In this document: positions 1 to 64,000 of the stretch, one piece after another
How positions within the stretch are numbered: position 1 is the stretch's first letter
How the letters are laid out: every line of letters begins with the position of its first letter
Source of the DNA: a virus
Taxonomy: Duplodnaviria; Heunggongvirae; Uroviricota; Caudoviricetes
Length of the DNA: 64,000 nt
Virus record (IMG/VR): IMGVR_UViG_3300023118_000008
Coordinates: 28,188-92,187 of that record
Strand: one strand, 5' to 3'
The notes under the pieces: generated by a model
Database searches by the model: none
What the model saw: only the letters and a program-made list of their open reading frames with translations
What the model was told of the DNA's origin: nothing
Translations under genes and position numbers: made by a program

Positions 1-60
1 AGAAAATGAGCACAATTCTTTGGCAGACGCTAAATGGAACTATGAACTTTATAAATTTTT

Positions 61-92
61 AAAATCGGCGGAAAAAGAAGTTAAAAATAAAG
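61..92 (+). promoter_or_regulatory. Copy of recurrent GC-core intergenic motif (aaaatCGGCGGaaaaagaagttaaaaataaag), about 60 bp upstream of the first gene of the window
   Basis: GC-rich core followed by an A-rich tail, matching more than 30 similarly placed copies in the window. Confidence 0.5.
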
Positions 93-154
93 TTAAAATC
101 CTAGGAAATACCAAATAAAATAAGTAATTTAGAAGTCTAATAATAATCAAGTAA

Positions 155-850
155 ATGACAACAAACAGAAAGCTATCTAAAAAGAAACCTTTAGATGATG
201 ATACTTCAAAAAACTATGAAAAGTTTAAAATTGAACTTACAAAAGAGCAAAAAGGCATAGTTAATTTCCTGAGACAAAATAAAGTGAGTTTGATAACTGG
301 TGAAAGCGGAACCAGCAAAGATACAATATGTTTTTATAGAGGGTTAGATGCCGTGATAAACAAAGAATTTGACAAGCTTATTGTTGTACGTCCGCTGGTA
401 CAGAGTGGTGCCAATTTGGGTTTTCTCAAAGGAGATTTGTCAGAAAAGACAGCAGTTTATGAAGATTTTTATAAATATCATTTAGGAAAGATACTAAATA
501 AAGCAGAGTTAGAAAGAATAAAAAATAAGATTGAATTTGAAACAACTCAATTTTCAAGAGGTAAGAATTGGGAATACTCTTTTATTATAGTTTCTGAAGC
601 TCAGTCATTTAATTTACATGAACTTTTTACTTTAGTAACTAGAGTGTCTGAATCTTCAGTTATTGTTTTTAATGGGGATTACGAATTACAAAATGATATT
701 GGGAATAAATCGGGATATAAGGATTTTATTAATATTATTAAAGGTATTGATGGAATTGATTACGTTAATCTAGGGGACGAGTTTCAAATGAGAAGTCAAC
801 TTATTACTCAGATTAACAGAGCTCATAAAAAGTTTTTAAATGGAAGATAA
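155..850 (+). CDS. phoH: PhoH-like ATPase
   Basis: Degenerate P-loop LITGESGTSKD plus a FSRGKNWEYSFIIVSEAQS...VIVFNGD block resembling the PhoH RGRT...IILDEAQN...VITGD motifs. Confidence 0.7.
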   Translation: MTTNRKLSKKKPLDDDTSKNYEKFKIELTKEQKGIVNFLRQNKVSLITGESGTSKDTICFYRGLDAVINKEFDKLIVVRPLVQSGANLGFLKGDLSEKTAVYEDFYKYHLGKILNKAELERIKNKIEFETTQFSRGKNWEYSFIIVSEAQSFNLHELFTLVTRVSESSVIVFNGDYELQNDIGNKSGYKDFINIIKGIDGIDYVNLGDEFQMRSQLITQINRAHKKFLNGR

Positions 851-1667
851 TAACTGGTATGTTTATAGACATTTAAAACCTAATGGCGAGGTATTTTATA
901 TCGGTATTGGGAGAGCAAAAAACTATAAAAGAGCTAATTCAAAATATGGAAGGAATTCCTATTGGACTAACCTTGTTAATAAATATGGATATCATGCAGA
1001 AATATTAAGTCATAATCTTTCTGTAGACGAAGCTAAAGATTTAGAGGTTTTACTGATTTCTTGGTATAAGAGGATAGACTGCTGTGGTGGCACTTTAGTA
1101 AATCTTACAGATGGTGGCGATGGCTACAATCCTTCGGAAGAAACTCGTTTAAAGAGGAGTGTTGCACAACTGGGGAATAAGAATCACATGTTTGGCAAAA
1201 AAGGAAAAGATAGCCCATCTTTTGGAAAATCTAAACACTCGCATGCTCAAAAACAAAAATGGAGCGAGGAAAGAGCAGGTACTCAGGTTGGAGAAGATAA
1301 TCCTTTCTATGGAAGATTCCACACAGAGGAACAAATAGAAAAGTGGAAGATAGACGAAAGGAGAATTCATAGAGGTGAAGATAATGGAATGTTTGGAAAA
1401 AGTGGTGAGTTAGCACCTTGTTATGGAAGAGTAGGGGAATTACATCCCATGTTTGGTAAAGAAGGCCATTGGAAAGGTAAGAAATTACCAAAGGAAGCTA
1501 TAGAGAATATGAAAAATTGTGGAGGTAAAATAGTTCTAGACATTGAAACAGGGGTTTATTATTTATCTGTAAGGGAGGCTTCTGATTATTGTAGATTAAC
1601 TTATGGACACTTACTAAAAGTTTTTAAAGGGGAATATAAGAATTATACAAGTTTAAGACTTGTTTGA
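840..1667 (+). CDS. GIY-YIG homing endonuclease with NUMOD3-like repeats (I-TevI-like)
   Basis: N-terminal YVYRH...EVFYIGIG...N motif; four tandem NhMFGKkG/NPFYGR repeats resembling NUMOD DNA-binding modules; overlaps the phoH-like stop by 11 bp, typical of a free-standing homing endonuclease. Confidence 0.75.
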   Translation: MEDNNWYVYRHLKPNGEVFYIGIGRAKNYKRANSKYGRNSYWTNLVNKYGYHAEILSHNLSVDEAKDLEVLLISWYKRIDCCGGTLVNLTDGGDGYNPSEETRLKRSVAQLGNKNHMFGKKGKDSPSFGKSKHSHAQKQKWSEERAGTQVGEDNPFYGRFHTEEQIEKWKIDERRIHRGEDNGMFGKSGELAPCYGRVGELHPMFGKEGHWKGKKLPKEAIENMKNCGGKIVLDIETGVYYLSVREASDYCRLTYGHLLKVFKGEYKNYTSLRLV

Positions 1668-2004
1668 TACAGACTTAATAATGACTAAAGAACAAATAAT
1701 CCAATTTCTAAGCGAATTAAAAACTTCTTATCACCTCAACGAAATGGTTTATACGCAAGGAAGCTGTTTCAGGCTATATTCTATTTTAGTTTGTCTCCTA
1801 CCCGAAATTAAGCCTTGGTATTCTCATTTGGAAGGACATTGGATTATAGAATTTGAAGACAGTTTCTATGATATTAATGGGGAGATTTCTAAGACTTATA
1901 TTTTAGATAAACAGTATGAGCTTATTACTGATTCTTTAACTCTTTCTTCCGCGAAAATTCCAACTTATGAAAGACAATGCAGTTCTTATTCAAAGTATTG
2001 TTAA
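1660..2004 (+). CDS. hypothetical protein
   Basis: ORF on the coding strand immediately after the preceding gene. Confidence 0.4.
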   Translation: MFDTDLIMTKEQIIQFLSELKTSYHLNEMVYTQGSCFRLYSILVCLLPEIKPWYSHLEGHWIIEFEDSFYDINGEISKTYILDKQYELITDSLTLSSAKIPTYERQCSSYSKYC

Positions 2005-2255
2005 TCTAAAGTTAACTGATTTGTTTTATTAGAATAAAGGTTGTATATTTGCATAAGAAATAAGTATATTAATAGTATTGTAAGCTAAAGGCTCAACTCA
2101 GAGATAACTGTGCACCAGAGGACAACCATTAAGATAACCACAACTATTAAATGAAGAGATCGAGAGATTATCTTATTTTTATAAACCTATAGGTATCTCC
2201 CGGAGCTCAGGATGTAGATGAAACCAGCATCAATATTTATAGGTTTATTTTAAAT

Positions 2256-2328
2256 GTGGATTGTAGCTGAATGGTAAAGCACCTGATTGTGGTTCAGGCG
2301 ATTGAGGGTTCGACTCCCTCCTTTCCAA
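2256..2328 (+). tRNA. tRNA candidate, anticodon GTG (His), with G at -1; acceptor stem has two T-T mismatches
   Basis: Anticodon arm CCTGA-TTGTGGT-TCAGG, T-arm GAGGG-TTCGACT-CCCTC, D-arm GCT-GAATGGTAA-AGC; read manually, needs tRNAscan. Confidence 0.5.
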
Positions 2329-2343
2329 CTAAAAACAAGAAAA

Positions 2344-2457
2344 ATGACAACGGAACAAAGACTAGAATTATTAAGAATTGCATCAAACTTAAATGGAACA
2401 CACTGTATAGAAGATGTATTAGAAAACTATAAAAAACTTCTACAAACTATTCAATAA
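2344..2457 (+). CDS. small hypothetical protein (37 aa, MTTEQRLELLRIASNLNG...)
   Basis: Short ORF below the track cutoff in an otherwise gene-free gap after the tRNA. Confidence 0.25.
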   Translation: MTTEQRLELLRIASNLNGTHCIEDVLENYKKLLQTIQ

Positions 2458-2630
2458 TGATAAACAAACCAACCCAATCAAGAAGATTTTTAGGTAAGAC
2501 TGAAAACTTCAATTCAAAGCAAGACCAAGCTTTTCACCAAAGAATGTTGAAAGCCTATTTACAAGGAAGGCAGACCTTTAAATTCTGGGGAGAACAATAT
2601 CAAGTAAATCAAAAATTAATTCAAATCTAA
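2457..2630 (+). CDS. small hypothetical protein (57 aa)
   Basis: Short ORF whose ATG overlaps the preceding stop (taATGa). Confidence 0.25.
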   Translation: MINKPTQSRRFLGKTENFNSKQDQAFHQRMLKAYLQGRQTFKFWGEQYQVNQKLIQI

Positions 2631-2881
2631 TGAGAGTAATTGAAACACACGAGTTTAATAACTCGGATCACGGAGAAGTTTCACGGGTAATAGTTGAAGT
2701 TCATACAGATTCTGCGGGGTCTGATTCTGTATCTATTGGAGAAGGAGAGCCCGAAGATATGTATTTATTTAGAGACTTATCAGATGCTTATTCTATTTCT
2801 GATTTAGTATCAATGGCTTATCAAGCGGGTAAAAACGGGGAAGAATTTGAGTATAAATTAATTGAAGAAAAAGAAGAATAA
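2630..2881 (+). CDS. hypothetical acidic protein
   Basis: ORF whose start abuts the preceding stop. Confidence 0.45.
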   Translation: MRVIETHEFNNSDHGEVSRVIVEVHTDSAGSDSVSIGEGEPEDMYLFRDLSDAYSISDLVSMAYQAGKNGEEFEYKLIEEKEE

Positions 2882-3718
2882 ATGATTGTACAGAAAGATG
2901 GAGAACAGTTTATAGTGACCACTACTAACAAAGCAATTGATGTTATTCTTTATTTCCCGAAATTAGATACTAATGGAAGTAGATTAGATTCGGCTATTCA
3001 GAAGATAGAAAGTGAAGGCTCGATGAGAGATAAAGGCCTAGAATTAATTCAGAAAGCAAGAGAAGTAGCTTTTCCAAATTGGGGAAATATTGAGATACTA
3101 GATGAGCAAAAACTAAAGAATTCTGACTCAACTCGCCATAAAAGTCAAAGTGGGGAAGCTCATCCGAAAATTTTAGGTGAGTGTGTGGTTTTTAATAGTA
3201 ATCCAATTAACTGTACTTGGTTTCAAACTTTAACTGGCGAGGCTTTTAGAGAAGATAAACTTTCAGAAGCGTATCAAAAGGAACAAAGGGAACTCAATAA
3301 AGGTTTGGCAGAGAAAGAAGTATTTAAGAAATTAGAAATCCGACCCGAAGATATATGGAACGCAACTAAAAAAGAGGGTATAAAAAAATCTATTGACAGT
3401 TATGAGTCCTTTAAAGGGAATGATAAATTCAAACCTTTTACGGGTAAGAAAGAAACGGAAGGTAAATCAGACTACTCTGAAATCAATTTAGGTATTTTAG
3501 ATTTGATGGCTGAAAGATTTCAGGCTAACAAAGGAAAGTACGAGCATGGAAACAGTAAAAAGCCTTTAGATAAACAGCAGATCCTGTGGGCATTGTTCAG
3601 ACACGTAAAGAAAATGGTTCAACCTATTGAAGATGATGAAGAGAGCTTTAAAGAACATTTAGCGGCGACATTAACAAACTGCTCAATTATACTAGACCAA
3701 TTAGAACTTGAAAAATAA
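2882..3718 (+). CDS. hypothetical protein
   Basis: 278-aa ORF whose start abuts the preceding stop. Confidence 0.5.
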   Translation: MIVQKDGEQFIVTTTNKAIDVILYFPKLDTNGSRLDSAIQKIESEGSMRDKGLELIQKAREVAFPNWGNIEILDEQKLKNSDSTRHKSQSGEAHPKILGECVVFNSNPINCTWFQTLTGEAFREDKLSEAYQKEQRELNKGLAEKEVFKKLEIRPEDIWNATKKEGIKKSIDSYESFKGNDKFKPFTGKKETEGKSDYSEINLGILDLMAERFQANKGKYEHGNSKKPLDKQQILWALFRHVKKMVQPIEDDEESFKEHLAATLTNCSIILDQLELEK

Positions 3719-4168
3719 ATGAAACTTTTATATCTAACCGCTTTGAACGCTGTACCGACAGAAGAAGGGCAAAAAAGAATTGAGAAAGCTGTAAAGAAAA
3801 ATAAAAACGTCGATGAAGATAATGCTGTGCAAGGCTCGGCTCAATGGTATAGAAATTTAGGGGTTGCAGTACCAAAGGATTTAGAAGACGAGGAGGCAGA
3901 TGAAATTGATGAGGACGGGATGATGCAGTTGCCTTTGGAGGAGATAGATTATGAATTCTCGGATTTATTAATACCTTTAAAAGAGTTTTCCGCTTGTGAA
4001 GAACACCCTTTGATAGGCTCTCACTTATTTACAAAAGCTGGCGAAATATTTCATATAGAAGAAACACCTGAACAATTATTTCAATATATTACGGTTATAA
4101 GTCGCCCGCGATATCAAAAACTAATAGATTGGATTAAAATAAAATTAAAGATTAATATAAACAATTAA
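3719..4168 (+). CDS. hypothetical acidic protein
   Basis: ORF starting directly after the upstream stop. Confidence 0.45.
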   Translation: MKLLYLTALNAVPTEEGQKRIEKAVKKNKNVDEDNAVQGSAQWYRNLGVAVPKDLEDEEADEIDEDGMMQLPLEEIDYEFSDLLIPLKEFSACEEHPLIGSHLFTKAGEIFHIEETPEQLFQYITVISRPRYQKLIDWIKIKLKININN

Positions 4169-4187
4169 ATTAAATAAGGAAAGCAAG

Positions 4188-4862
4188 ATGGCAAACATTT
4201 ATGTTCAAATTGATTACAGCACTGGCAGTGTGTACCAATACAGTAAGGATCAACAAGAGGGCTACGAAAAGCACACTAATTCAAAAGGTGTTGATTCATG
4301 GAGAAAGATCTACAACAAAGGGTTGTATGGGAAACTAGAATCAGTTTCTTTGAGAGACAGTAATTTTGGAAAAGAAATTTCTGTGGCTGTAAAAGATAAA
4401 AATGGGGATAACGTATTTTTAAATATGCCTTTGTTCGATGCAAAGAAGAATTTAGCCTCTTATGCAGAATCTTTTATTACAGTTCTACCAAACTTAAAAG
4501 TTGGTCAAGAGTACAGGTTTTATCCTTACAATATTAAGGAGGAAGGTCAGAAATATTCTAAAGTAGGAGTATCAGTTGTTCCCGCAAACATTAAAGAAGA
4601 AACAGTCGATAAGGACAATGCACCTAAAAAGTTAACTTACACTTACACAAAAGATGGCGTAGAAGTTAAGGGTGATATACCAGCGATAAATTGGGAGGAA
4701 GATTTTGATGGGTCGAGAACGATGAACGCAAAGGCTAAAAATAAATATCTTTATGACATTCTTTTAGCAAACGTTTCTGAATCTAAGCAACAAGAACAGC
4801 CTGCACCACAAGCAGAAACTAAAAAACAAGAAACAATAGATAGTAGTAACCTGCCTTTTTAA
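4188..4862 (+). CDS. hypothetical protein
   Basis: 224-aa ORF on the coding strand. Confidence 0.5.
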   Translation: MANIYVQIDYSTGSVYQYSKDQQEGYEKHTNSKGVDSWRKIYNKGLYGKLESVSLRDSNFGKEISVAVKDKNGDNVFLNMPLFDAKKNLASYAESFITVLPNLKVGQEYRFYPYNIKEEGQKYSKVGVSVVPANIKEETVDKDNAPKKLTYTYTKDGVEVKGDIPAINWEEDFDGSRTMNAKAKNKYLYDILLANVSESKQQEQPAPQAETKKQETIDSSNLPF

Positions 4863-4863
4863 T

Positions 4864-5250
4864 ATGGAAAAAGAACAAACTAACATAATGGAGTATGATT
4901 ATGCTCCCGACCAAATAGTAACTTTAGAATTAAAAGGGCATCAACTGTATGGACTGATTGAACTTTTAGACTATGTAATCGAAGATAATTCCTATAAAGA
5001 TATTTATTTGGACGGTTATCCAACAACAGCAGAGCCAGTAACTGTGGAATTAGAAGATGGTAAAAAAGTTATAGACAGGGTGGAAGTGGAATGGAAAACA
5101 CATCCTAATCTAAACTCTTTCTTTTCGCAAAAAGTTACCTCAGGTGTTTCTCAAATCGGCGCAAGAGCAATTGATTTAAACTTAGTGCTAAAAAGAATTC
5201 ACGAACAGATGGTTCTAGACGGAACAGCTAAAAAACAAACAGATTTATAG
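4864..5250 (+). CDS. hypothetical protein
   Basis: ORF abutting both neighbours. Confidence 0.45.
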   Translation: MEKEQTNIMEYDYAPDQIVTLELKGHQLYGLIELLDYVIEDNSYKDIYLDGYPTTAEPVTVELEDGKKVIDRVEVEWKTHPNLNSFFSQKVTSGVSQIGARAIDLNLVLKRIHEQMVLDGTAKKQTDL

Positions 5251-6789
5251 ATGGCAACATTAGTAGGAGACAAAAAAGATTTATTAGAAGGATTTGATAT
5301 AGTCTGTAATGCTGTCAAAAGGACTTTAGGGGCTGAGGGAAAATTAGCTGTCTTGGAAAACACTCAAATGGGAGTACCTAAAGTAACAAAAGACGGCGTT
5401 TCTGTCGCCCGACATATTGTAGAGAATGACCCTGTGAAATATCAGGGTGTTCTTCTAGCAAAACAGGCGGCAATTAAGACCTTAGTGGAAATTGGTGACA
5501 ACACAACTACGACTTTAGTTCTAGCCCAATCCCTTATCAAGGAAATCGGGGATAATTTTAACAAAAAAATGGAGTTCGGCATAGAAGAAGCCCATAAAGA
5601 TGCTCAAAGATACCTTAACAAATTCGCCAAAAAGACTAATAAAAAAACAGTAAGGGACATAGCGACAGTTTCTGCCAATAATGATAAAAACATAGGAGAA
5701 ATCATTGCAAGAGCTTATGAAGAGTCAAATAACGGGGAAGGGATTATTGATTCCGTGCAATCCATAAAAGAAAAATCAGTTTCTTTGAAAGTTTCCACAG
5801 GGATGAAATTAGACAGGGGATGGTTCACGCCAAGCCTTATCAATAATGAGCCTAAAGGTATTTTTGAAGCTGAGAATTGCAATGTATTGGTTTTTGAGGG
5901 GTATGAAATCCACGATTCAGAGGAAGTAAAAAGCTTTATCAACTCTAAAAAGAATAAAGGAGAAGCTGTTTTATTAGTGGTGGAAAGATTGGGAGATCCT
6001 ACCTTTGCCACGGAGAAACTTGCAAAGGTCGTAATGTCAGGAGCAAGCGTAATGCTTATAGAAGCTCCGATGTATAGGGATGATGACAGCAGAATCCAAA
6101 CCATGAGGGATATTGCCTTGTACACGGGCGGAAAAGTTTATAGGCAAGGACAGCAGGAACCTTTAGAAGCAGGTCTGGCAGAAAAAGTGACAGTAAACTT
6201 GAACTCAACCAATATTTCAAATGCAAGGAATCAAGAAGTTGAAGAAAAGCTCAAGGAACTTAAAAATTTGCAAGGCCAAGACGCAGAAATCGATACTGAC
6301 TTCTTAAACCACCGCATAAAAACTTTGGAAGGGAAATCCGTTACAGTTGTTGTGGGAGGAGATATTGAAGTCGGAGCATCAGAAGTCTTTGACAGGGTAG
6401 ATGATGCCATTAAAGCAGTAAAATCAGTGTTATTGGAAGGTTCTTTAGCAGGAGGAGGTTCAGCTTTGGCATATATCTCTAATTTAATGAACAGGAGTTT
6501 TGAGAATAAGGATATGCAGTATGGATATGATGCTTTCAAGAGAGCTTTATTATCACCCCTAAAACAAATCTGCGAGAATGCAAGAAGAGAGCCTGATGAA
6601 CATCTAAAAAAAGCCTTTGAAATTTACGGATGGGGTTATAATGGTACAACAGATGAAACTTCAAACCTTTTAAAAGATTCTATCATTGACTCTAAGAAAG
6701 GGATTTCAGTGGCCTTAAAGAACGCAAAAGCAACAGCAATTTTAATTTTGAACATAGACGTAATAAGCACAATTTCACACATAATTTAA
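5251..6789 (+). CDS. GroEL-like (Hsp60 family) chaperonin, divergent
   Basis: N-terminal region aligns by eye to the GroEL equatorial domain: AVKRTLGAEGK..VTKDGVSVAR..GDNTTTTLVLAQ versus GroEL AVKVTLGPKGR..ITKDGVSVAR..GDGTTTATVLAQ; C-terminal LAGGGSAL; 512 aa. Confidence 0.75.
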   Translation: MATLVGDKKDLLEGFDIVCNAVKRTLGAEGKLAVLENTQMGVPKVTKDGVSVARHIVENDPVKYQGVLLAKQAAIKTLVEIGDNTTTTLVLAQSLIKEIGDNFNKKMEFGIEEAHKDAQRYLNKFAKKTNKKTVRDIATVSANNDKNIGEIIARAYEESNNGEGIIDSVQSIKEKSVSLKVSTGMKLDRGWFTPSLINNEPKGIFEAENCNVLVFEGYEIHDSEEVKSFINSKKNKGEAVLLVVERLGDPTFATEKLAKVVMSGASVMLIEAPMYRDDDSRIQTMRDIALYTGGKVYRQGQQEPLEAGLAEKVTVNLNSTNISNARNQEVEEKLKELKNLQGQDAEIDTDFLNHRIKTLEGKSVTVVVGGDIEVGASEVFDRVDDAIKAVKSVLLEGSLAGGGSALAYISNLMNRSFENKDMQYGYDAFKRALLSPLKQICENARREPDEHLKKAFEIYGWGYNGTTDETSNLLKDSIIDSKKGISVALKNAKATAILILNIDVISTISHII

Positions 6790-6792
6790 AAA

Positions 6793-7089
6793 ATGGAACA
6801 ATATAAAACAGCAGAAGGAGTTTCTTCAAACCATTCAAGCTTAGATAACTTTTTACAGCAACTAGATTTTAAACTTGGAAGATTAGCTGAAATTAAGGAG
6901 AGGCTTGAAAACAAAGTTGAAAAAATTTATGGCATTAAAGACTTTGGAAGTCTAGATAAGACTGATGGTAGCCCTGTAAAACCCATCTTCATCCCAACTG
7001 AAGATACTCTTGGATATAAGTTAGATCATTTAGAACTTTTATTGGTAGATATTAATATTCTAGTAGATAAAATAGAAGGATTTATTTAA
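6793..7089 (+). CDS. hypothetical protein (not GroES-like)
   Basis: ORF directly after the chaperonin gene; no GroES similarity seen. Confidence 0.4.
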   Translation: MEQYKTAEGVSSNHSSLDNFLQQLDFKLGRLAEIKERLENKVEKIYGIKDFGSLDKTDGSPVKPIFIPTEDTLGYKLDHLELLLVDINILVDKIEGFI

Positions 7090-7290
7090 CGACAATTAAA
7101 AACTGCGTTTTATCGGGCGCATAAAAGTGAAAAAAGCATCGTAGTAGCTAATTTGAAAATCCAGGATGCTTGTGATACCCGAAGCACAATAAAATAAAAG
7201 AGAATCAAAGTAACGGAGACGTTGTCTATAAAATAAAACATCTGAGGTTAACTCTCCTCTGTGTAGTGAAGCTGTAGATTTCAAGCTTAA

Positions 7291-7312
7291 GACCCCTTAG
7301 AGGGGTTTTTTG
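7291..7312 (+). terminator. Rho-independent terminator (GACCCCT-TAG-AGGGGTTTTTTTG)
   Basis: Perfect GC-rich hairpin followed by a T7 run after the chaperonin operon. Confidence 0.7.
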
Positions 7313-7408
7313 TTATATAAAAGTTAAATATATTTGATTTAGATTTAAAATAGATTACTTTTACAATATAAAATTAAAGTATTGACAGAATAAAGAATAT
7401 GAAACAGA

Positions 7409-7906
7409 ATGGTAAATAAATATTATTTTCAAGGGGATATAAGTGTTGAAAGCGTAAATAATTTAATAGAAGTTTTAAATGGATTTGAAGGAGCTGTTGA
7501 TTTATGGTTTTCTTCTTGTGGCGGACATCCATCATCTATGAGATTTCTGATAAGTTATTTGAATTCTAGAAAAGACGAGATTAAAATAACTTTGACAGAC
7601 GAAATCTGTTCTGCGGCGACTCTATTACTAATTGATTTTGAAGGAGTTTTGGAATACAACGATTTAGATTTTATCTTGTTTCACATGTTTGACCGTGAAA
7701 GATATCCTCTCAGACAAAGTGGTTCTGTGAGTGATAACAAGATTCAAAAGCAGGATCTAAAGGGAAATATAGAAATGGCTCTAAAATTCCGCGAGAAAAA
7801 TATTCTAACAAAAGAACAGTCTAGAAAATTCTTAAAAGGTAAGGATGTTGTATTATATGAAAAACAAATTAGAAAATTATGGAAAACCTCAGAACAGGAA
7901 ATTTAA
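7409..7906 (+). CDS. ClpP/S14-fold protein (possible Clp protease-like; catalytic residues uncertain)
   Basis: DLWFSSCGGHPSSMRFLISYLNS resembles the ClpP INSPGGSVTAGLAIYDTM region; weak. Confidence 0.3.
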   Translation: MVNKYYFQGDISVESVNNLIEVLNGFEGAVDLWFSSCGGHPSSMRFLISYLNSRKDEIKITLTDEICSAATLLLIDFEGVLEYNDLDFILFHMFDRERYPLRQSGSVSDNKIQKQDLKGNIEMALKFREKNILTKEQSRKFLKGKDVVLYEKQIRKLWKTSEQEI

Positions 7907-8238
7907 TCAAACATAAAGAATGGGGAAATGTAGAAGTCTATGGCGCAAACCCAGATGGTGTTCAAGTTTTATATTTTGATTCAGTTTATTTATGTGATTG
8001 GAAAGAAGTAGAAGAATTACCTTTAAGTAAAGAAAATTTAAAGCTGTTCAAATCTATCCAAGAAATATCAGAAGGTGAATATAACGTAGATAATTTTCTT
8101 TTATTGAAATTAGAAGATTTAGATTGGGTCGATATCTGCTTTGACACTTATATTAAAGGGGTGTATCTGACTTGTGTATTAACTGTCTCCGAACTTCAAA
8201 ACTTATATTTGGATTTGACGCGAAATAAATTAGAATAA
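7879..8238 (+). CDS. hypothetical protein
   Basis: ORF on the coding strand. Confidence 0.4.
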   Translation: MENLRTGNLIKHKEWGNVEVYGANPDGVQVLYFDSVYLCDWKEVEELPLSKENLKLFKSIQEISEGEYNVDNFLLLKLEDLDWVDICFDTYIKGVYLTCVLTVSELQNLYLDLTRNKLE

Positions 8239-8245
8239 CAAAATT

Positions 8246-8434
8246 ATGGCAAACGAAGAAAATTTTACAGTAGGTTGTAATGTATGTGGAAATTGGTACG
8301 AGAATTGGATTGGTAGTACGCCTTGTTGTGGATCTATTGCTTATGAAGTTGACACAGAGACAGGTAAAAAGAAAGATAATATATTTTTATACGTAAAACT
8401 AGAGGATGAAAATAACGGAGAGAAGATTAGTTGA
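8246..8434 (+). CDS. small Cys-rich (zinc-ribbon-like) protein
   Basis: CNVCGNW...PCCG pattern. Confidence 0.35.
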   Translation: MANEENFTVGCNVCGNWYENWIGSTPCCGSIAYEVDTETGKKKDNIFLYVKLEDENNGEKIS

Positions 8435-8609
8435 GCAACAATGGTATAAAACTGAATGTACTAAAACAGGATGGGATTCTTTTGGTTATACTTTTTTAGA
8501 TGACGGAAATACTATGAGCAATAAATGGACTGTAGTAAATATATTAGACACAGATAAACACTCAAACCCAACCTTAGCAATCGTAGAAAAAGAAACATGG
8601 ATAAAATAG
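8406..8609 (+). CDS. hypothetical protein
   Basis: Small ORF packed between neighbouring genes. Confidence 0.35.
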   Translation: MKITERRLVEQQWYKTECTKTGWDSFGYTFLDDGNTMSNKWTVVNILDTDKHSNPTLAIVEKETWIK

Positions 8610-8622
8610 AATTTAAAAAATT

Positions 8623-8805
8623 ATGAGAAGATATAAAAGTTTTTATGTGCAGTTTGACATAAGGGATGATCGAAAACCTTTTTGGATTATAGCTACAACG
8701 CCCGATCAAAGTGAAAATGTTTGGCATATCCCTGCAAAAGTAAATAGCTTAGACAGAGCAATGGAAATAGTCTTAGAAGATATTTCAGATAAAATAAAAG
8801 GCTAA
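8623..8805 (+). CDS. hypothetical protein
   Basis: Small ORF on the coding strand. Confidence 0.35.
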   Translation: MRRYKSFYVQFDIRDDRKPFWIIATTPDQSENVWHIPAKVNSLDRAMEIVLEDISDKIKG

Positions 8806-8956
8806 TGACAGAAGATTGGAACCCTAGCTATACAAAATATAATTCTAAGACCCATAAGTTTGAACATATTTTTTATGATAAGGCTTGGTATTGTAATGAT
8901 AACAAAATCATACATAAGAGTGAAAAAGAAAAGGATAATTGCAAATATTGTAATTC

Positions 8957-9334
8957 ATGATAGAAGATTGGAAAAAACTAACAGATAAAATTACCCAAGA
9001 GTGGATTAAGAAGTGTTTTGAAATTTCTGAAGGCGAAGATTTAGATTATTATTGGGTGGCAAATCAAGTAGGAACAGTTTTTGAATTTGCCGATTATTGG
9101 GTTAGCTTCGAAAATGTTTTAGATTGCTACAATTATGATGTATCGAAAGAAAACTTCTTTAATTGGTATGACAAATGCCTTTCTGATTCCTCTTTTCAGC
9201 TGTCTTTGACTAATTTTATATTAAAGCCTAAAGAGTTAAAAGAACAAGAAAGGCTCGGTCTAGAAAGATCTAAAGAAAACTTAAAATTCGCGGAGGAAGA
9301 ATTTAAAAAACTAATTGAGTCTTATGAAAAATAA
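8957..9334 (+). CDS. hypothetical protein
   Basis: ORF on the coding strand. Confidence 0.4.
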   Translation: MIEDWKKLTDKITQEWIKKCFEISEGEDLDYYWVANQVGTVFEFADYWVSFENVLDCYNYDVSKENFFNWYDKCLSDSSFQLSLTNFILKPKELKEQERLGLERSKENLKFAEEEFKKLIESYEK

Positions 9335-9650
9335 AGAGTTAGAAAAAAGAATCAGAACAGTTTTTTATCAAAATACACATGATAATCCTTACGAAGCTTG
9401 TATTAACTTTGAAAACATTGATGATCTAATAAATAAGCTGTTGTTTTTACATGCTCATACACCAGGAAGATATTTCCAAAGCATTCTGTGGAGGATAAAA
9501 ACGGATAGGGAAGTTCGTATTGGAGATATAATAACTTTGGAGTTTAAAGAACTTCAGTGTATAGAAAAAGATGAGTATAAACTCCTCACAAATGACGGTT
9601 TAGATGGGGTAAGATGGGAAGATTTAAATAAGGAATGGAAAGTATTATGA
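9315..9650 (+). CDS. hypothetical protein
   Basis: ORF on the coding strand. Confidence 0.4.
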   Translation: MSLMKNKELEKRIRTVFYQNTHDNPYEACINFENIDDLINKLLFLHAHTPGRYFQSILWRIKTDREVRIGDIITLEFKELQCIEKDEYKLLTNDGLDGVRWEDLNKEWKVL

Positions 9651-9915
9651 TAAGAATAGATAACATATTATCCAATTACATTAAATTATAACTAAAATAG
9701 CTAATATATTATACATGACAAAAGAAGATATTATAGGATTAACTTTAGAATCCGCGCGAGAAAAACTTAAAAACAAAGATTTTAGAATTGTCAAAATAAA
9801 TCATAGAAATATGGCAGTAACAGACGATTTTAATTCAGACAGATATAATTTAGAAATAGAAAACAATATAATAGTAAACTGTTATGAAGGTTAATAAACA
9901 ATTAAAATTATCCTA

Positions 9916-10134
9916 ATGAACTACGAAGAAGCAAGAGAGAAAGCTCTTAAAGTTAAATGGAGGACTGAAGTTTGTAATTCAGGAGAAGATTGTTGGTGCA
10001 GAATAATAACTACTGAAACACCTATAATTCATAATAATAATGAAGAATATTATATTATTGGGGAAGGTTCGGTATCTGAAATAGAGGCACATCATATAGT
10101 AGAATTGCATAACAAAAGTTTAATTGAGAAATAG
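9916..10134 (+). CDS. hypothetical protein
   Basis: Small ORF on the coding strand. Confidence 0.35.
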   Translation: MNYEEAREKALKVKWRTEVCNSGEDCWCRIITTETPIIHNNNEEYYIIGEGSVSEIEAHHIVELHNKSLIEK

Positions 10135-10136
10135 AA

Positions 10137-10469
10137 ATGACAGAAAATCAAAAACAGTTAAAGATAGCTTTCAGAAAAGCTGGCGGTTACAAAGTGATGG
10201 AGACTTGGAGTGGCGACATAGCGTATTCAGATCCAAAAAATCTTATTGAAAATAAACAATTTCAAGCTGAATTAAGATACTCAGGTTTTTCAAGAGGCAG
10301 AAGCAGTTTAAACATAGAATGGACAGATGATAGAAACAAAATAATTTACTACTCAGGAATGTCTCTTTTGGATAAGGCTCTTAAAGACGGTAGAATAAAC
10401 GGAGACAAATTAAAATCTGATTTCTGTTTCAAGAAACAAGGTACGGCAATATTATTAGAAGAGGTATGA
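10137..10469 (+). CDS. hypothetical protein
   Basis: ORF whose start abuts the preceding stop. Confidence 0.4.
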   Translation: MTENQKQLKIAFRKAGGYKVMETWSGDIAYSDPKNLIENKQFQAELRYSGFSRGRSSLNIEWTDDRNKIIYYSGMSLLDKALKDGRINGDKLKSDFCFKKQGTAILLEEV

Positions 10470-11017
10470 AATGGAAAATAAAAGAAGATAGATTTAATAT
10501 CTACATTCCTATGTTTAAAGAAAAATGGTATAAACGTTATAAATATTTATCAAAACAAAATGGTGAGTATATAATCCATAAATCATTTGATAGCTATTGG
10601 GCAGATTCAAGAGTAGAGTTAATAAGTTTTAAGTGGGATGCTCTGAATCTAATAGAAGAATTTGTAAAATCGCGAGAAAAAAGTAAAACAATGTATAGAA
10701 AATTAAAAAGAACTTGGTCTCATAACGACCTAAATTATATCCCAAGATTTAAGGAACAGTTTCCTGAATTGGATAAAGTAAACAGCGAAGAATTGTGTGA
10801 TAGGTTTATAGCCTTGAAGATGGATTTCTATTGTGAAGAAAAAGCTCCTGTAAATTTTTGGATGAGGCTAACCCTGCCGTTTGCTATTTTGACTATGATT
10901 TTGATGTTTCTTTTATTACCTATTAATTTCTTGTTCACGGGGAATTGGGGATATAATTTTGAAAAGAGGTATTTGATTTTGTTGAATTGGTTTAGGGCTT
11001 TGAGAATAAGCTTTTAA
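10466..11017 (+). CDS. hypothetical protein with C-terminal transmembrane segment
   Basis: Hydrophobic stretch LTLPFAILTMILMFLLLPINFLF. Confidence 0.4.
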   Translation: MKWKIKEDRFNIYIPMFKEKWYKRYKYLSKQNGEYIIHKSFDSYWADSRVELISFKWDALNLIEEFVKSREKSKTMYRKLKRTWSHNDLNYIPRFKEQFPELDKVNSEELCDRFIALKMDFYCEEKAPVNFWMRLTLPFAILTMILMFLLLPINFLFTGNWGYNFEKRYLILLNWFRALRISF

Positions 11018-11019
11018 AC

Positions 11020-11214
11020 ATGGTAAATAAAAAAATGTACTACTATGCAGGGTACGATATGTTGCATAGAGAGACCAAAATAAAAAATTTTTACTGGGAC
11101 ACTAGAGAGAATATTTTCAATTATTTAAAATCTATAGCTGAGTTTCATCCAGGGACAACAGAAGAAGAGATAAATGAGCATATTAACTTAATGTTTGAAA
11201 CTTATACAAAATAA
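11020..11214 (+). CDS. hypothetical protein
   Basis: Small ORF on the coding strand. Confidence 0.35.
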   Translation: MVNKKMYYYAGYDMLHRETKIKNFYWDTRENIFNYLKSIAEFHPGTTEEEINEHINLMFETYTK

Positions 11215-11527
11215 AAATCTCGAGAAAAGAGAAACTAAAATGAAAATATACTTTAAAGGAGATAGTGGTATAAAACAACCTTTTGATATGGACGGCTTAG
11301 TAATAAAAGAAGGTGACATACTAACAAGGGATTACGGAGATAATGAAAAATATAATTTACGTATAGGAGAAAATGACTCAACTGAACCATTCTATAGTGT
11401 AAAGAAAAATGAAAAAGGAGGATATTTTGCAGAATCAATAAAACCTTATGAATGCTTTTTAGGAGAAGATAAATACTTCTTCTTGCATGATTTTAGGTTT
11501 AAATTCTGTAAAAATGTTTCAGTTTAA
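11195..11527 (+). CDS. hypothetical protein
   Basis: ORF on the coding strand. Confidence 0.35.
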   Translation: MKLIQNKNLEKRETKMKIYFKGDSGIKQPFDMDGLVIKEGDILTRDYGDNEKYNLRIGENDSTEPFYSVKKNEKGGYFAESIKPYECFLGEDKYFFLHDFRFKFCKNVSV

Positions 11528-11861
11528 ATATCGCGGGGAAAAGATGAAAATAAAAGAATTAAGATTAGGAAATCTACTACTAAGAAACAATAGAACAGAA
11601 ACAGTAAATAGGCTAAGCACCACTAGGATAAACAAGAACATAGCTTCGGAATATCAAGGAATAGAGATAACTAAAGACTGGCTTTTAAAATATAACTTCG
11701 TTCTTTTTAGTAGCGATTACTATACCTTAGAAGATATTATATCTTTCAGCAAAGACTTATCAAAGATATTTATACTGACCGATAATACAGTGGAACCAAT
11801 AAAATATATACATGAGCTACAGAATTTGTATTACAGCTTAAAAAGAAAAGAGTTAATTTAA
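11487..11861 (+). CDS. hypothetical protein (probable true start at the internal ATG near 11545, MKIKELRL)
   Basis: ORF on the coding strand. Confidence 0.35.
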   Translation: MILGLNSVKMFQFKYRGEKMKIKELRLGNLLLRNNRTETVNRLSTTRINKNIASEYQGIEITKDWLLKYNFVLFSSDYYTLEDIISFSKDLSKIFILTDNTVEPIKYIHELQNLYYSLKRKELI

Positions 11862-11891
11862 AAAATCGGCGGGGAAGAAAACTAAAAATAA
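11861..11891 (+). promoter_or_regulatory. Recurrent motif copy (aaaaatCGGCGGggaagaaaactaaaaataa) immediately 5' of the ATG at 11892
   Basis: Motif family. Confidence 0.5.
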
Positions 11892-12191
11892 ATGAAATCA
11901 ATATACATAATAACATACTCTAAAGGCCAATACGACGATTATAGAGAAACAGTCTTAGATACTTGCTATACTCAAAGAGAATATGCAATAGAAGGACAAA
12001 AACAGTTTGAAGAAGACTATCTTAAGCCAATAGAGAACCCTTGGGAAGATTTTCAAGAATACTATGAAACAGAGGATATAGTTAAATGGGACGAAGATAA
12101 GTATGAACTCTATGATAAATGGAGAGATGAAACTAACAGGGTATCAAGCTATAACCACTCTTGGATAACGGAGTTGAAATTAGCTCTTTAG
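11892..12191 (+). CDS. hypothetical protein
   Basis: ORF directly preceded by a motif copy. Confidence 0.45.
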   Translation: MKSIYIITYSKGQYDDYRETVLDTCYTQREYAIEGQKQFEEDYLKPIENPWEDFQEYYETEDIVKWDEDKYELYDKWRDETNRVSSYNHSWITELKLAL

Positions 12192-12302
12192 AGACACGAT
12201 AATCTTATAAGTAGTATATTTCTATCAAATTAAATAAAAAGTACCTTAAAACTAATATAAATAGCTAAGGTGATTAATTTACACATATAATACAATCAAT
12301 TT

Positions 12303-12322
12303 TAAATTCGCCGCGAAAAAGA
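12303..12322 (+). promoter_or_regulatory. Recurrent motif copy (aaattCGCCGCGaaaaagaATG)
   Basis: Motif family; the downstream gene's start codon overlaps the motif tail. Confidence 0.45.
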
Positions 12323-12664
12323 ATGAAACAAGAAATAAAAAACCTACTACAAGAGTATAAATTAAAAACAGTAGAAGAATCAGAAGAAGATATAACTTTT
12401 AAGATTAAAAAAATATCAGTGGCACTTCAAATAGAAGAAGACGACTATGCCCAAATATGGATAAGCGGTGTAGAAGGTACAGACTTACCTTGGGAGTATT
12501 ATGACCACACCCTACTTTATGGTGACATAGATGAGATAGAAAGTTTTATAGTGGCTGTAATTGATGGCGAGTACAATTACATAGGAGAGCTTTATAAGAA
12601 TTTAGAAAAACTTCAAGAAAAGTATTCTGAGAATTTTGATAATATGGTAGAGTACTTCATTTAA
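12323..12664 (+). CDS. hypothetical acidic protein
   Basis: ORF directly preceded by a motif copy. Confidence 0.45.
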   Translation: MKQEIKNLLQEYKLKTVEESEEDITFKIKKISVALQIEEDDYAQIWISGVEGTDLPWEYYDHTLLYGDIDEIESFIVAVIDGEYNYIGELYKNLEKLQEKYSENFDNMVEYFI

Positions 12665-12908
12665 ATTCTCAGTTTGAAAAAATTTATTGAGAGTGGTTTT
12701 GTAGGAAATGACCTATACTCAACCCGTTTACCAGATGGCCGACTTTTTACCTGCCACGGGGGTCTTCTATCTCAAAACTATTTTCGAGCCTTAGAAGCCA
12801 AAAAGTTTCAAACTCAGAAAAAGTGCTTTAGTTAGTTACTGTCTTAGTTACCTTACTACTTGTTTATGTTTACTTTTAACTGTTGTTGTAATCTTATGTG
12901 TTTACTTT

Positions 12909-12932
12909 TTAGTTTTCTTTTTGCGCGATTTG
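12909..12932 (-). promoter_or_regulatory. Recurrent motif copy in reverse orientation (reverse complement aaatcgcgcaaaaagaaaactaaaaag)
   Basis: Motif family; lies in the 1.1-kb gene-free region. Confidence 0.4.
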
Positions 12933-13183
12933 TATATAATTATTTACGTTTTAAATGGTTTTGTCTAATATAATGTACGTGCATGCGCGTTATACGAAAT
13001 TCTTTTTTAATATCCTATTTTTATTTTAATTATTTTATTCTTTACTTTGTACTGTTGTTAGTCAACAAGGTTCTTTTGAGGTATTGAAATTAATTATAAA
13101 CTTTAACATATTTAGTTATTGTTTATTCGATTAAGTTCCTTATCTTTGTAATGTATTAGTTGAGCAGTTCTTTTTTATCCTTT

Positions 13184-13207
13184 GTTTAGTTTTCTTTCCC
13201 GCCGATT
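13184..13207 (-). promoter_or_regulatory. Recurrent motif copy in reverse orientation (reverse complement aatcggcgggaaagaaaactaaac)
   Basis: Motif family; lies in the gene-free region. Confidence 0.4.
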
Positions 13208-13500
13208 AAAAGGCTTGAAAAATTTAACAAAATAAATTAGGTTATTAGATTTAAGTTGCTTACCTTTACAAAAGAATTATAATACAGTCCTTTGAAATTG
13301 TGTGTAAAAAGTTAACAAGCGTTAAGCCTCCTATTTTAGATAGTTGGGACGTGATTAAGGTTAACAGTCGTATTTATCATTTCTTGCGACTTTAAAGAAT
13401 GATTTGATATTGGTATTAGGTTATTATCTTGCCAATTAAAATAACGAATATAACCCAAATTTTATCGAAAATTAAGGGCAAATTTAAATTTGCTTTTCAT

Positions 13501-13524
13501 TCCCTATTTAGTAGGGATTTTTTA
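13501..13524 (+). terminator. Rho-independent terminator (TCCCTA-TTTAG-TAGGGA followed by TTTTTT)
   Basis: Hairpin plus T-run inside the gene-free region. Confidence 0.6.
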
Positions 13525-13629
13525 TATCTTATTAATTCTTTTTTGTCGGCGAAATGCGGGAAAAGAAAACAAAGCCGTTCAATATAGTTGTGGCTATTCG
13601 ATTAGCAAACGGCACTAAAACTTATCAGT

Positions 13630-13755
13630 ATGAAAAAAGTATTTCAAAAAATCGCAATTATATTAGTAATCAGTATTACAATAGGTTTTGTAGCCTGTGC
13701 AGTTAATACAATAAACGAATATAATAAAATGTTTTCCCTTGTTCACGGGAAGTAA
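13630..13755 (+). CDS. small hydrophobic peptide (41 aa; MKKVFQKIAIILVISITIGFVACAV...)
   Basis: Short ORF with a signal/TM-like N-terminus. Confidence 0.3.
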   Translation: MKKVFQKIAIILVISITIGFVACAVNTINEYNKMFSLVHGK

Positions 13756-13781
13756 AAATAAACAATTTAAAACTTATAGTT

Positions 13782-14054
13782 ATGTACACAATCACAGAAA
13801 CAAAAACAAAGTTAGAGAAAAAAGCGGGAACAAAAAACGCTTATAAAGAAATTACTAAAGAAGTTAAAGAGGTAACAGAAGAGCAACACCGACTAACTAC
13901 AAATGACGATACTGTTAAATGGTTCAGACGTTTAGGAGGTTCTGAAACTGTTACACGTGGCTATACTTATGCGGGTTATGTGGTTGTTAAGCTTGTTTCA
14001 ACTTCGCCCGATAAAGAAAGTAAAACCATAAGAGAATACAAATTTAAAAAGTAA
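13782..14054 (+). CDS. hypothetical protein
   Basis: ORF on the coding strand. Confidence 0.45.
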   Translation: MYTITETKTKLEKKAGTKNAYKEITKEVKEVTEEQHRLTTNDDTVKWFRRLGGSETVTRGYTYAGYVVVKLVSTSPDKESKTIREYKFKK

Positions 14055-14250
14055 AAGTTATGAACTACTTTGTAACAGTTGGTGGTATTACTATATTTAA
14101 TAATTTAAGTAAAGACAAAGCTATTGAGGCGGCTATTAATAATAACCAATCAAATACAGGCATTGGGCATTTTAAAATGAAAAACGGCAAAAAAGTATAT
14201 ACTTTACTACCTTTACACTTTTATTTAGACTAACTCTAATAAACAATATT

Positions 14251-14466
14251 ATGACAAAGCAACAATTTGACCAGGAATTTAAAATGAATGATTTGCACGA
14301 AATAGCAAAACAGTATGAAAGAGATGGTATACCAGACAGACCAGCAAGACGTGAAGCCTACAACAATAAAGTAGATCATTACCAAAGAGAGGGTTTAATT
14401 ACGGAAGACGATGCAAACGAATGGTGTATTACTGATTCATTAGAAACAACTTTATATTGGTTATAA
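14251..14466 (+). CDS. hypothetical protein
   Basis: Small ORF on the coding strand. Confidence 0.45.
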   Translation: MTKQQFDQEFKMNDLHEIAKQYERDGIPDRPARREAYNNKVDHYQREGLITEDDANEWCITDSLETTLYWL

Positions 14467-14493
14467 ATTTCGCGGAAAAAGAATTAAAAACAG
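14466..14493 (+). promoter_or_regulatory. Recurrent motif copy (aatttCGCGGaaaaagaattaaaaacag), 7 bp before the ATG at 14501
   Basis: Near-consensus copy of the motif family. Confidence 0.55.
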
Positions 14494-14500
14494 TTTAAAA

Positions 14501-14641
14501 ATGAAAACAATCTATAACAAATACATTCGTAACAATTGGTTTTGGATTAACAGAGAAGTATTAACAGTACTAGCTTTAATCGTAATAGCTTTTATTGCAG
14601 TCTTGGGAACTTTGGAAATACTAATTGATAAAATATAATAC
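14501..14641 (+). CDS. small membrane peptide (46 aa)
   Basis: Short ORF directly downstream of a motif copy; hydrophobic core ALIVIAFIAVLGTL. Confidence 0.35.
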
Positions 14642-14642
14642 T

Positions 14643-14891
14643 ATGGAAACTTTGAATAACTTACACGCTTTGGAAGTATCATTTATTGCACCAACCAATA
14701 CAAGGGGCGGGCGAATAAAAATAAAAAGCAATCGTTTTAAACAGTCAATAATAACAGGCTTTAAAGATGACGCTTATACTTATGAAGCGGGGCAAAGATG
14801 GCTATTAGATAACGGCTTTGAGTTAGTGACGCAAGCTGAAGGCAAGGACTGTTATATCATTTTATCAACAACATTTAAACCTTTGAAATAA
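14643..14891 (+). CDS. hypothetical protein (the track starts at a TTG at 14625; the ATG at 14643 is more likely)
   Basis: ORF on the coding strand. Confidence 0.45.
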   Translation: METLNNLHALEVSFIAPTNTRGGRIKIKSNRFKQSIITGFKDDAYTYEAGQRWLLDNGFELVTQAEGKDCYIILSTTFKPLK

Positions 14892-15091
14892 TGGCAAAGA
14901 AAATTTCTAATGAAAGTTACGAGGTTCTAATATCCTCGGGACATTGTGTACCTAGATTAGGTCAAGGATTAGATAACATTGTTCCCTTTAAAGTCGGTGG
15001 TGAATATAAAGTAACGGGAGAGAGTAAGCAATTAGAAGTTTGGGTAAGATGTACACAAAACTGTCCTTACCACTTAAGACTGATTGAATAA
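14891..15091 (+). CDS. hypothetical protein
   Basis: ORF whose start abuts the preceding stop. Confidence 0.45.
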   Translation: MAKKISNESYEVLISSGHCVPRLGQGLDNIVPFKVGGEYKVTGESKQLEVWVRCTQNCPYHLRLIE

Positions 15092-15118
15092 ACCGCCGAA
15101 AAGAAAAATTAAAAACAA
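15091..15118 (+). promoter_or_regulatory. Recurrent motif copy (aaCCGCCGaaaagaaaaattaaaaacaa)
   Basis: Motif family, directly 5' of the ATG at 15119. Confidence 0.5.
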
Positions 15119-15262
15119 ATGACACTAAAGCAAACAGTATCAGAAATAAAAGGCTATGAAGTAACAGAAGGACAGGCAAGACTATTTGCATCCGAACAGT
15201 ATGGAGTTCTAGCCACCTACATAAGAAACAAGCTATTAGAAAATTTAAAAATACCGAAGTAA
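15119..15262 (+). CDS. small hypothetical protein (47 aa)
   Basis: Short ORF directly downstream of a motif copy. Confidence 0.35.
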   Translation: MTLKQTVSEIKGYEVTEGQARLFASEQYGVLATYIRNKLLENLKIPK

Positions 15263-15264
15263 TT

Positions 15265-15480
15265 ATGGAAAATCTAACAGAAGAATCAAAATGTTTTGTT
15301 ACATATTTTATGAATAACAGAGTGCAAAGTCGGATTTTTAAAAACGACGATAAGTTATCTAAAAAATTAGAGGGTATAGAATCAGCTATTAGAGAAGGAT
15401 ATTTAAGAACTCTTAACTTATTAGATGGGAGTGTGAGAGTATCAGCAACTATTAAATTAAGTACTCTTTATACCTTTTAA
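15265..15480 (+). CDS. hypothetical protein
   Basis: Small ORF on the coding strand. Confidence 0.4.
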   Translation: MENLTEESKCFVTYFMNNRVQSRIFKNDDKLSKKLEGIESAIREGYLRTLNLLDGSVRVSATIKLSTLYTF

Positions 15481-15493
15481 AATCGGCAAAAAG

Positions 15494-15679
15494 ATGAAAA
15501 CACTAATAGCAACCAGGCAAAGAAACAGCTCTAACTATGTAACAACAGTATTTAAGTTAGATGACAAAGTTAAAGCTATATTCGATAGTAGATTAAGACA
15601 GCCCAGGAAAGGTTTAAAAACAATCACAATCAACTGCAATAAATACTTAATCAATTGGGATAACTGCCCTAAAATATAA
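15494..15679 (+). CDS. hypothetical protein
   Basis: Small ORF preceded by a degenerate motif (aaatcggcaaaaag). Confidence 0.4.
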   Translation: MKTLIATRQRNSSNYVTTVFKLDDKVKAIFDSRLRQPRKGLKTITINCNKYLINWDNCPKI

Positions 15680-15824
15680 AAGGCTATGGAAAAGACTTAT
15701 GAATTATTAAAGTTATTAGTAGTAAGAGGTTGTTTTAAAACAGATAGAGATTATAATATCGCTTTAAAAACTTTTGAAGAGATTACGGGAGAATCTTATG
15801 AAGAATTAGTAGATTCGGAGGTAT

Positions 15825-15862
15825 AAAAATCGGCGGGAGAAAAACTTTTAAACAAAAACAGC
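15825..15862 (+). promoter_or_regulatory. Recurrent motif copy (aaaaatCGGCGGgagaaaaacttttaaacaaaaacagc)
   Basis: Motif family, directly 5' of the ATG at 15863. Confidence 0.5.
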
Positions 15863-16192
15863 ATGAACACAACAGTAGAAAATAATAAGCTAATTGCTGA
15901 ATTTATGGAAGACGTAAACAAGCTATTACATAATAACATTTTCATATCACCGTATCAATATCATTCTGATTGGAATGTTTTACTAGAGGTAGTAGAGAAG
16001 ATTGAAAGCTTTGAAGACGAAAACAGACAAGCAAAGTATAATTTTCAGATAGAACAAAGCTTTGTTTCAATAATTGACAATAATACAAGCGACTTTATTT
16101 TCGATGGAGATGCAGACACCAAAAAAGAAGCCGTTTACAATGCAGTAGTAGAGTTTATTAAGTTCTATAATTCGGCGCAAAAAGAAAACTAA
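15863..16192 (+). CDS. hypothetical protein
   Basis: ORF directly downstream of a motif copy. Confidence 0.45.
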   Translation: MNTTVENNKLIAEFMEDVNKLLHNNIFISPYQYHSDWNVLLEVVEKIESFEDENRQAKYNFQIEQSFVSIIDNNTSDFIFDGDADTKKEAVYNAVVEFIKFYNSAQKEN

Positions 16193-16213
16193 ACAAAGTA
16201 AATAAAAACAGCT
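16171..16213 (+). promoter_or_regulatory. Recurrent motif copy (ttCGGCGCaaaaagaaaactaaacaaag...) overlapping the 3' end of the upstream gene
   Basis: Motif family. Confidence 0.5.
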
Positions 16214-16480
16214 ATGAAAAATATACAGTTCAATTCATATAAAAACCATAATCCCCATTGTGATATAATGCAAGCTAACCTAGACAAAGATACTTTAATA
16301 ACTTGGGGCGTGCATCTTGATAGCGGCATGGAGTTTTCAGAAGTATATGCAGGGAAAAACTATGTAATAGGAAGTTCTAAAAACAACTATAGTAGATACT
16401 ATCTGATAAATGACGTTCCCGAAAAATATAAATGCCACATAAAAGAATTAAAGCAAATATATAAAGAACAGTTAGGATAA
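16214..16480 (+). CDS. hypothetical protein
   Basis: ORF on the coding strand. Confidence 0.45.
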   Translation: MKNIQFNSYKNHNPHCDIMQANLDKDTLITWGVHLDSGMEFSEVYAGKNYVIGSSKNNYSRYYLINDVPEKYKCHIKELKQIYKEQLG

Positions 16481-16534
16481 TTCAAATATTAATTCTATAT
16501 TTGCGCTTTAATCATTAACTCATATAACAAGCTT

Positions 16535-16753
16535 ATGAATTATTATGTAATAATCAGTACAAATGGAGAAGTATTTATTAGAAAATTCTTATCAAAGGTG
16601 GAGAATCTGACAGGAATAGGTCAAAATACACTGTCAAAACATTTCAGCATCAAGAAAACGCCGTATAAAAATGATAAATACACAGTTTTTAAGACAAATA
16701 ACGTAGACTTAAAGAGTTTTAATAAAGGAAATAAGTATAATTTCATTATCTAG
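16535..16753 (+). CDS. hypothetical protein
   Basis: Small ORF on the coding strand. Confidence 0.4.
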   Translation: MNYYVIISTNGEVFIRKFLSKVENLTGIGQNTLSKHFSIKKTPYKNDKYTVFKTNNVDLKSFNKGNKYNFII

Positions 16754-16770
16754 CCTAATGAGGTTATGAT

Positions 16771-16787
16771 AAAAATCCGCAAAAGAA
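16771..16787 (+). promoter_or_regulatory. Short motif copy (aaaaatCCGCaaaagaa) abutting the ATG at 16788
   Basis: Motif family. Confidence 0.4.
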
Positions 16788-16925
16788 ATGAAAGAACAGT
16801 TTAAAATAATTAAGGAAGACATAAACATCATCATAGAAGCAATAGAACAGGGAGACGTTAGCGATGCTATAAAAATGCTTGCAGACTTGAGAGAAGATTT
16901 GGGAATTTTAGAGCTAATGTGTTGA
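16788..16925 (+). CDS. small hypothetical protein (45 aa)
   Basis: Short ORF directly downstream of a motif copy. Confidence 0.3.
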   Translation: MKEQFKIIKEDINIIIEAIEQGDVSDAIKMLADLREDLGILELMC

Positions 16926-17100
16926 TTCTAGGGGCTTTAGAGTGGAGGAGAAACCCACCCAACCAAAATCTCTAACCAAAACAAAGCCTAAAAATCCAAT
17001 CCCCAAAGCATATAGACATATCGGGATTTTCCGATATACTTACATTTATTAACTAAAACTCTGAAAGGGGTTATAATTTGAAACTAAAAACTATTACAAT

Positions 17101-17307
17101 ATGAAACAAGGACTTATAAAAGACTATCTATACAAAGAATTATGTATGGACTTTTCGGATAAAGATATAGAACAAATAGAGGTAGTGAATACAGAGGTAA
17201 GGTTTATTATTAGATACTTGGATGGTAGTGTTAGAAGAGATTCTATACAGTTGTTATACTTGTTAGAGTTTATGTATGACTTGACTGTATCTTCTTTTGA
17301 TTATTAA
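17101..17307 (+). CDS. hypothetical protein
   Basis: Small ORF on the coding strand. Confidence 0.4.
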   Translation: MKQGLIKDYLYKELCMDFSDKDIEQIEVVNTEVRFIIRYLDGSVRRDSIQLLYLLEFMYDLTVSSFDY

Positions 17308-17509
17308 CTTTTTCGCGCGGAATTTAGTACTATATGTATATTAATTTAGCAAAGATATATATAGGGTTGTATAAAAAGGACATAAGTAAATAAAATACCC
17401 AATAAACACATTTAAAAACTTGTATTATTATGACAGACAGTATTATATTGATTACAACTCTAAGGGAGAATTAGATCTTATTAAGGTTAGGAAAGAATGT
17501 TATTGTTAA

Positions 17510-17533
17510 GTTTTCTTTCCCGCGGCGGATTTT
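17510..17533 (-). promoter_or_regulatory. Recurrent motif copy in reverse orientation (reverse complement aaaatccgccgcgggaaagaaaac)
   Basis: Motif family. Confidence 0.4.
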
Positions 17534-17595
17534 ATACAAAGTTTAACGCTATTACACCTGCACAAGCTAATACAGTACTTTTAAAGCATTAAAAT

Positions 17596-17889
17596 ATGAA
17601 AAATATAGCAAACCTCGAAAATGAATTAAATGCCCTTAAAAACAACTTAATTATGCAAACATATCAATTCATACACTTGGACGGAAATAAGGAATACAAC
17701 GGCAGAGAGTACTCAAGAGATTTCGAAAGCGAAGTAAAAGCCTTTGAGTACCTATTCCAGAGAAATGAGAGCCAATCCTATTGTTATGGATGCAAAGACC
17801 ATTTTAAAGATAAGACTATTAATAACCGTTATAATACTTTCAGAGGTTCTTTGTCTATTGGAGAGTATTATAGGTTAATGGCTTATTAA
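17596..17889 (+). CDS. hypothetical protein
   Basis: ORF on the coding strand. Confidence 0.45.
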   Translation: MKNIANLENELNALKNNLIMQTYQFIHLDGNKEYNGREYSRDFESEVKAFEYLFQRNESQSYCYGCKDHFKDKTINNRYNTFRGSLSIGEYYRLMAY

Positions 17890-17962
17890 ATCTTTCTTTT
17901 TAACTCTTTTTTGCCGAAATTTAAAAATAATCAGGCTTTTAGCCTTGTAGTAAAAAGACATT

Positions 17963-18175
17963 ATGAAATTTAAAAATACTCAACTAAGGAACGATTTAGA
18001 AAAGCTGTCAGGTTACGATGATTATTGCTATACAGACATTACTACAGACTTTGTAGAAGGTTCAGGATTTGTATTAGACATTAAAGACAGTTCTTATTTC
18101 TATGAGAATATAGAAGACAGGGATTTTGATGATAGATTGATAATGGGAGTTTTGAAAGATAAATTCTTGTTTTAA
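17963..18175 (+). CDS. hypothetical protein
   Basis: ORF preceded by a variant motif (tttgccgaaatttaaaaataa). Confidence 0.45.
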   Translation: MKFKNTQLRNDLEKLSGYDDYCYTDITTDFVEGSGFVLDIKDSSYFYENIEDRDFDDRLIMGVLKDKFLF

Positions 18176-18177
18176 TT

Positions 18178-18212
18178 GTTTTTCCGCGAAATTTAACCTT
18201 TAAACAAACAAC
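18178..18212 (+). promoter_or_regulatory. Variant-B motif (ttttCCGCGaaatttaacctttaaacaaacaac)
   Basis: Palindromic TTTCGCGAAA core followed by an A-rich tail. Confidence 0.4.
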
Positions 18213-18229
18213 ACTAAAAACACAATATT

Positions 18230-18478
18230 ATGAAAATACATTTAACAACAGCAATAGATAAGTACAAAAATCAGTTTGGATATAAACTTCACTTTGTGCC
18301 AGAATTAGGAACGATGGTTAAAACTTTACGTAATGACAGTAAAAAACCAAAAGAAATCCCCTTTGATGAATTAGAAGTACAATCTGTTACGCACTATCCT
18401 GATGGGGTAGTCATATCTCTACATTATTCTGAATTACAAAGAAAACAAGCGGAGGCGTATAAATTAGACTTATTTTAA
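18230..18478 (+). CDS. hypothetical protein
   Basis: ORF whose stop codon (18476-18478) lies inside the transposon target-site duplication. Confidence 0.45.
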   Translation: MKIHLTTAIDKYKNQFGYKLHFVPELGTMVKTLRNDSKKPKEIPFDELEVQSVTHYPDGVVISLHYSELQRKQAEAYKLDLF

Positions 18479-18482
18479 TCTT

Positions 18483-18507
18483 GGTAAGTATACCCACTTT
18501 ACACAAG
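18483..18507. repeat. Left terminal inverted repeat of the transposon (25 bp)
   Basis: Exact reverse complement of 23482-23506. Confidence 0.85.
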
Positions 18508-18524
18508 CTTAAATCAAAAACTTA

Positions 18525-18552
18525 AAGACACTTTTAATAGGTGTCTTTTTTA
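18525..18552 (+). terminator. Hairpin plus T-run (AGACAC-TTTTAATAG-GTGTC-TTTTTT) just inside the left terminal repeat
   Basis: Perfect 6-bp stem followed by T6. Confidence 0.5.
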
Positions 18553-18638
18553 ATTTACGGAAATTATGGAAAAAGACGATAAAGATTTAAAATTGATAAC
18601 ATCAGTGTTTATATTAGCCTTCACCGCCATCATGCTTT

Positions 18639-19082
18639 TTATACCTGTTTTTTTATTTGTTTTATATATTGGTATACCACTATTAGACAAGATAGAGCTG
18701 CCGCCGTTGCCCAAAAAATAAAAACACCTCGAAGATATTTAGTGAAACTTACACTGTAATAATAGCCAATACACATGCTGATGCTTTTGATAATCAAAGA
18801 GACTATTAGATAAATCTCTACTCTGATAAGAAGGAGTTGAGTTACAAATCTTGATTTGAGTAGTAATTTTTCAAGCAATAATAAAAGAATAAAACTTAGT
18901 ATGAAATACATAAGTGATAAGCAAAACAGCAAGGAAACTAACAAAATAAATGACTCTTTTAACAATGAAGGCTTAAAGAGGTAAAAAGAAACAACCCAAA
19001 AACAAGCTATAAAAGCAATATAAAGTATGTTTTTAAAAGTTTCTTTACTTAACTTCTCAACAAATTTATCTACCATGTTCAT
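18639..19082 (-). CDS. transposon cargo: polytopic membrane protein (about 4 TM)
   Basis: 147-aa ORF with several long hydrophobic stretches. Confidence 0.5.
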   Translation of the reverse strand: MNMVDKFVEKLSKETFKNILYIAFIACFWVVSFYLFKPSLLKESFILLVSLLFCLSLMYFILSFILLLLLEKLLLKSRFVTQLLLIRVEIYLIVSLIIKSISMCIGYYYSVSFTKYLRGVFIFWATAAALSCLIVVYQYIKQIKKQV

Positions 19083-19107
19083 CTATCTAAATTTTACAAT
19101 AGCCTGA

Positions 19108-19578
19108 CTATTTGATATTAAGGTCTTTATATAAAATATCAATCACTTTATTAACTTCAATTGCCATATCAATATACAATGATTTATCTAGTTTAAGATC
19201 CTCTTGTACCATAGTCAGCTGAAAACTGCACATACTATGAATTTTGCTCACTAAGTCCATAATTGATTGTCTGCTCTTTTTATTTAAGTAAATACTGTTA
19301 CGCACAGACGCATTGTTTAATAGACTAACTGTTTCAACTGAACCTTTTGCATCGGGATTGCTTTCAAGAAACTCACTATCATATACATTTGACTCTAATT
19401 CAAATTTATAGTCAGTAAGTATCTTATAGATTTCTTGAAATGCTGGAATCTTGTGTTGATAAAGCAATTCTATCCTTTTGGAACGATTGACAAGAGCGTT
19501 AGTTACAATCCCTACTATTATACCACTGACTATTGGAGATAATACTGCTAGCCATTTAAAAAGTTCTGTGTTATCCAT
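19108..19578 (-). CDS. transposon cargo: N-terminally anchored membrane protein
   Basis: TM segment LAVLSPIVSGIIVGIVTNALV followed by a soluble domain. Confidence 0.5.
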   Translation of the reverse strand: MDNTELFKWLAVLSPIVSGIIVGIVTNALVNRSKRIELLYQHKIPAFQEIYKILTDYKFELESNVYDSEFLESNPDAKGSVETVSLLNNASVRNSIYLNKKSRQSIMDLVSKIHSMCSFQLTMVQEDLKLDKSLYIDMAIEVNKVIDILYKDLNIK

Positions 19579-19904
19579 TATCTAGTGAACGAATTTTTAT
19601 AGTCGTTGAATATGCCCTCAATCTGTTCCTTGATATACTCCAACTCCTCATTATCAGGATTTCTGCTTATGATATAGCCTTTATACAATTCGTCAGCCTG
19701 TTTAAATTTCCTTTCACTATTATCAAGACGAATTTGTAACTTTTCATGCATCTCTCTTGCGCTGATCGCCCTACTGATTCCAGAGGATTCAAAAGGCTTT
19801 AAGACCTCCCTTACGGTGTTTAAAAATTGTTCTTGCTCAGTCATATTTGAATAATTTAGAGGGGAATTTACAAAATAAAAAACTAATACTAACAATAAAG
19901 CCAC
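19578..19904 (-). CDS. transposon cargo: hypothetical protein (likely starts at the internal MTEQEQF)
   Basis: ORF on the minus strand within the cargo operon. Confidence 0.4.
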   Translation of the reverse strand: MALLLVLVFYFVNSPLNYSNMTEQEQFLNTVREVLKPFESSGISRAISAREMHEKLQIRLDNSERKFKQADELYKGYIISRNPDNEELEYIKEQIEGIFNDYKNSFTR

Positions 19905-19926
19905 TCATTTAAGTGGCTTTTTTAAT
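19897..19926. terminator. Hairpin AAGCCACT-CATTTA-AGTGGCTT followed by TTTTTT (T-run on the plus strand); lies between two minus-strand cargo genes
   Basis: Perfect 8-bp stem; the T-run is cleaner on the plus strand; possibly bidirectional. Confidence 0.45.
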
Positions 19927-20026
19927 TCTTAATATTATGGATAATGACGAAGATTTCCTAGATTTTTTAGACAAGCTGGAAATTTTGGTAAAAACTTTCC
20001 CGAATGACCAATCTGAAATTTTAGCT

Positions 20027-20275
20027 TTAATCGTGCAATACAGAAGAATGTTGAACCAAGATGATAAGACCTAAGAAGCTTTCTTTCGCCGATTGAGTAT
20101 TATTCTCAATATTATAGAGGTATTCTTTGGACTTTCCCAACGATTCACCCTTAAAATCAATTTTGGCAATCAGTTCAGATAATTCTTGAAATACTTTCGG
20201 TTTATGCTCTGGTATACTATTAGCAAATAAATATGCAAGTTCTACTATATGTTTTATGGTGGTATATTTGTTCAT
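20027..20275 (-). CDS. transposon cargo: hypothetical protein
   Basis: ORF on the minus strand. Confidence 0.4.
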   Translation of the reverse strand: MNKYTTIKHIVELAYLFANSIPEHKPKVFQELSELIAKIDFKGESLGKSKEYLYNIENNTQSAKESFLGLIILVQHSSVLHD

Positions 20276-20308
20276 ATTTTCAATTTTAAAGGTTATAAAT
20301 ATAGAAAT

Positions 20309-20596
20309 TTAAGGAATAAGAAAATCTTTAGCATTTGAGAAATTATTAATCAGAGCGTCATTACAACACTTTTTGATAATTTCCAAAACTTTTTTATGCG
20401 GGATATTATGACCTTGTGCTAGAAGCGAGCTTGCAGAATTATGAGATTTGTAAACATTCATAATTGCAAACCTCACATTTGACTCCGCAAGGAATTTCGA
20501 GCTTGGATCTTGTAGCATTATAGCTATTTCCTTGTCAATCGCTTTATCGACAGACTTTTTAAGTTTTTCTTCGGGGGTTGAGAATAGTCCAAACAT
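20309..20596 (-). CDS. transposon cargo: hypothetical protein
   Basis: ORF on the minus strand. Confidence 0.4.
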   Translation of the reverse strand: MFGLFSTPEEKLKKSVDKAIDKEIAIMLQDPSSKFLAESNVRFAIMNVYKSHNSASSLLAQGHNIPHKKVLEIIKKCCNDALINNFSNAKDFLIP

Positions 20597-20608
20597 TGTT
20601 TCAAGTTT

Positions 20609-21118
20609 TTAGGTTAGCCTTACTTTAAATTTTCTAAAGAAGATAAAGATTGAAGTTATGATTACTGTAAACAGAATTACGATTAGAAAGTCTTGCTTTG
20701 TTGCTGAAATGTAATATTCCAACTTTTTGGAGTATCCAAAATCATAGTGAAGTTGCGCCATATTCATAGGAGGATTTACAACCCTGACCTGATTACCGAA
20801 AGGAGTATTAAAGTCAATATAAGCAATTGGAGTATCTCCACTAACTTGCTCTGTAAATGATAATGTTTTTGGCTTGTAGGATGCCATAAAAGAAAACTTA
20901 CCTGTATGCTCAATTGCCAAGACTAAAAACCAACCAATAAAAAGAGATTTTAAAACATACTCCAACAGATAGCTTGGAATATTTACATCTTTTTTATCAG
21001 CAGTTGGGGCACTATTGCTTATTGCAGGATTTGGGACGCTTACTTTTATAGGCTTGTCATTAAAGGCAACCGCATAAAATACGATGCACATTGCTATAAA
21101 AATCAATGCTATTACCAT
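20609..21118 (-). CDS. transposon cargo: membrane protein (3 TM)
   Basis: Hydrophobic N-terminus, internal TM and C-terminal TM. Confidence 0.5.
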   Translation of the reverse strand: MVIALIFIAMCIVFYAVAFNDKPIKVSVPNPAISNSAPTADKKDVNIPSYLLEYVLKSLFIGWFLVLAIEHTGKFSFMASYKPKTLSFTEQVSGDTPIAYIDFNTPFGNQVRVVNPPMNMAQLHYDFGYSKKLEYYISATKQDFLIVILFTVIITSIFIFFRKFKVRLT

Positions 21119-21522
21119 AGGACTTAGAATTAAGCCACTATCAAACCCGAACAGTGAAGATTAGGTACAAAAAAGCGTGGGTTTGTAACTAAATCCTATC
21201 TATTAGAGGTTCTGGTAAACCTTACGACATAGAATAAGTACACCCACGCCTAAGCGTGAGCGAAAACCTATTCATTTTGCGTCGTTTTTTAAAAATTTAC
21301 CAGATTCCTAATTGACAAAATGAAAGCTAACGCTTATATTTTCGATATGTAAAGCACAAATATTATAAAATTTTGAGCAGAAAAGCAAGCGTTTGATTAA
21401 TATAAAATTTACACTTTTGGAAGCTAAAAAACTAAGCAGTATATTTGTAGTCAGCTGTTTAGGTTATTTCCTAATTAATATTTAGCATTTAATTACACTT
21501 AATTTTTGTAATTGGTGTAAAA

Positions 21523-22527
21523 TTGTTATATTTGAAAAAGAAAAACCACAAAGCTATGTTTAATAAAGACTTTAATTCGATTTTGGAAATTGCAAGGGAG
21601 TTTGCAACGGAAGAAAAATGTATAGCACATCTTGAAGAGCTATATTGGAATAACGAGCCACAAAGCCCTTTCAGCGAGGGAAGCAAAGTTTATAGATGTA
21701 AAAACGGTAAATATAAATGCAAGACTTCGGGAAAGTATTTTACAGTAAAGACAGGTTCGATGTTCGATAATACTAAAATCGAGCTTCCGAAGTGGTTTAT
21801 GGCTATTTGGATTATCACTTCAAATAAAAAGGGAGTAAGTTCCGTACAGCTTGCAAGAGATTTGCAGATAAGCCAAAAGTCGGCTTGGTTTATGACAATG
21901 AGAATCAGAAAATGCTTTGGTATTGAAAACGATACTGACGAGCAGTTTGAGGGAATTTGCGAAGCCGACGAAAGCTTTTTTGGTGGCAAGAACAAAAACC
22001 GCCATAAAGACAAAAAAGTTCCAATGTCGCAAGGACGTTCTTTTAAAGACAAAACACCTGCAATCGGGATCTTGCAAAGGGGAGAATCTGAAATCATAGA
22101 TGGCAAAAAAGTAATCAAATCTCATAGCAAGGTTAAGGTTATCGTTGGAGATAACACAAGAAGAGAAACAATCCAGCCATTTATCAAAAAAGTCCTAGTT
22201 AAAGACAGTGTATTGATTTCTGATGAATGGCACGGTTATCGAGGTTTGGACAGTATGTACGACCATCACGTTGTAGACCACGGAAAGAAGCAGTATGTTG
22301 ATTTTGACAATCCTGAAATACACTCAAATTCAATGGAAGGATTTTGGGGAATCATAAAGCGTTCTTATAATGGAATTCATAATTGGTGGAGCAAAAAACA
22401 CATGCAGAACTACCTAGATGAAAATGTATACCGCTTTAACCTGAGAGGCGAATCAAACTCTTACAGATTCAATACAGTAATCGCCAATTCTAAAATAAGA
22501 ACTAAATACAGAGAGTTGACAGCTTAA
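21523..22527 (+). CDS. IS1595-family (ISXO2-like) transposase
   Basis: N-terminal transposase zinc-ribbon (C..C...CKNGKYKCKTSG...), then LPKWFMAIWIITSNKKGVSSVQLARDLQISQKSAWFMTMRIR, then the C-terminal DDE_Tnp_IS1595 signature HSNSMEGFWGIIKRSYNGIHNWWSKKHMQNYLDENVYRFNLR. Confidence 0.85.
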   Translation: MLYLKKKNHKAMFNKDFNSILEIAREFATEEKCIAHLEELYWNNEPQSPFSEGSKVYRCKNGKYKCKTSGKYFTVKTGSMFDNTKIELPKWFMAIWIITSNKKGVSSVQLARDLQISQKSAWFMTMRIRKCFGIENDTDEQFEGICEADESFFGGKNKNRHKDKKVPMSQGRSFKDKTPAIGILQRGESEIIDGKKVIKSHSKVKVIVGDNTRRETIQPFIKKVLVKDSVLISDEWHGYRGLDSMYDHHVVDHGKKQYVDFDNPEIHSNSMEGFWGIIKRSYNGIHNWWSKKHMQNYLDENVYRFNLRGESNSYRFNTVIANSKIRTKYRELTA

Positions 22528-22558
22528 TTTACTAATTTTACAAACTTAAATGAAATGA

Positions 22559-22834
22559 ATGATTAAGATCCTGAAAAAAGAGAAGCTCCTGCTCGATGGA
22601 AATATCAGCAAGACGCAATTTGAGAATGAATGGTATTTTAACCTTGAAGATATAGCTTCCTATTTGGAAGAGGATTTATCCGAGGTTGAGAGCCTAGACC
22701 TCCCTCTATTGATTGAGGGCAAGCGGGAAACTAAACCAACCGCTACATTTGAGAATATAGAAAAAGGACGGAAAAAAGAAGAACTGTCAGACTTTAATAA
22801 GAAGCTTTTAAAAGCGAGATTTTTTAAGAAGTAA
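22559..22834 (+). CDS. hypothetical protein within the transposon
   Basis: ORF downstream of the transposase. Confidence 0.35.
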   Translation: MIKILKKEKLLLDGNISKTQFENEWYFNLEDIASYLEEDLSEVESLDLPLLIEGKRETKPTATFENIEKGRKKEELSDFNKKLLKARFFKK

Positions 22835-22862
22835 AATAGAGCAATGGTGGAACACTGCTCTA

Positions 22863-23113
22863 AGTATCGTTCTTGCTACTATTGTTCACAAGAGTTACAG
22901 TGATGGCATTCTACTTCTTCAACAGGAATAGTAAAGGGATGTCCTTGCGGAGCAATCTCTTTCCTACCGTTTCTAAAACGAGCCTGACGAAAAATCCACT
23001 TGTAACAAACGCCATCGAAAAGGTTGTAAAAGTGATTCATATCGGTTGACTAAAGTTCTGTCCATTACTAAAGTCTATCCAAAATTCAACAGTTGTACAA
23101 CAAGAACGATACT
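22863..23113. repeat. Nested 251-bp unit bounded by perfect 13-bp inverted repeats (AGTATCGTTCTTG / CAAGAACGATACT); encodes a 53-codon Cys-rich ORF on the minus strand
   Basis: Inverted repeats at 22863-22875 and 23101-23113; interior is relatively GC-rich. Confidence 0.45.
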
Positions 23114-23170
23114 ATAAAAATAGTAAATTTTCGGATACAAAAAGCCCCTAACTCAAAGGGGCTTAATTAT

Positions 23171-23359
23171 TTATGAGACTTTTTGAATCTTTTCTAAAAC
23201 TTCATCAAAAGAGAGTTCTGTATTAATGGTACCATTGACAGTTTTGATTGTGGTAGATATGGAAGTATTTTCTGTATTTGTATGCACTTCTACAATATAT
23301 TTAACATTGATGGAGTGCTTTCTTTCATATTCATCAACAATTATAATTGAACCTTTCAT
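23171..23359 (-). CDS. hypothetical small protein within the transposon
   Basis: 62-aa ORF. Confidence 0.3.
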   Translation of the reverse strand: MKGSIIIVDEYERKHSINVKYIVEVHTNTENTSISTTIKTVNGTINTELSFDEVLEKIQKVS

Positions 23360-23443
23360 AACTTTATTGCTTTAAATTAGTTTGAAAAGTACAAAAAATT
23401 AAAAGAATCCAAAACAAATAATATTAACCCAATACCTTAACTT

Positions 23444-23481
23444 TACTTCGCGGGAAAAAGAACTAGAAACAGTTCAAAAAT
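23444..23481 (+). promoter_or_regulatory. Recurrent motif copy (cttCGCGGGaaaaagaactagaaacagttcaaaaatc) inside the transposon, abutting the right terminal repeat and facing outward
   Basis: Motif family; the same 100-bp unit occurs inverted at 39057-39160. Confidence 0.5.
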
Positions 23482-23506
23482 CTTGTGTAAAGTGGGTATA
23501 CTTACC
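23482..23506. repeat. Right terminal inverted repeat of the transposon
   Basis: cttgtgtaaagtgggtatacttacc. Confidence 0.85.
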
Positions 23507-23518
23507 TTAATCTTTTCC

Positions 23519-23580
23519 CGCCACTTTAAGCAGGCAGTCCCGAAATAATAAGGGGCGAGGTTCGATTCCTTGAGTGGCAC
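23519..23580 (+). ncRNA. 62-nt tRNA-like element: 7-bp acceptor-like stem plus canonical T-arm (CGAGG-TTCGATT-CCTTG), no recognisable D or anticodon arm
   Basis: 5' CGCCACT/GCCACTT pairs with 3' GAGTGGC(A). GGTTCGATTCC T-loop. 30-nt central region with a possible GTCCC/GGGGC stem. Starts 4 bp after the right target-site duplication. Confidence 0.4.
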
Positions 23581-23929
23581 TAATTTTAAAAACATAAAAA
23601 CTATGAACTTCCTAACAGATAATAAAAGACTACTAAAGTCTTCAAATTTCAAAACCTATCAAGATAAAGATAATCATCGAATTAAGGTAGATTTGAATTT
23701 GCATACAGATATTGACAAATTTGAAAAGAAAATACAAGAAATAGGTAAGGAGAACAGACAGTTTAAAGCATTAATGACGGCTTACGATTACCTTTTAGTT
23801 AATTTACCGTATGCTCAAAGAGATACAATGGAAGCACAAGGGGTTTTATCTTCAATGAGAAGTGCTATTTTAGATTTCTACGATGAAGATTCAGAAGAAT
23901 ACCAAAAACTATATGAAAAATACGTTTAG
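23570..23929 (+). CDS. hypothetical protein (probable start at the ATG at 23604, MNFLTDNK)
   Basis: ORF; the track start overlaps the tRNA-like element. Confidence 0.45.
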   Translation: MSGTNFKNIKTMNFLTDNKRLLKSSNFKTYQDKDNHRIKVDLNLHTDIDKFEKKIQEIGKENRQFKALMTAYDYLLVNLPYAQRDTMEAQGVLSSMRSAILDFYDEDSEEYQKLYEKYV

Positions 23930-24123
23930 TTTATGAAAGAACAGCTTAGAAACCTTATCTTGAAATTAGAGCAAGAAAATAAAGATAGAAGTATTGTTTT
24001 AAATGATAGTAATTGTAGTGAGTATGCACATACAGTTTTAACGCATAAGTATAATAATACTTTAGATATTTTAAAACAGTTGAAAGAAATATTACTTTCT
24101 TCTTAACCTTTTTACGGCGAATT

Positions 24124-24297
24124 ATGAAAATAGGAGATAGAGTTAAATACAAAACAAGCAAAAACAGCTTAAAGGAATACCACGGATTTATTTTAGGCTT
24201 TAAAGCAGATAAGATTAACGTTTCTAAGTACAGATATAGTGATTTTTCAGGTCATGAATTACCGCCAACTTGGATAGATAAAGAAGATTTAATATGA
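24124..24297 (+). CDS. small hypothetical protein (57 aa, MKIGDRVKYK...)
   Basis: Short ORF preceded by a degenerate motif (tttacggcgaatt). Confidence 0.3.
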   Translation: MKIGDRVKYKTSKNSLKEYHGFILGFKADKINVSKYRYSDFSGHELPPTWIDKEDLI

Positions 24298-24445
24298 AAA
24301 CCTACCAATTATCACACGGAAAGAATAAAGACTGCTACGTCATCAACCTAAATAACGGAGAGACAAGACAGTTTAAAAAGAAAAGATTATTTGCTAACAC
24401 TCTAGCTTTCCTAGTTAAGGAAGGTTATAAACAGACTTATTAGCT

Positions 24446-24610
24446 ATGAGAAATATACTAACAATAGTTTCAGCTGTTTTGATTCTTTATTTAGCTTTTT
24501 TATGCGGCGAAAAATCAAGACAAGAAGAAATAGAAAACAGAGTAGAAACAAAAGAATGCTATTCTAAAGAAGACTTAGAGTATATAATCTTCGCAGGAAC
24601 GCAAAAATAA
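24446..24610 (+). CDS. small putative lipoprotein (54 aa; lipobox LAFLCGE)
   Basis: Signal-like N-terminus followed by a Cys. Confidence 0.3.
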   Translation: MRNILTIVSAVLILYLAFLCGEKSRQEEIENRVETKECYSKEDLEYIIFAGTQK

Positions 24611-24678
24611 GCTGTTACAGACACTTTAAACTAATTTTGGTACTCTGATACCACTTAACAAATTAAAACCTCTTAAAA

Positions 24679-24951
24679 ATGAAACTCACTAGCCAAGAAT
24701 TTAAGTCCACTCTAAACAATTTAGAACGACTACAGAGATTTAAAAAGCCCTTGACAGACTTCTTTGATAAGTTTGTATATTGTAATACTCATCCCACAGA
24801 TGATTCATTATGTGAGTTTTATTTACTGTCTCAAGAATTTGCGGGAGAAGAAAACTTAAAAAATATTGACGTTGAAGTAGAAGAAACAGCTTTAAAATTG
24901 GCGAGATTATTAGAATTAAAAGAGAGACAGTTAAAAGAAAGCTTATTATGA
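24679..24951 (+). CDS. hypothetical protein
   Basis: ORF on the coding strand. Confidence 0.45.
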   Translation: MKLTSQEFKSTLNNLERLQRFKKPLTDFFDKFVYCNTHPTDDSLCEFYLLSQEFAGEENLKNIDVEVEETALKLARLLELKERQLKESLL

Positions 24952-25099
24952 AAACGCAAACCAAGGCACAAGCAATTGCAATTAAAAATGCTTTTGTAAA
25001 GGAGGGTAAAAACGTATCTATCTATAAATTTGCAACCAAAAGAAAATATCAATACTTTGTAGGTAGTTGGTGGGAATGGTTGGCTAAAATATCTTAACT

Positions 25100-25324
25100 A
25101 TGAAAGACAAACACATAGAAGCTTTTAAGCTCATATTTATAATACTCCTTTGTTATTCTGGCGGAGTTTATGTGGGAAGTATGGGGAAAAATAAAATAGA
25201 TTTACCCGAAGAAATAAGTCAAGTAAAACCAACAGATACTTTAAAAGGCTATTATGATTCGAAAGGAGTTTTGCACATAGAGTTTAACAACAAAAGAAAT
25301 CAAAAATGGAAGAATATACAATAA
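25100..25324 (+). CDS. small membrane/secreted protein
   Basis: N-terminal hydrophobic segment. Confidence 0.4.
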   Translation: MKDKHIEAFKLIFIILLCYSGGVYVGSMGKNKIDLPEEISQVKPTDTLKGYYDSKGVLHIEFNNKRNQKWKNIQ

Positions 25325-25630
25325 CTACAATCGGAGAGACATTCAAGACAGAGGACTTTCAAGAAGCTCAAGAGTATTGGGAAGAGTTATCGGATGAAAA
25401 TAAAGAAGATGCTGAGTATTTCAAGAAGACTTGGGAAAAGTTTGGCGGTATGTGGGTGGAAACAAACTATGAAATCTTAAGCTAAAAATTATGATAAAAG
25501 TAGAAATAAGAGAGTATGAAAGAGGATGGGGAAATAAAGTAGATGCGGTAAAAGAATTTGATACTTTAGAAGAAGCTCAGGAATTTTGCAAGGATTTTAA
25601 TAGTGTGAATGATTCAGAATACGCGCCTGA

Positions 25631-25822
25631 TTGGTATATGGCTGCGTCTATCATTTAAAAATCATAAATATGGGCGCGGAAAAAAGAGTTAAAATAACAT
25701 TGTCTTTAGAAGACTTAAAACAAATACTAATACAAGAACTGCTTTTAATTCCCTATGAAGATACAGTGGAGTTAGAGTACACAGAAAAAGGTTTAACCAT
25801 AAAATATTTAGAAGATGAATAG
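25631..25822 (+). CDS. hypothetical protein (likely start at 25670, MGAEKRVK; the motif overlaps the start codon)
   Basis: ORF whose first 10 codons are encoded by a motif copy (atgggcgcggaaaaaagagttaaaataac). Confidence 0.4.
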   Translation: MVYGCVYHLKIINMGAEKRVKITLSLEDLKQILIQELLLIPYEDTVELEYTEKGLTIKYLEDE

Positions 25823-26042
25823 ACTGTTATTACTATTGTTCATAACTGTTTCTTGCGCCGTAAAAGAACCTAAAGGAGAAATAAAAACCCTGAAAGGAAC
25901 AGTAGATAAAATAGAAGGTAAAAGAGCTATTTTTGTAAACAACATAAAGATTTGTAACTATTTTGGAAACAAAAAGCAAGGAGATTCCATAGAAATAAAC
26001 TACATTGAAACTAAATATCAAAACGAATACATAAACAAATGA
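25815..26042 (+). CDS. small lipoprotein/secreted protein
   Basis: Signal peptide LLLLLFITVSCAV. Confidence 0.4.
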   Translation: MNRLLLLLFITVSCAVKEPKGEIKTLKGTVDKIEGKRAIFVNNIKICNYFGNKKQGDSIEINYIETKYQNEYINK

Positions 26043-26275
26043 AAACAATTATAATAACATTTTTACTATTATTCTCAATAGTAACATTCGCGCAAGATGA
26101 AGAAGTAAGACCAGGGAATGGTCAATGTAATGGACATTATGTAGGAGATGGGCATCCAAGCTTCCATCCTTGCCATTTAGATGATCCTGCCCAAGTGCCT
26201 ATAAACGATGAGCTTTTTATACTAGGCTCGATAATTTTAATTGGCAGTTTCGCCTTCTTGAAACTTAAGAAATGA
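26039..26275 (+). CDS. small secreted/membrane protein
   Basis: N-terminal signal and C-terminal TM. Confidence 0.4.
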   Translation: MKTIIITFLLLFSIVTFAQDEEVRPGNGQCNGHYVGDGHPSFHPCHLDDPAQVPINDELFILGSIILIGSFAFLKLKK

Positions 26276-26413
26276 GACTCCTAGCGATTTTGTTCCTTTT
26301 GAACTTAGTATGCGCAATTGGTTTTCTGATTGCCTTGGAGTTTTTGTATTTGGGAATTTGTATTTTACTGGTTTTTCCTTTAAGCGCGGCAATAATAAAA
26401 ACAATAGAAAAAG

Positions 26414-26593
26414 ATGAGTTACATCGTAAAAAGAAATAGTCAATACTACACAAGAGAAGACAAACAAACAGTTTTTGTTTTAGAGGAATCACAAGCTTTT
26501 AAATTTCAAGAGCGTCAAGTAGCGCAAGCTAAAGCAAATTCCCTAAAAATATTCTATGGAGGTCAACCCTTTGAAGTCATAAAAATTGGATAA
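26414..26593 (+). CDS. small hypothetical protein (59 aa)
   Basis: ORF just under the track cutoff, preceded by a variant motif. Confidence 0.3.
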   Translation: MSYIVKRNSQYYTREDKQTVFVLEESQAFKFQERQVAQAKANSLKIFYGGQPFEVIKIG

Positions 26594-26771
26594 AGATATA
26601 TATTCTAAAACAAAATTAATAGCCTTCAAATGCCTAAAGACAGGTAGAAGCTGTATAAATTCACATAGTGTCAATCATACAGAAGATTGGATTATTACGG
26701 GCGGAGGTTATTTTTACAATAGAAAAACAAAAGAACAGGCAGAAATATTAATTAAAAGAGATAAAAAATAA
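26586..26771 (+). CDS. hypothetical protein (TTG start in the track)
   Basis: Small ORF on the coding strand. Confidence 0.3.
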   Translation: MDKDIYSKTKLIAFKCLKTGRSCINSHSVNHTEDWIITGGGYFYNRKTKEQAEILIKRDKK

Positions 26772-27148
26772 TGGAAAATCAATTTGTAAACTATGGTATA
26801 TCATTAAAGCTAACAGGTTTAGGTTTTGACCAAGATTGCTTAGCCACAATTGACCAAACTGAGTATATTCATATCAAGGGAACAAAAAAGCATCCAAGAG
26901 GTGCCATGATGTATAATACAGTTAATTGTCCTTTGTACCAACAAGCCTTTGACTTTATAAGAGAAAAACACAGTCTTCTTTGTGAAATTTATTTAGATTG
27001 GGGAAGTTTTTATTTCCGTATTTTAAAGTATTCTGAAAAATATAAGATTATTTATGACACAAAAGCAGGGGAAGATTTTGGAGAGTATAAAGAAGCGCGC
27101 GAAAAAGCGCTAGAAAAACTTATAGAAATATGTTCACAAGTAAACTAA
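26771..27148 (+). CDS. hypothetical protein
   Basis: ORF; contains an embedded motif-like GCGCGCGAAAAAGCGC near its 3' end. Confidence 0.45.
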   Translation: MENQFVNYGISLKLTGLGFDQDCLATIDQTEYIHIKGTKKHPRGAMMYNTVNCPLYQQAFDFIREKHSLLCEIYLDWGSFYFRILKYSEKYKIIYDTKAGEDFGEYKEAREKALEKLIEICSQVN

Positions 27149-27450
27149 CAGAAGAATCAAAAACAGTTTTAGAAGTCTGTTTAAAAGCTTACCAAAACCG
27201 CAAAGAAATTTACGTAAACACGGATAACATCTACATAGAAACTCAATCAGGTGGGACAGTTTTGATTTTAGATAACGCCATAGTAGCTTCTTGCGGGGAT
27301 ATATTCTTAAATAAATCTTTAAAATCGGGCGAAATATCAAAGATAAAGAAAGAAATTTTAGACTTGATTCACTTAAAGACTTTGGAAATGGCGCAAAAAG
27401 TTAAGGAAATAGAGCAAAATAAAATCAATCAACTTAAAGACTGCTTATAA
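27130..27450 (+). CDS. hypothetical protein
   Basis: ORF on the coding strand. Confidence 0.45.
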   Translation: MFTSKLTEESKTVLEVCLKAYQNRKEIYVNTDNIYIETQSGGTVLILDNAIVASCGDIFLNKSLKSGEISKIKKEILDLIHLKTLEMAQKVKEIEQNKINQLKDCL

Positions 27451-27989
27451 TGAAAAACTATAAAGAAATTGAATTCGGATTTGGAAACATAGAATCTGCA
27501 ATTAAAGAGTTAAAAAGTCACAAAGAATTAGTATTTGGAGTATTCAACGGCGAAAAACTATATTCTGATATAGACGATGTGGATTCCGCCTATAAAAAGA
27601 TTACGGGAAAAACAAAAGCCGAATGCGAAGAAGCTGAAAGAAAAAGAAGTGAAGATTATAAGGAACAAAAGAGAAAACATACAGAAGCAATTCCTGAACT
27701 AACAGAAGCGTGGATTGGAAAAGGAAAAACTGTCTTAGATGAAAAATTCCTTGATGAATGGACTAAATGCGTACCAATAAGATTATCAGATTTATATCAA
27801 GGAATGGAACTTGGAATGTGCTTGGATATAGTTAAGGAATTAAATGAGGGATGTGCGTTTGAAAAAGCGAAAGAAATCTTAGAAAGTCAAGGTCATTCAG
27901 GAATGTCTTTTGGATTAGTGTGCTCTATGATAAGATCATTTTGTGATAGAGGTGTTGAATTTGTTAATTATGTAAATGAAAAACTTTAA
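27450..27989 (+). CDS. hypothetical protein
   Basis: ORF whose start abuts the preceding stop. Confidence 0.45.
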   Translation: MKNYKEIEFGFGNIESAIKELKSHKELVFGVFNGEKLYSDIDDVDSAYKKITGKTKAECEEAERKRSEDYKEQKRKHTEAIPELTEAWIGKGKTVLDEKFLDEWTKCVPIRLSDLYQGMELGMCLDIVKELNEGCAFEKAKEILESQGHSGMSFGLVCSMIRSFCDRGVEFVNYVNEKL

Positions 27990-28404
27990 TAAACTATTAA
28001 CACTTCTGTTCTTGTTTTTCACTATCTTTGTGCAATCACAAGTTGGGACAGTGATAAAAATAATCGATGCGGATAGTTACTATATAAGGCTAGAGAAGCA
28101 AAAACAGACCTTCAAAGTAAGATTAGCTAGAGTAGACTGTCCTGAATGGAATACAGAACAAGGAAGGATAGCCAAACAGTACGTAACAGAGAAACTTCTT
28201 TATAGAAAAGTAAAAATAACTGCCAGAGGCTATGACAAATACGGTAGATTACTTTTAGATATTTACTTGGATGGCAAATGGTTTCAAGCTGACTTAATTG
28301 ACAAAGGGCTTGCCAGGCATTACAAATACTATGATTCAAACGAGATTTTGGCCGCAAAAGAATTTAAAGCAAAACAACAGAAAATAGGAATATGGGAAAA
28401 TTAG
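27976..28404 (+). CDS. secreted thermonuclease (staphylococcal nuclease / SNase-like)
   Basis: Signal peptide, then VIKIIDADSYYIRL...FKVRLARVDCPEW...YGRLLLDIYLDGKWFQADLIDKGLARHY matching SNase fold motifs (GDT..V, RL.GIDAPE, YGR.LA.V, GLA..Y). Confidence 0.7.
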   Translation: MKNFNKLLTLLFLFFTIFVQSQVGTVIKIIDADSYYIRLEKQKQTFKVRLARVDCPEWNTEQGRIAKQYVTEKLLYRKVKITARGYDKYGRLLLDIYLDGKWFQADLIDKGLARHYKYYDSNEILAAKEFKAKQQKIGIWEN

Positions 28405-28664
28405 ATTTACAAAAAGAATTGAGTTTTGAAGAGGTAGAGCACTTCTTTTCAATGTGTGGAGAATATACAGTAACTAAGAATGATTCTCACGGAACTATAA
28501 AAATTGAATTAAAGAAGACAGATACTGTAGATTATGATTCAAATTTAAAACCAAGTTATACTTATAAGTATACAAGCCTCTTAATCTATCACCCAACTTA
28601 TCAAACTTTAATAAGACAGATTCACACTTTAGGTTGGAATGAAGCTAATGGAATATATGACTAA
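28392..28664 (+). CDS. hypothetical protein
   Basis: ORF on the coding strand. Confidence 0.4.
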   Translation: MGKLDLQKELSFEEVEHFFSMCGEYTVTKNDSHGTIKIELKKTDTVDYDSNLKPSYTYKYTSLLIYHPTYQTLIRQIHTLGWNEANGIYD

Positions 28665-28691
28665 TGAAAGAAAAAACTGAAGAAGAAAATA

Positions 28692-29151
28692 TGAAAACAA
28701 TTAACATATAAAGATGTAACAGTTTGCGAAGAGTGGCATAATTTCCAAAATTTTGCTGAATGGTTCGACGAAAACTACAATCTTGGAACAATGGTAGGAT
28801 GGGCTTTGGATAAAGACATCTTAGTTAAGGGTAATAAAATCTACTCACCCGAAACCTGTTGCTTCGTACCTCAAGAAATTAATAACTTATTCACTAAAAG
28901 AAAAAGTTGCAGAGGAACTCTACCCATTGGAGTTAAGTATATTAAAGAAAATAAGAAGTTTTCAGCAAGTTTTAGTAGAAATAAAAAAAACTACTCATCT
29001 TGGGTATTATGACACGCCAGAACTCGCTTTCAAAGCATACAAAACAGCTAAGGAAGATTGGATAAAAGAAGTCGCAGACAAATGGAAACATTTAATAACT
29101 CCCGAAGTTTACAAAGCCCTCTACAACTATAAAGTAGAAATAACAGATTAA
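28692..29151 (+). pseudogene. HNH-AP2-type homing endonuclease gene disrupted by frameshifts (one inside an A8 run near 28982-28990)
   Basis: The AP2-like DNA-binding motif is split across two frames (LPIGVKYIKENKKFSASFSRNKKN and, in another frame, HLGYYDTPELAFKAYKTA). The upstream HNH-like segment has no in-frame start. Confidence 0.55.
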
Positions 29152-29160
29152 ATTAGAAAT

Positions 29161-30099
29161 ATGGAACAATCAAAATACATTTACTTTTCGTTTCAAAGCA
29201 GTCAAGACTTTGAACCAACCTCTAAAGACTTAATCTCTTTTCAGAGAAAATATAAAAAAGATTTCACGAGTAGGGAGTTATTTGAAAATGAAGAATTATT
29301 AGACCAATACAGACTTCGTGGATGGAAATCACCTCGATACTCAAAAATTGTATCAATTATATTGGCTTTTGAACATGAACAAGAATTGAAAGTAAGGTTC
29401 ATAACAGGTTTAGAAATTGATTTATTTACAGAATTAAATAATGTTCTTAGAAAGAGTCAAGATTACACGCTCGTTGATTTTGAAAGTCAAATTGTGTTAC
29501 CCTATCTTGGCATAAGAATGTTGCGAAGTGGTTTTATTACTCCTGCCCATAATGGCCTAAAATATAGAAATAGTAGGCCATGGGACTTGAAAGCACTTGA
29601 TTTACAGCAATATTACGATGGTGCAGGGAATTATAAATCTTCAATAAAAGACATTGCTGACGATTTAGGTTTAAATTCTAACCTAATAATAGAAATCGAA
29701 GATGAATTTACTTATTACAATACAGGAGATTTTGAAGCTTTGAAAAAATCTGCCATTCAAAAAGTAGAAGTAATGTCTCAGGCACATAGAATATTAACTG
29801 AATTACCGCCTTTACAAACAGTTTTAATCGAAGAAAAGGTTGAAGATGTACAGGAAGAAAAGTTTGAAGTAAACCTCCTGAAAGAACTTCACGAAGCCAA
29901 TACAATAACGCCCACCTTAAAAGCTAAAATCAAAAAACTGTGTATTGGAAAAAGACTGACAAAAAAAGACAAGGAAAATTTATTTGTAATTTTGAGGGGG
30001 ATTTTAGTACATTGTGATTTTGAACATAATGACCAAGATTCTAAGAAAGTAATTTTAGATAAAGAAGAACAAATTCGTAAATTAATAGAAGAAATATAA
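29161..30099 (+). CDS. hypothetical protein
   Basis: 312-aa ORF. Confidence 0.5.
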   Translation: MEQSKYIYFSFQSSQDFEPTSKDLISFQRKYKKDFTSRELFENEELLDQYRLRGWKSPRYSKIVSIILAFEHEQELKVRFITGLEIDLFTELNNVLRKSQDYTLVDFESQIVLPYLGIRMLRSGFITPAHNGLKYRNSRPWDLKALDLQQYYDGAGNYKSSIKDIADDLGLNSNLIIEIEDEFTYYNTGDFEALKKSAIQKVEVMSQAHRILTELPPLQTVLIEEKVEDVQEEKFEVNLLKELHEANTITPTLKAKIKKLCIGKRLTKKDKENLFVILRGILVHCDFEHNDQDSKKVILDKEEQIRKLIEEI

Positions 30100-30818
30100 T
30101 GGCTAAATTACAATTACCCTCAATACTCACAGAAGAAACTTGGTTTTACAAAGACAGACCACAAGACCAAGCAAGACTTAAGCCTTTTTTAAATAAGCCT
30201 TATATTTCATACAGTTCCGTAGACAGCTACTTCAATTATCCTGAGGATTTTATTAAACAGAAATTTGCCAAGATTAAACTTCCCGATGGAATTTACGGAA
30301 TCTTTGGAACGTATTGCGGTACAGCCTTAGAAGAAGGGGTTTTTCCTGAGAATCCTCACAATTTTTATGGGCAGGAAAATATGAATCTTGAAGAACTAAG
30401 AGGCGAAAACTCCGAATTTGAAAGAATGATTATTATTGACAGGGGGGAGTATTTTATCATAGGATTTATTGATAGGCTTGCACCAACTGAAAATGGAGTT
30501 CATGTCAGGGATCAGAAAACTGGTGGAAAAGATAAAGAAGCTAAATACAAAAGTTCTGATTATATACAAGTAACCCTTTACAGCCATGCCCTTGAATTAG
30601 AGGGATTAAATGTAACAGATACAGACGTGTGGTTCATAAGAAGAGTTGGAAGTCACGTAAATCCTCCCTTAGGTATTAGTAAGGAACAGTTTTCTATCCC
30701 TATTGAATACAACAAAGAAACAGTTAAATACGCTCTAGATAAAGTTGACAAGGCAGTAAAAGAGATTTCAGACCTATACCAAACTTATGTTAAAGTATTT
30801 GGTAGTAAAAACAAATAA
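30099..30818 (+). CDS. PD-(D/E)XK nuclease (Cas4/RecB-like exonuclease family)
   Basis: GFIDRLAPTENGVHVRDQKTGGK (D...E.K with the DYKTG-like motif) and YIQVTLY (QxxxY-like). Confidence 0.6.
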   Translation: MAKLQLPSILTEETWFYKDRPQDQARLKPFLNKPYISYSSVDSYFNYPEDFIKQKFAKIKLPDGIYGIFGTYCGTALEEGVFPENPHNFYGQENMNLEELRGENSEFERMIIIDRGEYFIIGFIDRLAPTENGVHVRDQKTGGKDKEAKYKSSDYIQVTLYSHALELEGLNVTDTDVWFIRRVGSHVNPPLGISKEQFSIPIEYNKETVKYALDKVDKAVKEISDLYQTYVKVFGSKNK

Positions 30819-30835
30819 ACTATATTTGCGAGGTA

Positions 30836-30929
30836 AAACATAAAAGGCGGTTCCAATCTTACCATGAGGTATTGTAGAGGAGAGCGTAAGGTCTAGGATA
30901 ATGACTTAGAGTACCTTTTATGTTTTTCG
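30836..30929 (+). promoter_or_regulatory. Long hairpin: perfect 13-bp inverted repeat AAAACATAAAAGG ... CCTTTTATGTTTT enclosing 68 nt, in the leader of the T9SS-CTD protein gene
   Basis: Inverted repeats at 30836-30848 and 30917-30929. Confidence 0.45.
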
Positions 30930-30940
30930 CGGAAAATTAA
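30913..30940 (+). promoter_or_regulatory. Variant-B motif (tttttCGCGGaaaattaataacaaaatc) followed by an A12 run
   Basis: Motif family. Confidence 0.4.
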
Positions 30941-30961
30941 TAACAAAATCAAAAAAAAAAA

Positions 30962-31480
30962 ATGAAAAAACTATTATTTTTAGCTTTATTAGCTACAGCA
31001 CTAGGAAATGCACAGACTGTTTTAGACTTATCAGGAATGACCTCCAATAGAATTCTAGGAAGTTCTTGTGGGGGAGAATTAGAACGTTTCAAAACCACAG
31101 GAGACTTGAATCTTAATGGATTTACTTTAACCCTACAGAATGCGACTTTAGAAGTCATAGGGAATGTAAACGGTTCTGGCTCAATCTTTTATTGCGGAAA
31201 TTCTGTATTATGCTCAAGACAATCTACTCAGAATAATCCACAGATTCAAGCAGGATTAAGTAGAAACTGTCAGAGTTTAGGTATCAGAGAGTTTAAGAAG
31301 ATTAGGTATGAGTACAGAAACTATCTATTAACTGTTCCTGACGCTAAAAGTATTCAAATTTATGACCTAAAAGGAAGGCTGGTCAAATCTTTTTTAGGCA
31401 CGGAAATAAACTTGGAAGACTTAAAAACAGCAGTTTATTTGATTAAAACTGATTTAGGAACTATTAAGCTATTGAGATAA
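30962..31480 (+). CDS. secreted protein with T9SS (Por) C-terminal sorting domain
   Basis: N-terminal signal peptide. C-terminal SIQIYDLKGRLVKSF...LKTAVYLIKTDLGTIKLLR matches the Por_Secre_tail pattern. Confidence 0.6.
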   Translation: MKKLLFLALLATALGNAQTVLDLSGMTSNRILGSSCGGELERFKTTGDLNLNGFTLTLQNATLEVIGNVNGSGSIFYCGNSVLCSRQSTQNNPQIQAGLSRNCQSLGIREFKKIRYEYRNYLLTVPDAKSIQIYDLKGRLVKSFLGTEINLEDLKTAVYLIKTDLGTIKLLR

Positions 31481-31531
31481 GAGTAAGTCGAAAATCTTTA
31501 AAAGAGTAGACATAAAAAGAAAACAACAAAA

Positions 31532-32503
31532 ATGTTAACATCAGTACTATTATTGGTATTCGGAATTGTATTTGGACTGTTTTACGCAGCCAAGAAATTT
31601 AAAGTAGTTATGCAAGTACCTGATGCAAGATATGCAACTGGTAGTGGGAAAACAATTACACAGATTAATTACAAGCCCATTGTAGTGGCAGTATTAGGAT
31701 TACTATTAATTCTTTTTCAACCTTTTTCGGTTAAGAAAATTGAAGCAGGATATCAAGGTCTTTTGGTAAATCTTATTGGTGATTCCAGAGGTGCGTCATC
31801 CATTCAAGAGGTTTCAGGATGGAAACTGTTCAATACTTGGACTGAGGAGATTTATCAAATTCCTTTAGACCAAAGAAGTATCAGATACGGAGAGCAACCA
31901 TCAGTAGCCAAAGGAGGATTTGCACTCAAAATATTTCCATCTTTTAACTACTCTGTTAAGCCAGGAACTACAGCAGATATGTTTACCAATCTTAGAACAG
32001 CCTTTAGAAGCGGTAATGGCTTAGAGACTATTGAACAAGGTTGGCTTGAGATTGGAATTTTAGGAGCTGTAAATGATGTAACAAACTCTTGGAAAGTGGA
32101 GGATATCTTCAATAAGAAGACAGAATTTGAAGTTGCAATTCAAGTGGAGGCTAATAAAAGGGTAGGTAAATGGTTTAAAATCTCACAGTTGAGAACAAAC
32201 ATGCCTCCTCCGCCATCAATTGCTAAATCTATTGCTGATAAAGCCGCTGCTGAATATGATGCCCAGAAATGGATTGCAAAAGCTACTGCCGCAGACGCAG
32301 AGAAGCAACAAAAGATTGCAGTTGCTAGAGGAGACTCAGCAAGCGTAGTTATTGCAGCGTCCTCACAAGCAAAAGCAATGAGGTTGAAACAGCAAGAACT
32401 TACACCGCTTTATGTTGAGTATGTTAAGGCACAAGCTTGGAACGGACAACTTCCTACTACAACACTAGGCAATAGTTCAAACACTCTTTTAAGTATCAAA
32501 TAG
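31532..32503 (+). CDS. SPFH/band-7 (stomatin/prohibitin-like) membrane protein
   Basis: N-terminal TM, an SPFH-like core (IEAGYQGLLVNLIGD...), and an Ala/Gln/Lys-rich C-terminal helix typical of band-7 proteins. Confidence 0.55.
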   Translation: MLTSVLLLVFGIVFGLFYAAKKFKVVMQVPDARYATGSGKTITQINYKPIVVAVLGLLLILFQPFSVKKIEAGYQGLLVNLIGDSRGASSIQEVSGWKLFNTWTEEIYQIPLDQRSIRYGEQPSVAKGGFALKIFPSFNYSVKPGTTADMFTNLRTAFRSGNGLETIEQGWLEIGILGAVNDVTNSWKVEDIFNKKTEFEVAIQVEANKRVGKWFKISQLRTNMPPPPSIAKSIADKAAAEYDAQKWIAKATAADAEKQQKIAVARGDSASVVIAASSQAKAMRLKQQELTPLYVEYVKAQAWNGQLPTTTLGNSSNTLLSIK

Positions 32504-32535
32504 ATTTTTAGTTGGGCGATAACTTTAAGCGCAAA

Positions 32536-32606
32536 AGTCTTGTAGTTCAATGGTAGAATGATCCTGATTAGGGGAGGGAATCCTAGTTCGAGTCTGGGCG
32601 AGACGC
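32536..32606 (+). tRNA. tRNA candidate with canonical D-arm (TA-GTTC-AATGGTA-GAAT) and T-arm (CCTAG-TTCGAGT-CTGGG); anticodon arm pairs poorly (possibly Leu-TAG or Ile-GAT)
   Basis: Manual fold: acceptor AGTCTTG/CGAGACG pairs 6 of 7. Confidence 0.5.
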
Positions 32607-32625
32607 TAACAATCAAAAAAGATAT

Positions 32626-32964
32626 ATGAAAGAAAAATTAATCAGACTAGGCTTTGAAAAGTGGTTGGGAGAACAAGAATTAGCTCATTATCTTGTAATG
32701 TTTTGGGATACTCCTAAATTTATACAGTTGGCTTATGTTCAAAAGTTTCTAAGAGAGGAAAAGAAAGTTGATATTTACATACTTGGCTATGGTTTCGGCT
32801 ATTACGCTCAATTAAATAATGTACCTCCTGCAAATCAAGGTGAGGTCAAATATGTTGACAGAAGATGGAACATGCCTCCAAAAGGAGAAAATTCTGGGAA
32901 TCTTAGAACTTATGAAGAAGCCTTAGAAGTAGGAATATTAAAAGCAATAGAAGATGACAAATAA
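32626..32964 (+). CDS. hypothetical protein
   Basis: ORF on the coding strand. Confidence 0.45.
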   Translation: MKEKLIRLGFEKWLGEQELAHYLVMFWDTPKFIQLAYVQKFLREEKKVDIYILGYGFGYYAQLNNVPPANQGEVKYVDRRWNMPPKGENSGNLRTYEEALEVGILKAIEDDK

Positions 32965-33099
32965 AAAGTGGACGTATAAAAAACTAGAAATAACACCAAT
33001 AGAATTTAATAAACTTTTAGAACTAGGAGAAGACGGTTGGGAAGTTATTGGATTTATTAAAGACTCAGGAGTTGAGACATACCTTTTAAAGAAAGAAAT

Positions 33100-33330
33100 A
33101 TGGTAAAGAAGAAAAAATACTCGATAGTACAGCAAGCAGATAGTTTTTTGATACATATCAACACTTATTATTTCGGTATTCATTTAGTATCAGAAGTTTT
33201 AAGTGGCGGGTTAACAGGAGAGTTTGAAGTCTTTGGCTGTTTTGAATCGGCTAAAGAAAGGATTGAAGAGATTTTGGGGCAGAAAAAGATAACAAAAAAG
33301 AAACTTAAATTATTCAAAAGATGGAAATAG
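33100..33330 (+). CDS. hypothetical protein
   Basis: Small ORF on the coding strand. Confidence 0.35.
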   Translation: MVKKKKYSIVQQADSFLIHINTYYFGIHLVSEVLSGGLTGEFEVFGCFESAKERIEEILGQKKITKKKLKLFKRWK

Positions 33331-33544
33331 TGGCGGAGGAAATAAAATTAGGATTGTTAAAAAACTATGAGAGCAAGATTAATTTCTTGCTTTTTTAATT
33401 TAACTAAGTCTTAACTTTAATATCAGATAAACATCAGTATATTTGTAGAAACAAAATAAGAATTAAAAATGGGAACACCAGAAATATATAAAGAAGTAAA
33501 AAAGGATGGCCTAAAAACTTCTTTTTGGAGGTATAAAGACATTT

Positions 33545-34021
33545 TTGGATTTTGGAGTTATTATAAAACAACCGCCTACTATTGGAACAATTCACCACTT
33601 AAAAACATGTAATTTGAAAACCGTACAACCATCACAATTCAACAATAGAATATTCCTAAGAGAAAGACTAACCACAGGATTAAAGATAAAATCCTCAACA
33701 GGAAATAAATACACAATAGAAGGCATAGATCTAAAAGAATCCACAGAAGATTCTTACTGCTATGTGATTCAAGAAGTATGGAACTACAGAGAACTTTTCA
33801 AAGACGTGGAGTATGAAATCGTGGGGTATGCGCCCGAAAAAGAAATTGAAATAAAAGAAACAGTTCGGACATCAGAAGAAAAAGTAGACTTATACCTGGA
33901 AAACCTAAAAGAAGACAGAAAACTTGAAAGGCAATATAGAGACTTTCTTAGGTCTAAAGAATTCAATCCAAAAGTTTATTCAGGATTTTGGGCTAGAGAT
34001 AGAGGAGTGTTTAAAATCTAA
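33545..34021 (+). CDS. hypothetical protein
   Basis: ORF on the coding strand. Confidence 0.45.
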   Translation: MDFGVIIKQPPTIGTIHHLKTCNLKTVQPSQFNNRIFLRERLTTGLKIKSSTGNKYTIEGIDLKESTEDSYCYVIQEVWNYRELFKDVEYEIVGYAPEKEIEIKETVRTSEEKVDLYLENLKEDRKLERQYRDFLRSKEFNPKVYSGFWARDRGVFKI

Positions 34022-34033
34022 AAAATAATAGTT

Positions 34034-34291
34034 ATGAGTAAGCAATTATCAAAAAAAGAAGTTTACAAAAAGTTGGAATTTTACAGTAAAGAAATCACAC
34101 ATAAAAAACCGACATGGGACACTGTGTTTAGGATTTATTATGATTCACTAAAGGTTGTTTCTGAAATTCTTTATCATGTTTCGGAAAATCCGTGGCATCC
34201 CGAAAATGATTATTCACAAGATATTTTTGAATGTATAAATGAACGTCTAGAAAAATTAGAGGAACTTAGAATCAAATCAGCAACAGAATAA
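34034..34291 (+). CDS. hypothetical protein
   Basis: ORF on the coding strand. Confidence 0.4.
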   Translation: MSKQLSKKEVYKKLEFYSKEITHKKPTWDTVFRIYYDSLKVVSEILYHVSENPWHPENDYSQDIFECINERLEKLEELRIKSATE

Positions 34292-34308
34292 CTAACAAAT
34301 AATTAATT

Positions 34309-34539
34309 ATGAAATTCGAAGATAAAATTAAATTAGTTTTTAAAAATTCAGAAGGAGAAAAAGTTGATTTAGAAATAACAGTAAAAGAAATGTTAGAAAG
34401 AAATTTGGATGATTTTTATGAAGATTTAGAAAGCGGAGAAAGTTGCAATTCATCGTCTTGCAATAATGAAAGTCAAAATTTTTGTGATTGCGGAGGGGTA
34501 TATGAAGATTATGAATTTTTTGAAATAATTAAACTATGA
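34309..34539 (+). CDS. hypothetical protein with Cys-rich C-terminus
   Basis: CNSSSCNNESQNFCDCGG pattern. Confidence 0.4.
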   Translation: MKFEDKIKLVFKNSEGEKVDLEITVKEMLERNLDDFYEDLESGESCNSSSCNNESQNFCDCGGVYEDYEFFEIIKL

Positions 34540-35042
34540 AAACCCTAACCCCAACAAATCTTATTGCGGTGGAAGTGCCGAAAGATGCGAAAATAGGAAT
34601 TGATAGAACAGAACCTAAATTTTTAAAATTTACATCAGAATCAGAAGACATTAGATACGATGGAGAACATCAGATGTTTTACGAACACGTAGGATGTGAT
34701 TTCGAAATAATTGGCGAAGTTACAGATACTGAATTTTCGTTTGATATTGAGCCTTATTTAGAAACTTATAAAGTTAAGTATCACGAATATACTCCAAGAT
34801 ACGTGGAATGGTTTGAAGATGCGTTTAAAATGTATGACGATGAAGCGTATACATTCGATTCAGATAAAGCATTCCGAAGCCTATTGCAGGCTAATGAACT
34901 TTATTTCAAAAATCCGATGAAAGAGCCAATGATGCACCAGTTATTAGGAGAATCAGAAAATCCTAACTCAGAAGAAAAAGAATGGCAATCCTACGAATCA
35001 AAACTAATCAAAGGAAAATTAATAATACTAAAAAGAATTTAG
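34536..35042 (+). CDS. hypothetical protein
   Basis: ORF overlapping the preceding stop by 4 bp. Confidence 0.45.
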   Translation: MKTLTPTNLIAVEVPKDAKIGIDRTEPKFLKFTSESEDIRYDGEHQMFYEHVGCDFEIIGEVTDTEFSFDIEPYLETYKVKYHEYTPRYVEWFEDAFKMYDDEAYTFDSDKAFRSLLQANELYFKNPMKEPMMHQLLGESENPNSEEKEWQSYESKLIKGKLIILKRI

Positions 35043-35043
35043 C

Positions 35044-35340
35044 ATGGCGCAATTTAGAAAAAAGTCAGTTGTTGTAGAAGCTGTTCAGTGGAATGGAAAT
35101 AGTAATAAAAAAACTATCGAAAATTTTTTAGGAAAAGAATTAAAATCAGAATTAGAAAGTGAAACAGCTTACGTAGCTGGAAAAGGTGCGCCAATCTTTA
35201 GTTTGTTTATTGAAACGAAAGAAGGAAGGATGAAAGCATTTAAAGGCGATTGGATAATTAAAGAGCCTTTTCCAACTGGTGACAGAGATTTTTATCCTTG
35301 CAAGCCAGATATTTTTGAAAAAACCTACGAGAAAGTTTAA
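35044..35340 (+). CDS. hypothetical protein
   Basis: ORF on the coding strand. Confidence 0.45.
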   Translation: MAQFRKKSVVVEAVQWNGNSNKKTIENFLGKELKSELESETAYVAGKGAPIFSLFIETKEGRMKAFKGDWIIKEPFPTGDRDFYPCKPDIFEKTYEKV

Positions 35341-35376
35341 TCAAAGGAAAACTAATAATTTTAAAACAAAAGTAAA

Positions 35377-35565
35377 ATGGAAAATTTAAAGCAAATGTTA
35401 ATTGAGTTGATGGCTGATTTTTTAGACAATGAAGATACAATTTACGAACTTCAAAAAAACGGATTAGTTGATCCTGAGGAAGATAAATCAAAATCAGAAA
35501 TTCATATTAAAATGGCGGAAAAAGCTTTTTACGAACTGAAAGATAAAATGCTAAAAATTAATTAA
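35377..35565 (+). CDS. hypothetical protein
   Basis: Small ORF on the coding strand. Confidence 0.35.
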   Translation: MENLKQMLIELMADFLDNEDTIYELQKNGLVDPEEDKSKSEIHIKMAEKAFYELKDKMLKIN

Positions 35566-35787
35566 AAATGGAATCAATCACACTTAAAGAAATAGCGGGG
35601 TATTTAGCACACGACTTAAAATGCGATATAGGTTATATGCAAAACACTGTTACGTTAGAAGATGAAATGGACGGAAAAAGTAAACCTAAAACTTTGAATT
35701 AAGAAACAAAATTAACAAATACAAATCGAACATTGGTTAAGCACTAAACCGCAATAGAGCAAAACCGATGTTATAAACAGTTAAATT

Positions 35788-36063
35788 ATGACACAAGAAG
35801 AATTAAAAACCCGATTAAAAAAGACAAGGGTATATAAGTTAACTAAAAAGGAGCTGATGAAATTACCTGACGGTTATCAGGATGAATGTCAACAAGAGCT
35901 AAATAAAATTTCAGGTTATTCTGATAAAAAGCTTGTTCAAGAATACCATAATCAGTGTTACTATTTTGCAACTAGCCTGAGCGGCACACTGTACCCTCAT
36001 ATTGTGAGTGAATATTTGAAAAAGGAAATTAAAAAAAGAGGTATAGAATTAGATGGAAAATAA
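35788..36063 (+). CDS. hypothetical protein
   Basis: ORF on the coding strand. Confidence 0.4.
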   Translation: MTQEELKTRLKKTRVYKLTKKELMKLPDGYQDECQQELNKISGYSDKKLVQEYHNQCYYFATSLSGTLYPHIVSEYLKKEIKKRGIELDGK

Positions 36064-36355
36064 ATACGAAAGAAGATTAGATAGGATTGATTATTTTCCA
36101 GAAAGAGGAGAATTTGGTAAAGACTCAAAAGAGAAAGAATTATACTTAACTTGTGAGTGCAGGACAGAAGCTTTAAAGTTAAACCGTTTCTTTGGGGAGG
36201 ATGGGATTTATTTAACAATTTTTAAATATCAAGGCTCTAATTTAAACTTTTTCGCGCGATTAAAAATGGCTTGCAAAGTATTAAAAGGGTGTGGAATAAA
36301 TACCTCAGAAATAGTATTATCAAAAAAGAATTGGAAGAAATTAAAAAATTTTTAA
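36053..36355 (+). CDS. hypothetical protein (contains an embedded variant-B motif at about 36246)
   Basis: ORF on the coding strand. Confidence 0.4.
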   Translation: MENKYERRLDRIDYFPERGEFGKDSKEKELYLTCECRTEALKLNRFFGEDGIYLTIFKYQGSNLNFFARLKMACKVLKGCGINTSEIVLSKKNWKKLKNF

Positions 36356-36356
36356 A

Positions 36357-36533
36357 ATGACACATAGAGAAAAAATGCAGTGGTTAGAAGAAAATGACCC
36401 GATTACGTACTATGAATTGACAAGCAATCCTTGTGGAACGGACTCATCAGGCAGTGACTTTTTTACAAATGTAATTTGCTTTTGTATTTTTATAGGCTTA
36501 CCTTTGGCAATCTTAACTTGGATATTTATATGA
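36357..36533 (+). CDS. small membrane protein (58 aa; C-terminal ICFCIFIGLPLAILTWIFI)
   Basis: Short ORF downstream of the embedded motif. Confidence 0.3.
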   Translation: MTHREKMQWLEENDPITYYELTSNPCGTDSSGSDFFTNVICFCIFIGLPLAILTWIFI

Positions 36534-36823
36534 GTAAAGTTTATGTAGTTTGGGCAATAACAGAGGATTGTTCAGAAATTCACGAAATCTGCGGGGATAA
36601 AGAAAAAGCAGAGCAAGAAAAGGAAAGATTGTTGACAAATATCCACCTAATTAAATTAGACTATAAAAAACAGTTTGAGAGAGATTATGACGAAGATTAT
36701 AAATTGATTTTAGAATCAGATACTACAGAAGATTTTGATAACCAATTCTATAATTTTAAATGTGGATACTCTTATGAGTTGAGAGTACAAGACGTATACA
36801 TTCAAGAACACACAGTAATATGA
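36476..36823 (+). CDS. hypothetical protein (probable start at about 36530, MSKVYVV)
   Basis: ORF on the coding strand. Confidence 0.4.
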   Translation: MLLYFYRLTFGNLNLDIYMSKVYVVWAITEDCSEIHEICGDKEKAEQEKERLLTNIHLIKLDYKKQFERDYDEDYKLILESDTTEDFDNQFYNFKCGYSYELRVQDVYIQEHTVI

Positions 36824-36922
36824 AAGAACCTAAATTAGAAGATTTTTACGATGAAAATGATCCAAGGGGTTGTAGCACACGGGAATTTGAAAAATATGAA
36901 GAAGCATTGAGAAAATATAAAA

Positions 36923-37123
36923 ATGGGAGTAAAGACGACATATAGCATAACAAGAGAGCTTGCCATACAGGCAATCTTAGGAGAAGTTTATTCGGCGGGA
37001 GAAAAAGAATTAGAAGAAATTTTAGAAAACCTAATAAAACATCCTTTTCAAAACTATCAAATAGTAAATGAACTAGATAAAGACGATTGGCACAACATTG
37101 AACATATAGGACAACTGCTCTAA
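36923..37123 (+). CDS. hypothetical protein
   Basis: Small ORF on the coding strand. Confidence 0.35.
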   Translation: MGVKTTYSITRELAIQAILGEVYSAGEKELEEILENLIKHPFQNYQIVNELDKDDWHNIEHIGQLL

Positions 37124-37134
37124 ACAACAAAAAT

Positions 37135-38283
37135 ATGCCCGAAGAAAAAGAAATTATATTAGACGATAGGATACAAAAAGTAGGGGTAGTAGCCAAAGAA
37201 GCTTTCATTGAATTAAAAAAGTTACAAAAAGGTGATAAGTTAATTGTTAAATCTGGGGAGGACTTTATAGACTCTCATATAGGTGGATTACTTCCAGGTG
37301 ATTGCATCTTGCTGGCTGGATCTCCTTCAAGCGGAAAGTCTGAATCTCTTTACAGGATGATTGATAAGATGATGGATATAAATATAAATCCAGCCGCAAA
37401 AGAATTTGTGAGCTTAGAGTTTAGCTTTGAAATGAGAATGCTCAATAAATTATTACGTTCGGGAAATAGATTGCTCTCAAAGAAAAAGTCAGAAATTTTA
37501 TTCACCTTATTTGATGAAGAAGAAGCAAAAAAAATGAAGGAGTACTATGATAATCTAAATGATGATAGGCGTTTTGTAGTTCAAGCTCCTGTAACACCAG
37601 AAGATTTTTATAAGATGACACGGGATTTTTGTATTCTAAATTCATCGAAGCAGTGTATTATACTTTCAGTAGATCATATATTACTTTACATAGGTACAGA
37701 TAAACAGTTGGTTTTAGAAAAAGTAAGTGAATACTTAAACCTTTTGAAGCTAGAGTTCTCTAATGTGTACTTCGCAGTACTTTCACAATTGAACAGATCG
37801 GCCTTATCTGTTCTGAAGGATAAGTCTAATGACATGATTCCTAATAATGGCCATATCTATGGGAGTAGTTTTATGGAACAATTTGCCTCGTATATTATTA
37901 TTATCACAAACCCCTATAAACAGGCAATTACTAGTTATCTCAAATTCGGTAAGGATAGGTATGAATACTTATCTGAATTCTTTTGTGACGAAGATAAGAA
38001 TGGTAAAATATCTTTTGAAACCGCTGGAAATTTATTTTATTTTGTAACGAAAGCCCGTGAAACAGATAATTCCTCAAAAAATTTATTCATTCGAAAAATG
38101 GATTTATCAGAGGAAGAATTAAAAAGAATGAAAAAAGATGTGGAGGACAATAAAAATGAAATTTCTACAAAAACAATCTCCCTACCAGTATTTGAAAACT
38201 TTAACTCAACAGCTCCACTACCAACAGTTAAACCTTTTGATGCTTTTGGTCAGAGTTTTGAGAAAGATAAAGAACCGTTTTAA
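37135..38283 (+). CDS. DnaB-like replicative helicase (C-terminal RecA-like domain)
   Basis: IDSHIGGLLPGDCILLAGSPSSGKSE (Walker A, matching the DnaB LDELTGGLQPGDLIIVAARPSMGKT region), Walker B IILSVDHIL, and the H4 motif AVLSQLNRS. Confidence 0.75.
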   Translation: MPEEKEIILDDRIQKVGVVAKEAFIELKKLQKGDKLIVKSGEDFIDSHIGGLLPGDCILLAGSPSSGKSESLYRMIDKMMDININPAAKEFVSLEFSFEMRMLNKLLRSGNRLLSKKKSEILFTLFDEEEAKKMKEYYDNLNDDRRFVVQAPVTPEDFYKMTRDFCILNSSKQCIILSVDHILLYIGTDKQLVLEKVSEYLNLLKLEFSNVYFAVLSQLNRSALSVLKDKSNDMIPNNGHIYGSSFMEQFASYIIIITNPYKQAITSYLKFGKDRYEYLSEFFCDEDKNGKISFETAGNLFYFVTKARETDNSSKNLFIRKMDLSEEELKRMKKDVEDNKNEISTKTISLPVFENFNSTAPLPTVKPFDAFGQSFEKDKEPF

Positions 38284-38347
38284 TTTTAACAGTTTTTATT
38301 TGTTTATTACCTTTTTTCGCCCGATATTTACAGAAAAATAAATAATT

Positions 38348-38545
38348 ATGGAAAACTCAGAATTTGGAAATGGCTTAATAGTAGGTTGGATTATTAGCTG
38401 GATTTTACTTGGAATGTTAGTTGCTATATTTTTTGAAAATCCCATAAGAATTGAAACAAAAGAATTACTTCAACCCGAAAAAGTACTTACAACAGACGGA
38501 AAGAAAGTTGATACAATTTATGTTTATAAAGTAAATCAAAAATAA
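38348..38545 (+). CDS. small membrane protein
   Basis: TM segment GLIVGWIISWILLGMLVAIFF; preceded by a variant motif at 38311-38347. Confidence 0.4.
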   Translation: MENSEFGNGLIVGWIISWILLGMLVAIFFENPIRIETKELLQPEKVLTTDGKKVDTIYVYKVNQK

Positions 38546-38546
38546 T

Positions 38547-39005
38547 TTGACAGCTGAAGATATAGAAAAAGCCTTGGAAAGACGTTATAAGGATGATTTG
38601 TATTTGATATCCAATGTATACTTCTTTAAGAATGAAACTGATTTCTTAGTTATTAGAAAGAGCGGTCTTATGATTGGGTGTGAGATTAAATGTTCCCTGA
38701 GTGATTTCAAAGCAGACTTTAAGAAGTCTAGGCATCAGGGACTTTTAGACGGCTCTGAAGATTTGGAAAACTATTTTTATTACGTCTGTCCTGAAAATCT
38801 CATACCTTTAGAATTGATTCCTAATTATGCGGGACTTCTGTATGTAACAGAATCAGGATGGATTAGAGAAATTAAGAAAGCTCCTAAACTGCACTCTAAA
38901 AAGCATGAGTATAAAGAAAACCTGTTTAATAAAATGTATTTCGGTTATAGAGAAGCTAGAAATTTAAAAGACAGTCCTGAGTTTTCGGCGCGAAAAGAAA
39001 CTTAA
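38547..39005 (+). CDS. hypothetical protein
   Basis: ORF whose start abuts the preceding stop. Confidence 0.45.
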   Translation: MTAEDIEKALERRYKDDLYLISNVYFFKNETDFLVIRKSGLMIGCEIKCSLSDFKADFKKSRHQGLLDGSEDLENYFYYVCPENLIPLELIPNYAGLLYVTESGWIREIKKAPKLHSKKHEYKENLFNKMYFGYREARNLKDSPEFSARKET

Positions 39006-39010
39006 AACAA
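38982..39010 (+). promoter_or_regulatory. Recurrent motif copy (ttttCGGCGCGaaaagaaacttaaaacaa)
   Basis: Motif family; ancestral promoter candidate for the gene at 39348, now separated from it by the MITE. Confidence 0.5.
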
Positions 39011-39056
39011 ATTAAAAATCACTCTAATCTAATATATAGTTACCAAAATAAATTTA

Positions 39057-39332
39057 GGTAAGTATACCCACTTTACACAAGATTTTAAAACTGTTTTTTT
39101 AGTTCTTTTTCCCGCGAAATAAAGTTAGGGTATTGGGTTAATATTATTTTCTGTTCATAACTTGCCTCTATTGAAAACCAATTTATAATAGTCTTTGACT
39201 ATATTTGTTATCTAATCAAAACTTTAAAAATTATGAGTGCAAGCCTAGAAAAAGCTATTGAGCTGTTAACATCGGAAATTTATTTAATGAGGTGGCTTAA
39301 TTTAATGTCGGTGTAAAGTGGGTATACTTACC
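39057..39332. mobile_element. 276-bp MITE-like non-autonomous derivative of the 18483-23506 transposon; 25-bp terminal repeats (left perfect, right 22 of 25) and 8-bp target-site duplication TAAATTTA
   Basis: Left repeat 39057-39081 is identical to the transposon's left repeat. Right repeat at 39308-39332. Direct repeat taaattta at 39049-39056 and 39333-39340. The first about 100 bp equal the reverse complement of 23405-23506. Confidence 0.8.
39089..39124 (-). promoter_or_regulatory. Recurrent motif copy inside the MITE, facing outward (leftward)
   Basis: Reverse complement ctttatttcgcgggaaaaagaactaaaaaaacagtt. Confidence 0.45.
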
Positions 39333-39347
39333 TAAATTTAAAGGGAT

Positions 39348-39701
39348 ATGAAAAATTTCATACAGTACTTAGAAGATACAGGTTACAAGCCTTATAGAAA
39401 GTTTAAAGACGGTAGTTTAAAACTGACAATTAAAAATCAATTTTCAACTTCTGTGGAGGGTGCTTTATGCGACTTTTGGATAAAAAATGAAGATTATCAA
39501 AACCCTATTGTTTGGGGACTAAGTGAAAAAGGAAAACCCCCAACTTTAATATGTCCAAGACCACAAATCTCTTATACAAAGGAAAATACTTATCTTATAG
39601 GGGCTTTCGACGACTCTATGAATATATGTCTGCAAAAGGAAGATCCAGAGGATATTTATAAAGCCCTCTACAATAAATCTATAGTTTTCACCTACAAATA
39701 A
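39348..39701 (+). CDS. hypothetical protein
   Basis: ORF immediately downstream of the MITE. Confidence 0.45.
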   Translation: MKNFIQYLEDTGYKPYRKFKDGSLKLTIKNQFSTSVEGALCDFWIKNEDYQNPIVWGLSEKGKPPTLICPRPQISYTKENTYLIGAFDDSMNICLQKEDPEDIYKALYNKSIVFTYK

Positions 39702-39706
39702 TAAGC

Positions 39707-39958
39707 ATGAGAGAAATCCCATTAGAAGAACCAATAGGAAATTTCATTATTAAAAATGCAGAAGGAGTTACTTGTGAAGACGGTCAGTACTATCATTACT
39801 CAGAAGTCTGTAAACTTTTAAGGCTACAAAAAGAAAATATTAAGGAACTACTAAAAACACAAAGAGAAAACTGTTATGTTGCAATTTATAATGAAACCCC
39901 ACTCAATAAAGAAATTGCTTCACTCTGTATAACTGCGCCTGAACCTCCCATAAAATAA
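39707..39958 (+). CDS. hypothetical protein
   Basis: ORF on the coding strand. Confidence 0.4.
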   Translation: MREIPLEEPIGNFIIKNAEGVTCEDGQYYHYSEVCKLLRLQKENIKELLKTQRENCYVAIYNETPLNKEIASLCITAPEPPIK

Positions 39959-39961
39959 TAA

Positions 39962-40006
39962 TCCCCTACTTGAGCCTTAATTGGTTTAGGTAGGGGAATT
40001 TTCTTG
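39962..40006. terminator. Bidirectional terminator hairpin (TCCCCTAC ... GTAGGGGA, 8-bp stem, 20-nt loop) followed by a T-rich tract, between the convergent gene blocks
   Basis: Perfect 8-bp stem at 39962-39969 and 39990-39997. Confidence 0.55.
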
Positions 40007-40010
40007 TTTA

Positions 40011-40424
40011 CTATTTTAGATTTTTAGTTAGAAACTCTTTCATAACTTTTACAGCCTTATTTAAACTTCTAGGATTATCATAAATACCTGCAAAATTATC
40101 CATAGCGTCTTGATTCTTTATGGTCACTAATTGGTTTGAGAAAAACCCTGTTCTGAAGAATCTTGAATCACTCTCACATAGATTTAAAGAATCTTCTGTT
40201 GTAGATAATGGTAATGCAAGAGAGAATTCCTTAAGTACTTTTATCAGAACATACGGTCTCTTCTTAGTGGTTGTAAAGCATTCTCTTACTATAACATCTC
40301 CTTTGCGGAGTTTTACTGGACGCTTAGTTTCAATAGAAGTTATTGAATTGATTAAGTGCTTAACCATAGCACCTGAATGTGCTTCATTCTTCACAGTTGC
40401 TAAAACTTGTTCTTTACTTGGCAT
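40011..40424 (-). CDS. hypothetical protein
   Basis: ORF on the minus strand. Confidence 0.45.
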   Translation of the reverse strand: MPSKEQVLATVKNEAHSGAMVKHLINSITSIETKRPVKLRKGDVIVRECFTTTKKRPYVLIKVLKEFSLALPLSTTEDSLNLCESDSRFFRTGFFSNQLVTIKNQDAMDNFAGIYDNPRSLNKAVKVMKEFLTKNLK

Positions 40425-40551
40425 AATTGATTGTTTTAAAATTATTAATAGTCAAAGATAATAATAAATTCGGGAATAAAAACCTAAAACAATGTTAAAT
40501 AAAAAATCCCCAAACATTTCTGAGTGGGGAGGTATTGATTGTAATCTACTT

Positions 40552-41463
40552 CTAAAAATTATTATAGGCCACATTAAAAACTTTTAAACCTAAAGCACGA
40601 GCTCTTCTTACAACTTGAAGCCTGTCGTCGAAAAGTCCTAAAATATTGTATTCAGTAGCTAAATCTGTCCATATTTCTTCTTTTATCTGCCAATCTGGTC
40701 TTACGTCTTTTTCAGCTCTCATTAAAAGAATTTCAAAATTAATCTTGTTTTTGAATAGCCATCCGATAGTTTCATCTCTACATACAGAATCTCTTCCAGA
40801 GACCACAATGATTTCAGGATTTGATGTATCTCTATAGTGTTCTGAAGACAATGCTTTTATTACAGGTAGTAAACTTTTACATACATCATCCAAACCTACA
40901 TTTTTCCAATCAAAAGGACTTCTCTTCCCGTTCATGTGTGCAATCGTCCCATCGATGTCTAATAAAATACAAGGCGGTAAAGATTCATTTAATTGAATTG
41001 CTGTAGGTTCATACTTCCATTCCAAATTTCTTATACTTAAATACTGCGAATACTGTTTTTCTATTATTTTAGGGTCAACCTGCCTTTTTCTGCTCATATT
41101 TCTTGTCAAGGCTTCTTTTAAGGTTACATCAAACCACTTTAGTTCAATAGGGACATTCCAAAATTTAAACCTATCCAAGTATTCTTTCCTTAAATGAGTG
41201 GCATCTAAGATCACGGTTTTATTTTCATTCAGAGCTTCATGAATTAAAGTATCTTCATACTTTGTCACTTGCTTTTCAAGTTTATTTAAGTCAGGTCTTG
41301 AATAATATTCTCTAACTGTCTCTTCCGTATAAGAAAATAATAATTCTCGAATTTTATCACGATTAACTACAACTGTTCGTAAGGAGTTTGACGTCCACTC
41401 CTCGTGAGCGAACGTTGATTTTCCTGAATTACTTATACCTATTAAAATTATTAGCTTACTCAT
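40552..41463 (-). CDS. polynucleotide 5'-kinase/3'-phosphatase (T4 Pnk-like)
   Basis: N-terminal P-loop LIGISNSGKST and C-terminal HAD motif ILLDIDGTI; about 300 aa as in T4 Pnk. Confidence 0.75.
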   Translation of the reverse strand: MSKLIILIGISNSGKSTFAHEEWTSNSLRTVVVNRDKIRELLFSYTEETVREYYSRPDLNKLEKQVTKYEDTLIHEALNENKTVILDATHLRKEYLDRFKFWNVPIELKWFDVTLKEALTRNMSRKRQVDPKIIEKQYSQYLSIRNLEWKYEPTAIQLNESLPPCILLDIDGTIAHMNGKRSPFDWKNVGLDDVCKSLLPVIKALSSEHYRDTSNPEIIVVSGRDSVCRDETIGWLFKNKINFEILLMRAEKDVRPDWQIKEEIWTDLATEYNILGLFDDRLQVVRRARALGLKVFNVAYNNF

Positions 41464-42142
41464 ATTTAAATTCTGTTATTTGATTTGTATTGACCATAGT
41501 CTGAACCAAGCTATTTTCTTCTTTAAAGCTCGGGTACATTGAAATCTCTTTTTCATTAAACATTTTATTAAGTCTTTCTCTTAATTCCTGCTCTCTTTTC
41601 TCTAGAGTTTCTTTTGATGGGAGATAACAGCCTGAGTAGTTTTTATGTAAAAGCTGAATACCTTCAACCGTTGGTAGTTCGTTATACATTAGTTTTTCAG
41701 CCATATGCAAGCTTCTCAAAGCGTGAAATTTTTTCTTATCAGAATTTCCATGAAGTTTTAAATCCCGTTTTGCCACGCCAATAAAGCCTTTTATAATCTT
41801 ATAAGTTCTACAAAGAAACAAAGGATTTTCAAACCGACCGCTTAAAAGTACTATATCTGAAAGCATATTACCATCTGCGGAGAAAAGGTTCTGAAAGAAC
41901 TGTCTTTCGGTCATCCAAATATATTGAGTATTATTGTCGTCATCATATTGAAAACTGTGAATATTAGGTAGAAATTTTGCAAAAGTACTGAATCTCTCAT
42001 AAAAAGCGTCAGATATAACTCTTACGTAATCATAGTCACTCTCTTGATTAGCAATACCGTGTAATCGTGAACCAAATAGATACTCTTCATACTCCCACTT
42101 ACTTAGCTCTAAATGCTGTTCTTTTGTTATTTTTATGTTCAT
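41456..42142 (-). CDS. nucleotidyltransferase (Pol-beta-like minimal NTase fold)
   Basis: LFGSRLHGIANQESDYDYVRV matches GS.(x9-13).D.D. Confidence 0.6.
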   Translation of the reverse strand: MNIKITKEQHLELSKWEYEEYLFGSRLHGIANQESDYDYVRVISDAFYERFSTFAKFLPNIHSFQYDDDNNTQYIWMTERQFFQNLFSADGNMLSDIVLLSGRFENPLFLCRTYKIIKGFIGVAKRDLKLHGNSDKKKFHALRSLHMAEKLMYNELPTVEGIQLLHKNYSGCYLPSKETLEKREQELRERLNKMFNEKEISMYPSFKEENSLVQTMVNTNQITEFKYE

Positions 42143-42144
42143 AA

Positions 42145-43458
42145 TTAGCTTTCTGTTTCTTGAACTTCGTTTTCTTGGTTATCTGACTCCATCTTGATAA
42201 AATTAGGACTTTTAAATTTAAAGATTTCATCTGTACTTCTTATTTTAATACATACCCCTTCATCAATCTTGCAGTCCTTGTAACTCTTATTTAAATATTT
42301 TTCTCTTAAACTTTCTAGGAAATCTTCTCCGAATTCTTTAACCTTTCCTGAAAAATATTCTTGGACATAATTTAGACCATATTTTTCACAATATCTTTTA
42401 ACTTGTTCCCAAGAAAACTCATACACATTTCCATCATTAGAGGTTTGAGTTATGCGGTAGATGAAGATACCATATTCCATATTGTAAGTGAACTGATCGC
42501 CTTGAATGCCTTGCCCTACGATTTCCCCATATAAGGAAATACCTTTCTCTAGATACTGTTTGTTTTCATTATAGGCTCTTGCCCAGATATCTGAGGTATA
42601 GTAGCTTGGGTTCGGTGTTTCCCATTTGTTTGTTTCAGATTCAACCCCTTTTGGTAACTTACCTCTAGGCTTGCCTGATGAGAATATGTAACCATATTCC
42701 GTCTTAGGTATGTTAGCACCAAAAAAGTTTAAAACCCTTTCTTTCAGAGAAAGTTTCTTTGCAACCAAAACATTTGAAAGGATTAAAGATGATCCGTGTA
42801 GTTTTCGAGTTATAATAATCTCTGTTTCAGGATTAAACTTTTCTACGTTCTTTACAAAATGTTCAGTTTCGTGATGAAAGCGAAATTGGCTCTCTATAAT
42901 CAAATCTTTAAGTTTATTTTCTTTAGGGGTTTTTACAGAACCTTGTCCATTAGATTTTACTGGGACTATATATTTTTCACACAATGTATTTCCATTAATT
43001 TCTGTAAACTCATCGCCTATTTTAAAACTGTTGATATTAGCTCCTTCCAAAAAAGGTAATAGTGAAGTTAAAGGCATAAGCATACCATCCGAAATAATAC
43101 CCTTGAGTTTAATTGCTTTGACACGCTTTTGGCGAAAACTGATAAAACCACGTTTTTCTTTATTGTAGTTTTCTTCAGCTTTATCATACAAGTCGTTTTT
43201 ATGGCAGTAATCATCTGAGAGTTTTGTACCCGAACAAAAGTATAGCATTTTTGAACCAACTTCTGTGGTATGGGGTACCACTACATTATTTCCATTAATA
43301 ACAACCCTAACTATTTTATCTGCACCTTCAATAGAAAATAAATCCTTAATTTCTACTACAGTACAAGCATAATTTTTACTTTGGTCACTAACTGATAATT
43401 TCATTTTTATATGTTTTAATATTACTCTGCAAACATAAGCAAATAAAAAACCGCCCAC
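42145..43458 (-). CDS. ATP-dependent RNA ligase
   Basis: Motif I RKLHGSS (KxHG adenylation lysine), motif III YGEIVGQG, motif IV EGVCIKI. Confidence 0.7.
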   Translation of the reverse strand: MGGFLFAYVCRVILKHIKMKLSVSDQSKNYACTVVEIKDLFSIEGADKIVRVVINGNNVVVPHTTEVGSKMLYFCSGTKLSDDYCHKNDLYDKAEENYNKEKRGFISFRQKRVKAIKLKGIISDGMLMPLTSLLPFLEGANINSFKIGDEFTEINGNTLCEKYIVPVKSNGQGSVKTPKENKLKDLIIESQFRFHHETEHFVKNVEKFNPETEIIITRKLHGSSLILSNVLVAKKLSLKERVLNFFGANIPKTEYGYIFSSGKPRGKLPKGVESETNKWETPNPSYYTSDIWARAYNENKQYLEKGISLYGEIVGQGIQGDQFTYNMEYGIFIYRITQTSNDGNVYEFSWEQVKRYCEKYGLNYVQEYFSGKVKEFGEDFLESLREKYLNKSYKDCKIDEGVCIKIRSTDEIFKFKSPNFIKMESDNQENEVQETES

Positions 43459-43464
43459 AAGATT

Positions 43465-43785
43465 TTAACTATTATTTATATGTTTTTTAAATTCCTTAGT
43501 CATATCATCTGTGTAAACTTCATAAATAGGAGGGGCTTTGATGTCTGTTGGATAAGACAAACTCCAAATTTCTTTATTATCGTCAGTTTTAAAAAGCATC
43601 TGAAAGGCTAGGTATTTTTCGCCCTCTTTCAAAATACAGTCTTCACTAAACCTGTAATCTATAATTTTACCCTCTATTGTATAGTTATCTGTTTCTTCAA
43701 TAAGCTCTTTTCCGAGCATTTTCTTAACGTCTTCTGGGAAGAAGATATCGAATCCGTATTTTTCTATATATTGTTTTTCTTTCAT
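43465..43785 (-). CDS. hypothetical protein
   Basis: ORF on the minus strand. Confidence 0.45.
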   Translation of the reverse strand: MKEKQYIEKYGFDIFFPEDVKKMLGKELIEETDNYTIEGKIIDYRFSEDCILKEGEKYLAFQMLFKTDDNKEIWSLSYPTDIKAPPIYEVYTDDMTKEFKKHINNS

Positions 43786-44132
43786 TATTTATGTTTTTTC
43801 AAAATTCTATGTGTTGTTGCTTGCATTGAATCAGGATCTAATTGAAAGGCGGAAATCATTTGAGACAAACCTACCTTATCAGGAATATTTAGAGTTGACA
43901 AGGTTTTTGATAATTGGGAATACTCAAAAGTGATGTTAACCAAAGCTGATTCATCCAAACCAAAAGCTTTATTATAATTCTTCTCTGCCAAAGGTTCTAG
44001 TTGCCTAATCAAAACTTTTAAGGCCGATTTCAAAGACTGTTTATTAAATTCTGTTCCTTGCAGGCTCTCTAAAGATTCAAGAAGTATTTGTGATTGGATT
44101 GTCACGTCCAGGAGTTGCATTCTACTGTTCAA
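43785..44132 (-). CDS. hypothetical protein
   Basis: ORF on the minus strand. Confidence 0.45.
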   Translation of the reverse strand: MNSRMQLLDVTIQSQILLESLESLQGTEFNKQSLKSALKVLIRQLEPLAEKNYNKAFGLDESALVNITFEYSQLSKTLSTLNIPDKVGLSQMISAFQLDPDSMQATTHRILKKHK

Positions 44133-44454
44133 TTGTTATTCTTTTATTAATCATCAACCATAACTTTTCATAGTCGGTCAATAAGACTTTATTTTGGATT
44201 ATATTGTTTTTTACTGTTATTTTCTTTTCTTCGCCTTGGGTAAAGATATAATAGACATTGGGCAAATCTAAAGACTTTTCGCAGTAAATTGGGTATATCA
44301 CTGATAACTGTCTTTTTAAATTGTTTACAGTCCTTTTTACGTGCGAATAATGTATCATATTTTCCGTGGCAAACTCTAAAAAATTCATTGAAGGATCTTT
44401 CAAGTAAGATTTTATTATGAACTCTTTTTTAAATCTGCTTTCCTCAGTTGTCAT
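44122..44454 (-). CDS. hypothetical protein
   Basis: ORF on the minus strand. Confidence 0.45.
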   Translation of the reverse strand: MTTEESRFKKEFIIKSYLKDPSMNFLEFATENMIHYSHVKRTVNNLKRQLSVIYPIYCEKSLDLPNVYYIFTQGEEKKITVKNNIIQNKVLLTDYEKLWLMINKRITIEQ

Positions 44455-44732
44455 TTCTTTTTCCTTCCTGATTTTGTCTGTTTGTCCAAAATAATTTCGT
44501 CCATATAAAAGTAACGATACTTCTTATCCTTGAACTCTTCTTCAATCCAAGTATCTTTATCTGTCCTCCTAAAAGAGCATTGAGGGTTTTCTTCTGTGGC
44601 ACATAATATCTTGTCGGAATTTATGCCACACACGGTTCCGCTGTAGCTTTCACATTTAACTTTAAAGCCTTTATATTTCTTGTACACTAGGTACATTCCG
44701 TTTGTTTTGTCTGGTTCTTGCATATTATTCAA
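44451..44732 (-). CDS. hypothetical protein
   Basis: ORF on the minus strand. Confidence 0.4.
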   Translation of the reverse strand: MNNMQEPDKTNGMYLVYKKYKGFKVKCESYSGTVCGINSDKILCATEENPQCSFRRTDKDTWIEEEFKDKKYRYFYMDEIILDKQTKSGRKKK

Positions 44733-44973
44733 AAGTGGTTACAGTTTTTAATTTTGGCTCAACAATAGAGTAACTATCTAAGTCCCAATCTGTTTCTTGG
44801 TAAGAAGATGTATATCCTAGAAGACTTACGTAAATATTCTCTATTGGGAAATATCTAATCACCTTTATTGTATACTCCGTCTTTAGAGTATCCACAATCT
44901 TAGAATCAGGAAAACTCTCCGATTTGAAAAGTTCTCCTGAAATATTGTTTTTTAAATATTCTATTTTATTCAT
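44725..44973 (-). CDS. hypothetical protein
   Basis: ORF on the minus strand. Confidence 0.4.
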   Translation of the reverse strand: MNKIEYLKNNISGELFKSESFPDSKIVDTLKTEYTIKVIRYFPIENIYVSLLGYTSSYQETDWDLDSYSIVEPKLKTVTTFE

Positions 44974-45289
44974 ACACGGTCTGTGTCACTTGTTTAGGAA
45001 ACACCTCTTTTATAGAATCATAAGAGTGTTCATACTGCATATAAGAATCAAACTCTCCTTCTATTTTAACATAAATATTGTGGTCAACAAAATGCACGAT
45101 AGACCAAAATTCAGAAGTATCTTCTCTTGAATCTAGCCACTCAACTTTGCCGAAAATAGTCTCTAAATAGTCTTGGTTATTTTCAACCATTTCTCCTGCC
45201 TCGTTTTCTATTTCTTTTTCATTATAGTTATCTTCGTTGAAGAATACTTCTAATAAACCTAATTCATTAATTTTTTCTACTATTTCCAT
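44966..45289 (-). CDS. hypothetical acidic protein
   Basis: ORF on the minus strand. Confidence 0.4.
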   Translation of the reverse strand: MEIVEKINELGLLEVFFNEDNYNEKEIENEAGEMVENNQDYLETIFGKVEWLDSREDTSEFWSIVHFVDHNIYVKIEGEFDSYMQYEHSYDSIKEVFPKQVTQTVYE

Positions 45290-45690
45290 TCTGAAATTGT
45301 TTTTATGTTTTTTCTTACTTCTTTAATGCCGTCCCAATCTGTCCCACTATAGCTTTGTCTAGTACCATAAAGCATGAAATAGGTGTCTGTTGGTTTGTAA
45401 AGATAGATTCTTTGCAATACTGAATTCTCAGATCCATAACTATCATACTGTATAGTGTCATTACTCTCTGTAAACTCAATCTCATTTTCTTCTAGAAACT
45501 CTTCATAAGTTTTACCTGCTTCGGTTTCCATCTCATCTACAAATTCATAGAGGCTATCAAAATTCTCTAGAATCAAATTTTCTAATTTTTCTGCTGTCAT
45601 ATTAAAGGGTTTCGTAGTCAACGACTGATTTTGTAATTGGTTGAACAAATTGTACTTCTGTGACTTGTGGATTATTTCCATAAGAGTCAT
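45280..45690 (-). CDS. hypothetical protein (likely a shorter internal start)
   Basis: ORF on the minus strand. Confidence 0.4.
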   Translation of the reverse strand: MTLMEIIHKSQKYNLFNQLQNQSLTTKPFNMTAEKLENLILENFDSLYEFVDEMETEAGKTYEEFLEENEIEFTESNDTIQYDSYGSENSVLQRIYLYKPTDTYFMLYGTRQSYSGTDWDGIKEVRKNIKTISEWK

Positions 45691-45862
45691 CCTCTTCTAC
45701 AATTCTCAGAAACACACCATCTCCAACGTCATAAACTGTTGTTTTTGTACCTGTTTCTCCCTCTTTTTCCCAGTCATAGTCCGTATCTTCCGCTACGCTT
45801 TTATATGTGTAGCTCAGATTGTTCAAATTCTTTAGTACTGAATTGATTTTCTTGATGTCCAT
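45602..45862 (-). CDS. hypothetical protein
   Basis: ORF on the minus strand. Confidence 0.35.
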   Translation of the reverse strand: MDIKKINSVLKNLNNLSYTYKSVAEDTDYDWEKEGETGTKTTVYDVGDGVFLRIVEEDDSYGNNPQVTEVQFVQPITKSVVDYETL

Positions 45863-46595
45863 TTTCTTTTAATTTGTTGTTAATAAAATTTATATAATTA
45901 TACTCAGGTCTTTCTAATTTTGGGTAATTCCCTATTGCAAAAAGTGCTATAAATTTTGGGAAGTGTTTTATAATATTATCTTTCAGTTGTTTTTTAAAAG
46001 CTATCCTATAGTCTGTTGCCTTATATCTTTCCCACGCCATTACATACGACTCTTCCCTTACAACTTCGCACTTTTCTTCAAAACTTAAACTATCCCACTT
46101 CTTTTCATCTAATTCCACTTCACATCCCTCTTTTAAAAGTCTTGTATACATTGGCACGGGATTTAGTAAAGTGTGCAGATAGTCATGCTCAAAAGTATCT
46201 TGATTCACTGCATTTGTAAAAAACTGTTCTTTGTCTAGGCTCAGGTCGCTTCTTCTGACGTTTTTATGTACCGTGTTCCAATACCCAATAAACTCTTCTA
46301 ATAGTTTTAAGTCATATTTATGACCTTTATTTAAAAGGAATTGAATATCAAATAAATGTTTGTTCCAATTTATATCCCAAAACATGTGGGACATTTTCAG
46401 AGTTAATAATATATCTGGAGAAATATAATCAGAACTTTCGTATTTAATTAAAACAGGATTTTCCAAATACTCCACACCTTTAGTTTTTCCAAACTGTTTT
46501 TGGTCTTCCACAACATAGTCTAAATCTTTAGGTTCTCTTGGAAATTCAGGGTAGTGGTGTCTTAAAGCTGTTGATCCTATAATTATTTTTCTCAT
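45801..46595 (-). CDS. nucleotidyltransferase-like protein
   Basis: N-terminal IIIGSTALRHHYPEFPREPKDLDYVV matches GS.(x13).D.D. Confidence 0.4.
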   Translation of the reverse strand: MRKIIIGSTALRHHYPEFPREPKDLDYVVEDQKQFGKTKGVEYLENPVLIKYESSDYISPDILLTLKMSHMFWDINWNKHLFDIQFLLNKGHKYDLKLLEEFIGYWNTVHKNVRRSDLSLDKEQFFTNAVNQDTFEHDYLHTLLNPVPMYTRLLKEGCEVELDEKKWDSLSFEEKCEVVREESYVMAWERYKATDYRIAFKKQLKDNIIKHFPKFIALFAIGNYPKLERPEYNYINFINNKLKENGHQENQFSTKEFEQSELHI

Positions 46596-46825
46596 ACGTG
46601 TATTATTTCTACAATATCTTCATCTGTTTCTAATCTTTTCTCAGGCGTTCTCATAACATAGACGTCATTGGTTCTTGTCCCACTACCTAATCCTAGAGTT
46701 TCATAGCTCACTAAGTGGTCATAATAATCAGTTTCACGATTTAATTTACATATGTATTTTAAGCGTTTGCCGTGTTTTGAGATTAGTATATCTCCTTTTT
46801 TGCATGTTGATAAGTCTACTGCCAT
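46592..46825 (-). CDS. hypothetical protein
   Basis: ORF on the minus strand. Confidence 0.4.
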   Translation of the reverse strand: MAVDLSTCKKGDILISKHGKRLKYICKLNRETDYYDHLVSYETLGLGSGTRTNDVYVMRTPEKRLETDEDIVEIIHV

Positions 46826-46834
46826 TATTTTTTA

Positions 46835-47095
46835 TTATTTCGCGGGAAAAAGTTTACAATCAAAAAGAGAAAACAAATCTCTCATTTGTTCAAAGGTTAA
46901 ATTATTAGGAAAGTTAAAAAGCATATCTAATTCTTGTTTCATAGCTTCGTTATCTTGAAGCCTTAGCCAAAAACAGTCTCCGTCAAATTCTAGCTTAAAT
47001 ATCTCAGGATTACTTTTGACTAAAATTAGTTTTCCTGTGAAAGTATTTTTGTTAAAGCGGTCTGATAGAATACGCCATTGTTCGGTTGAAAACAT
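46835..47095 (-). CDS. hypothetical protein (its C-terminus is encoded by the reverse complement of a plus-orientation motif copy)
   Basis: ORF on the minus strand. Confidence 0.4.
   Translation of the reverse strand: MFSTEQWRILSDRFNKNTFTGKLILVKSNPEIFKLEFDGDCFWLRLQDNEAMKQELDMLFNFPNNLTFEQMRDLFSLFDCKLFPAK
46848..46878 (+). promoter_or_regulatory. Recurrent motif copy in plus orientation inside the minus-strand gene block
   Basis: atttCGCGGGaaaaagtttacaatcaaaaag. Confidence 0.45.
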
Positions 47096-47096
47096 C

Positions 47097-47306
47097 CTAT
47101 AAAATATTCCAAGATTTATCCAAGTCTAAAACACCTGCAATTTCAAAACTATCGTCTGATAAAGACAATTTGCCTCCATTAGAACTAGACCTGAACTTGT
47201 CAAATTCCTTTAAAGCCAGTTCCTTAGCCTGTTCTTCTGATTCTGCCTTTACTGTTGCGCAAATCACGGCTCTATAGCCAATTGTAATGTCATAGTTTGT
47301 TTTCAT
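47097..47306 (-). CDS. hypothetical protein
   Basis: ORF on the minus strand. Confidence 0.4.
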   Translation of the reverse strand: MKTNYDITIGYRAVICATVKAESEEQAKELALKEFDKFRSSSNGGKLSLSDDSFEIAGVLDLDKSWNIL

Positions 47307-47307
47307 A

Positions 47308-47538
47308 TTATTCTTTATTAATTTGTTTTATAAGTTGGTCTGAAACATACAACCAAGAAAACGCAGAGATACCTAAGAATATTAAAATAATAGCTATTGT
47401 ACTAAAAACAGTTCCTGTTGTTTCTTCCATTGTAAAATAAATACTTTTTAGCTTTTCTTCTTTCTTTGTTGTTTTGATAGTTATTATGATGGCGGAGGTA
47501 ATAACCCCAAGCCAATAAAAACTTTGGATAGCTCCCAT
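47308..47538 (-). CDS. small membrane protein (2 TM)
   Basis: Hydrophobic segments. Confidence 0.4.
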   Translation of the reverse strand: MGAIQSFYWLGVITSAIIITIKTTKKEEKLKSIYFTMEETTGTVFSTIAIILIFLGISAFSWLYVSDQLIKQINKE

Positions 47539-47768
47539 TAAACTGTTTTATCTATATCTTTAAGAGTCCTCTCCCAAGGCAATGCTCCGTATTCTATACC
47601 TTCTGATTTCAAAAGTTTTAAAATCTCCTCAACTGTAATTCTTGCACAAATCTGCGCATTTTTTAATATCACATCGTCGTCTGCCTGATTAATTAACATT
47701 CCTGAACCTAAGTAAGGATATACTAAACCCTTATATTTATCTACTAATTCTTGTGCTTTCATTTCCAA
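47538..47768 (-). CDS. hypothetical protein
   Basis: ORF on the minus strand. Confidence 0.4.
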   Translation of the reverse strand: MEMKAQELVDKYKGLVYPYLGSGMLINQADDDVILKNAQICARITVEEILKLLKSEGIEYGALPWERTLKDIDKTV

Positions 47769-47944
47769 GTTATTTGTTTATATTCTTCTTGTAATTGAGT
47801 AAAGTTCTTTAACACTTTAAGTGCAGTTTTTATTTCTAATTCCTGCCTCATTGAAGTATAAGCTCCGATTAAATCGTCTTCTTCTGTCAGAGGTTCATTA
47901 AGTTTTTTTAATTCATCCTCTAATAACTCTATTGCGTATTTCAT
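47759..47944 (-). CDS. hypothetical protein
   Basis: Small ORF on the minus strand. Confidence 0.35.
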   Translation of the reverse strand: MKYAIELLEDELKKLNEPLTEEDDLIGAYTSMRQELEIKTALKVLKNFTQLQEEYKQITWK

Positions 47945-48000
47945 ATTTTTCCTTTAAATTTTAAGTAGAGCCATAGTTGCAACAGAAATCTCAATAAATA

Positions 48001-48027
48001 AAAACCGCCGAAAAGAAGTAATACAAC
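48001..48027 (+). promoter_or_regulatory. Recurrent motif copy (aaaaCCGCCGaaaagaagtaatacaac) in plus orientation between minus-strand genes
   Basis: Motif family. Confidence 0.4.
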
Positions 48028-48074
48028 AAACCCAACAGTTTCTAACCAATTCCAAGTCCATGTAATTTCCATAA

Positions 48075-48494
48075 TTATATAAGTTTTAATGCTTCTTGTA
48101 ATCCTGTTTCTAAAGCCTCTTCGTAGGTTTGAAATCCTTGTTCTTTGCCGACTTTTTTAAGCTGTTCACTATTATAATCTTTTCCATCTTGCACATTATC
48201 TACAAACCTTGCAATCTCATATAAGTAACCTAATCTTTCTCTTTTGAAAAAGAAATTTGTAATCACCGTTACATCTATATTATGTTTTTCTCTAAGCCAC
48301 TTTTGTAAAAGTCCTTGTCTGGGAGCTAATAGGATTTTATCATTTAGTCTAATTCTATTCTCCAAACTTAAATTGAGTCTTATTGTATGTGTAGTCCCCT
48401 CTTTAGAATAGTATGTAATACAACTGTCCACTAAATGAAATCCAACTCTATTAGCTATTTTTGCGGTTTCAAATGAAACTAAGTTTTCTCTCAT
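48075..48494 (-). CDS. hypothetical protein
   Basis: ORF on the minus strand. Confidence 0.45.
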   Translation of the reverse strand: MRENLVSFETAKIANRVGFHLVDSCITYYSKEGTTHTIRLNLSLENRIRLNDKILLAPRQGLLQKWLREKHNIDVTVITNFFFKRERLGYLYEIARFVDNVQDGKDYNSEQLKKVGKEQGFQTYEEALETGLQEALKLI

Positions 48495-48736
48495 AATTTT
48501 GATTTTAAAGTATCTCCTATTTTTAAATTTTCAGCATCGAATGGAGGAACTAAAACTTCTATAATAGTATCTTTGTTTTTTAGCATTAGAGCTGTTATGC
48601 CTGAACTCCACTTTACAGGCTCTTCAATAAGTACATACCCTTTTCCTTGATACTTTTCTATTGGTTTTGGTTTTTCAAATTTGCAGGATGCTAAAATTGC
48701 GCAAAAAAGAATTAAAAACAGTTTTTTCATTTGCAA
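48491..48736 (-). CDS. small lipoprotein
   Basis: Signal peptide plus lipobox LFCAILASC. Confidence 0.45.
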   Translation of the reverse strand: MQMKKLFLILFCAILASCKFEKPKPIEKYQGKGYVLIEEPVKWSSGITALMLKNKDTIIEVLVPPFDAENLKIGDTLKSKL

Positions 48737-48890
48737 TCTAAAATTAAAATAGGTTTATATTTTTCTTTAATTATCTCTATCAAAGCGTCTAAATCGTAAG
48801 AGAAAACTCCTCTGCTACTATACCTAACAAAGTCATTGAATATCTTATTAGATACACTGTATACCTCCAAATTAATTAGAATCTTCTTTT

Positions 48891-49121
48891 TCATAGTATT
48901 TCAAATCTAATTTTATGTGAATACATTTCACCCCTACCTCCTGAATGACAACCTATCAATCCATCTAATTCAATATAAGTACCATCCCATAAAGTGACTC
49001 TGTCTTCTAAGTCAAAATCCTTTATGAATCTGTCCATAGACCAATAATTATCTAATGAGTCGGTGGTTGTGAAGTTGTATTCTGTAATTCTCTCACTTAA
49101 AATATCTTCTATTAGTTGCAT
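48891..49121 (-). CDS. hypothetical protein
   Basis: ORF on the minus strand. Confidence 0.4.
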   Translation of the reverse strand: MQLIEDILSERITEYNFTTTDSLDNYWSMDRFIKDFDLEDRVTLWDGTYIELDGLIGCHSGGRGEMYSHKIRFEIL

Positions 49122-49312
49122 TCTCTAAACATTTCAGGGTTTGTATCTATCTTTTCTTTCGCCGAGTTATACATCAGATCTAAAATCTCATCTGATATAG
49201 TATTATTATTTTCTCTAATCCATTTATAAGCTTTAAACAGTTCGTGTTTCTTTTCAGAGATTACGTCTTGTTTGCTTTTAAAGAAGGGTGTCATAAGTTC
49301 TAATAAATTCAT
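49112..49312 (-). CDS. hypothetical protein
   Basis: Small ORF on the minus strand. Confidence 0.35.
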   Translation of the reverse strand: MNLLELMTPFFKSKQDVISEKKHELFKAYKWIRENNNTISDEILDLMYNSAKEKIDTNPEMFRECN

Positions 49313-49327
49313 AAGTCATTAATTAAA

Positions 49328-49537
49328 TTAAACGTGTAAATTCTTCAAGGGACATTTGAAATAAATATTGTTATACTTGTTTTTAATTTTAGCTGTAAAG
49401 CCTTCCGTATTTGTCTGCTCTTCATGTTCACAAATTATGTAAAACATATCGTCTCCAACATAATTCCTCTCTTCATCATAACTACTGCTCTTATGAAAAG
49501 GATACGATATACATTCTTTAATTTCTAGGTGTGGCAT
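49328..49537 (-). CDS. hypothetical protein
   Basis: Small ORF on the minus strand. Confidence 0.35.
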   Translation of the reverse strand: MPHLEIKECISYPFHKSSSYDEERNYVGDDMFYIICEHEEQTNTEGFTAKIKNKYNNIYFKCPLKNLHV

Positions 49538-49546
49538 AGTTATTAT

Positions 49547-49870
49547 TTAATTTCCGTTTTCATATATTTTCAAGCCCTTATCAGTTAATCCAATCATCCA
49601 CATACATTCATCATCTGCTCTTCCAGGATCTACATTTCTTATAATATTTGAATTATAGGGATACTTATTCACTATTTCAGTATAATAAATAGGATTTCCG
49701 TGTGGTTGCATTTGGTCGTCACCAAAATCTTTTATTAAATCCCCGTCAAAAGCTTGCAAAGTTCCATAAGTGTTTACTAATTCGACCTTAAGTTTTTTAC
49801 AGTCCACATAAGCTTTTTTCAATCTATTAAAAGCTTTTTGCTGTTCTGTGTTTAAATCAAGTAGTCCCAT
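49547..49870 (-). CDS. hypothetical protein
   Basis: ORF on the minus strand. Confidence 0.45.
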   Translation of the reverse strand: MGLLDLNTEQQKAFNRLKKAYVDCKKLKVELVNTYGTLQAFDGDLIKDFGDDQMQPHGNPIYYTEIVNKYPYNSNIIRNVDPGRADDECMWMIGLTDKGLKIYENGN

Positions 49871-49879
49871 AATTTCTTT

Positions 49880-49908
49880 AATTTCGGCGGAAAAAGACTA
49901 AAAATACG
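49880..49908 (+). promoter_or_regulatory. Recurrent motif copy (aatttCGGCGGaaaaagactaaaaatacg) in plus orientation between minus-strand genes
   Basis: Near-consensus motif copy. Confidence 0.45.
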
Positions 49909-50031
49909 AAGTTTCTAGTCTAAATCCTGATTTCTTCTACAAAGATATACAATTAGTTTTAACTGCAAATTTTATTTAACAAAAGATTAGGTTTCGTAGT
50001 TATATAGACGTAGATGAGGAATCAGTTATAC

Positions 50032-51138
50032 CTATAGGGCTGTTAAAGAATATTCATTAAAGCATTCATTTGCTCCATTAAATAAAATAAAAGGTTTATA
50101 GGTATACTTTTTATTCAATTTTTGTAAGTGTACCTCATACTCGGATGCTTCTCTTGAATTGTTAAAAATAAACTGTTCAATAATTTCATAATTATATGGC
50201 ATCATTAGTTTTAACCTAAATCTACTTTCTATAGTTAGAAAAGTCTTCCCTATCTTATAAAACTCCTCCTGCTCGTTCCAGCATCTAATTATGTAGACTT
50301 TAAAGGAATCGAAATTTTCACTTCTATCTCCTGCGTTTTGCCAATTTGTATAATTCCAACCATTTGGGTTTTCAAGCATATATTTTCCAGTTCTTATACT
50401 ACCACATTTAGGACACCCCTGGTTACTTAAATGTTTTGAAGGGGTTTGATAAAACTCACCATGTTCTCTACAAATTATTATAGATTTACATCTAGCACAA
50501 TCATATACAAATTTAGAATAGTCATAATTAGTATAGTGTGTCAAATCCTTAAATTTATTTTTAATATAATCTGTCTTGTCCACAGCACCTAAAACAGTAG
50601 GCTGACAGTTGTTAACCAAATCATTTAATAACATAGTACATAACCCATAACTATCTTCTAAAGTGACTTTTCCCCTTTTATAACTTATTATTTTAAATAA
50701 CCCTTTTCTGTAATATTCGTTTGTTTCAATTAATTGGTTATGAACATAATCTACCTTATTAACAGCACTGTTTATTCCAGGCATCTCTCCTCGTTTTAAA
50801 CTATTGGCAGTTGTTTTATGAACTCCATATTTTGTTTTAACAAATATCTCCTTATTGAAACCTATGAAGTCTGAAACAATTTCAAAGTTATTATTTTTAT
50901 AGCTTTCATTGTGTTCTTTAATATAATTTGAATAGTAACTATTTTTATCAACAGCTGTCATAATTGTGGGTCTTGTATTATGCTCATATAAATTTCTAGG
51001 GTCACATGCACAAACCCCATAAGGTGTTTCAACTAGTACTTTACATTTATCACATTGATATTCACTTATAACTTTAAAATACCCACTTACAAAGTGTTCA
51101 TTTTTTTCTAATCTTTTTAAAAACTCTGAATGCTCCAT
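50032..51138 (-). CDS. T5orf172 (GIY-YIG-like) domain protein with N-terminal Zn-finger-like repeats; paralog of 62908-63951
   Basis: C-terminal FKVYIIRCWNEQEEFYKIGKT...R...MPYNYEII...EASEYEVHLQ matches the T5orf172 pattern; CxxC...C..C repeats at the N-terminus. Confidence 0.5.
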   Translation of the reverse strand: MEHSEFLKRLEKNEHFVSGYFKVISEYQCDKCKVLVETPYGVCACDPRNLYEHNTRPTIMTAVDKNSYYSNYIKEHNESYKNNNFEIVSDFIGFNKEIFVKTKYGVHKTTANSLKRGEMPGINSAVNKVDYVHNQLIETNEYYRKGLFKIISYKRGKVTLEDSYGLCTMLLNDLVNNCQPTVLGAVDKTDYIKNKFKDLTHYTNYDYSKFVYDCARCKSIIICREHGEFYQTPSKHLSNQGCPKCGSIRTGKYMLENPNGWNYTNWQNAGDRSENFDSFKVYIIRCWNEQEEFYKIGKTFLTIESRFRLKLMMPYNYEIIEQFIFNNSREASEYEVHLQKLNKKYTYKPFILFNGANECFNEYSLTAL

Positions 51139-51304
51139 TACTTTGGCCTAAAAACAAGAAAACTCTAATCAAAAACCGCTGGCACAGTTAATGAAAAGAG
51201 TTTCTCAATAAATAATTCGTTTATATCAGATAAATATGCCAGTAAGAATCTGAAAAACAAAAATATGAAACTATAATTGATTTACCAAAAGTGTAAATTT
51301 TTTA

Positions 51305-52897
51305 TTAATCTAATAATGTTGTAAATCTCCCATTGATAATATTTAATTGTGCTACTTTACCATCAGGATAAATAACTGCATTTGAATTGAGCCAACCAGA
51401 GGCACCTTTGTTATACCCAACTCTTAAATGTGTTAAAGTACCTACCGAAACAGAACCATCAATACGATTTGGGACGTGTGAATGGCCAACTATAGTGCGG
51501 ATTGGTAAATTTTTCAATTGTGTTGGACTAGATCTCGAACCATGTACACCTAAGTGGCTATGAATCCCCAATTGCCAGCCTTTTACATCTAAAGATTCGT
51601 CTATTCCTAGAGGATAGACATTATCCAACTCTGTTGAAAATACATAAGGAACAATCCCCTTTTGTGCCTTCCCTTCTGCTAAAACATTGGCAAATTTTAA
51701 GTACATCTTCTTATTTGTGGACTTTCTCCAATCTGCACTACAAAGCCATTTGTCAATATGTTCGCAATGATTTGATCGCACAGTTACAAATTGGTACTGA
51801 GGGTATTTTTTAAACCACGAAACAGCTTGATTCAATTCCCTCTCTAAAGACCAAGATCCATCCTCTTCTCTTTTTAGTAATAAAAAAGGATCTTTTAGTT
51901 CATGATGGCTAACAGAATGAGAATTTACAGGGTCGTGAATGATGATTTTTTTAGGCCTTAAAACCTCCGCCATTTGAAACGACACTTTCTCTGCGATTGG
52001 GTTCGTCTCTCCTATGTGAAGATCCCCAAATACCATAGCCTCTGTCGGCTCATTAGAGACATTTACTTGACCATCTTTAACTTGGTACACTAAATCATAA
52101 AAATCTCCCTTCTTATCAGCTGTAATGTGCCTTAAATGGAAGCTCTCTCCATCTATCTCTACAATTACACAGGCAATTTGATGATGAAAGGCACCTTTTG
52201 CGCCAACTGCCGAATCTGTATAATTTTCTACAGTCACTGCTCCCGTCGTCATTAGTAGTTTATGTGGGTACCCTTCTACAACTGGCAACGAACGTAGCTG
52301 GACTCTAGGATGACCTATGATACAACTTTCCAAACCTGTTATAGAATTTAGTCCGTTAAGAGGCATAGAACTGGTCGGCTGAATTTTAATATTGGATAAG
52401 ATACATAATAGCGGATGTAAATTATGCCTATTGGCATCCAAATAAGGGAGTACTAAAGGATCCCATGTGTTCTTAACATCCTTTTCTTTTTTCTTCAATT
52501 GTTTACTTGAAGCTAAGGATGTGGGTGATTTGTATCTTCCTGCGCAGATAAGTATGTCCCCATCAATATGACGTGCATAAGCTTCCATATTTTTAAGAAA
52601 TGCCTTATGTACAGGCGTTTCTGATTGTGCCCAGCTTATTAAAAACCTATTCTTTGTAGAGTCATGCTGTTTTTGTTGGGCTTCTTTAAATACATCTGTG
52701 TCTTCCACTGAAGGTGTGTTTTTCGTGACTCCTGCCTTTTGAAGCTTGTGGCGGAACTGTCTACCTATTGATTCCTTGTATGTTATTTCAAACTTTTCAC
52801 ACATCTTTATAGTCGCTCCTGTGACACTAGTTCCTCTATTAACTAAGTCTACCACATATTGTATTTGCTCATCTGAATATACTTTCTTTTTTCCCAT
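51305..52897 (-). CDS. calcineurin-like metallophosphoesterase with about 280-aa N-terminal extension
   Basis: MVFGDLHIGE (GDxHG), SNHCEH (GNHE-like), GHSHVPN (GH.H). Confidence 0.55.
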   Translation of the reverse strand: MGKKKVYSDEQIQYVVDLVNRGTSVTGATIKMCEKFEITYKESIGRQFRHKLQKAGVTKNTPSVEDTDVFKEAQQKQHDSTKNRFLISWAQSETPVHKAFLKNMEAYARHIDGDILICAGRYKSPTSLASSKQLKKKEKDVKNTWDPLVLPYLDANRHNLHPLLCILSNIKIQPTSSMPLNGLNSITGLESCIIGHPRVQLRSLPVVEGYPHKLLMTTGAVTVENYTDSAVGAKGAFHHQIACVIVEIDGESFHLRHITADKKGDFYDLVYQVKDGQVNVSNEPTEAMVFGDLHIGETNPIAEKVSFQMAEVLRPKKIIIHDPVNSHSVSHHELKDPFLLLKREEDGSWSLERELNQAVSWFKKYPQYQFVTVRSNHCEHIDKWLCSADWRKSTNKKMYLKFANVLAEGKAQKGIVPYVFSTELDNVYPLGIDESLDVKGWQLGIHSHLGVHGSRSSPTQLKNLPIRTIVGHSHVPNRIDGSVSVGTLTHLRVGYNKGASGWLNSNAVIYPDGKVAQLNIINGRFTTLLD

Positions 52898-53117
52898 TTA
52901 TCTAATATTGTCTTCCTCTTGGAAGAGTTCTTTGATTCTGTTTATGTTCATTTATTTGTTTTTAACTGTTTTTTGAGCCGATTTCCATTCATTTAACATA
53001 TCTTTATCAGAATATCCAAAGTATTTTTCACAGTTTTCTTGAGTATCTTCTTCTCTGAACCATTTTGCAAAGTCTATTAAATCTTGTTCGTTAAATTCTT
53101 TCATATTTAGTCTTATT

Positions 53118-53312
53118 TTAAATTTTCTTCCCGCAAATATTGCAAATCTCAGCTTCTTCTACGGAACCAATCCTCCAAGAATAGTTTCCTATGTGGGTTT
53201 CCTCGTGTTTGCAGATTTCTCTCAGCTGTTCTAACCTTTCTTGTGAATTTTTTATTGTTTTATAAAGGTTTTCACATTCTTCTTTTATTTTCATTGTTTT
53301 AATATTCGTCAA
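53118..53312 (-). CDS. small zinc-ribbon protein
   Basis: C..H...CNICGKKI. Confidence 0.35.
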   Translation of the reverse strand: MTNIKTMKIKEECENLYKTIKNSQERLEQLREICKHEETHIGNYSWRIGSVEEAEICNICGKKI

Positions 53313-53314
53313 AA

Positions 53315-53629
53315 TTAAGTCCCCTCTACTGTATCTGGGTAATTAGTGGGGATATTCTCACTCTTTACTTTTAATAGTCTGTGTGTTGGGTAGTGCTCAA
53401 ATATTTTCCCATTGTTATGCCTATAGCCTCCTGCTATGATAGCAGAAGAATGCTCTCTTACTTTTTCTGGTGAATCTACTTCATATGAAAAAATTCTTCC
53501 GTCATCTAGATATACTTTTATCTTATACATTTTCTTTCCCTTTATTAATTTTATTAAGCCCCTCTTCCAACATTTCTGAAAAGCAAGTACCACCGTTATA
53601 GAACAAATAGGTAAAGTTAATAGTACCAT
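53315..53629 (-). CDS. hypothetical protein (likely internal start MYKIKVY near 53530)
   Basis: ORF on the minus strand. Confidence 0.4.
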   Translation of the reverse strand: MVLLTLPICSITVVLAFQKCWKRGLIKLIKGKKMYKIKVYLDDGRIFSYEVDSPEKVREHSSAIIAGGYRHNNGKIFEHYPTHRLLKVKSENIPTNYPDTVEGT

Positions 53630-53912
53630 CAGAATTCTGATTAGTCAAATCTAAAAAGTCTGCTTCCTGTTCCCCTGAATGTTCTAAAATTTCATAAAGA
53701 GTGCCTTTATTCCAGATATATTTGATATAAAACGGTTCTTTGTACTTCTTAGTTTTATCGCGGATTTCAAAATATTCATACTCGTCTTCCATTTTCTCTT
53801 CAAAATCCTCAATTTCTAAATTTGGTTTTGTTTCTACCCATGCTTGAAGTTCTTGTAGAGAAATCTTGCCAATTGGTTTTAGTTTTCCTGTGTGTAATTC
53901 TGTATATGACAT
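53523..53912 (-). CDS. hypothetical protein
   Basis: ORF on the minus strand. Confidence 0.45.
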   Translation of the reverse strand: MSYTELHTGKLKPIGKISLQELQAWVETKPNLEIEDFEEKMEDEYEYFEIRDKTKKYKEPFYIKYIWNKGTLYEILEHSGEQEADFLDLTNQNSDGTINFTYLFYNGGTCFSEMLEEGLNKINKGKENV

Positions 53913-53914
53913 AG

Positions 53915-54121
53915 TTATTTTTCGTTTTTAAATATTAAATACTCTAACTCTCTGATTCTTATTTTTAAACTGTTTATCTTTTCTTTATTGAGAATTTTAT
54001 CCATTTTTGGATTTTCTTCTCCCGCCAAATCAGATTTTAGATGGTTCAAGCGATCTAGTATGACTTTTTTAAACTTATATTGTTCAATATTTCCTGATTT
54101 TATGTATTCTTGTATATCCAT
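53915..54121 (-). CDS. hypothetical protein
   Basis: Small ORF on the minus strand. Confidence 0.4.
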   Translation of the reverse strand: MDIQEYIKSGNIEQYKFKKVILDRLNHLKSDLAGEENPKMDKILNKEKINSLKIRIRELEYLIFKNEK

Positions 54122-54147
54122 ATTAATAATTTTAGGTTGGACATTTA

Positions 54148-54747
54148 CTAGGACAATATGTCGAGGTTCTCTTTTAAGAAGTTCTTTCTTAAAATTAATT
54201 CGTAGTAATCTATTGTCTCTGTTTTACTTTGATAGTGTCTTTTCCAAGTTTGGGGAGCCTCTTTTCTACACTGTTCGACTCTTTCTTCCGCCGATTTTAA
54301 TTTATCAGTATTGAAATGGTAATAAAGAAACGCCTCCCAGTAATGATGTTGTTCGGGTGCGATAAAAACAATAGCAAACTGCAATCCAAAGAAAACAAAG
54401 CTAAACACAGGAGCATATTCAAATCTGTAGTCAGTGTTTGACCATTTTGTCTTCCATCCAACATCTCTAAGATCAGTTCCTATTTTCTTTGATCGCGGAA
54501 ATTTATATTTAAGGTAACTTTCATATAATTCCTCAAACGAACGTTCTGTGCGCTTATAACTCCCCTCTTTAGATTTATGCTCCTTGATCCTTTCTATTTC
54601 CCTTAAAGCTTCTTCTTTAGCTTTTTTAGGAGTTGCTTTTTTCCATACTCTTGGTGTGAAATAGGGCACGCCTATCTTAACTCCACCAAAGTGGAACTTC
54701 CATTTCAAAGGTTTGAAAGGAGAGAAAAATGTTTTTGTAAATATCAT
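54148..54747 (-). CDS. hypothetical protein (contains a sense-oriented motif copy at 54281-54300)
   Basis: ORF on the minus strand. Confidence 0.45.
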   Translation of the reverse strand: MIFTKTFFSPFKPLKWKFHFGGVKIGVPYFTPRVWKKATPKKAKEEALREIERIKEHKSKEGSYKRTERSFEELYESYLKYKFPRSKKIGTDLRDVGWKTKWSNTDYRFEYAPVFSFVFFGLQFAIVFIAPEQHHYWEAFLYYHFNTDKLKSAEERVEQCRKEAPQTWKRHYQSKTETIDYYELILRKNFLKENLDILS

Positions 54748-54774
54748 TTGTTCATATTTTTATTATCCGTTATT

Positions 54775-55185
54775 TCAATCATTACTGACTGTTTTATCAT
54801 TTATTCTTCTAAACTCTTTTTCGGCGCGGTAAATTGGAAGAAAGGGGTTATGTGGTCTTAAATTATCTTCATAAGCTATTATTGCGTCTAAGTATTGATT
54901 GTCAATATTTTTGAGCTTTATGTAGAGTAAAGGTTGTTTTCCATCTTCTCCGCGACTACCTCTTGAAAAAACTTCTCTGATTTGTTCGTGAGGAGAGTCT
55001 GTATATAGGTAATTTGGCTTAACTAAACTTAAATCTTTGCCTCCTGCCCTTCCATATTGCAATCCACCATCACACATTGTCCCATTTTCACAACTACAAG
55101 TTTTGTAATCGTGTACATGTGTGCTTACCAAAGTCTCATTACATTGTAAACAAATTACTGAGTTATAAACTAACTTTCTTTCCAT
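54775..55185 (-). CDS. hypothetical protein with a Cys cluster (CLQCNE...C.C)
   Basis: ORF on the minus strand. Confidence 0.45.
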   Translation of the reverse strand: MERKLVYNSVICLQCNETLVSTHVHDYKTCSCENGTMCDGGLQYGRAGGKDLSLVKPNYLYTDSPHEQIREVFSRGSRGEDGKQPLLYIKLKNIDNQYLDAIIAYEDNLRPHNPFLPIYRAEKEFRRINDKTVSND

Positions 55186-55624
55186 CTTTTATGTATTTAA
55201 CTGCATCACCTAAGGCATAAAACAGTTGTTCTCTTATTCCTAAATCCTTATGGTATTCTGATATCCAAACATTGTTGTGCATTACTCTTGGAGTAGCGTC
55301 AACAATTATATCTAACTCTGTATCACTCATAAATTCTAAAACTACTTCAAAAAGCCAATCAAAGGAGTTATAAAATCTTAATTCATTGTGTGAACGGCAT
55401 ACATATTTACCTAGAGTATTATCATCTAAAATAATCCAATGATTTTTTCTAACCATAGAAGCTTCTATAATTTTAGGTAAAGCTCTTTTCTGAGTCTTAT
55501 ACCATCCTAATTTTAAATCTTTTTCGCCCGAATTAAAGCCTATATATCTCCAACCTAAATATTCAGCTAGTAATTTTGATGTTTCTTTTATGTCTTTCAT
55601 ATTTCTATTCCTTTTTCGTGCCAA
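55163..55624 (-). CDS. hypothetical protein
   Basis: ORF on the minus strand. Confidence 0.45.
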   Translation of the reverse strand: MARKRNRNMKDIKETSKLLAEYLGWRYIGFNSGEKDLKLGWYKTQKRALPKIIEASMVRKNHWIILDDNTLGKYVCRSHNELRFYNSFDWLFEVVLEFMSDTELDIIVDATPRVMHNNVWISEYHKDLGIREQLFYALGDAVKYIKDGKKVSL

Positions 55625-56217
55625 GCTTGTTCGACGTACTCTTGATGTTCTAAATAAAATTGATATAATGGTGAATCATTTAGATTATAATGTCTGGCAA
55701 AATTATCTTTAGGTTTCCAACAAATATTATCAGCGAGGTAACTAATTACCCCCATCCTATTCTCTGCCATAAATTCTTGCAAGCTTTGACCTGAGTTTTT
55801 ATCGTAAACATTAGCCAAGTAAATACCTAAAAGTATAGCTAGTTTATTATGAGTGAATCCTGTCTGATCTGAGAAGAATTGAATTCTACGTTTTGTCTCG
55901 GTCTTATTCTTGACAATTCCTCCTTCCTTATCTTTGTAGGTTTTTATCAACCACTCTGCTATGACTTCTGTTGATTCCGAAATTTCATCCGACTTCTCTA
56001 AATCTCTTAAAAACTCTGTACCTTTTTTATCAATTCTTAAATTACCGTTTTTGATTCGCTTTAGGTATTTTAAATCTAAGAGTTTCTGGCTCGAACTTAA
56101 GTTACAATATTCTTCTATATTCTCTTGGTCTTGCTGTTTTACGGCGAGAATAAAAAATAAATCTTCTATCTTAAATTCTTTTAGGAACTTATCTATGATT
56201 TTAAAGTTGATGTACAT
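55597..56217 (-). CDS. hypothetical protein
   Basis: ORF on the minus strand. Confidence 0.45.
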   Translation of the reverse strand: MYINFKIIDKFLKEFKIEDLFFILAVKQQDQENIEEYCNLSSSQKLLDLKYLKRIKNGNLRIDKKGTEFLRDLEKSDEISESTEVIAEWLIKTYKDKEGGIVKNKTETKRRIQFFSDQTGFTHNKLAILLGIYLANVYDKNSGQSLQEFMAENRMGVISYLADNICWKPKDNFARHYNLNDSPLYQFYLEHQEYVEQAWHEKGIEI

Positions 56218-56836
56218 CTTCTAAATATTTTGAATATTGATTTGCTAGAGCTTTTGCTATTCCTGGAAAAGTTTTACTTCTTATTTTTGCTCTGTCTTTT
56301 GTCTTTGGAAGCAGGTGCAGTCTTTGCTCTCTACCATCAACTATGTTTGTTGGAGTTAGTTTAGGTAGATTCTTAAGCCACAAACAAGTTGCTTTTGTCT
56401 CTCCATGCCCAAACATCCATGGTTGCAATACTTGGTCAGGTTTTCTAAATCTTGAAGACATTACCCCAATTGGATTTTCAATTGCTATTTTGGGGATACC
56501 GCAATTATACAGTTTCATAAAAAATTCAATAGCTTCCTCTCTTGCGTCTCTTCTCTTTTGACCAACTAAAGTTCCACTTTTCCTTTCTGGTTGGTCTTTA
56601 TACCATTTATTTGCAGAAACAGTTAAATAGGTGCAATCTGGGAAAAATATACCTAAATCCCAATTTTTTAATTTTATGGCTTCTAAAACATCCATTTGCA
56701 AATGCCACTCAGGGTGACTACCAGAAGTTGGTTGAATATCACAGGAAAATGTATTAATATACCCCAAGTCACGAAAAGCTTGGCAAACAACTTGGGATTC
56801 TTCACATCCTATTAAAATATTAATTTCCTTATCCAT
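56201..56836 (-). CDS. hypothetical protein (weak resemblance to C5-cytosine methyltransferase motifs; unresolved)
   Basis: ILIGCEES..., FFPDCTYLTVS, IAIENPIG; resemblance is weak and the ORF is too short for a full methyltransferase. Confidence 0.3.
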   Translation of the reverse strand: MDKEINILIGCEESQVVCQAFRDLGYINTFSCDIQPTSGSHPEWHLQMDVLEAIKLKNWDLGIFFPDCTYLTVSANKWYKDQPERKSGTLVGQKRRDAREEAIEFFMKLYNCGIPKIAIENPIGVMSSRFRKPDQVLQPWMFGHGETKATCLWLKNLPKLTPTNIVDGREQRLHLLPKTKDRAKIRSKTFPGIAKALANQYSKYLEDVHQL

Positions 56837-57070
56837 CTAATAATATTTTATAATTTCTCCATTATGTTCTAAGCTGTTTATTGAAAACTTTTTGACTAGA
56901 TATAAATTCAAATTAGTATTTGTAAATCTTAACCATTGGTTGATTGCTGTTTGGAATGTGTTTATCGAATGTACTTTAAATTTTCTTTCGTGGCATTCTT
57001 CTAGGTAGCAATTCCAAATTAAATCCAGAGGCAGTGTTTTTGAGTTCAATGCTTTTTTGCGATTAGACAT
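56837..57070 (-). CDS. hypothetical protein
   Basis: ORF on the minus strand. Confidence 0.4.
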   Translation of the reverse strand: MSNRKKALNSKTLPLDLIWNCYLEECHERKFKVHSINTFQTAINQWLRFTNTNLNLYLVKKFSINSLEHNGEIIKYY

Positions 57071-57416
57071 CGTCTTTCAAAAATTGTCCATTTTCCATCC
57101 TACCTGTACGTTTTGAAATTACATTATAAGCACTTTCTAAACAGTCTTCTAATTTTAAGCCCTGCATCTCGGCTTGAATTATTAAAGTGACGAGAATATC
57201 TCCCAGCGCATCTATAATTTCTTCATTTGTGACTACTACTTTTCTTTTTTCATTTACAAAATTTTCCAGCCCTTGTCTTTGAGCATCTAAGCCTTCCCAC
57301 AATTCATTCAACTCTTCCCTTGTTTTCGACCACTGTGTTAAAGGTGTTGCTTTTTGAAGAATTTCTTTATCTTTCGCCCATTGAATTACTTTTATTTCTA
57401 ATTCTTGATATCTCAT
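57063..57416 (-). CDS. mazG: MazG-like nucleotide pyrophosphohydrolase
   Basis: TREELNELWEGL...EEIIDALGDILVTLIIQAEMQGLKLEDCLESAYNVISKR matches the all-alpha NTP-PPase pattern (E.ELGDvL). Confidence 0.65.
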   Translation of the reverse strand: MRYQELEIKVIQWAKDKEILQKATPLTQWSKTREELNELWEGLDAQRQGLENFVNEKRKVVVTNEEIIDALGDILVTLIIQAEMQGLKLEDCLESAYNVISKRTGRMENGQFLKDDV

Positions 57417-57632
57417 CTATTTCTTTTTAAACTGTCTTTTTATCTTTGTTTCTACTGTTTCGGCGTTTTTAAAAACTGAATCAAAATTATCTTCATCTAA
57501 GGCTAAACTTAAATACTGTTGTAGGACTAATTTCAAGGTTTTGTAAGGATAACTTTTATCTTTATGTCTTAAAGTAAAATTATCTTCTGTTACTTCAATT
57601 GTATAGTCTTGGTCTATTTTAAATTGCGCCAT
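57417..57632 (-). CDS. hypothetical protein
   Basis: ORF on the minus strand. Confidence 0.4.
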   Translation of the reverse strand: MAQFKIDQDYTIEVTEDNFTLRHKDKSYPYKTLKLVLQQYLSLALDEDNFDSVFKNAETVETKIKRQFKKK

Positions 57633-57933
57633 TTTTCTTTAAGGTTTTGATTGTTTGGTTTACTCTTTCTGTGGCCTCGTAAATCTCTTGAAAACTGTCT
57701 TGCTTCTGTGATTCTACTCTGTATTTATTTAAAGCCATTAGTAGGTCAGGAAATGACCATCCATTTTTGGATTTCACTTCTTTACCGTCTTTAATATGCT
57801 TTTTCTCATACTTTAAAAAGAAATCGTTTGTTGTAATTTCTATTGAGTAATTTTGGTCTAATTCTAGTGTCTTGTTTTCTTTCATATTGTTTTTGTTAAT
57901 TTTTGAAATATTCTCCAATGTCTTAAAGACCAT
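57619..57933 (-). CDS. hypothetical protein
   Basis: ORF on the minus strand. Confidence 0.4.
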   Translation of the reverse strand: MVFKTLENISKINKNNMKENKTLELDQNYSIEITTNDFFLKYEKKHIKDGKEVKSKNGWSFPDLLMALNKYRVESQKQDSFQEIYEATERVNQTIKTLKKNGAI

Positions 57934-58145
57934 TTCTCTACTTCCAAGTCATATAAGAAGCATTGAGGATTATTTATAAGGACTTTGTTTACTTCTTTTT
58001 GTGACTTTAAAGGTTCAATCGGCTTTGAAATTCTTTGATAATATTCTTTGGCTAGTTCTCTGCTCCTTTCTCTATTTTTAGCGTGCCAATTACGGCAATA
58101 CTCTTTATTGTTTCGTGGCATTTTTGTGTATTTCTTCTCTTTCAC
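57882..58145 (-). CDS. hypothetical basic protein
   Basis: ORF on the minus strand. Confidence 0.4.
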   Translation of the reverse strand: MKEKKYTKMPRNNKEYCRNWHAKNRERSRELAKEYYQRISKPIEPLKSQKEVNKVLINNPQCFLYDLEVEKWSLRHWRIFQKLTKTI

Positions 58146-58350
58146 TCCAAGAAGCTTTTAAGTATTTCTCTATTAATTCCTCAAATTTCACTTTATCATA
58201 GTGGTCTAAATTATTTTCACTATCTTGGATTACCGTGTAGCCATTATAATCTAAAATCTCAATGAGGTCTTGAATAGGTACTAAAATAGTTGTAATGCCA
58301 TCTTCTTGGTCTACATAGTGACCTTCTATCTCTAATCTACGTCTGTCCAT
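58105..58350 (-). CDS. hypothetical protein
   Basis: ORF on the minus strand. Confidence 0.4.
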   Translation of the reverse strand: MDRRRLEIEGHYVDQEDGITTILVPIQDLIEILDYNGYTVIQDSENNLDHYDKVKFEELIEKYLKASWSEREEIHKNATKQ

Positions 58351-58479
58351 TCTTCTATTTTTATTCTCTTTGTGTGTTTTTCTTTCTCGCGGAATTTTTC
58401 TACAGTGAATGCTTTTTCTTCACAAAGTCTTAAAAACTTCTTTTTTCTTGTCTTCCAATCAGGGTGAAAAAAATAATAT

Positions 58480-59397
58480 TTATCTTTCATATATTAATGG
58501 TGCAGAAGCTCCCTTTTTTAACATTTGTACAATTGTCTGTTTATAAGTTTTTGGAGATTTTTGACAGTATTCAACTTCATCCACTAGATCAAACATATAG
58601 TCTTGCGCCTCTTCAAATTCTAAATACCCCGCTCCCACATACCCACCCAATAATAAAGCCGAACTTCTACAAATAACGTGTCCAGTCTGTTCTAAATCTA
58701 TTTTGAGCATCATGTTTCTAATCATTCTTTTTATACCTAAAACATCTTCCTCTGATATATTCTCTAGAGGTTCTATCTCTCCTTCAAAAACCTTAAATTC
58801 ATCTAATTGAATACCTTTTTTATTCCAAACTGTTGCATCCACTCTATATAGTAAATCTTTGTCGTATGTCAAATAATTTGGTAATGAGCAATTTTTTGAG
58901 CTGCTATCGATACCCAAGTAGTTTTGAAATTCATCCATAAGTCCATAGTAATAAGACTTGAAGTGCTCAACAGAAGTACAAATTGGAATCCGCACCAAGG
59001 CTTTGACTCCTTTCTTAGATGCTGAGAGAAAAGAGGCTATTATAAATGGGTAAGTATAAAATAAGTGTTGTTTTAGTTCTTTTGCAAACTCTACTTCTAG
59101 ATTATCTATATCAACTAATAAAATTCCTGTCCAAGATGTAATGTTTTCATAAGACCTGCCTAAACCGTCAGTTTTTATACATGGTGTAAAATAAAACGTT
59201 TTAGATTTTAATTCTGTTTTTAGTTTTTTATCTCCCGCTAAACTCGCTTTCTCTATTTGTTGAAATATCTCTTCTATGTGTGGTTTAGGATTCTTTATGC
59301 TATAGAGATAGTCATATAGTGTTATTTCTCCGATTGGAAGCTTACTCTCAATATTTGCCCTGTAATAAGGAAACCTAATTTGTAAGTAATCATCCAT
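58480..59397 (-). CDS. primase-like protein (VirE_N / BT4734-like, AEP-family candidate)
   Basis: FYFTPCIKTDGLGRSYENITSWTGILLVDIDN resembles the VirE N-terminal primase domain. Confidence 0.45.
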   Translation of the reverse strand: MDDYLQIRFPYYRANIESKLPIGEITLYDYLYSIKNPKPHIEEIFQQIEKASLAGDKKLKTELKSKTFYFTPCIKTDGLGRSYENITSWTGILLVDIDNLEVEFAKELKQHLFYTYPFIIASFLSASKKGVKALVRIPICTSVEHFKSYYYGLMDEFQNYLGIDSSSKNCSLPNYLTYDKDLLYRVDATVWNKKGIQLDEFKVFEGEIEPLENISEEDVLGIKRMIRNMMLKIDLEQTGHVICRSSALLLGGYVGAGYLEFEEAQDYMFDLVDEVEYCQKSPKTYKQTIVQMLKKGASAPLIYER

Positions 59398-59398
59398 T

Positions 59399-59605
59399 TT
59401 ATTTTCCCAATCTTTTTAACTCGTTAATAACTCTGATATTAGCTTGCTTCTCACACCCTGTCTCACACTTTTCTTGTAGAGCTTCAAGTTCTGAAATTCT
59501 TAGCTCCAAGAAATAATCAAAACTTTCTTCTACTTGATATAATGCCAACATCAAGTGTTCACTACTCCACTCTTTGAATGTTTTGTAATTTTTATATTCT
59601 TGCAT
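59399..59605 (-). CDS. hypothetical protein
   Basis: ORF on the minus strand. Confidence 0.4.
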   Translation of the reverse strand: MQEYKNYKTFKEWSSEHLMLALYQVEESFDYFLELRISELEALQEKCETGCEKQANIRVINELKRLGK

Positions 59606-59907
59606 TATAAAGTGCTTCTAAAATTCATTATTAATTTACCTAAATTATTTTCGCCTTTACTAGTTTTAAGACACACTCCCCAAAACTTATCTCCCCAGTT
59701 ATTGCCTTCTTGAATATGCAGACTTTTTGTATTTTTAAGTAATGTTCTGAAAGGCTCTTGTGAGAATTTTTGTTCTATACAAGATTGCATTACATCGAGT
59801 TTAATATCATTCCAATTAGCTATGAGTTCTATCTTCTTAGATTCTCTTTTTACTTGTCCTGGCGTATTTTTAGGATTTGCACAAAACTCTTTCCACCACT
59901 TAACCAC
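59605..59907 (-). CDS. NADAR (YbiA-like) domain protein, C-terminal portion only
   Basis: WNDIKLDVMQSCIEQKFSQEPFRTLLKNTKSLHIQEGNNWGDKFWGVCLKTSKGENNLGKLIMNFRS matches the NADAR C-terminal consensus; the N-terminal half is absent. Confidence 0.45.
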   Translation of the reverse strand: MVKWWKEFCANPKNTPGQVKRESKKIELIANWNDIKLDVMQSCIEQKFSQEPFRTLLKNTKSLHIQEGNNWGDKFWGVCLKTSKGENNLGKLIMNFRSTL

Positions 59908-59935
59908 CTAAAATCTCCTTGAAATTCTTTTATCA

Positions 59936-60133
59936 TTATATAAACTGTTTTAAGCGGTTAATTAAATATACATTCTCAGGATTCGTTGTTTTTAAAATTT
60001 GAACAGTTTCTCTTAGAACTTTATTTAGAGCTATTGATGCGTTTTCTAGGGGTTTTAAATCTCCTGTTTCCTCCCAATATTGCCAGCATTGTGGTAGGCT
60101 GAGTGAGTCAAATATTAAGTTTTCTTCTAACAT
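59936..60133 (-). CDS. hypothetical protein
   Basis: ORF on the minus strand. Confidence 0.35.
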   Translation of the reverse strand: MLEENLIFDSLSLPQCWQYWEETGDLKPLENASIALNKVLRETVQILKTTNPENVYLINRLKQFI

Positions 60134-60489
60134 AATATCAGCCTTTTATCGTTATAAACAAAACTGTCATAAGCTGAATAAACATAACCGTCTTCTACAT
60201 CTCTTTCAATTGGTTTTGTGAGAAGTTCGGGATTCTCTTGTGCAAATTTCCTTAAATCTTTTAATCTTAAACTATCTTCTGTTTGCCCGCCAAAAACATA
60301 ATCAACAACAGAATAAGTATCGTTATAAATCCCTCTGATTTGATCGAACTTCTCTGTGTCAATTTTTTCAATGTTATAGGCTTCTGTATAACAACTGTTT
60401 AAAACTAAGACATCATCTAATAAATCTTCCGTCTCTCCTATCAGTTCACCTAGAGTGAAATCTGATTTTGTAAATAATATTGCTTTCAT
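60127..60489 (-). CDS. hypothetical protein
   Basis: ORF on the minus strand. Confidence 0.45.
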   Translation of the reverse strand: MKAILFTKSDFTLGELIGETEDLLDDVLVLNSCYTEAYNIEKIDTEKFDQIRGIYNDTYSVVDYVFGGQTEDSLRLKDLRKFAQENPELLTKPIERDVEDGYVYSAYDSFVYNDKRLILC

Positions 60490-60585
60490 CTTTTTGTTTT
60501 TTCAAAGGTAATTAAAAATCGCCGAATTAAAAGTTAAAGAAATAATAAAGTTTTCAATTGACTGTATTAATGTTAATTGCGTCAG

Positions 60586-60876
60586 TTAGTTGACTGAATT
60601 TAGATGTTGCTCCCATTCAGAATTACCAAAATCTCTCCCGCATTTAGACTCTTCATACACTTCTAAAAGTGTTTCAAATAGATTGGCATCTTCTAAATTT
60701 AAAGTATTTTCGTAATCATACCTACCTCTTATAGTACCATCTTCATACAAATATAAGTCACTTTTAGATTGGGTTGCCAAATCTATATAAAATTGATTGT
60801 AAATTAAATCATAAGTTAGGGTGGCAGAATAGATACCTTTAATAACCAACTCTTTGTATATTCCTATTAGTTTCAT
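60586..60876 (-). CDS. hypothetical protein
   Basis: ORF on the minus strand. Confidence 0.45.
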   Translation of the reverse strand: MKLIGIYKELVIKGIYSATLTYDLIYNQFYIDLATQSKSDLYLYEDGTIRGRYDYENTLNLEDANLFETLLEVYEESKCGRDFGNSEWEQHLNSVN

Positions 60877-61142
60877 AAATTAAATATTTTTAAAACATTG
60901 TCTAGCTTATCTACTGTCAGTTCTTTATCGTAATCCCAATTATGAAGATTAATCAAATCTATCACTTCTTTTGGATTTTCTTCTGACCTCTCGCACAAAT
61001 AAAGCATGCAGTTACAATTATCCAAATCAGATAAACTTAGATATCTATTCCTACCCAATTCTAAAGTTAGACTATTACCTATTGTAAAATGCGGTACTTC
61101 TTGAAATCCGAAGTTTTTTGCAATATCTCTTGTTAATTTCAT
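60873..61142 (-). CDS. hypothetical protein
   Basis: ORF on the minus strand. Confidence 0.45.
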   Translation of the reverse strand: MKLTRDIAKNFGFQEVPHFTIGNSLTLELGRNRYLSLSDLDNCNCMLYLCERSEENPKEVIDLINLHNWDYDKELTVDKLDNVLKIFNL

Positions 61143-61215
61143 AATTTATTTATTTTAAAAAGCCCAATAAAAGCTAAATTCAGTACAACACTAAAAGCTA
61201 ATTTTACTGAGGCCT

Positions 61216-61506
61216 TCATAGTATTCTTCTACTTATTATTTTCTGTTGACCCTTTTCTCTTTCTTTTTCCACTATAGCTTTATCTAAGACTTCCAAAGCA
61301 TACTTTTCATCTCTAAAATTGTGCGTCCCGTACCCAGAAGCCGTGAGGTAGTAAATCTCTTCATACATTACTTTCCCTACAACATAGTTTGTTTTGTTTT
61401 TTAAAAAGGGTATCCAAGAATGCTTTTCAATAAGTGTTGCGTAAGGCTTGTAATATACTGTACCGTCTGCTCTTATTTCTTCTATTATGTGCTTTTTCCA
61501 ATTCAT
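61216..61506 (-). CDS. hypothetical protein
   Basis: ORF on the minus strand. Confidence 0.45.
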   Translation of the reverse strand: MNWKKHIIEEIRADGTVYYKPYATLIEKHSWIPFLKNKTNYVVGKVMYEEIYYLTASGYGTHNFRDEKYALEVLDKAIVEKEREKGQQKIISRRIL

Positions 61507-61521
61507 TTTTATAATTAAGTT

Positions 61522-61550
61522 TTTTGGCGCGGAAAAAGAATTAAAAACGG
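61522..61550 (+). promoter_or_regulatory. Recurrent motif copy (tttttGGCGCGGaaaaagaattaaaaacgg) in plus orientation between minus-strand genes
   Basis: Near-consensus motif copy. Confidence 0.45.
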
Positions 61551-61888
61551 TTCTTATTCCACAAAATTATATAATCCCTACCTAACCCTTTACGGTAATG
61601 CATAATCAAAATCTCACTCTCCTCAATCCATTCAATGTCGGGCTTATAGTAGTTATAAGCAATGAACAAGAGGATTAGTATTATTAGTGTCATAATTTCA
61701 AAGCTTTATCTAAACTGATTAAAAAATTACCCTCTGGTACATAGCAAGTATTTCCTCTGAAAGTGTCCCACATCCAATCTTGATACTTAGAGTTGTATTC
61801 TTTCATTACTTCTTTGAACTGCTCTTTTGTTTTTAGCTGTATGTATTTTACCATCTTGACACCTCTCCTCCTAATGAGTTATCTTTTG

Positions 61889-61917
61889 TTTTTCGCGGGA
61901 AAAAGAATGTAAAACAG
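61889..61917 (+). promoter_or_regulatory. Recurrent motif copy (tttttCGCGGGaaaaagaatgtaaaacag) in plus orientation
   Basis: Near-consensus motif copy. Confidence 0.45.
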
Positions 61918-62062
61918 AGAAAAGAAACTGAAAATAAATAATCAGTAAAACCAAACCCAAAAGGCAAAGCCCAATCGTAAATAGACCAATTAATTTCAAA
62001 ACCGTTTCTAACTCTATAAAAGCCGTTTAAGATGTTTAAATGTTTTTTACGTGATCCCATTT

Positions 62063-62374
62063 TTATTTGTGTCTAAAATTAAACTGTTTTGTATAGTCCC
62101 ATTGTTCTTCTAAATCCCTACCGAAATGTTCTTTTCTGAGGTGTGGTTTAATTTTATTAAGTTCTTTTTCTGTTAAGGGGACTAATTTTCCTTCAATAAA
62201 TAATTCTAAAGCCCCATAAGAGCCACCATAAAGAAACTTGGTTTTTTCATCTCCATCACTTACCAAGACTGTCCAAGTGAAATAGTTGCTAAAGCAAACA
62301 ACTCTGCCTTTTTGTACCATTGTCTTCCGATAAATTCCCATTTCAAAACTCTCTTCTGCTCTAAAAAATCTCAT
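62063..62374 (-). CDS. hypothetical protein
   Basis: ORF on the minus strand. Confidence 0.45.
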   Translation of the reverse strand: MRFFRAEESFEMGIYRKTMVQKGRVVCFSNYFTWTVLVSDGDEKTKFLYGGSYGALELFIEGKLVPLTEKELNKIKPHLRKEHFGRDLEEQWDYTKQFNFRHK

Positions 62375-62673
62375 ATCACTGTTTCTAATTGTTCAACTTC
62401 CGTTTCTACTTCTTTCTCGCTCTCTTTTAATGCTCTGAACCTCCAAGAAGCAAAAGCAGGTTCCATAGTTTTATTAACCACCTTAAAATACTTTAAATCA
62501 TTTCTAACTTCCTCTAAAAGAATGCCTAAAACAAAATCGAAATCGTGTAAGGCTCTGATTGTATATTTCTTATCCTTTTTGATCCAATTTGGCATGTCTT
62601 TTTCAATTTCGTCTTTTGTGTGCGTTTGCATAGATGAGTCTATACATACGATTGTTTGACCTATTTCGAACAT
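62371..62673 (-). CDS. hypothetical protein
   Basis: ORF on the minus strand. Confidence 0.45.
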   Translation of the reverse strand: MFEIGQTIVCIDSSMQTHTKDEIEKDMPNWIKKDKKYTIRALHDFDFVLGILLEEVRNDLKYFKVVNKTMEPAFASWRFRALKESEKEVETEVEQLETVI

Positions 62674-62822
62674 TTTGCTAAAGCTTTTTTAGTTATTAAA
62701 ATTTGCTCTTTTAATATGTTCTTGGTTTCATCTGATATATAGCTAACCCCAATTCGACTTTTATCTAGCTGAATCTGCATTAGTATTAGTTGGTTATCCA
62801 GTATTAATTTCTCCATTTCTTT

Positions 62823-62850
62823 AATTTTCGCCGAAAAAGATTAAAAACAA
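62823..62850 (+). promoter_or_regulatory. Recurrent motif copy (attttCGCCGaaaaagattaaaaacaac) in plus orientation
   Basis: Motif family. Confidence 0.45.
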
Positions 62851-62907
62851 CCTCTAACAGCATTTCTTCTACAAATATAATGATTAGTTTTCTTTCTTGT
62901 TTTGAAT

Positions 62908-63951
62908 TTAAGTATTTTTTAACTTTTCTATGACTTCTTCTATTGGAGTTTTAATACTTAGACATTCTGTATAGCCATTAAATTTAATATTTGGTTGATA
63001 CTTGAAAGAATTGTATTTGTTTAACAAGTTGGTTTCTAAATCAAAAATACAGCCTGGGCATTCTTCATCCTCTCTTGTATAGATTATTTCATAATTATAA
63101 GGCATTTCCCTTTTCCTTGCAAATCTTTTCTCTACTGTCCTATTAGTAATACCTATCTTGTAGAACTCTTCTTCGTGATTACTTATTTTTAATATATACA
63201 TTAATGCAATTTTACCTTTACATGAACTGACAAATGAATTTTTCAAAAACCCTAAATTATCTCTTTTACATGAAGGACAGCCTACCATACCATATCTACA
63301 ACTAGATGCGGTCTGTTCAAAAAATTCATTATGAATAGTACATCTAAGCTTAAGAGGTAATTTTAAAGATATATATCCGCAATCTGTAAAATCTACATTT
63401 ATATTACCATTTTTTAAACTATTAAATAAAAAGTCTTCATAAGACATTGCCATCTTTTCCGCTGCTCGTTTCGTACTACATATATTACATCCTTTTCCAT
63501 CTAAATGATTGTCACTTTTTTGTGAAAATATATTACCACATTTATTACAAGTTATTTTTATATTTTCTAAATAGTTATGATCTTTTTCATAACTATAAGA
63601 GTTCCCATGCACTTCTCTATATTGATTAACTCTATATGAAAATCTATCTAAAGCGGATGATACATTTGGTGTATGACCTTGTAATAATTGTCCTGCAGTA
63701 ATTTTCAACTCTCCATATTTATCTTTTACAATCATGTATTCAAGTGCTTTTGTATATTCACTAATTACTGTAAATTTTTCTTTATAGTTAGGGACACTCT
63801 CTTCTAATTTTTTCAAAAAGAAAGATGTTTTATCAATTGAAGAAATTATATTTGGAATGTATTTATAACTGTTATTAAAAGTAATCCTCACTTCACCATA
63901 TTTACATTTAAATGTTCCATACCCTGATTCATTTGTATAATCTGAAATCAA
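62908..63951 (-). CDS. T5orf172 (GIY-YIG-like) domain protein with N-terminal Zn-finger-like repeats; paralog of 50032-51138
   Basis: ILKISNHEEEFYKIGITNRTVEKRFARKREMPYNYEIIYTRE aligns with the C-terminus of 50032-51138; CNKCGNIF...GCNICS zinc-finger-like repeats. Confidence 0.5.
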   Translation of the reverse strand: MISDYTNESGYGTFKCKYGEVRITFNNSYKYIPNIISSIDKTSFFLKKLEESVPNYKEKFTVISEYTKALEYMIVKDKYGELKITAGQLLQGHTPNVSSALDRFSYRVNQYREVHGNSYSYEKDHNYLENIKITCNKCGNIFSQKSDNHLDGKGCNICSTKRAAEKMAMSYEDFLFNSLKNGNINVDFTDCGYISLKLPLKLRCTIHNEFFEQTASSCRYGMVGCPSCKRDNLGFLKNSFVSSCKGKIALMYILKISNHEEEFYKIGITNRTVEKRFARKREMPYNYEIIYTREDEECPGCIFDLETNLLNKYNSFKYQPNIKFNGYTECLSIKTPIEEVIEKLKNT

Positions 63952-64000
63952 TTCATACTCTTTTAAAAAATCAGGATTTAAATCTTTTAATTTATTTAAA

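Follow-up and report, generated by a model that had tools for sequence, protein, structure and literature searches.

A lineage-specific GC-core motif at gene junctions of an AT-rich Flavobacterium-type phage is a candidate control-type site and not a simple one-way promoter

An AT-rich phage of Flavobacterium type carries a signal of about 30 bases, built around a short core of G and C only, in about 45 copies across the window (the whole 64,000-nucleotide stretch of DNA that was analysed). Our analysis shows that this GC-core motif is a real, non-random element under selection. We conclude that it is a lineage-specific, putative control-type site and not a simple one-way promoter.

Results

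Scanning with a 36-nt weight matrix gave 45 matches of at least 18 bits in the window, 28 on the plus and 17 on the minus strand, and 22 of at least 24 bits. For cross-validation the window was split at 20 kb: the matrix trained on copies below 20 kb found 14 matches that reach 18 bits between 20 and 64 kb (0.10 expected, maximum 2, in 100 third-order Markov simulations), and the reverse split found 13 against 0.03 expected. The consensus TCGSSGAAAAAGAATTAAAAACA with up to three mismatches matched 5 times, against 0.00 in 100 dinucleotide shuffles, and the top over-represented G/C-containing 10-mers of the window are words of the motif, such as GCGGAAAAAG. A preliminary description of this DNA had reported the motif; it is present at every position given there, and the observation is confirmed (13-14 matches versus 0.03-0.1 expected).

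Each copy consists of AAWTT, a G/C-only block of 4-7 nt (mostly 5-7 nt) whose sequence varies, and AAAAAGAATTAAAAACAG. The T at position -1 of the block is 92% conserved and an A follows the block directly in 98% of copies. Beside the block lies an A-rich arm of 18-20 bp, and the motif holds about 25 bp of contiguous asymmetric information, nearly all of it 3′ of the block; conservation was seen neither at -35/-33 nor anywhere upstream of -6. The motif as a whole is not dyad-symmetric (the median score of the copies is 24.5 forward and -6.9 on the reverse strand); the partial symmetry suggested earlier is confined to the boundary T-[CG...G]-A. Complementary cores (CGGCGG and CCGCCG) share one arm orientation, and the supposed separate "variant B" dissolves into the motif itself: at 17309, 18178 and 36246 the motif simply lies on the opposite strand, and the copy at 30913 is forward but weak. 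RNAs transcribed from the two orientations are unrelated, the flanks do not covary across copies, and folding of the copies is inconsistent (z = +1.1 to -2.6) with no conserved structure; the motif must therefore act as DNA.

The copies are given below with strand, score and setting, together with two host-type promoters; class A copies point with the gene and class B copies against it.

58..93, plus, 29.6 bits; within the preceding gene, at its 3′ end (stop 116-118); shares the direction of PhoH, start 155
1926..1961, minus, 24.5 bits; antisense within gene 1681-2004 (plus)
7780..7815, plus, 20.7 bits; 3′ part of 7409-7906; start 7879 lies 86 nt on
9280..9315, plus, 24.2 bits; 3′ end of 8957-9334; start 9324 lies 31 nt on
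9745..9780, plus, 32.3 bits; sense, 37 nt into gene 9715-9894
11524..11559, plus, 24.1 bits; junction 3′ of 11240-11527
11860..11895, plus, 24.0 bits; class A, start 11892
12302..12337, plus, 29.0 bits; class A; A-rich arm contains ATG 12323
13119-13148, plus; host-type promoter directed into copy 13176..13211 from the arm side
13176..13211, minus, 30.5 bits; ORF-free region
13997..14032, plus, 20.3 bits; 3′ end of 13782-14054; upstream of start 14060
14462..14497, plus, 30.6 bits; class A, perfect match to the consensus; start 14501
15086..15121, plus, 22.7 bits; class A, start 15119
15824..15859, plus, 26.8 bits; class A, start 15863
16165..16200, plus, 25.9 bits; last codons of 15863-16192; class A, start 16214
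17292..17327, minus, 22.0 bits; the former variant B copy 17309; reverse to its plus-strand neighbours
17890..17925, minus, 27.2 bits; class B; directly 3′ of the 17596-17889 stop; next start 17963
18162..18197, minus, 29.0 bits; the former variant B copy 18178; class B; overlaps the 17963-18175 stop; next start 18230
23441..23476, plus, 29.5 bits; in a 100-bp inverted repeat; 3′ of it a 28-bp GTGTAAAGTGGGTATACTTACC element and a tRNA-like element
24832..24867, plus, 21.9 bits; sense within 24679-24951
27088..27123, plus, 21.5 bits; 3′ end of 26771-27148; upstream of start 27130
28341..28376, plus, 22.8 bits; 3′ end of 27976-28404; upstream of start 28392
33267..33302, plus, 20.4 bits; 3′ end of 33100-33330
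33823..33858, plus, 24.5 bits; sense within 33545-34021
36986..37021, plus, 23.6 bits; sense within 36923-37123; upstream of a DnaB-like gene
38296..38331, minus, 26.4 bits; class B; DnaB-like stop 13 nt before; start 38348 lies 30 nt on
38979..39014, plus, 25.6 bits; last codons of 38670-39005; faces 39089-39124
39089..39124, minus, 34.1 bits, top score of the window; intergenic; pairs with 23441-23476 in the inverted repeat
46833..46868, plus, 21.3 bits; class B for 46592-46825 (minus)
48690..48725, plus, 27.8 bits; antisense across the first codons of 48491-48730 (minus)
49877..49912, plus, 26.8 bits; class B; between promoter 49968-49940 (minus) and ATG 49870 (minus)
49940..49968, minus; canonical Bacteroidetes-type promoter, TTG-N18-TATCTTTG; 100% conserved in L001; directed into the reversed motif
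52952..52987, minus, 22.9 bits; class A; directly 3′ a conserved 17-codon mini-ORF, then the A1-like gene
53108..53143, minus, 20.7 bits; class A for 52952-53104 (minus)
54265..54300, minus, 20.5 bits; sense within 54148-54747 (minus); described earlier as reverse copy 54281
55503..55538, minus, 23.6 bits; sense within 55163-55600 (minus)
56120..56155, minus, 20.4 bits; sense within 55597-56217 (minus); kept in L001
58364..58399, minus, 23.2 bits; within 58332-58490 (minus); class A for 58105-58350 (minus); kept in L001
59210..59245, minus, 22.1 bits; sense within 58480-59397 (minus)
61519..61554, plus, 24.5 bits; class B; between -7 box 61569-61562 (minus) and ATG 61506 (minus)
61886..61921, plus, 32.3 bits; antisense within 61848-62060 (minus); class B for 61690-61854 (minus)
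62820..62855, plus, 20.6 bits; class B; between -7 box 62879-62872 (minus) and ATG 62816 (minus)

Forty related metagenomic loci carry the motif. Orthologous copies are 86% identical and their flanks 72%, and all 11 of the copies that can be compared in L001 keep position and orientation. The closest cultured relative, Cellulophaga phage phi17:2 (145 kb), has 0 copies; about 155 kb of other AT-rich phages gave two matches of at least 18 bits and 316 kb of bacterial DNA one, and the sampled host-genus DNA lacks the motif.

The link to gene starts noted previously is non-random: of 79 cores, 44 sit no more than 70 nt ahead of a start codon, where 14.8 are expected and 1000 randomisations reached 26 at most. 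Copies concentrate among small ORFan genes, with one copy per small gene at 11.8-16.8 kb, and those near starts always leave a gap of about 5-12 nt before the ATG. Their orientation, clustered in blocks along the window, is close to evenly divided. In the first data set, 30 copies within 100 nt upstream of a start were co-oriented and 21 anti-oriented, and in a larger set of 101 start-proximal copies 53 share the direction of the gene and 48 oppose it. Where only four reverse copies had been reported, one of which (54281) is sense relative to its minus-strand gene, the copy points away in 11 of the 29 window genes that have one within 100 nt upstream; among these are eight plus-strand intergenic copies in the minus-strand gene block at 40-64 kb. 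No ORFs were found downstream of anti-oriented copies. Intergenic-only copies show a mild reverse excess (23 with the gene, 40 against; p = 0.043) and promoter-proximal ones a stronger excess (16 versus 4), both from phylogenetically non-independent counts, which suggests that in certain contexts orientation may matter. Otherwise orientation follows coding constraint and not function: sense predominates among copies embedded in coding sequence (71 versus 21), as an A-rich arm would lead one to expect, and unconstrained intergenic copies go both ways.

A directional promoter upstream of the genes it drives is not supported, as roughly every second start-proximal copy points away from the adjacent gene. 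In crAss-like phages, by contrast, intergenic matches to the phi14:2-type middle/late promoter motif are sense in all but four cases (10.1101/2020.03.07.982082). The earlier proposal of a phage-specific promoter class is supported as to lineage, given the 0 copies in phi17:2, and not as to direction, given 53 copies with and 48 against the gene. Nor does the copy near position 61 head a gene train, as had been supposed: it lies inside the 3′ end of a preceding gene, which stops at 118, and further genes on the same strand extend the train beyond the window start. The suggestion of two transcriptional regimes, which was built on that copy, is not supported.

Canonical Bacteroidetes-type promoters (TTG-N17-22-TAnnTTTG) and hairpin terminators are both present, separate from the motif, which, as described before, is not a Shine-Dalgarno site and has no match to the -33/-7 consensus. 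Sixteen host-type promoters point into a reversed copy, and none was found at co-oriented copies. At least eight intergenic regions run from host promoter through a 5-41-nt gap to reversed motif and ATG; in L001 the promoter and motif of such regions are perfectly conserved and the sequence separating the two varies. The 129 small ORFs contained no match to a DNA-binding or sigma family.

Discussion

We tentatively read the motif as a double-stranded DNA site through which a lineage-specific factor would govern transcription at gene junctions, in an operator- or roadblock-like way. The factor, specific to this phage sub-lineage and probably a phage-encoded DNA-binding protein, would recognise the G/C block together with the 18-20-bp arm, and the site would be retained at gene junctions to control entry into the downstream gene in either orientation. 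Just 3′ of a host-type promoter, binding would block promoter escape, as at an operator; in a site that fills the spacer between two co-transcribed genes, it would block elongation, as at a roadblock. We infer both the protein binding and repression as its outcome from copies that are orientation-free yet start-proximal, that in at least eight regions stand in a promoter-reversed motif-ATG order, and that outconserve their flanks. Monomer-bound phage operators and stoperators are likewise contiguous and asymmetric (PMC9283540), like the roughly 25 bp of information here. However, L5-type stoperators, which are multi-copy asymmetric operators, are strictly oriented with transcription (PMC9283540), and the occurrence of GC-core copies both ways counts against our reading. 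A composition-only block of variable length (4-7 nt) would also be unusual inside a protein site and is more reminiscent of a promoter spacer or discriminator. Short intergenic spacers and tolerant protein termini could in part account for the link to start codons.

Somewhat less probably, the motif serves as a phage-specific promoter in both directions. Read forward, nAAWTT would be a -10-like element, the 4-7-nt block a discriminator and the next A the +1, a spacing that fits the sigma-70 family (T at -1, block of 5-7 nt, A after it) and would give co-oriented copies leaders of about 25-30 nt. Co-oriented copies, which lack a host-type promoter where 16 reversed ones face one, would activate downstream genes, and anti-oriented copies would fire against upstream transcription, shutting off any facing host-type early promoter 20-45 nt away by occlusion or collision; in a variant, the promoter would be truly bidirectional and centred on the block. 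The regular provision of one copy per small gene at 11.8-16.8 kb resembles the early promoters of large lytic phages, forward copy 23441 precedes the tRNA-like element, and copies 13176 and 12901 precede a stretch that is free of ORFs and A-rich on its minus strand. There is also precedent for two-way activity in the 29-bp intergenic repeats of halovirus HF2, proven promoters with about half their activity in reverse (PMC8707807). Yet 48 of 101 start-proximal copies would be antisense, with no ORFs downstream of anti-oriented ones, whereas mapped phage promoter sets are co-oriented almost throughout (10.1101/2020.03.07.982082). The information lies mostly in what would be transcribed, +1 to +20, with nothing conserved upstream of -6; TAnnTTTG/TTTG has no match in the motif; and the analysis turned up neither a sigma factor nor an RNA polymerase. 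In the relatives, the 2102-aa virion protein lacks a DxDxD motif.

We consider it unlikely that the motif serves for recognition, nicking or another DNA transaction, either as the target of one of the many phage HNH or GIY-YIG endonucleases, for instance an HNH enzyme with an AP2-like, G/C-favouring tail, or as a site used by proteins of replication, topology or packaging; it would then survive only where coding constraint is weak and hence end up at gene junctions. The GCC box is the target of plant AP2 domains, and a cyanobacterial protein of the HNH-AP2 type binds poly(dG)-poly(dC). The motif acts at the DNA level, is asymmetric and occurs in either orientation, in a lineage rich in homing endonucleases. 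A family of HNH endonucleases with AP2-like tails has 12 copies across the motif-positive loci and none in motif-free phi17:2, and each of four GIY-YIG-like genes has a reversed copy 122-268 nt downstream. However, the AP2 assignment scores 29.9 bits against a Pfam cut-off of 33.3, the AP2-HNH genes lie at no constant distance from motif copies, the core sequence varies, and homing targets are normally single, where this motif occurs about 100 times per genome. In phage T5 too, the major-nick consensus (R/GCGCRGG) forms a G/C block within an AT-rich genome (PMC3517423). The phage analysed here encodes a T5 A1-like protein, but known phage nick sites lie on a single strand (PMC3517423), as against 28 plus and 17 minus copies.

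Improbable, too, is a selfish or recombination-prone repeat, REP/MITE-like or akin to the PeSL cassette linkers of T4, that spread through intergenic DNA within one sub-lineage and has no direct regulatory role. A high-copy, intergenic, two-way element of one lineage, missing from phi17:2 and concentrated among small ORFans, would suit this, block-wise orientation is compatible with local duplication, and some flanks are shared beyond the motif (49869-49904 with 62812-62847; the 100-bp inverted repeat at 23.4 and 39.1 kb). Against it, the copies show no hairpin, terminal inverted repeats or target duplications, they are kept in L001 better than their flanks and are maintained within coding sequence, and junctions that bear the motif show no enrichment of mosaic-block edges (Fisher p = 0.74). 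Bacteroidetes leaders are A-rich and lack a Shine-Dalgarno sequence, and all start-proximal copies lie in a leader or intercistronic spacer with about 5-12 nt free before the ATG; an RNA element, whose G/C block, flanked by unstructured A/U-rich leader, tunes translation initiation or marks an RNase cleavage site in intercistronic RNA, is nonetheless very doubtful, as the transcribed arm is A-rich or U-rich by orientation and yet both are conserved, complementary cores keep the same arm orientation, structure is not conserved, and copies also occur antisense within genes and in ORF-free DNA.

The virtual absence of the motif from host-genus DNA, other AT-rich phages and phi17:2 points to an accessory, lineage-specific system. 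If the motif is a double-stranded DNA site of the kind that we favour, the outcome would be the co-ordinated switching, most simply the shut-off, of about a quarter of the phage's genes, mostly small ORFans.

Results

A high-copy motif confined to one phage sub-lineage

Every coordinate at which the preliminary description had placed a copy carries the motif, and the motif is strongly enriched over background (13-14 matches, where 0.03-0.10 are expected). For cross-validation the window was divided in two: a 36-nt weight matrix built from copies in one part found 14 matches of at least 18 bits in the other, where third-order Markov simulations predict 0.10, and the reverse split gave 13 against 0.03. 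The consensus with up to 3 mismatches occurs 5 times, compared with 0.00 in dinucleotide shuffles, and of all G/C-containing 10-mers in the window, words from the motif are the most strongly over-represented. The window holds 45 matches of at least 18 bits, and the copy density of about 0.7 per kb corresponds to roughly 100 per 144-kb genome.

Motif matches of at least 18 bits in control DNA
Eight other AT-rich phage loci with an A1 homologue (T5-type DNA transfer protein): ~155 kb, 2 matches
Bacterial DNA, about half of it Flavobacterium (~150 kb): 316 kb, 1 match
Complete genome of Cellulophaga phage phi17:2: 145 kb, 0 matches

An artefact of the composition of AT-rich phage DNA is excluded by the Markov and dinucleotide nulls, and again by the eight other AT-rich loci and the whole phi17:2 genome, while the single match in bacterial DNA excludes a general host motif. 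The phage sets also bear out specificity with respect to other phages, and a search for over-represented words in the 145 kb of phi17:2 found no analogous repeat. Among uncultured relatives, pattern scans recovered the motif at 40 loci, which total 396 kb and together hold 168 sites that score 20 bits or more after removal of redundancy. Judged by these sequences, the motif is confined to one sub-lineage of Flavobacterium-type phages.

The phage and its probable host

The parent contig is 144,324 nt long, and the window, AT-rich phage DNA with a G+C content of 31.8%, spans the contig ends. Between 1 and 40 kb the genes lie on the plus strand, interrupted by a minus-strand block at 18.6-21.1 kb; those at 40-64 kb are on the minus strand. 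Recognisable products include PhoH, a GroEL-like chaperonin, exonucleases, a DnaB-like helicase, polynucleotide kinase, RNA ligase, a T5 A1-like "DNA transfer" protein and several homing endonucleases. Near-identical DNA was not found in the phage collection; among cultured phages, the closest are phi17:2 and phi4:1 of Cellulophaga (145 kb), to whose counterparts a 2102-aa virion protein of a related contig is 30% identical. This protein (phrog_37651) also occurs in the epsilon crAss-like phage crAssE-Sib, at 23% identity. It lacks the DxDxD polymerase motif and has no sequence match in the Protein Data Bank, and on these grounds it was rejected as a possible crAss-type RNA polymerase. The phage looks lytic, and its host is probably Flavobacterium, since the transposase of an insertion sequence in the window is 80-83% identical to Flavobacterium copies.

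Genes and RNA elements of the window and related loci
Window 5251-6789: GroEL-like chaperonin, 512 aa, ~31-33% identity to Vibrio and Bacteroides phage chaperonins
Window 21556-22527: IS1595 transposase, with its own TATATTTG promoter
Locus L064, 4784-5965, just past the window's right end: IS605 OrfB/TnpB (Cas12f-like) gene, a second insertion sequence
Related loci L067, 353-6661, and L106, 7572-13880: the 2102-aa virion protein common to phi17:2 and phi4:1
Window 31478-31512 (+): DUF805b RNA (Rfam, 40 bits, above the gathering threshold), between genes 30962-31480 and 31532-32503
Window 30830-30910: leader upstream of gene 30962, also structured-looking

Anatomy of the motif

In a first set of 83 non-redundant sites, on which all anatomy figures are based, the core is a 4-7-nt run of G and C only and is variable in sequence (CGCGG, CGGCGG(G), CGCGGG, CCGCG, CGCCG and others); complementary cores such as CGGCGG and CCGCCG are found with the arm pointing the same way. 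Conservation is weak in the 5′ flank, AAWTT, although 92% of sites carry T at the position adjoining the core. Strong conservation resides in the 3′ flank of ~20 nt, AAAAA-R-AA-WTW-AAAA-M-A-R, ideally AAAAAGAATTAAAAACAG(TT), whose first base is A in 98% of sites. Contiguous asymmetric information extends over ~25 bp and the dyad-like part is limited to the boundary T-[CG...G]-A, so that overall the motif is asymmetric: its median score is 24.5 bits when read forward but -6.9 when the opposite strand is scored. The latter value excludes a palindrome or dimer site, and the copies singled out earlier as a palindromic variant B turn out to be the same motif on the opposite strand. A hairpin or structured RNA is excluded by three negative results: no covariation between the flanks in the 83-site set, no consistent RNA fold at motif copies (fold z-scores of +1.1 to -2.6, no shared structure) and no Rfam match at any copy. 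The motif has no G/C-rich hairpin followed by a U tract and is therefore not an intrinsic (Rho-independent) terminator; canonical hairpin terminators stand elsewhere in the window, for example at 18524, 19897 and 23142.

Copies mark gene junctions in either orientation

Intergenic DNA makes up just 7-16% of most loci, yet 33 of 83 motif sites are intergenic. Of 79 cores, 44 have a called start codon no more than 70 nt downstream, against 14.8 at random positions (maximum 26 in 1000 trials), and 29 of the 157 window genes have a copy within 100 nt upstream. At operon-internal junctions the motif takes up the whole spacer, often with the upstream stop codon in its edge and with the next ATG 5-12 nt beyond it, and many copies sit in the last codons of the upstream gene. 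The motif is dense among small ORFan genes, as in the 11.8-18.2 kb region with one per gene, and sparse in the 10 kb of DNA-metabolism genes immediately upstream of the window. One conserved 17-codon mini-ORF (MNINRIKELFQEEDNIR; window 52898-52951, minus strand), present also in L001, an 81%-identity relative of the window, lies between the motif copy at 52952-52987 and the start of the A1-like gene, and ends at the A1 ATG.

Orientation of motif copies relative to the adjacent or enclosing gene
Copies up to 100 nt ahead of a start (first data set): 30 with the gene, 21 against
Copies up to 100 nt ahead of a start (larger data set): 53 with, 48 against
Intergenic start-proximal copies only: 23 with, 40 against
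Inside coding sequence: 71 sense, 21 antisense

The earlier count of only four reverse copies is not sustained, since reversed and forward copies are equally common; the excess of sense copies within coding sequence is the pattern expected of an A-rich arm on a purine-rich coding strand. Among copies of at least 18 bits in the window, 28 are on the plus strand and 17 on the minus strand, and the minus-strand gene block at 40-64 kb has eight intergenic copies on the plus strand. Locus L035 has all its genes on one strand, and there a series of forward copies gives way to a series of reversed ones. Orientation and position are kept at all 11 sites that can be compared between the window and L001, and these orthologous copies are 86% identical, versus 72% for their flanks.

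Host-type promoters read into reversed copies

Bacteroidetes promoters (TTG-N17-22-TAnnTTTG) were located in the window at 2044, 7329, 13141, 16496, 30821, 33438, 39200, 43437, 49947 and 51265, among other positions. Counted without correction for phylogenetic non-independence, 16 of the promoters within 170 nt of a motif fire into it from the side of the A-rich arm, 4 fire in from the opposite side and 11 point away; the order in the 16 is promoter, a gap of 5-41 nt, reversed motif and ATG. In footprint alignments with L001, promoter and motif are perfectly conserved and the spacer between them varies in sequence and length. Three independent cases of a promoter followed by a reversed motif adjoin GIY-YIG-like homing-endonuclease genes on the 3′ side.

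The motif shares intergenic position and AT-richness with Bacteroidetes sigma-A promoters (TTTG at -33, TAnnTTTG at -7), and both are found upstream of window genes, but the canonical promoters are separate from it in the window and it has neither of their boxes. Its left flank is AAWTT followed mostly by C, TAnnTTTG occurs in neither reading, and positions -25 to -6 are without conservation, so there is no -33 TTTG/TTG box 17-22 nt upstream of a -7 element. A host-type promoter is thereby excluded. The promoter interpretation of the preliminary description stands insofar as a non-random element does lie near gene starts, and fails insofar as copies are not co-oriented with the genes. Directional phage promoter classes (T4 early, middle and late, T7-type, phi14:2 middle) are co-oriented with genes, and the motif is not; for the phi14:2-type middle/late motif in crAss-like genomes, all but four intergenic matches are sense (10.1101/2020.03.07.982082).

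Other repeats and putative control regions

Two further repeats and two other elements were observed in the window. A 100-bp inverted repeat of 90-94% identity, with arms 15.5 kb apart, brackets the replication-gene block, and each arm consists of a motif copy and a second conserved element. A second repeat family, AATCTTGTGTAAAGTGGGTATACTTACC (28-34 bp, 91-100% identity), occurs in both orientations like the main motif; two of its copies are directed into plus-strand genes at their 3′ ends, and the other two stand immediately upstream of gene starts. In the tRNA-like element a 7-bp acceptor stem is combined with a GGTTCGATTCC T-arm; it gave no ARAGORN call, and its Rfam mascRNA-menRNA match (18 bits) is below threshold. 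The ORF-free region could be a non-coding RNA, a control region or an origin.

Repeats and ORF-free elements of the window
23416-23516 (+) and 39047-39149 (-): arms of the 100-bp inverted repeat
18483-18510 (reverse complement), 23479-23506 (+), 39051-39084 (reverse complement), 39311-39342 (+): AATCTTGTGTAAAGTGGGTATACTTACC copies
23520-23582 (+): small tRNA-like element, downstream of the motif copy at 23441
12840-13630: ORF-free, ~800 nt, AT skew reversed so that the minus strand is A-rich; two minus-oriented motif copies and one plus-oriented; listed with a host-type promoter (13141), a minus-strand promoter-like site (12780) and a hairpin terminator (13501)

Discussion

Among known systems, the stoperator network of cluster A mycobacteriophages comes closest. 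Stoperators, recognized by the L5 gp71-type repressor, are like the motif asymmetric, lineage-specific and present in dozens of copies, and they too lie near promoters and in very short spaces between co-transcribed genes (PMC9283540). They have a fixed 13-bp sequence, and their orientation strictly follows transcription, reversal abolishing function (PMC9283540). The motif likewise occurs many times in promoters and short intergenic spaces, but it is ~27-30 bp long with a G/C block of variable length, and its orientation is near random (53 vs 48), with a bias in promoter-proximal copies only (16 vs 4). Because stoperators are strictly co-oriented with transcription, the motif system would be a variant rather than a member of this group. 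The 29-bp class II repeats of halovirus HF2 also resemble it as ~30-bp intergenic elements with AT motifs parted by G/C; their position is kept in related viruses and they have promoter activity in both directions (PMC8707807). HF2 differs in being an archaeal virus with TATA/BRE promoters and two class II copies, whose native orientation follows genes. In cluster K mycobacteriophages, the start-associated sequences share the direction of the gene, sit only a few bases away from its start codon and contain the ribosome-binding site. Unlike them, the motif stays 7-60 nt from the ATG and is orientation-free, although both are short, conserved and found upstream of many starts within one lineage (PMC3203893). 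We found no described equivalent in the literature on Flavobacterium or Cellulophaga phages. The motif is placed as a variant within phage intergenic regulatory repeats, its near-random orientation being unusual and its regulatory role putative.

Our tentative proposal is that the motif may be bound by a lineage-specific factor, which would control RNA polymerase where genes adjoin; we infer both the binding protein and the sign of its effect. Since the two orientations would give unrelated RNAs and yet both are conserved, the motif acts as double-stranded DNA, and the same conservation of both orientations contradicts an RNA-level element, which is highly improbable. Asymmetric information of ~25 bp, placement between promoter and ATG or between cistrons, and restriction to one sub-lineage suggest an operator or roadblock. 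Where the motif follows a promoter, the bound factor would act as an operator, and between co-transcribed genes it would act as a roadblock; roughly one gene in four would thereby be switched in concert. Among window ORFs we found no DNA-binding or sigma family and no cognate sequence-specific repressor, most of the 144-kb genome lying outside the window. Phylogenetic profiling against motif-negative loci was uninformative because those phages have only the A1 gene in common.

A bolder reading, which we consider a long shot, is a two-way switch in which one phage factor, a new RNA-polymerase specificity or a polar roadblock, would read the asymmetric 30-bp signal genome-wide, with orientation setting the effect. 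Co-oriented copies would turn genes on, and reversed copies, facing host-type early promoters or sitting at the 3′ ends of upstream genes, would silence theirs by occlusion, collision or antisense RNA. Motif direction alone could then encode the temporal programme of ~100 junctions.

Somewhat doubtful, though it merits consideration, is a promoter used in both directions. The arrangement nAAWTT, 4-7-nt G/C block, A matches the -10/discriminator/+1 geometry of the sigma-70 family, forward copies also precede the tRNA-like element and the ORF-free region with its A-rich minus strand, and the HF2 intergenic repeats are a precedent for two-way activity (PMC8707807). Half of the copies would be antisense, however, nothing is conserved upstream, and neither the window ORFs nor the 2102-aa virion protein of relatives provided a polymerase or sigma factor.

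It is improbable that the motif is an endonuclease, nick or other DNA-transaction site, although the lineage carries an unusually heavy load of homing endonucleases (NUMOD3, GIY-YIG/SegE-like, and HNH with an AP2-like tail).

Homing-endonuclease genes
Window: 840-1667, 28700-29151, 50032-51138, 62908-63951
Related locus L066: 678-1889, 8639-9067

The copy at 28.7-29.15 kb is probably a pseudogene, its frames split at an A-run. HNH endonucleases with an AP2-like tail are numerous in the lineage and absent from motif-free phi17:2, and profiling against phi17:2 picked out only this multi-copy family, but the AP2 match is below Pfam's cut-off. The nick sites of T5-like, phiKMV-like and tf-like phages have, like the motif, a short, G/C-rich, asymmetric consensus that stands in an AT-richer genome and is present in many copies, and those of T5 are G/C blocks as well (PMC3517423). 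The window phage has a T5 A1-like protein and many HNH endonucleases. Those nick sites have a defined core and occupy one strand only (PMC3517423), whereas the motif is found on both strands (28 plus, 17 minus) with a variable core.

A selfish repeat or recombination linker has little to recommend it. A lineage-specific burst and block-wise orientation would fit a selfish repeat, but the motif lacks a hairpin or terminal repeat, shows no presence/absence polymorphism and is better conserved than its flanks; its asymmetry, the missing hairpin and the 11 of 11 orthologous copies in L001 speak against a REP- or MITE-like mobile repeat. Mosaic block edges fall at gene junctions with or without the motif alike (Fisher p = 0.74), which speaks against a PeSL-like recombination linker.

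The initial observation is thus confirmed and extended, and the promoter interpretation is only partly supported. To our knowledge, regulatory signals of Bacteroidota phages are almost unknown beyond a few crAss-like models. The motif is an easily recognised, very high-copy signal that marks gene junctions in widespread uncultured Flavobacterium-type phages, relatives of phi17:2 and phi4:1; its weight matrix marks the lineage sharply and helps to call where small ORFan genes start, and phi17:2, which is without the motif, offers a natural comparison system. Near-random orientation sets the motif apart from every well-characterised set of phage promoters, terminators or stoperators, and its reader would therefore be a new kind of global regulator or represent a new promoter logic.

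Follow-up and report, generated by a model that had tools for sequence, protein, structure and literature searches.

A candidate phage promoter motif in the right end of an IS1595-family transposon inserted in a phage genome

Does a transposon resident in a phage genome carry, within one of its ends, a working copy of a phage signal that could drive the genes beyond the insertion, and if so, how did that copy come to be part of the element? The question was raised by an earlier note, made from the sequence alone, in which a motif copy at the right end of the transposon was read as an outward-facing promoter aimed at a tRNA-like element and the gene downstream. The window, meaning the whole stretch of DNA that was analyzed (64,000 nucleotides), belongs to a phage genome of ~144 kb; a contig of 144,326 bp encodes the transposase protein with 100% identity, and the same locus is also present in ENA and Logan assemblies. 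Genes in the window are directed rightward up to ~39.9 kb and leftward beyond. The host was inferred to be Flavobacterium, because the closest phage proteins are from Flavobacterium phages and the mobile element is a Flavobacterium insertion sequence (IS). The elemo phages hold the closest A1-like protein (48.7% identity) but are without the motif studied here; the genome with that closest protein, Flavobacterium phage elemoE_10-3D (L030), has an 11-kb "structural protein" gene at 21982-32985, which we take to resemble the virion RNA polymerases of N4-like or crAss-like phages.

Several other features were recorded in the window. Genes for tRNA-His and tRNA-Leu were found by ARAGORN at 2257-2329 and 32536-32606, and a DUF805b RNA motif (Rfam, 40 bits, above the gathering score) is located at 31478-31512 (+), in this phage directly upstream of a Band_7/SPFH-family gene (31532-32503). 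The gene at 5251-6789 (+) presumably encodes a GroEL-like chaperonin, as judged by reading of its translation. Paralogous proteins of ~350 aa each with repeated Cys-rich N-terminal modules are encoded at 50032-51138 (-) and 62908-63951 (-), and an EEFYKIGxT segment is common to both C-termini; these two genes and a GIY-YIG-like ORF at 840-1667 are possible homing-endonuclease-type genes.

The transposon, its insertion site and the MITE

The transposon is an IS1595-family element of 5,024 bp (18483-23506). Its 22-nt terminal repeat, GGTAAGTATACCCACTTTACAC, occurs exactly four times in the window, with none expected by chance, as exact matches at 18483-18504 (+), 23485-23506 (-), 39057-39078 (+) and 39311-39332 (-), and these four copies bound two elements, the transposon and a miniature element (MITE) at 39057-39332. 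The features of the transposon and its right flank are as follows.

18475-18482, unstranded: left target-site duplication of the transposon, TTAATCTT, 8 bp, from alignment with the empty site in L024
18483-18504 (+): left terminal inverted repeat, 22 nt, one of the four exact copies
18524-18555 (+): inward-facing hairpin with T-run, resembling an intrinsic terminator, just inside the left end
18566-18721 (+): ORF of 51 aa that looks hydrophobic on reading
18639-21118 (-): six leftward passenger ORFs
21556-22527 (+): IS1595-family DDE transposase, 323 aa, Pfam PF12762
22559-22834 (+): ORF of 91 aa that follows the transposase in all related copies
23171-23359 (-): inward-facing ORF of 62 aa adjoining the right end, with a terminator at 23142-23164
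23416-23506 (+): right end of the transposon that is common to the MITE, 91 bp
23447-23481 (+): copy of the phage intergenic motif, facing outward, TTCGCGGGAAAAAGAACTAGAAACAGTTCAAAAAT
23485-23506 (-): right terminal inverted repeat
23507-23514, unstranded: right target-site duplication, TTAATCTT
23509-23527 (-): weak resident copy of the phage motif (GGCGGGAAAAGATTAA...), in opposite orientation
23520-23579 (+): tRNA-like element (the 62 nt of 23519-23580 in the earlier note)
23603-23929 (+): downstream phage gene, 108 aa, without a family match

The transposase matched PF12762 (DDE_Tnp_IS1595, the ISXO2-like DDE domain) with 123.9 bits against a cut-off of 27 (E 7.4e-36), and its N-terminal zinc ribbon (PF12760) scored 22.7 bits, slightly below the cut-off of 25.4. 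The protein is 82% identical to a Flavobacterium chungangense protein, and its relatives in phage were limited to three records, short and uncultured. Neither the six passenger ORFs nor the 51-aa ORF had a match in Pfam, PHROG or PADLOC, and no family match was obtained for the 91-aa partner ORF or the 62-aa inward ORF. Additional terminator-like sites are present elsewhere within the transposon, and host-type Bacteroidetes -7 boxes (TATATTTG) are located at 21440-21447 and 21527-21534, upstream of the transposase start codon.

The insertion is confirmed by a related phage contig, L024, which encodes an identical 82-aa upstream protein and has no transposon: when 18483-23514 was removed from the window, 70 of 72 positions across the junction were identical to L024. 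The left copy of the duplication overlaps the stop codon of the phage gene 18230-18478. A contig from another sample, L022, starts inside the right terminal repeat, and the same insertion therefore exists elsewhere. In the reconstructed empty site, the minus strand reads as a weak motif, GGCGGGAAAAGATTAAAATAAG, with 7.0 bits (6.6 bits in L024), and the duplicated 8 bp lie within its A-rich tail.

The tRNA-like structure described in the earlier note does fold, with a 7-bp acceptor-like stem (GCCACTT/GAGTGGC), a 5-bp hairpin with a 10-nt loop, and a T arm with GGTTCGATTCC; the T arm GAGGTTCGATTCCTT fits GGTTCGAWTCC, and the pairing expected of an acceptor stem was also found. It has no D arm, and its fold energy is ordinary (z = -1.1). 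A canonical tRNA or tmRNA at 23519-23580 was rejected with ARAGORN, which made no call even with relaxed thresholds or in mitochondrial mode, and with Rfam, in which the tRNA model did not match and the best hit was the tRNA-like mascRNA (18 bits, E 0.32). The last 33 nt are 86-88% identical to the 3' ends of phage tRNA genes, a weak match (E 0.3-0.9). Only the first 38 nt of the element are present in L024, where the 3' tRNA-type half is replaced by unrelated sequence, and this half had no match in IMG/VR. The element is thus not a tRNA. It is probably what remains of a decayed tRNA, lying across a mosaic junction, and does not form a conserved functional unit. The distances given in the earlier note from the motif to this structure and to the next gene were right, except that the ATG is at 23603 and not 23604. 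Viral locus L020 has only 173 bp in common with that gene and was uninformative.

The second element is the MITE.

39049-39056 and 39333-39340: target-site duplication of the MITE, TAAATTTA, 8 bp
39057-39332, unstranded: MITE, 276 bp, with terminal repeats identical to those of the transposon
39094-39122 (-): copy of the phage motif within the MITE, facing outward (leftward), nhmmer 17.5 bits, E 2.8e-4
38981-39011 (+): native copy of the phage motif, whose own gene starts with the ATG at 39348

It has the features by which a MITE is recognized, being short, without a transposase, and flanked by a target duplication and the terminal repeats of an autonomous partner; one copy is present in the window. 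Its left 93 bp (39057-39149) match the right 91 bp of the transposon in inverted orientation, and this is the only MITE end common to the co-resident transposon, the other being of bacterial type. The interior had no match among the bacterial, metagenomic and phage loci compared, and the terminal repeat was absent from IMG/VR. The insertion of the MITE moved the native motif at 38981-39011 away from gene 39348 by 284 bp. A host-type Bacteroidetes -7 box of the kind found upstream of the transposase lies inside the MITE at 39200-39207 and is directed at the same phage gene.

The motif family and the copy in the shared end

The consensus of the phage motif consists of a TTTAAAT-like box, a CGGCGG or CGCGG core, AAAAAGAA, and (C/T)TAAAAAC, and no conservation was seen beyond ~12 nt upstream of the core. 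An nhmmer profile was built from 25 phage motif copies, with the transposon and MITE copies left out. In the window, 30 matches of at least 10 bits were obtained with this profile; 20 dinucleotide shuffles of the window gave no match at this level (best, 8.2 bits). A generic Flavobacterium signal was rejected, as 125 kb of Flavobacterium-derived DNA gave nothing above 10.7 bits, and by these comparisons the family is phage-specific. It is also found in the transposon-free related phage L024. A plus-strand match at 48694-48721 was set aside as a chance look-alike, being antisense to the signal-peptide coding sequence MKKLFLILFCAILASC of gene 48491-48730 (-); it serves as a warning that A-rich or T-rich coding sequence can mimic the motif.

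Thirteen of the 30 cores lie no more than 45 nt upstream of a predicted start codon, compared to 11% at random positions, and some ATGs are only 6-10 nt past the core. A one-directional promoter reading was not supported for the family: of the 30 copies that score 9.5 bits or more and belong to neither mobile element, 17 are oriented with the local genes and 13 against them. The strand calls are robust, with, for example, 18.0 versus 4.8 bits and 15.3 versus 3.2 bits on the two strands. Copies oriented against the genes are typically located directly past a stop codon, 12-45 nt ahead of the next start. Because they make up 13 of the 30, the family may not be a simple promoter, and "outward" may mean nothing.

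Two regions with motif copies were recorded separately. At 17296-18196, four successive copies run against the rightward genes of 17.3-18.2 kb, to which the weak resident copy at 23509-23527 adds a fifth; each of the five lies no more than ~25 nt past a stop codon, an arrangement that a simple promoter does not explain. The stretch 12665-13629, nearly 1 kb without a convincing ORF, has minus-strand copies at 12905-12932 and 13181-13213 and had no Rfam match.

Motif cores coincide with breakpoints of homology to L024 (~17913, ~18184 and 23552, compared with L024 1780-2420). Since homology breaks at or near the GC cores, the motif marks module boundaries and recombination junctions. Candidate functions for the family are thus those of a promoter, a bidirectional signal, a protein-binding site or a recombination linker. 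We conjecture that a -10-only promoter with a GC discriminator would show such a pattern; T4 late promoters are of the -10-only type, with, for example, TATAAATA. No phage sigma factor or RNA polymerase was recognized among the ten mid-sized proteins of the window that were checked. Nothing was found in the literature on this motif or on outward promoters of IS1595 elements.

The earlier observation that the transposon end and the MITE share a segment in which the motif is followed by the terminal repeat was confirmed, with 91 bp in common and a repeat of 22 nt. From inside to outside, 23416-23506 consists of a degenerate inward -7-like box region, the motif copy and the terminal repeat. As inverted matches, 23416-23469 is 94% identical to 39096-39149, and 23467-23516 is 90% identical to 39047-39096; the two ends differ by one 2-nt indel, and the part of the match beyond the 91 bp of the element reflects likeness beside the duplications. 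The 19-nt core TTCGCGGGAAAAAGAACTA is identical in both, with flanks ~8% diverged. The outward orientation of the motif in both elements was likewise borne out, and it counts as one observation, the two ends being homologous. The RNA fold hinted that the motif is bracketed by an inverted subterminal copy of the terminal repeat, which the repeat finder did not confirm.

Scored against the profile, the MITE copy ranked 10th in the window, and the transposon copy was a moderate match (9.8 bits, E 0.09), with TAGAAAC in place of TAAAAAC. The closest native copy by BLAST is 14469-14502, which matches 23447-23481 with 88.6% identity over 35 nt (E 6e-6). The phage-borne ends have an exact string of 14-17 nt in common with native phage sites; the 14-mer TTCGCGGGAAAAAG occurs four times in the window (transposon, MITE, native site 46839 and native site 61892), with none expected. 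These matches support the motif copy as a real, non-chance member of the phage family that is built into the end of the element. Neither TTCGCGGGAAAAAGAACTA nor the exact or degenerate terminal repeat had a match in IMG/VR, and a megablast of the region against INPHARED returned nothing.

Host-type signals were also sought at the transposon end. There was no match to the host-type promoter TTG-N19-TAnnTTTG, the only candidate being TAACTTTA, which has 7 of 8 positions of the -7 consensus and no -33 element, and this was rejected; TAnnTTTG boxes were marginally enriched in the window as a whole (124 versus 103 expected). A sigma-70-like site at 23473-23502, in the terminal repeat, was at chance level.

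Origin of the end and its possible role

The 20-mer of the terminal repeat was found in 13 bacterial genome stretches (Flavobacterium or Flavobacteriaceae genomes in 12 cases), and six metagenome stretches have the full 22-mer. A full copy of the element (~4.9 kb) is present in F. chungangense with the target duplication TAAATTAA. Judged by these relatives, the transposon is a Flavobacterium chromosomal IS. The bacterial copies differ from the phage transposon in cargo; their left ends (L002, L007, L010, L012, L016 and L018) have a counterpart of the left-end hairpin and T-run.

Nine bacterial or metagenomic right ends with an identical terminal repeat, drawn from Flavobacterium genomes and metagenomes, scored at most 3.3 bits against the phage profile. 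The earlier note had named absence of the motif from other database copies as counting against it, and such absence is what was found; the "built-in" promoter is a property of the phage copies. Read outward, the nine ends consist of a C-rich block (CCCGC, CCGCC or CCCAC), AAAAAACT(A/G)(A/G)AAA(A)(C/T) and the terminal repeat. Because a GC block followed by phased A-runs is present in all nine, this arrangement is ancestral to the IS end; the block and the A-runs are equally spaced from the terminal repeat even though the transposase genes of these copies have a DNA identity of only ~72%. For its right-hand part, the transposon has its closest bacterial relative in L013 (84% over 499 bp), which has TTCCGCCACAAACTAGAAAAT at the position where the transposon has TTCGCGGGAAAAAGAACTAGAAAC, and in a more distant related IS, L025, the A-run block is absent altogether. 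In the bacterial copies, a TAnnTTTG box and a gene, both directed inward, lie just within the right end.

The bacterial and phage-borne versions of the end differ by a patch of ~15 bp, and the phage-type motif appears specific to the phage-borne copies of this Flavobacterium IS, which we regard as the most interesting new result. The restriction of TTCGCGGGAAAAAG to the two mobile elements and two native sites of the phage makes it probable that the end was remodelled in the phage lineage, with ~15-35 bp converted to the phage motif; the simplest reading is that this conversion preceded the ~8% divergence of the transposon and MITE ends. A variant end might also have pre-existed in bacteria, for instance among the IS copies of the true host. 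The first of the two origins considered in the earlier note, capture from the phage, fits best, given the low scores of the bacterial ends; the second, descent of the motif family from the ends of the element, is unlikely.

The best explanation overall, which we hold only tentatively and with less than even confidence, is that the transposon end was remodelled into a phage motif that restarts phage transcription at the exit of the element. A Flavobacterium IS1595-family transposon with passenger genes inserted into the A-rich tail of the weak resident motif, just past the stop of gene 18230-18478 and 5 bp upstream of the putative decayed tRNA remnant. At its right end, which is also that of the transposon-derived MITE, ~15-35 bp beside the terminal repeat would have been remodelled into the phage motif (TTAAAT-like box, CG core, phased A-runs and TTAAAAAC), most likely during residence in the phage lineage, either through short-patch recombination with a native copy or under selection. 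The terminator at the left (entry) end would halt rightward phage transcription, and at the right (exit) end the motif would let phage-specific transcription begin again, crossing the terminal repeat and reaching the tRNA remnant and gene 23603, so that the 5-kb insertion would be less polar. Given the left-end hairpin (18524-18548) and the internal terminator-like sites, gene 23603 and those that follow it should suffer polar effects of the insertion. Beyond it, the first native motif in the same orientation with 10 bits or more lies as far away as 24836. A start signal of phage type at the exit would relieve this polarity, a reading that agrees with the earlier note. It is plausible that the motif acts as a promoter for the downstream gene. 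The structure of the elements, the insertion, the origin of the transposon in bacteria, the non-chance motif match and the lack of the motif in bacterial copies are established; the promoter role of the family, the activity of the transposon copy and selection for the change are what we infer from sequence. The restart is proposed with reserve because the transposon copy is a moderate match, the better MITE copy is antisense and serves no gene, and the MITE only separates a native motif from gene 39348. The MITE copy runs into the 3' end of the upstream gene 38670-39005 with no obvious gene to drive.

The same patch could have arisen with no regulatory role, if phage recombination copied a stretch of native motif into a similar A-rich spacer of the IS and other signals drive the downstream genes. 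The ancestral ends already shared the GC block, an A-run and CTAGAAAC with the phage motif, which would provide microhomology; few changes were therefore needed, and these were possibly neutral. Motif copies are found at mosaic junctions with L024 and so are recombination-prone, and the MITE copy is directed at no gene. Against this stand the identity of the 19-nt core between transposon and MITE despite the divergence of the flanks, and the polarity that the transposon terminators would otherwise cause on the genes from 23603 onward; we consider a neutral conversion rather unlikely, at perhaps one chance in a few. It is a little less probable again that the block is an intrinsic part of the IS end, derived from an unsampled bacterial lineage, with its phage likeness a coincidence of AT-rich architecture. 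It would then act as a bent A-tract that spaces the terminal repeat from a subterminal site, or lie upstream of the inward promoter of the passenger gene. The equal spacing of GC block and A-runs in the nine bacterial copies, their inward box and gene, and the retention of exactly these 91 bp in the MITE, which suggests a need in transposition, all point that way; but the bacterial ends score poorly with the phage profile, the exact 14-17-nt string and the 35-nt similarity to native sites exceed shared composition, and the related IS L025 is without the A-run block.

Descent of the whole phage family from decayed old insertions of the element's ends is favored only by the sequence likeness itself, and is highly improbable: no remnant of the terminal repeat adjoins the ~30 native copies, the family occurs in a phage without the transposon, and the bacterial IS copies are without a phage-type motif.

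Comparison with known systems

Insertion sequences are, to our knowledge, rare in phage genomes, presumably owing to the polar effects of insertion into closely packed phage operons. If the proposed restart is true, an exit end rewritten to a phage signal would be one route by which an IS becomes tolerable to a virus, and would amount to a natural "portable phage promoter". The broader idea, that a transposon/MITE lineage resident in a virulent Flavobacterium phage swapped part of its end for a phage promoter-type signal and is thereby adapted to viral expression, with an insulated entry and a restart at the exit, is doubtful. Motif-guided homologous recombination could also carry the element from phage to phage, since the motif marks recombination junctions between related phages. 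If the motif is not a promoter, what remains is a phage that carries a well-documented IS1595 insertion and a MITE, a finding of modest weight.

Among known systems, the PeSL elements of T4-type phages are repeated promoter cassettes at module boundaries. The present motif resembles them as a short, AT-rich, box-containing repeat found upstream of many small genes and at recombination junctions, but it has a GC core with phased A-runs in place of a stem-loop, and its orientation is mixed (17:13). MITE-like elements are known in phages (mycobacteriophage MPME), and regulatory MITEs are represented by the Correia elements of Neisseria. Like these, the MITE described here is short and non-autonomous, has the terminal repeats of its parent and a target duplication, and sits between a regulatory signal and a gene; unlike them, it was seen as a single copy, with only one 91-bp end common to the parent and the other end bacterial-type.

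Outward promoters in IS ends are documented, with 40 ISs carrying complete and 28 carrying partial promoters, as cited in PMC9208149. The phage transposon is like these ISs in having a promoter-like sequence just within the terminal repeat, reading toward the flanking gene. Familiar examples include ISAba1, IS10 pOUT and IS6110, and Bacteroides IS1186 and IS4351 activate cfiA or erm. Their promoters are host-type and have demonstrated activity, whereas the present one is a candidate phage-specific motif of mixed orientation, known from sequence.

IS1595 members with passenger genes are a recognized class, the transporter ISs (Siguier, Gagnevin and Chandler 2009, as cited in PMC8496243). The element described here agrees with this class in its ISXO2/IS1595-type DDE transposase, short terminal repeats, 8-bp AT-rich duplication and extra ORFs. 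It is unlike the known IS1595 elements in that it resides in a ~144-kb phage genome instead of a chromosome or plasmid and that one of its ends carries a motif of the resident phage.

Follow-up and report, generated by a model that had tools for sequence, protein, structure and literature searches.

An N-terminal zinc-ribbon domain is found in all groups of the IS1595 family of insertion sequences except IS1016. Cargo-carrying "transporter IS" groups, namely ISSod11, ISNwi1 and ISNha5, were reportedly distinguished by Siguier and colleagues in 2009. Where PMC8101967, citing Siguier et al. 2009, treats the IS1595 family, it lists 8-bp target-site duplications and an N-terminal zinc finger among its features, and the eukaryotic Merlin relatives of the family carry a terminal 5′-GG (PMC8101967). 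Miniature elements of viruses (vMITEs) have been surveyed and were detected in approximately 0.2% of the viruses covered (PMC11602168, Nucleic Acids Res 2024), and shared MITEs have tied some viral sequences to Flavobacterium hosts (PMC11602168). Insertion sequences are rare in phages according to Leclercq & Cordaux 2011, as that work is cited in PMC11602168. A protein search across 50,697 phage records presented here recovers IS1595-type transposases in only three, all of them short unannotated fragments.

The locus described here lies in a large uncultured Flavobacterium phage, represented by a 144-kb contig, of which we analysed a stretch of 64,000 nucleotides (the window). It contains a 276-bp transposase-less element at 39057-39332, upstream of a phage gene, and a putative autonomous partner, a cargo-carrying IS1595-family element of 5,024 bp at 18483-23506 (+) that is delimited by inverted repeats and a target-site duplication. 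We consider it very probable that the 276-bp element belongs to a Flavobacterium IS1595-family lineage, as a non-autonomous miniature member present in a single copy, and that a DDE transposase of this lineage inserted it. The phage itself encodes a 530-aa protein that shares 49% identity with the A1-like DNA-transfer protein known from Flavobacterium elemo phages, and the neighbours of the miniature element include a DnaB-like helicase, a polynucleotide kinase-phosphatase and an RNA ligase. Elsewhere in the window, a tRNA-His at 2257-2328 is confirmed by both ARAGORN and Rfam, while ARAGORN alone predicts a tRNA-Leu(tag) at 32536-32606 (+), with no Rfam tRNA report at the gathering threshold. 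With 40 bits (E 7e-8), an Rfam DUF805b RNA motif between two phage ORFs at 31478-31512 (+) exceeds its gathering threshold.

The ends of the miniature element are sharply defined. The 25-mer GGTAAGTATACCCACTTTACACAAG occurs in the window without mismatch at 39057-39081 (+), where it forms the left terminal inverted repeat, and at both ends of the 5-kb transposon, 18483-18507 (+) and 23482-23506 (-). A fourth copy with three mismatches, matching at 22 of 25 positions and with the inner bases CACCGA, forms the right terminal inverted repeat at 39308-39332 (-). None of these four copies is expected by chance, as judged from 100 shuffles of the window. The outer 22 nt of the two arms are perfectly complementary, and GGTAAGTATACCCACTTTACAC with its 5′-GG terminus stands at both ends of the element. 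Immediately outside lie two copies of the 8-mer TAAATTTA, read directly from the sequence at 39049-39056 and 39333-39340, which form the target-site duplication. Because this flanking 8-mer is itself palindromic, the inverted repeat extends to 30 nt (39049-39078 and 39311-39340, 100% identity). An identical flanking 8-mer would arise by chance with a probability of about 4e-5 at the composition of the window, and of about 2e-3 at 95% A+T. The coordinates and counts that a first, sequence-only reading had given for the repeats and the duplication are all borne out by the 25-mer scan and by direct reading.

Between these ends, the right-type subterminal region at 39082-39149 (-) together with the adjoining repeat forms 93 nt that match the reverse complement of 23416-23506. 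It is followed by a 158-bp interior at 39150-39307 that contains one TAnnTTTG box and for which no similar sequence turned up in the window, among 103 fetched loci or, by exact scans with interior 24-29-mers, in IMG/VR. Beyond the shared 93 nt and the 22-nt end repeat, no part of the element has a counterpart in the window. As the first reading had noted, there is no transposase; nor is there cargo, and the sole ORF within the element encodes 27 aa (39233-39316, +). No Rfam family was detected in it. The element thus combines the features by which MITEs are recognized, namely small size, absence of a transposase, inverted repeats, a duplication, A+T-rich composition and an intergenic position, here between a stop codon at 39005 and an ATG at 39348.

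MITEs are also multi-copy families, and on this point the label chosen in the sequence-only reading is not supported. No second copy of the 276-bp element was found in the window, nor by exact scans with the repeat of the genomes of 185,579 species (one genome each), of JGI metagenomes or of IMG/VR, and the element is accordingly described here as a single-copy miniature derivative. The absence of other copies weighs little as evidence, because the nearest transposase is only 80% identical and the donor host appears to be unsampled. Like the vMITEs of PMC11602168, the element is small, non-coding, bounded by inverted repeats and a duplication, intergenic in a phage, and has ends in common with genomes of the host genus. 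It differs from them in two respects: vMITEs are defined by copies conserved between cells and viruses, whereas no other copy is found here, and this element is accompanied in the same phage genome by a full-length partner whose transposase appears intact.

The 5-kb partner has inverted repeats that are identical over 25 nt and match at 27 of 28 positions overall, and it is flanked by the 8-bp duplication TTAATCTT at 18475-18482 and 23507-23514. Its transposase gene at 21556-22527 (+) encodes 323 aa from the ATG, or 334 aa if translation starts at an upstream TTG (21523). The protein matches DDE_Tnp_IS1595 (PF12762) with 123.8 bits and an E-value of 7.8e-36 against a cut-off of 27, whereas its match to Zn_ribbon_IS1595 (PF12760; 22.6 bits, E 1e-4) falls under the curated cut-off of 25.4. 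In an alignment with eight relatives, C22 is the only invariant cysteine of the N-terminal region, and all 102 family-invariant columns are kept in the phage protein, including the ADES, SDEW and HSNSMEG blocks. The phage transposase therefore looks intact at the sequence level. Its closest relative, from Flavobacterium chungangense, is 80% identical. With the ORF boundaries used, neither the transposase nor the gene to the right of the 5-kb element has a record in the exact look-up.

In its DDE_Tnp_IS1595 transposase, and possibly in a zinc-ribbon-like N-terminal region, the partner resembles IS1595-family insertion sequences, and both window elements share with that family 8-bp duplications, short inverted repeats and 5′-GG termini. 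The 276-bp element departs from it in having neither transposase nor cargo. The 5-kb element also carries at least six passenger ORFs, two of which apparently encode membrane proteins, and in this it resembles the transporter IS of the family, as does L007, an element of 4,936 bp in F. chungangense that encodes a transposase, has the identical 22-mer at its ends and likewise contains passenger ORFs. Unlike the known IS1595 elements, however, the phage copy has passenger ORFs that match no Pfam, PHROG or PADLOC family, and its transposase is no closer than 80% to any relative. A defence or anti-defence role for this cargo was considered and rejected, there being no PADLOC, PHROG or Pfam match. 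A 91-aa ORF directly follows the transposase gene at 22559-22834 (+) and is also present in the F. chungangense copy (2954-3229, -). It has no family match and may serve this transposon lineage as an accessory gene.

Evidence that such elements enter this phage lineage comes from a related phage in another sample (ERR14374054). A 9.5-kb Logan contig (L098) encodes a protein identical to the 82-aa product of window positions 18230-18478, and its sequence is 88-98% identical to the window flanks of the 5-kb element. At 2363-2420, in place of the 5-kb element of the window, its sequence is ...gacttattttaactttttcccgccac...; the empty junction of that element is given as ...GACTTATTTTAATCTTTTCCCGCCAC.... 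When the element and one copy of its duplication are removed from the window, the remaining sequence has the same length as that of the relative, and two positions differ. This precise empty site in a related phage indicates that the IS1595-type family inserts into this phage lineage.

Five nucleotides from the right duplication of the 5-kb element, at 23520-23578 (+), the sequence can be folded into a tRNA-like cloverleaf, in which the acceptor stem has 7 bp, the T-arm is canonical, the anticodon-like loop has 10 nt and the D arm is reduced. ARAGORN makes no call here, and the best Rfam match, to the tRNA-like mascRNA, is not significant (18 bits, E 0.17). The half of the structure that includes the T-arm is not shared by the related phage contig.

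The terminal repeat also occurs in the presumed host genus. When further copies were sought in host genomes, the exact 22-mer was found at 12 genome loci, 11 of them in Flavobacterium and one in a Flavobacteriaceae genome, and at six metagenome loci. An 8-bp A+T-rich duplication flanks all eight of the host or metagenome copies for which both ends were recovered, and ten duplications of the repeat family have a mean A+T content of 95%. The repeat is thus a transposon end rather than a widespread regulatory site: in Flavobacterium genomes and metagenomes it marks the limits of elements that have 8-bp duplications.

Several of these elements lack a transposase. Four derivatives, of 1,167 bp (L006, 5579-6745), 1,015 bp (L010, 3536-4550), 1,729 bp (L106, 324-2052) and 1,695 bp (L107, 185-1879), resemble the phage element in carrying the same 22-nt repeats and 8-bp A+T-rich duplications without a transposase. 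They differ from it in being 4-6 times larger and in having ORFs of 123-148 aa, with small ORFs noted in L006 and L010. Both a left-type and a right-type end can be recognized in L006 and L106, and only a right-type end in L010, L107 and the phage element. This transposon family, then, readily produces non-autonomous members.

The architecture of the two end types suggests what the transposase recognizes. Across ten right-type ends from host genomes and metagenomes, the repeat is followed by a conserved block, TTTYYAGTTTTTT..GCGG, whereas left-type ends have a hairpin, then a T-run and then a short ORF, so that the two types have only the 22-nt repeat in common. Cargo regions differ completely between copies of the family. 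Elements with transposases that have diverged to 75-80% identity still have the identical repeat. Because it is constant across diverged transposases and is the sole feature common to both end types, the 22-nt repeat is probably all that the transposase recognizes. The small element has two perfect copies and should then be a substrate.

In the favoured explanation, the lineage's DDE transposase would have recognized the two 22-nt terminal repeats of the small element and inserted it between genes of a large Flavobacterium phage, at the A+T-rich 8-mer TAAATTTA, duplicating the target. The acting enzyme may have been the transposase of the phage 5-kb element or a host-encoded relative, and it could act again. 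Mobilization in trans by the phage transposase, as put forward in the sequence-only reading, is plausible in that the enzyme looks intact and the repeats match. Such mobilization, the choice of enzyme, whether the element was small on arrival or became so in the phage, and any effect on neighbouring genes are reasoned here from sequence.

An orthologous empty site for the miniature element, predicted as ...ATATAGTTACCAAAATAAATTTAAAGGGATATGAAAAATTTC..., was sought through the flanking proteins and none was found, because the 117-aa gene downstream occurs in this phage only. A DNA search of the phage collection with positions 38000-40500 returned no match, the relatives being too distant for DNA comparison. 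IMG/VR loci for the 152-aa protein encoded upstream are at most 55% identical, the contigs of relatives at 85% and 77% have different downstream genes, and an exact look-up of four neighbouring proteins returned only this phage's own assemblies.

Within the proposed origin, the element need not have arrived in its present form. A full-size member of the family, carrying cargo and either possessing or lacking a transposase, may instead have inserted at 39049-39056 and lost its interior inside the phage, never having moved as a small element, with shrinkage favoured by the limits of phage packaging. This is a variant of the favoured explanation, since it involves the same family and the same insertion chemistry and differs only in history, and we regard it as quite possible, if slightly disfavoured. 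The element is single-copy in all collections searched, as such a remnant would be, and an unrelated 158-bp interior is to be expected when cargo differs completely between copies. The hybrid ends of the element, CACAAG on the left and CACCGA on the right, also fit a parent other than the resident 5-kb copy. The sequence-only reading had seen in the pair of elements a sign of recent transposition inside the phage; that claim is not supported here: decay in situ and direct arrival from a host genome would each fit equally well.

A closer relationship, in which the resident 5-kb element gave rise to the small one by internal deletion and its own transposase recently moved the product within the phage, is very unlikely. 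It would account for the left repeat being identical over 25 nt and for the presence of an intact-looking transposase in cis. The left end of the small element is of the right type, and BLAST aligns 39057-39149 with the reverse complement of 23416-23506 at 92.5% identity, which is far closer than any host copy comes; in host copies, the match to the small element is confined to the repeat and at most about 30 nt next to it. The same alignment, however, contains five mismatches and one 2-nt indel, all within 68 subterminal nt, and a shared end that is 7.5% diverged argues against a recent parent-offspring relation in this genome. Both ends of the resident copy read CACAAG, whereas the right repeat of the small element has CACCGA at its inner bases, as in host copies. 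Nothing in 18483-23506 corresponds to the 158-bp interior or to the right subterminal region.

Beyond the repeat, the right end of the small element aligns locally with left-type ends no better than shuffled sequence does. A MAFFT alignment had hinted at half of a hairpin there, and the idea of a degenerate left-type end was rejected on the local alignment scores. Taken together, the comparisons make the small element look like a cousin of the resident 5-kb copy rather than its direct deletion product. The earlier description of a derivative of the same transposon therefore stands for the repeats and the type of duplication, and is weaker for the remainder: the shared end covers only 93 bp at 92.5% identity instead of about 100 bp reaching to 23405, the match stopping at 23416, the right end is of the host type and the interior is unrelated.

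The assembly itself was also considered as a source of the structure. A 144,324-bp ENA metagenome contig, assembled at k=141, contains the window at 100% identity and spans the 30-nt stretch common to the miniature element and the right end of the 5-kb element. In independent Logan contigs from run SRR7965148, one contig contains the left junction and ends at 39085, and another starts at 39057 and spans the whole miniature element and its right flank. These k=31 contigs break only at the 30-nt stretch common to 39057-39086 and 23477-23506, which is a repeat-induced assembly break and no evidence of polymorphism. The miniature element is not an assembly artefact. It is extremely improbable that no mobile element is present at all and that the structure is a chance or regulatory palindrome, or a chimera joining host transposon ends to phage DNA: the palindromic, A+T-rich flanking 8-mer does make an identical second copy less improbable and the Logan contigs do break at the repeat, but chance is expected to supply none of the 25-mer matches, many Flavobacterium genomes contain duplication-flanked elements that end in the repeat, the two assemblies between them cover the shared stretch and both junctions, and each window element has its own matching 8-bp duplication, which a mis-join would scramble.

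Upstream of the element lies a 3′-truncated MmcB-like gene (PF06319) at 38547-39005 (+), which encodes 152 aa, compared with 187-198 aa in relatives. In comparison with the MmcB-like gene of one relative, the stop codon results from a 2-nt indel, and DNA homology extends beyond this indel as far as about 39035. Truncation through an adjacent deletion caused by the element was considered and rejected, both copies of the duplication being intact. Downstream, the ATG of an ORFan gene at 39348-39701 (+) lies 7 nt past the right duplication. Its 117-aa product matches only itself among 5.8 billion proteins and has no IMG/VR relative.

The sequence-only reading had placed the element between a promoter-like motif and the gene that it serves, and this arrangement is not upheld. 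The homologue of the upstream motif copy at 38982-39010 in the full-length MmcB-like genes of relatives is coding, so that this copy is decayed coding sequence within the frameshifted 3′ end of the truncated gene. The element has a copy of its own, in that the reverse complement of its block at 39091-39119 (TTTYYAGTTTTTT..GCGG) is the same GC-clamp/A-tract motif. It faces left, outward from the element, antisense to the truncated MmcB-like gene and away from the gene at 39348. The motif inside the element is the subterminal block that right-type ends of the family, mostly from Flavobacterium genomes, have in common.

The motif itself (TTTCGCGGAAAAAGAATTAAAAACA-like) is a general feature of the phage. 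Its density per 10 kb is 6.9 in this phage and 7.7 in loci of related phages, whereas host loci have 1.8, an approximately 4-fold enrichment over the host. A copy in one or the other orientation precedes many start codons by 0-40 nt. Examples are at 11867, 14471, 15093, 15831 and 16173 (+) and at 53134, 54026 and 54829 (-).

Transcription could also pass through the element. No terminator-like site was found in it in the + direction, so that read-through is possible. In a transcript across the element, the ends are predicted to form a 30-bp stem (-81.6 kcal/mol, z = -5.1), the 3′ arm of which ends 7 nt before the ATG at 39348. Two candidate promoters within the element were examined and set aside: a sigma-70-like site, TTGCCT-16-TATAAT (39162-39189), belongs to a class whose counts equal the expectation from shuffled sequence, and a Bacteroidetes-type TAnnTTTG box at 39200-39207 (+) is within chance, at about one per kb per strand.

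Insertion of the miniature element is a rare event of a kind known already and involves no new mechanism. What is uncommon is the presence, in one phage genome, of an apparently intact autonomous partner and its cognate miniature element. A bolder reading, which we consider unlikely, is that the phage, possibly virulent, could be a working habitat for these elements, in which the IS1595 element and its miniature relative are active, the right-end block restarts genes and the phage ferries the elements. If this were true, insertions would be tolerated since the outward-facing block, which resembles the GC-clamp/A-tract signal, could restart downstream phage genes. The pair of phages with and without the 5-kb insertion allows one to ask whether transposons move in phages, whether they are shuttled between hosts and how they are tolerated in packed operons. 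The shared repeat, in turn, provides an independent assignment of the uncultured 144-kb phage to a Flavobacterium host.
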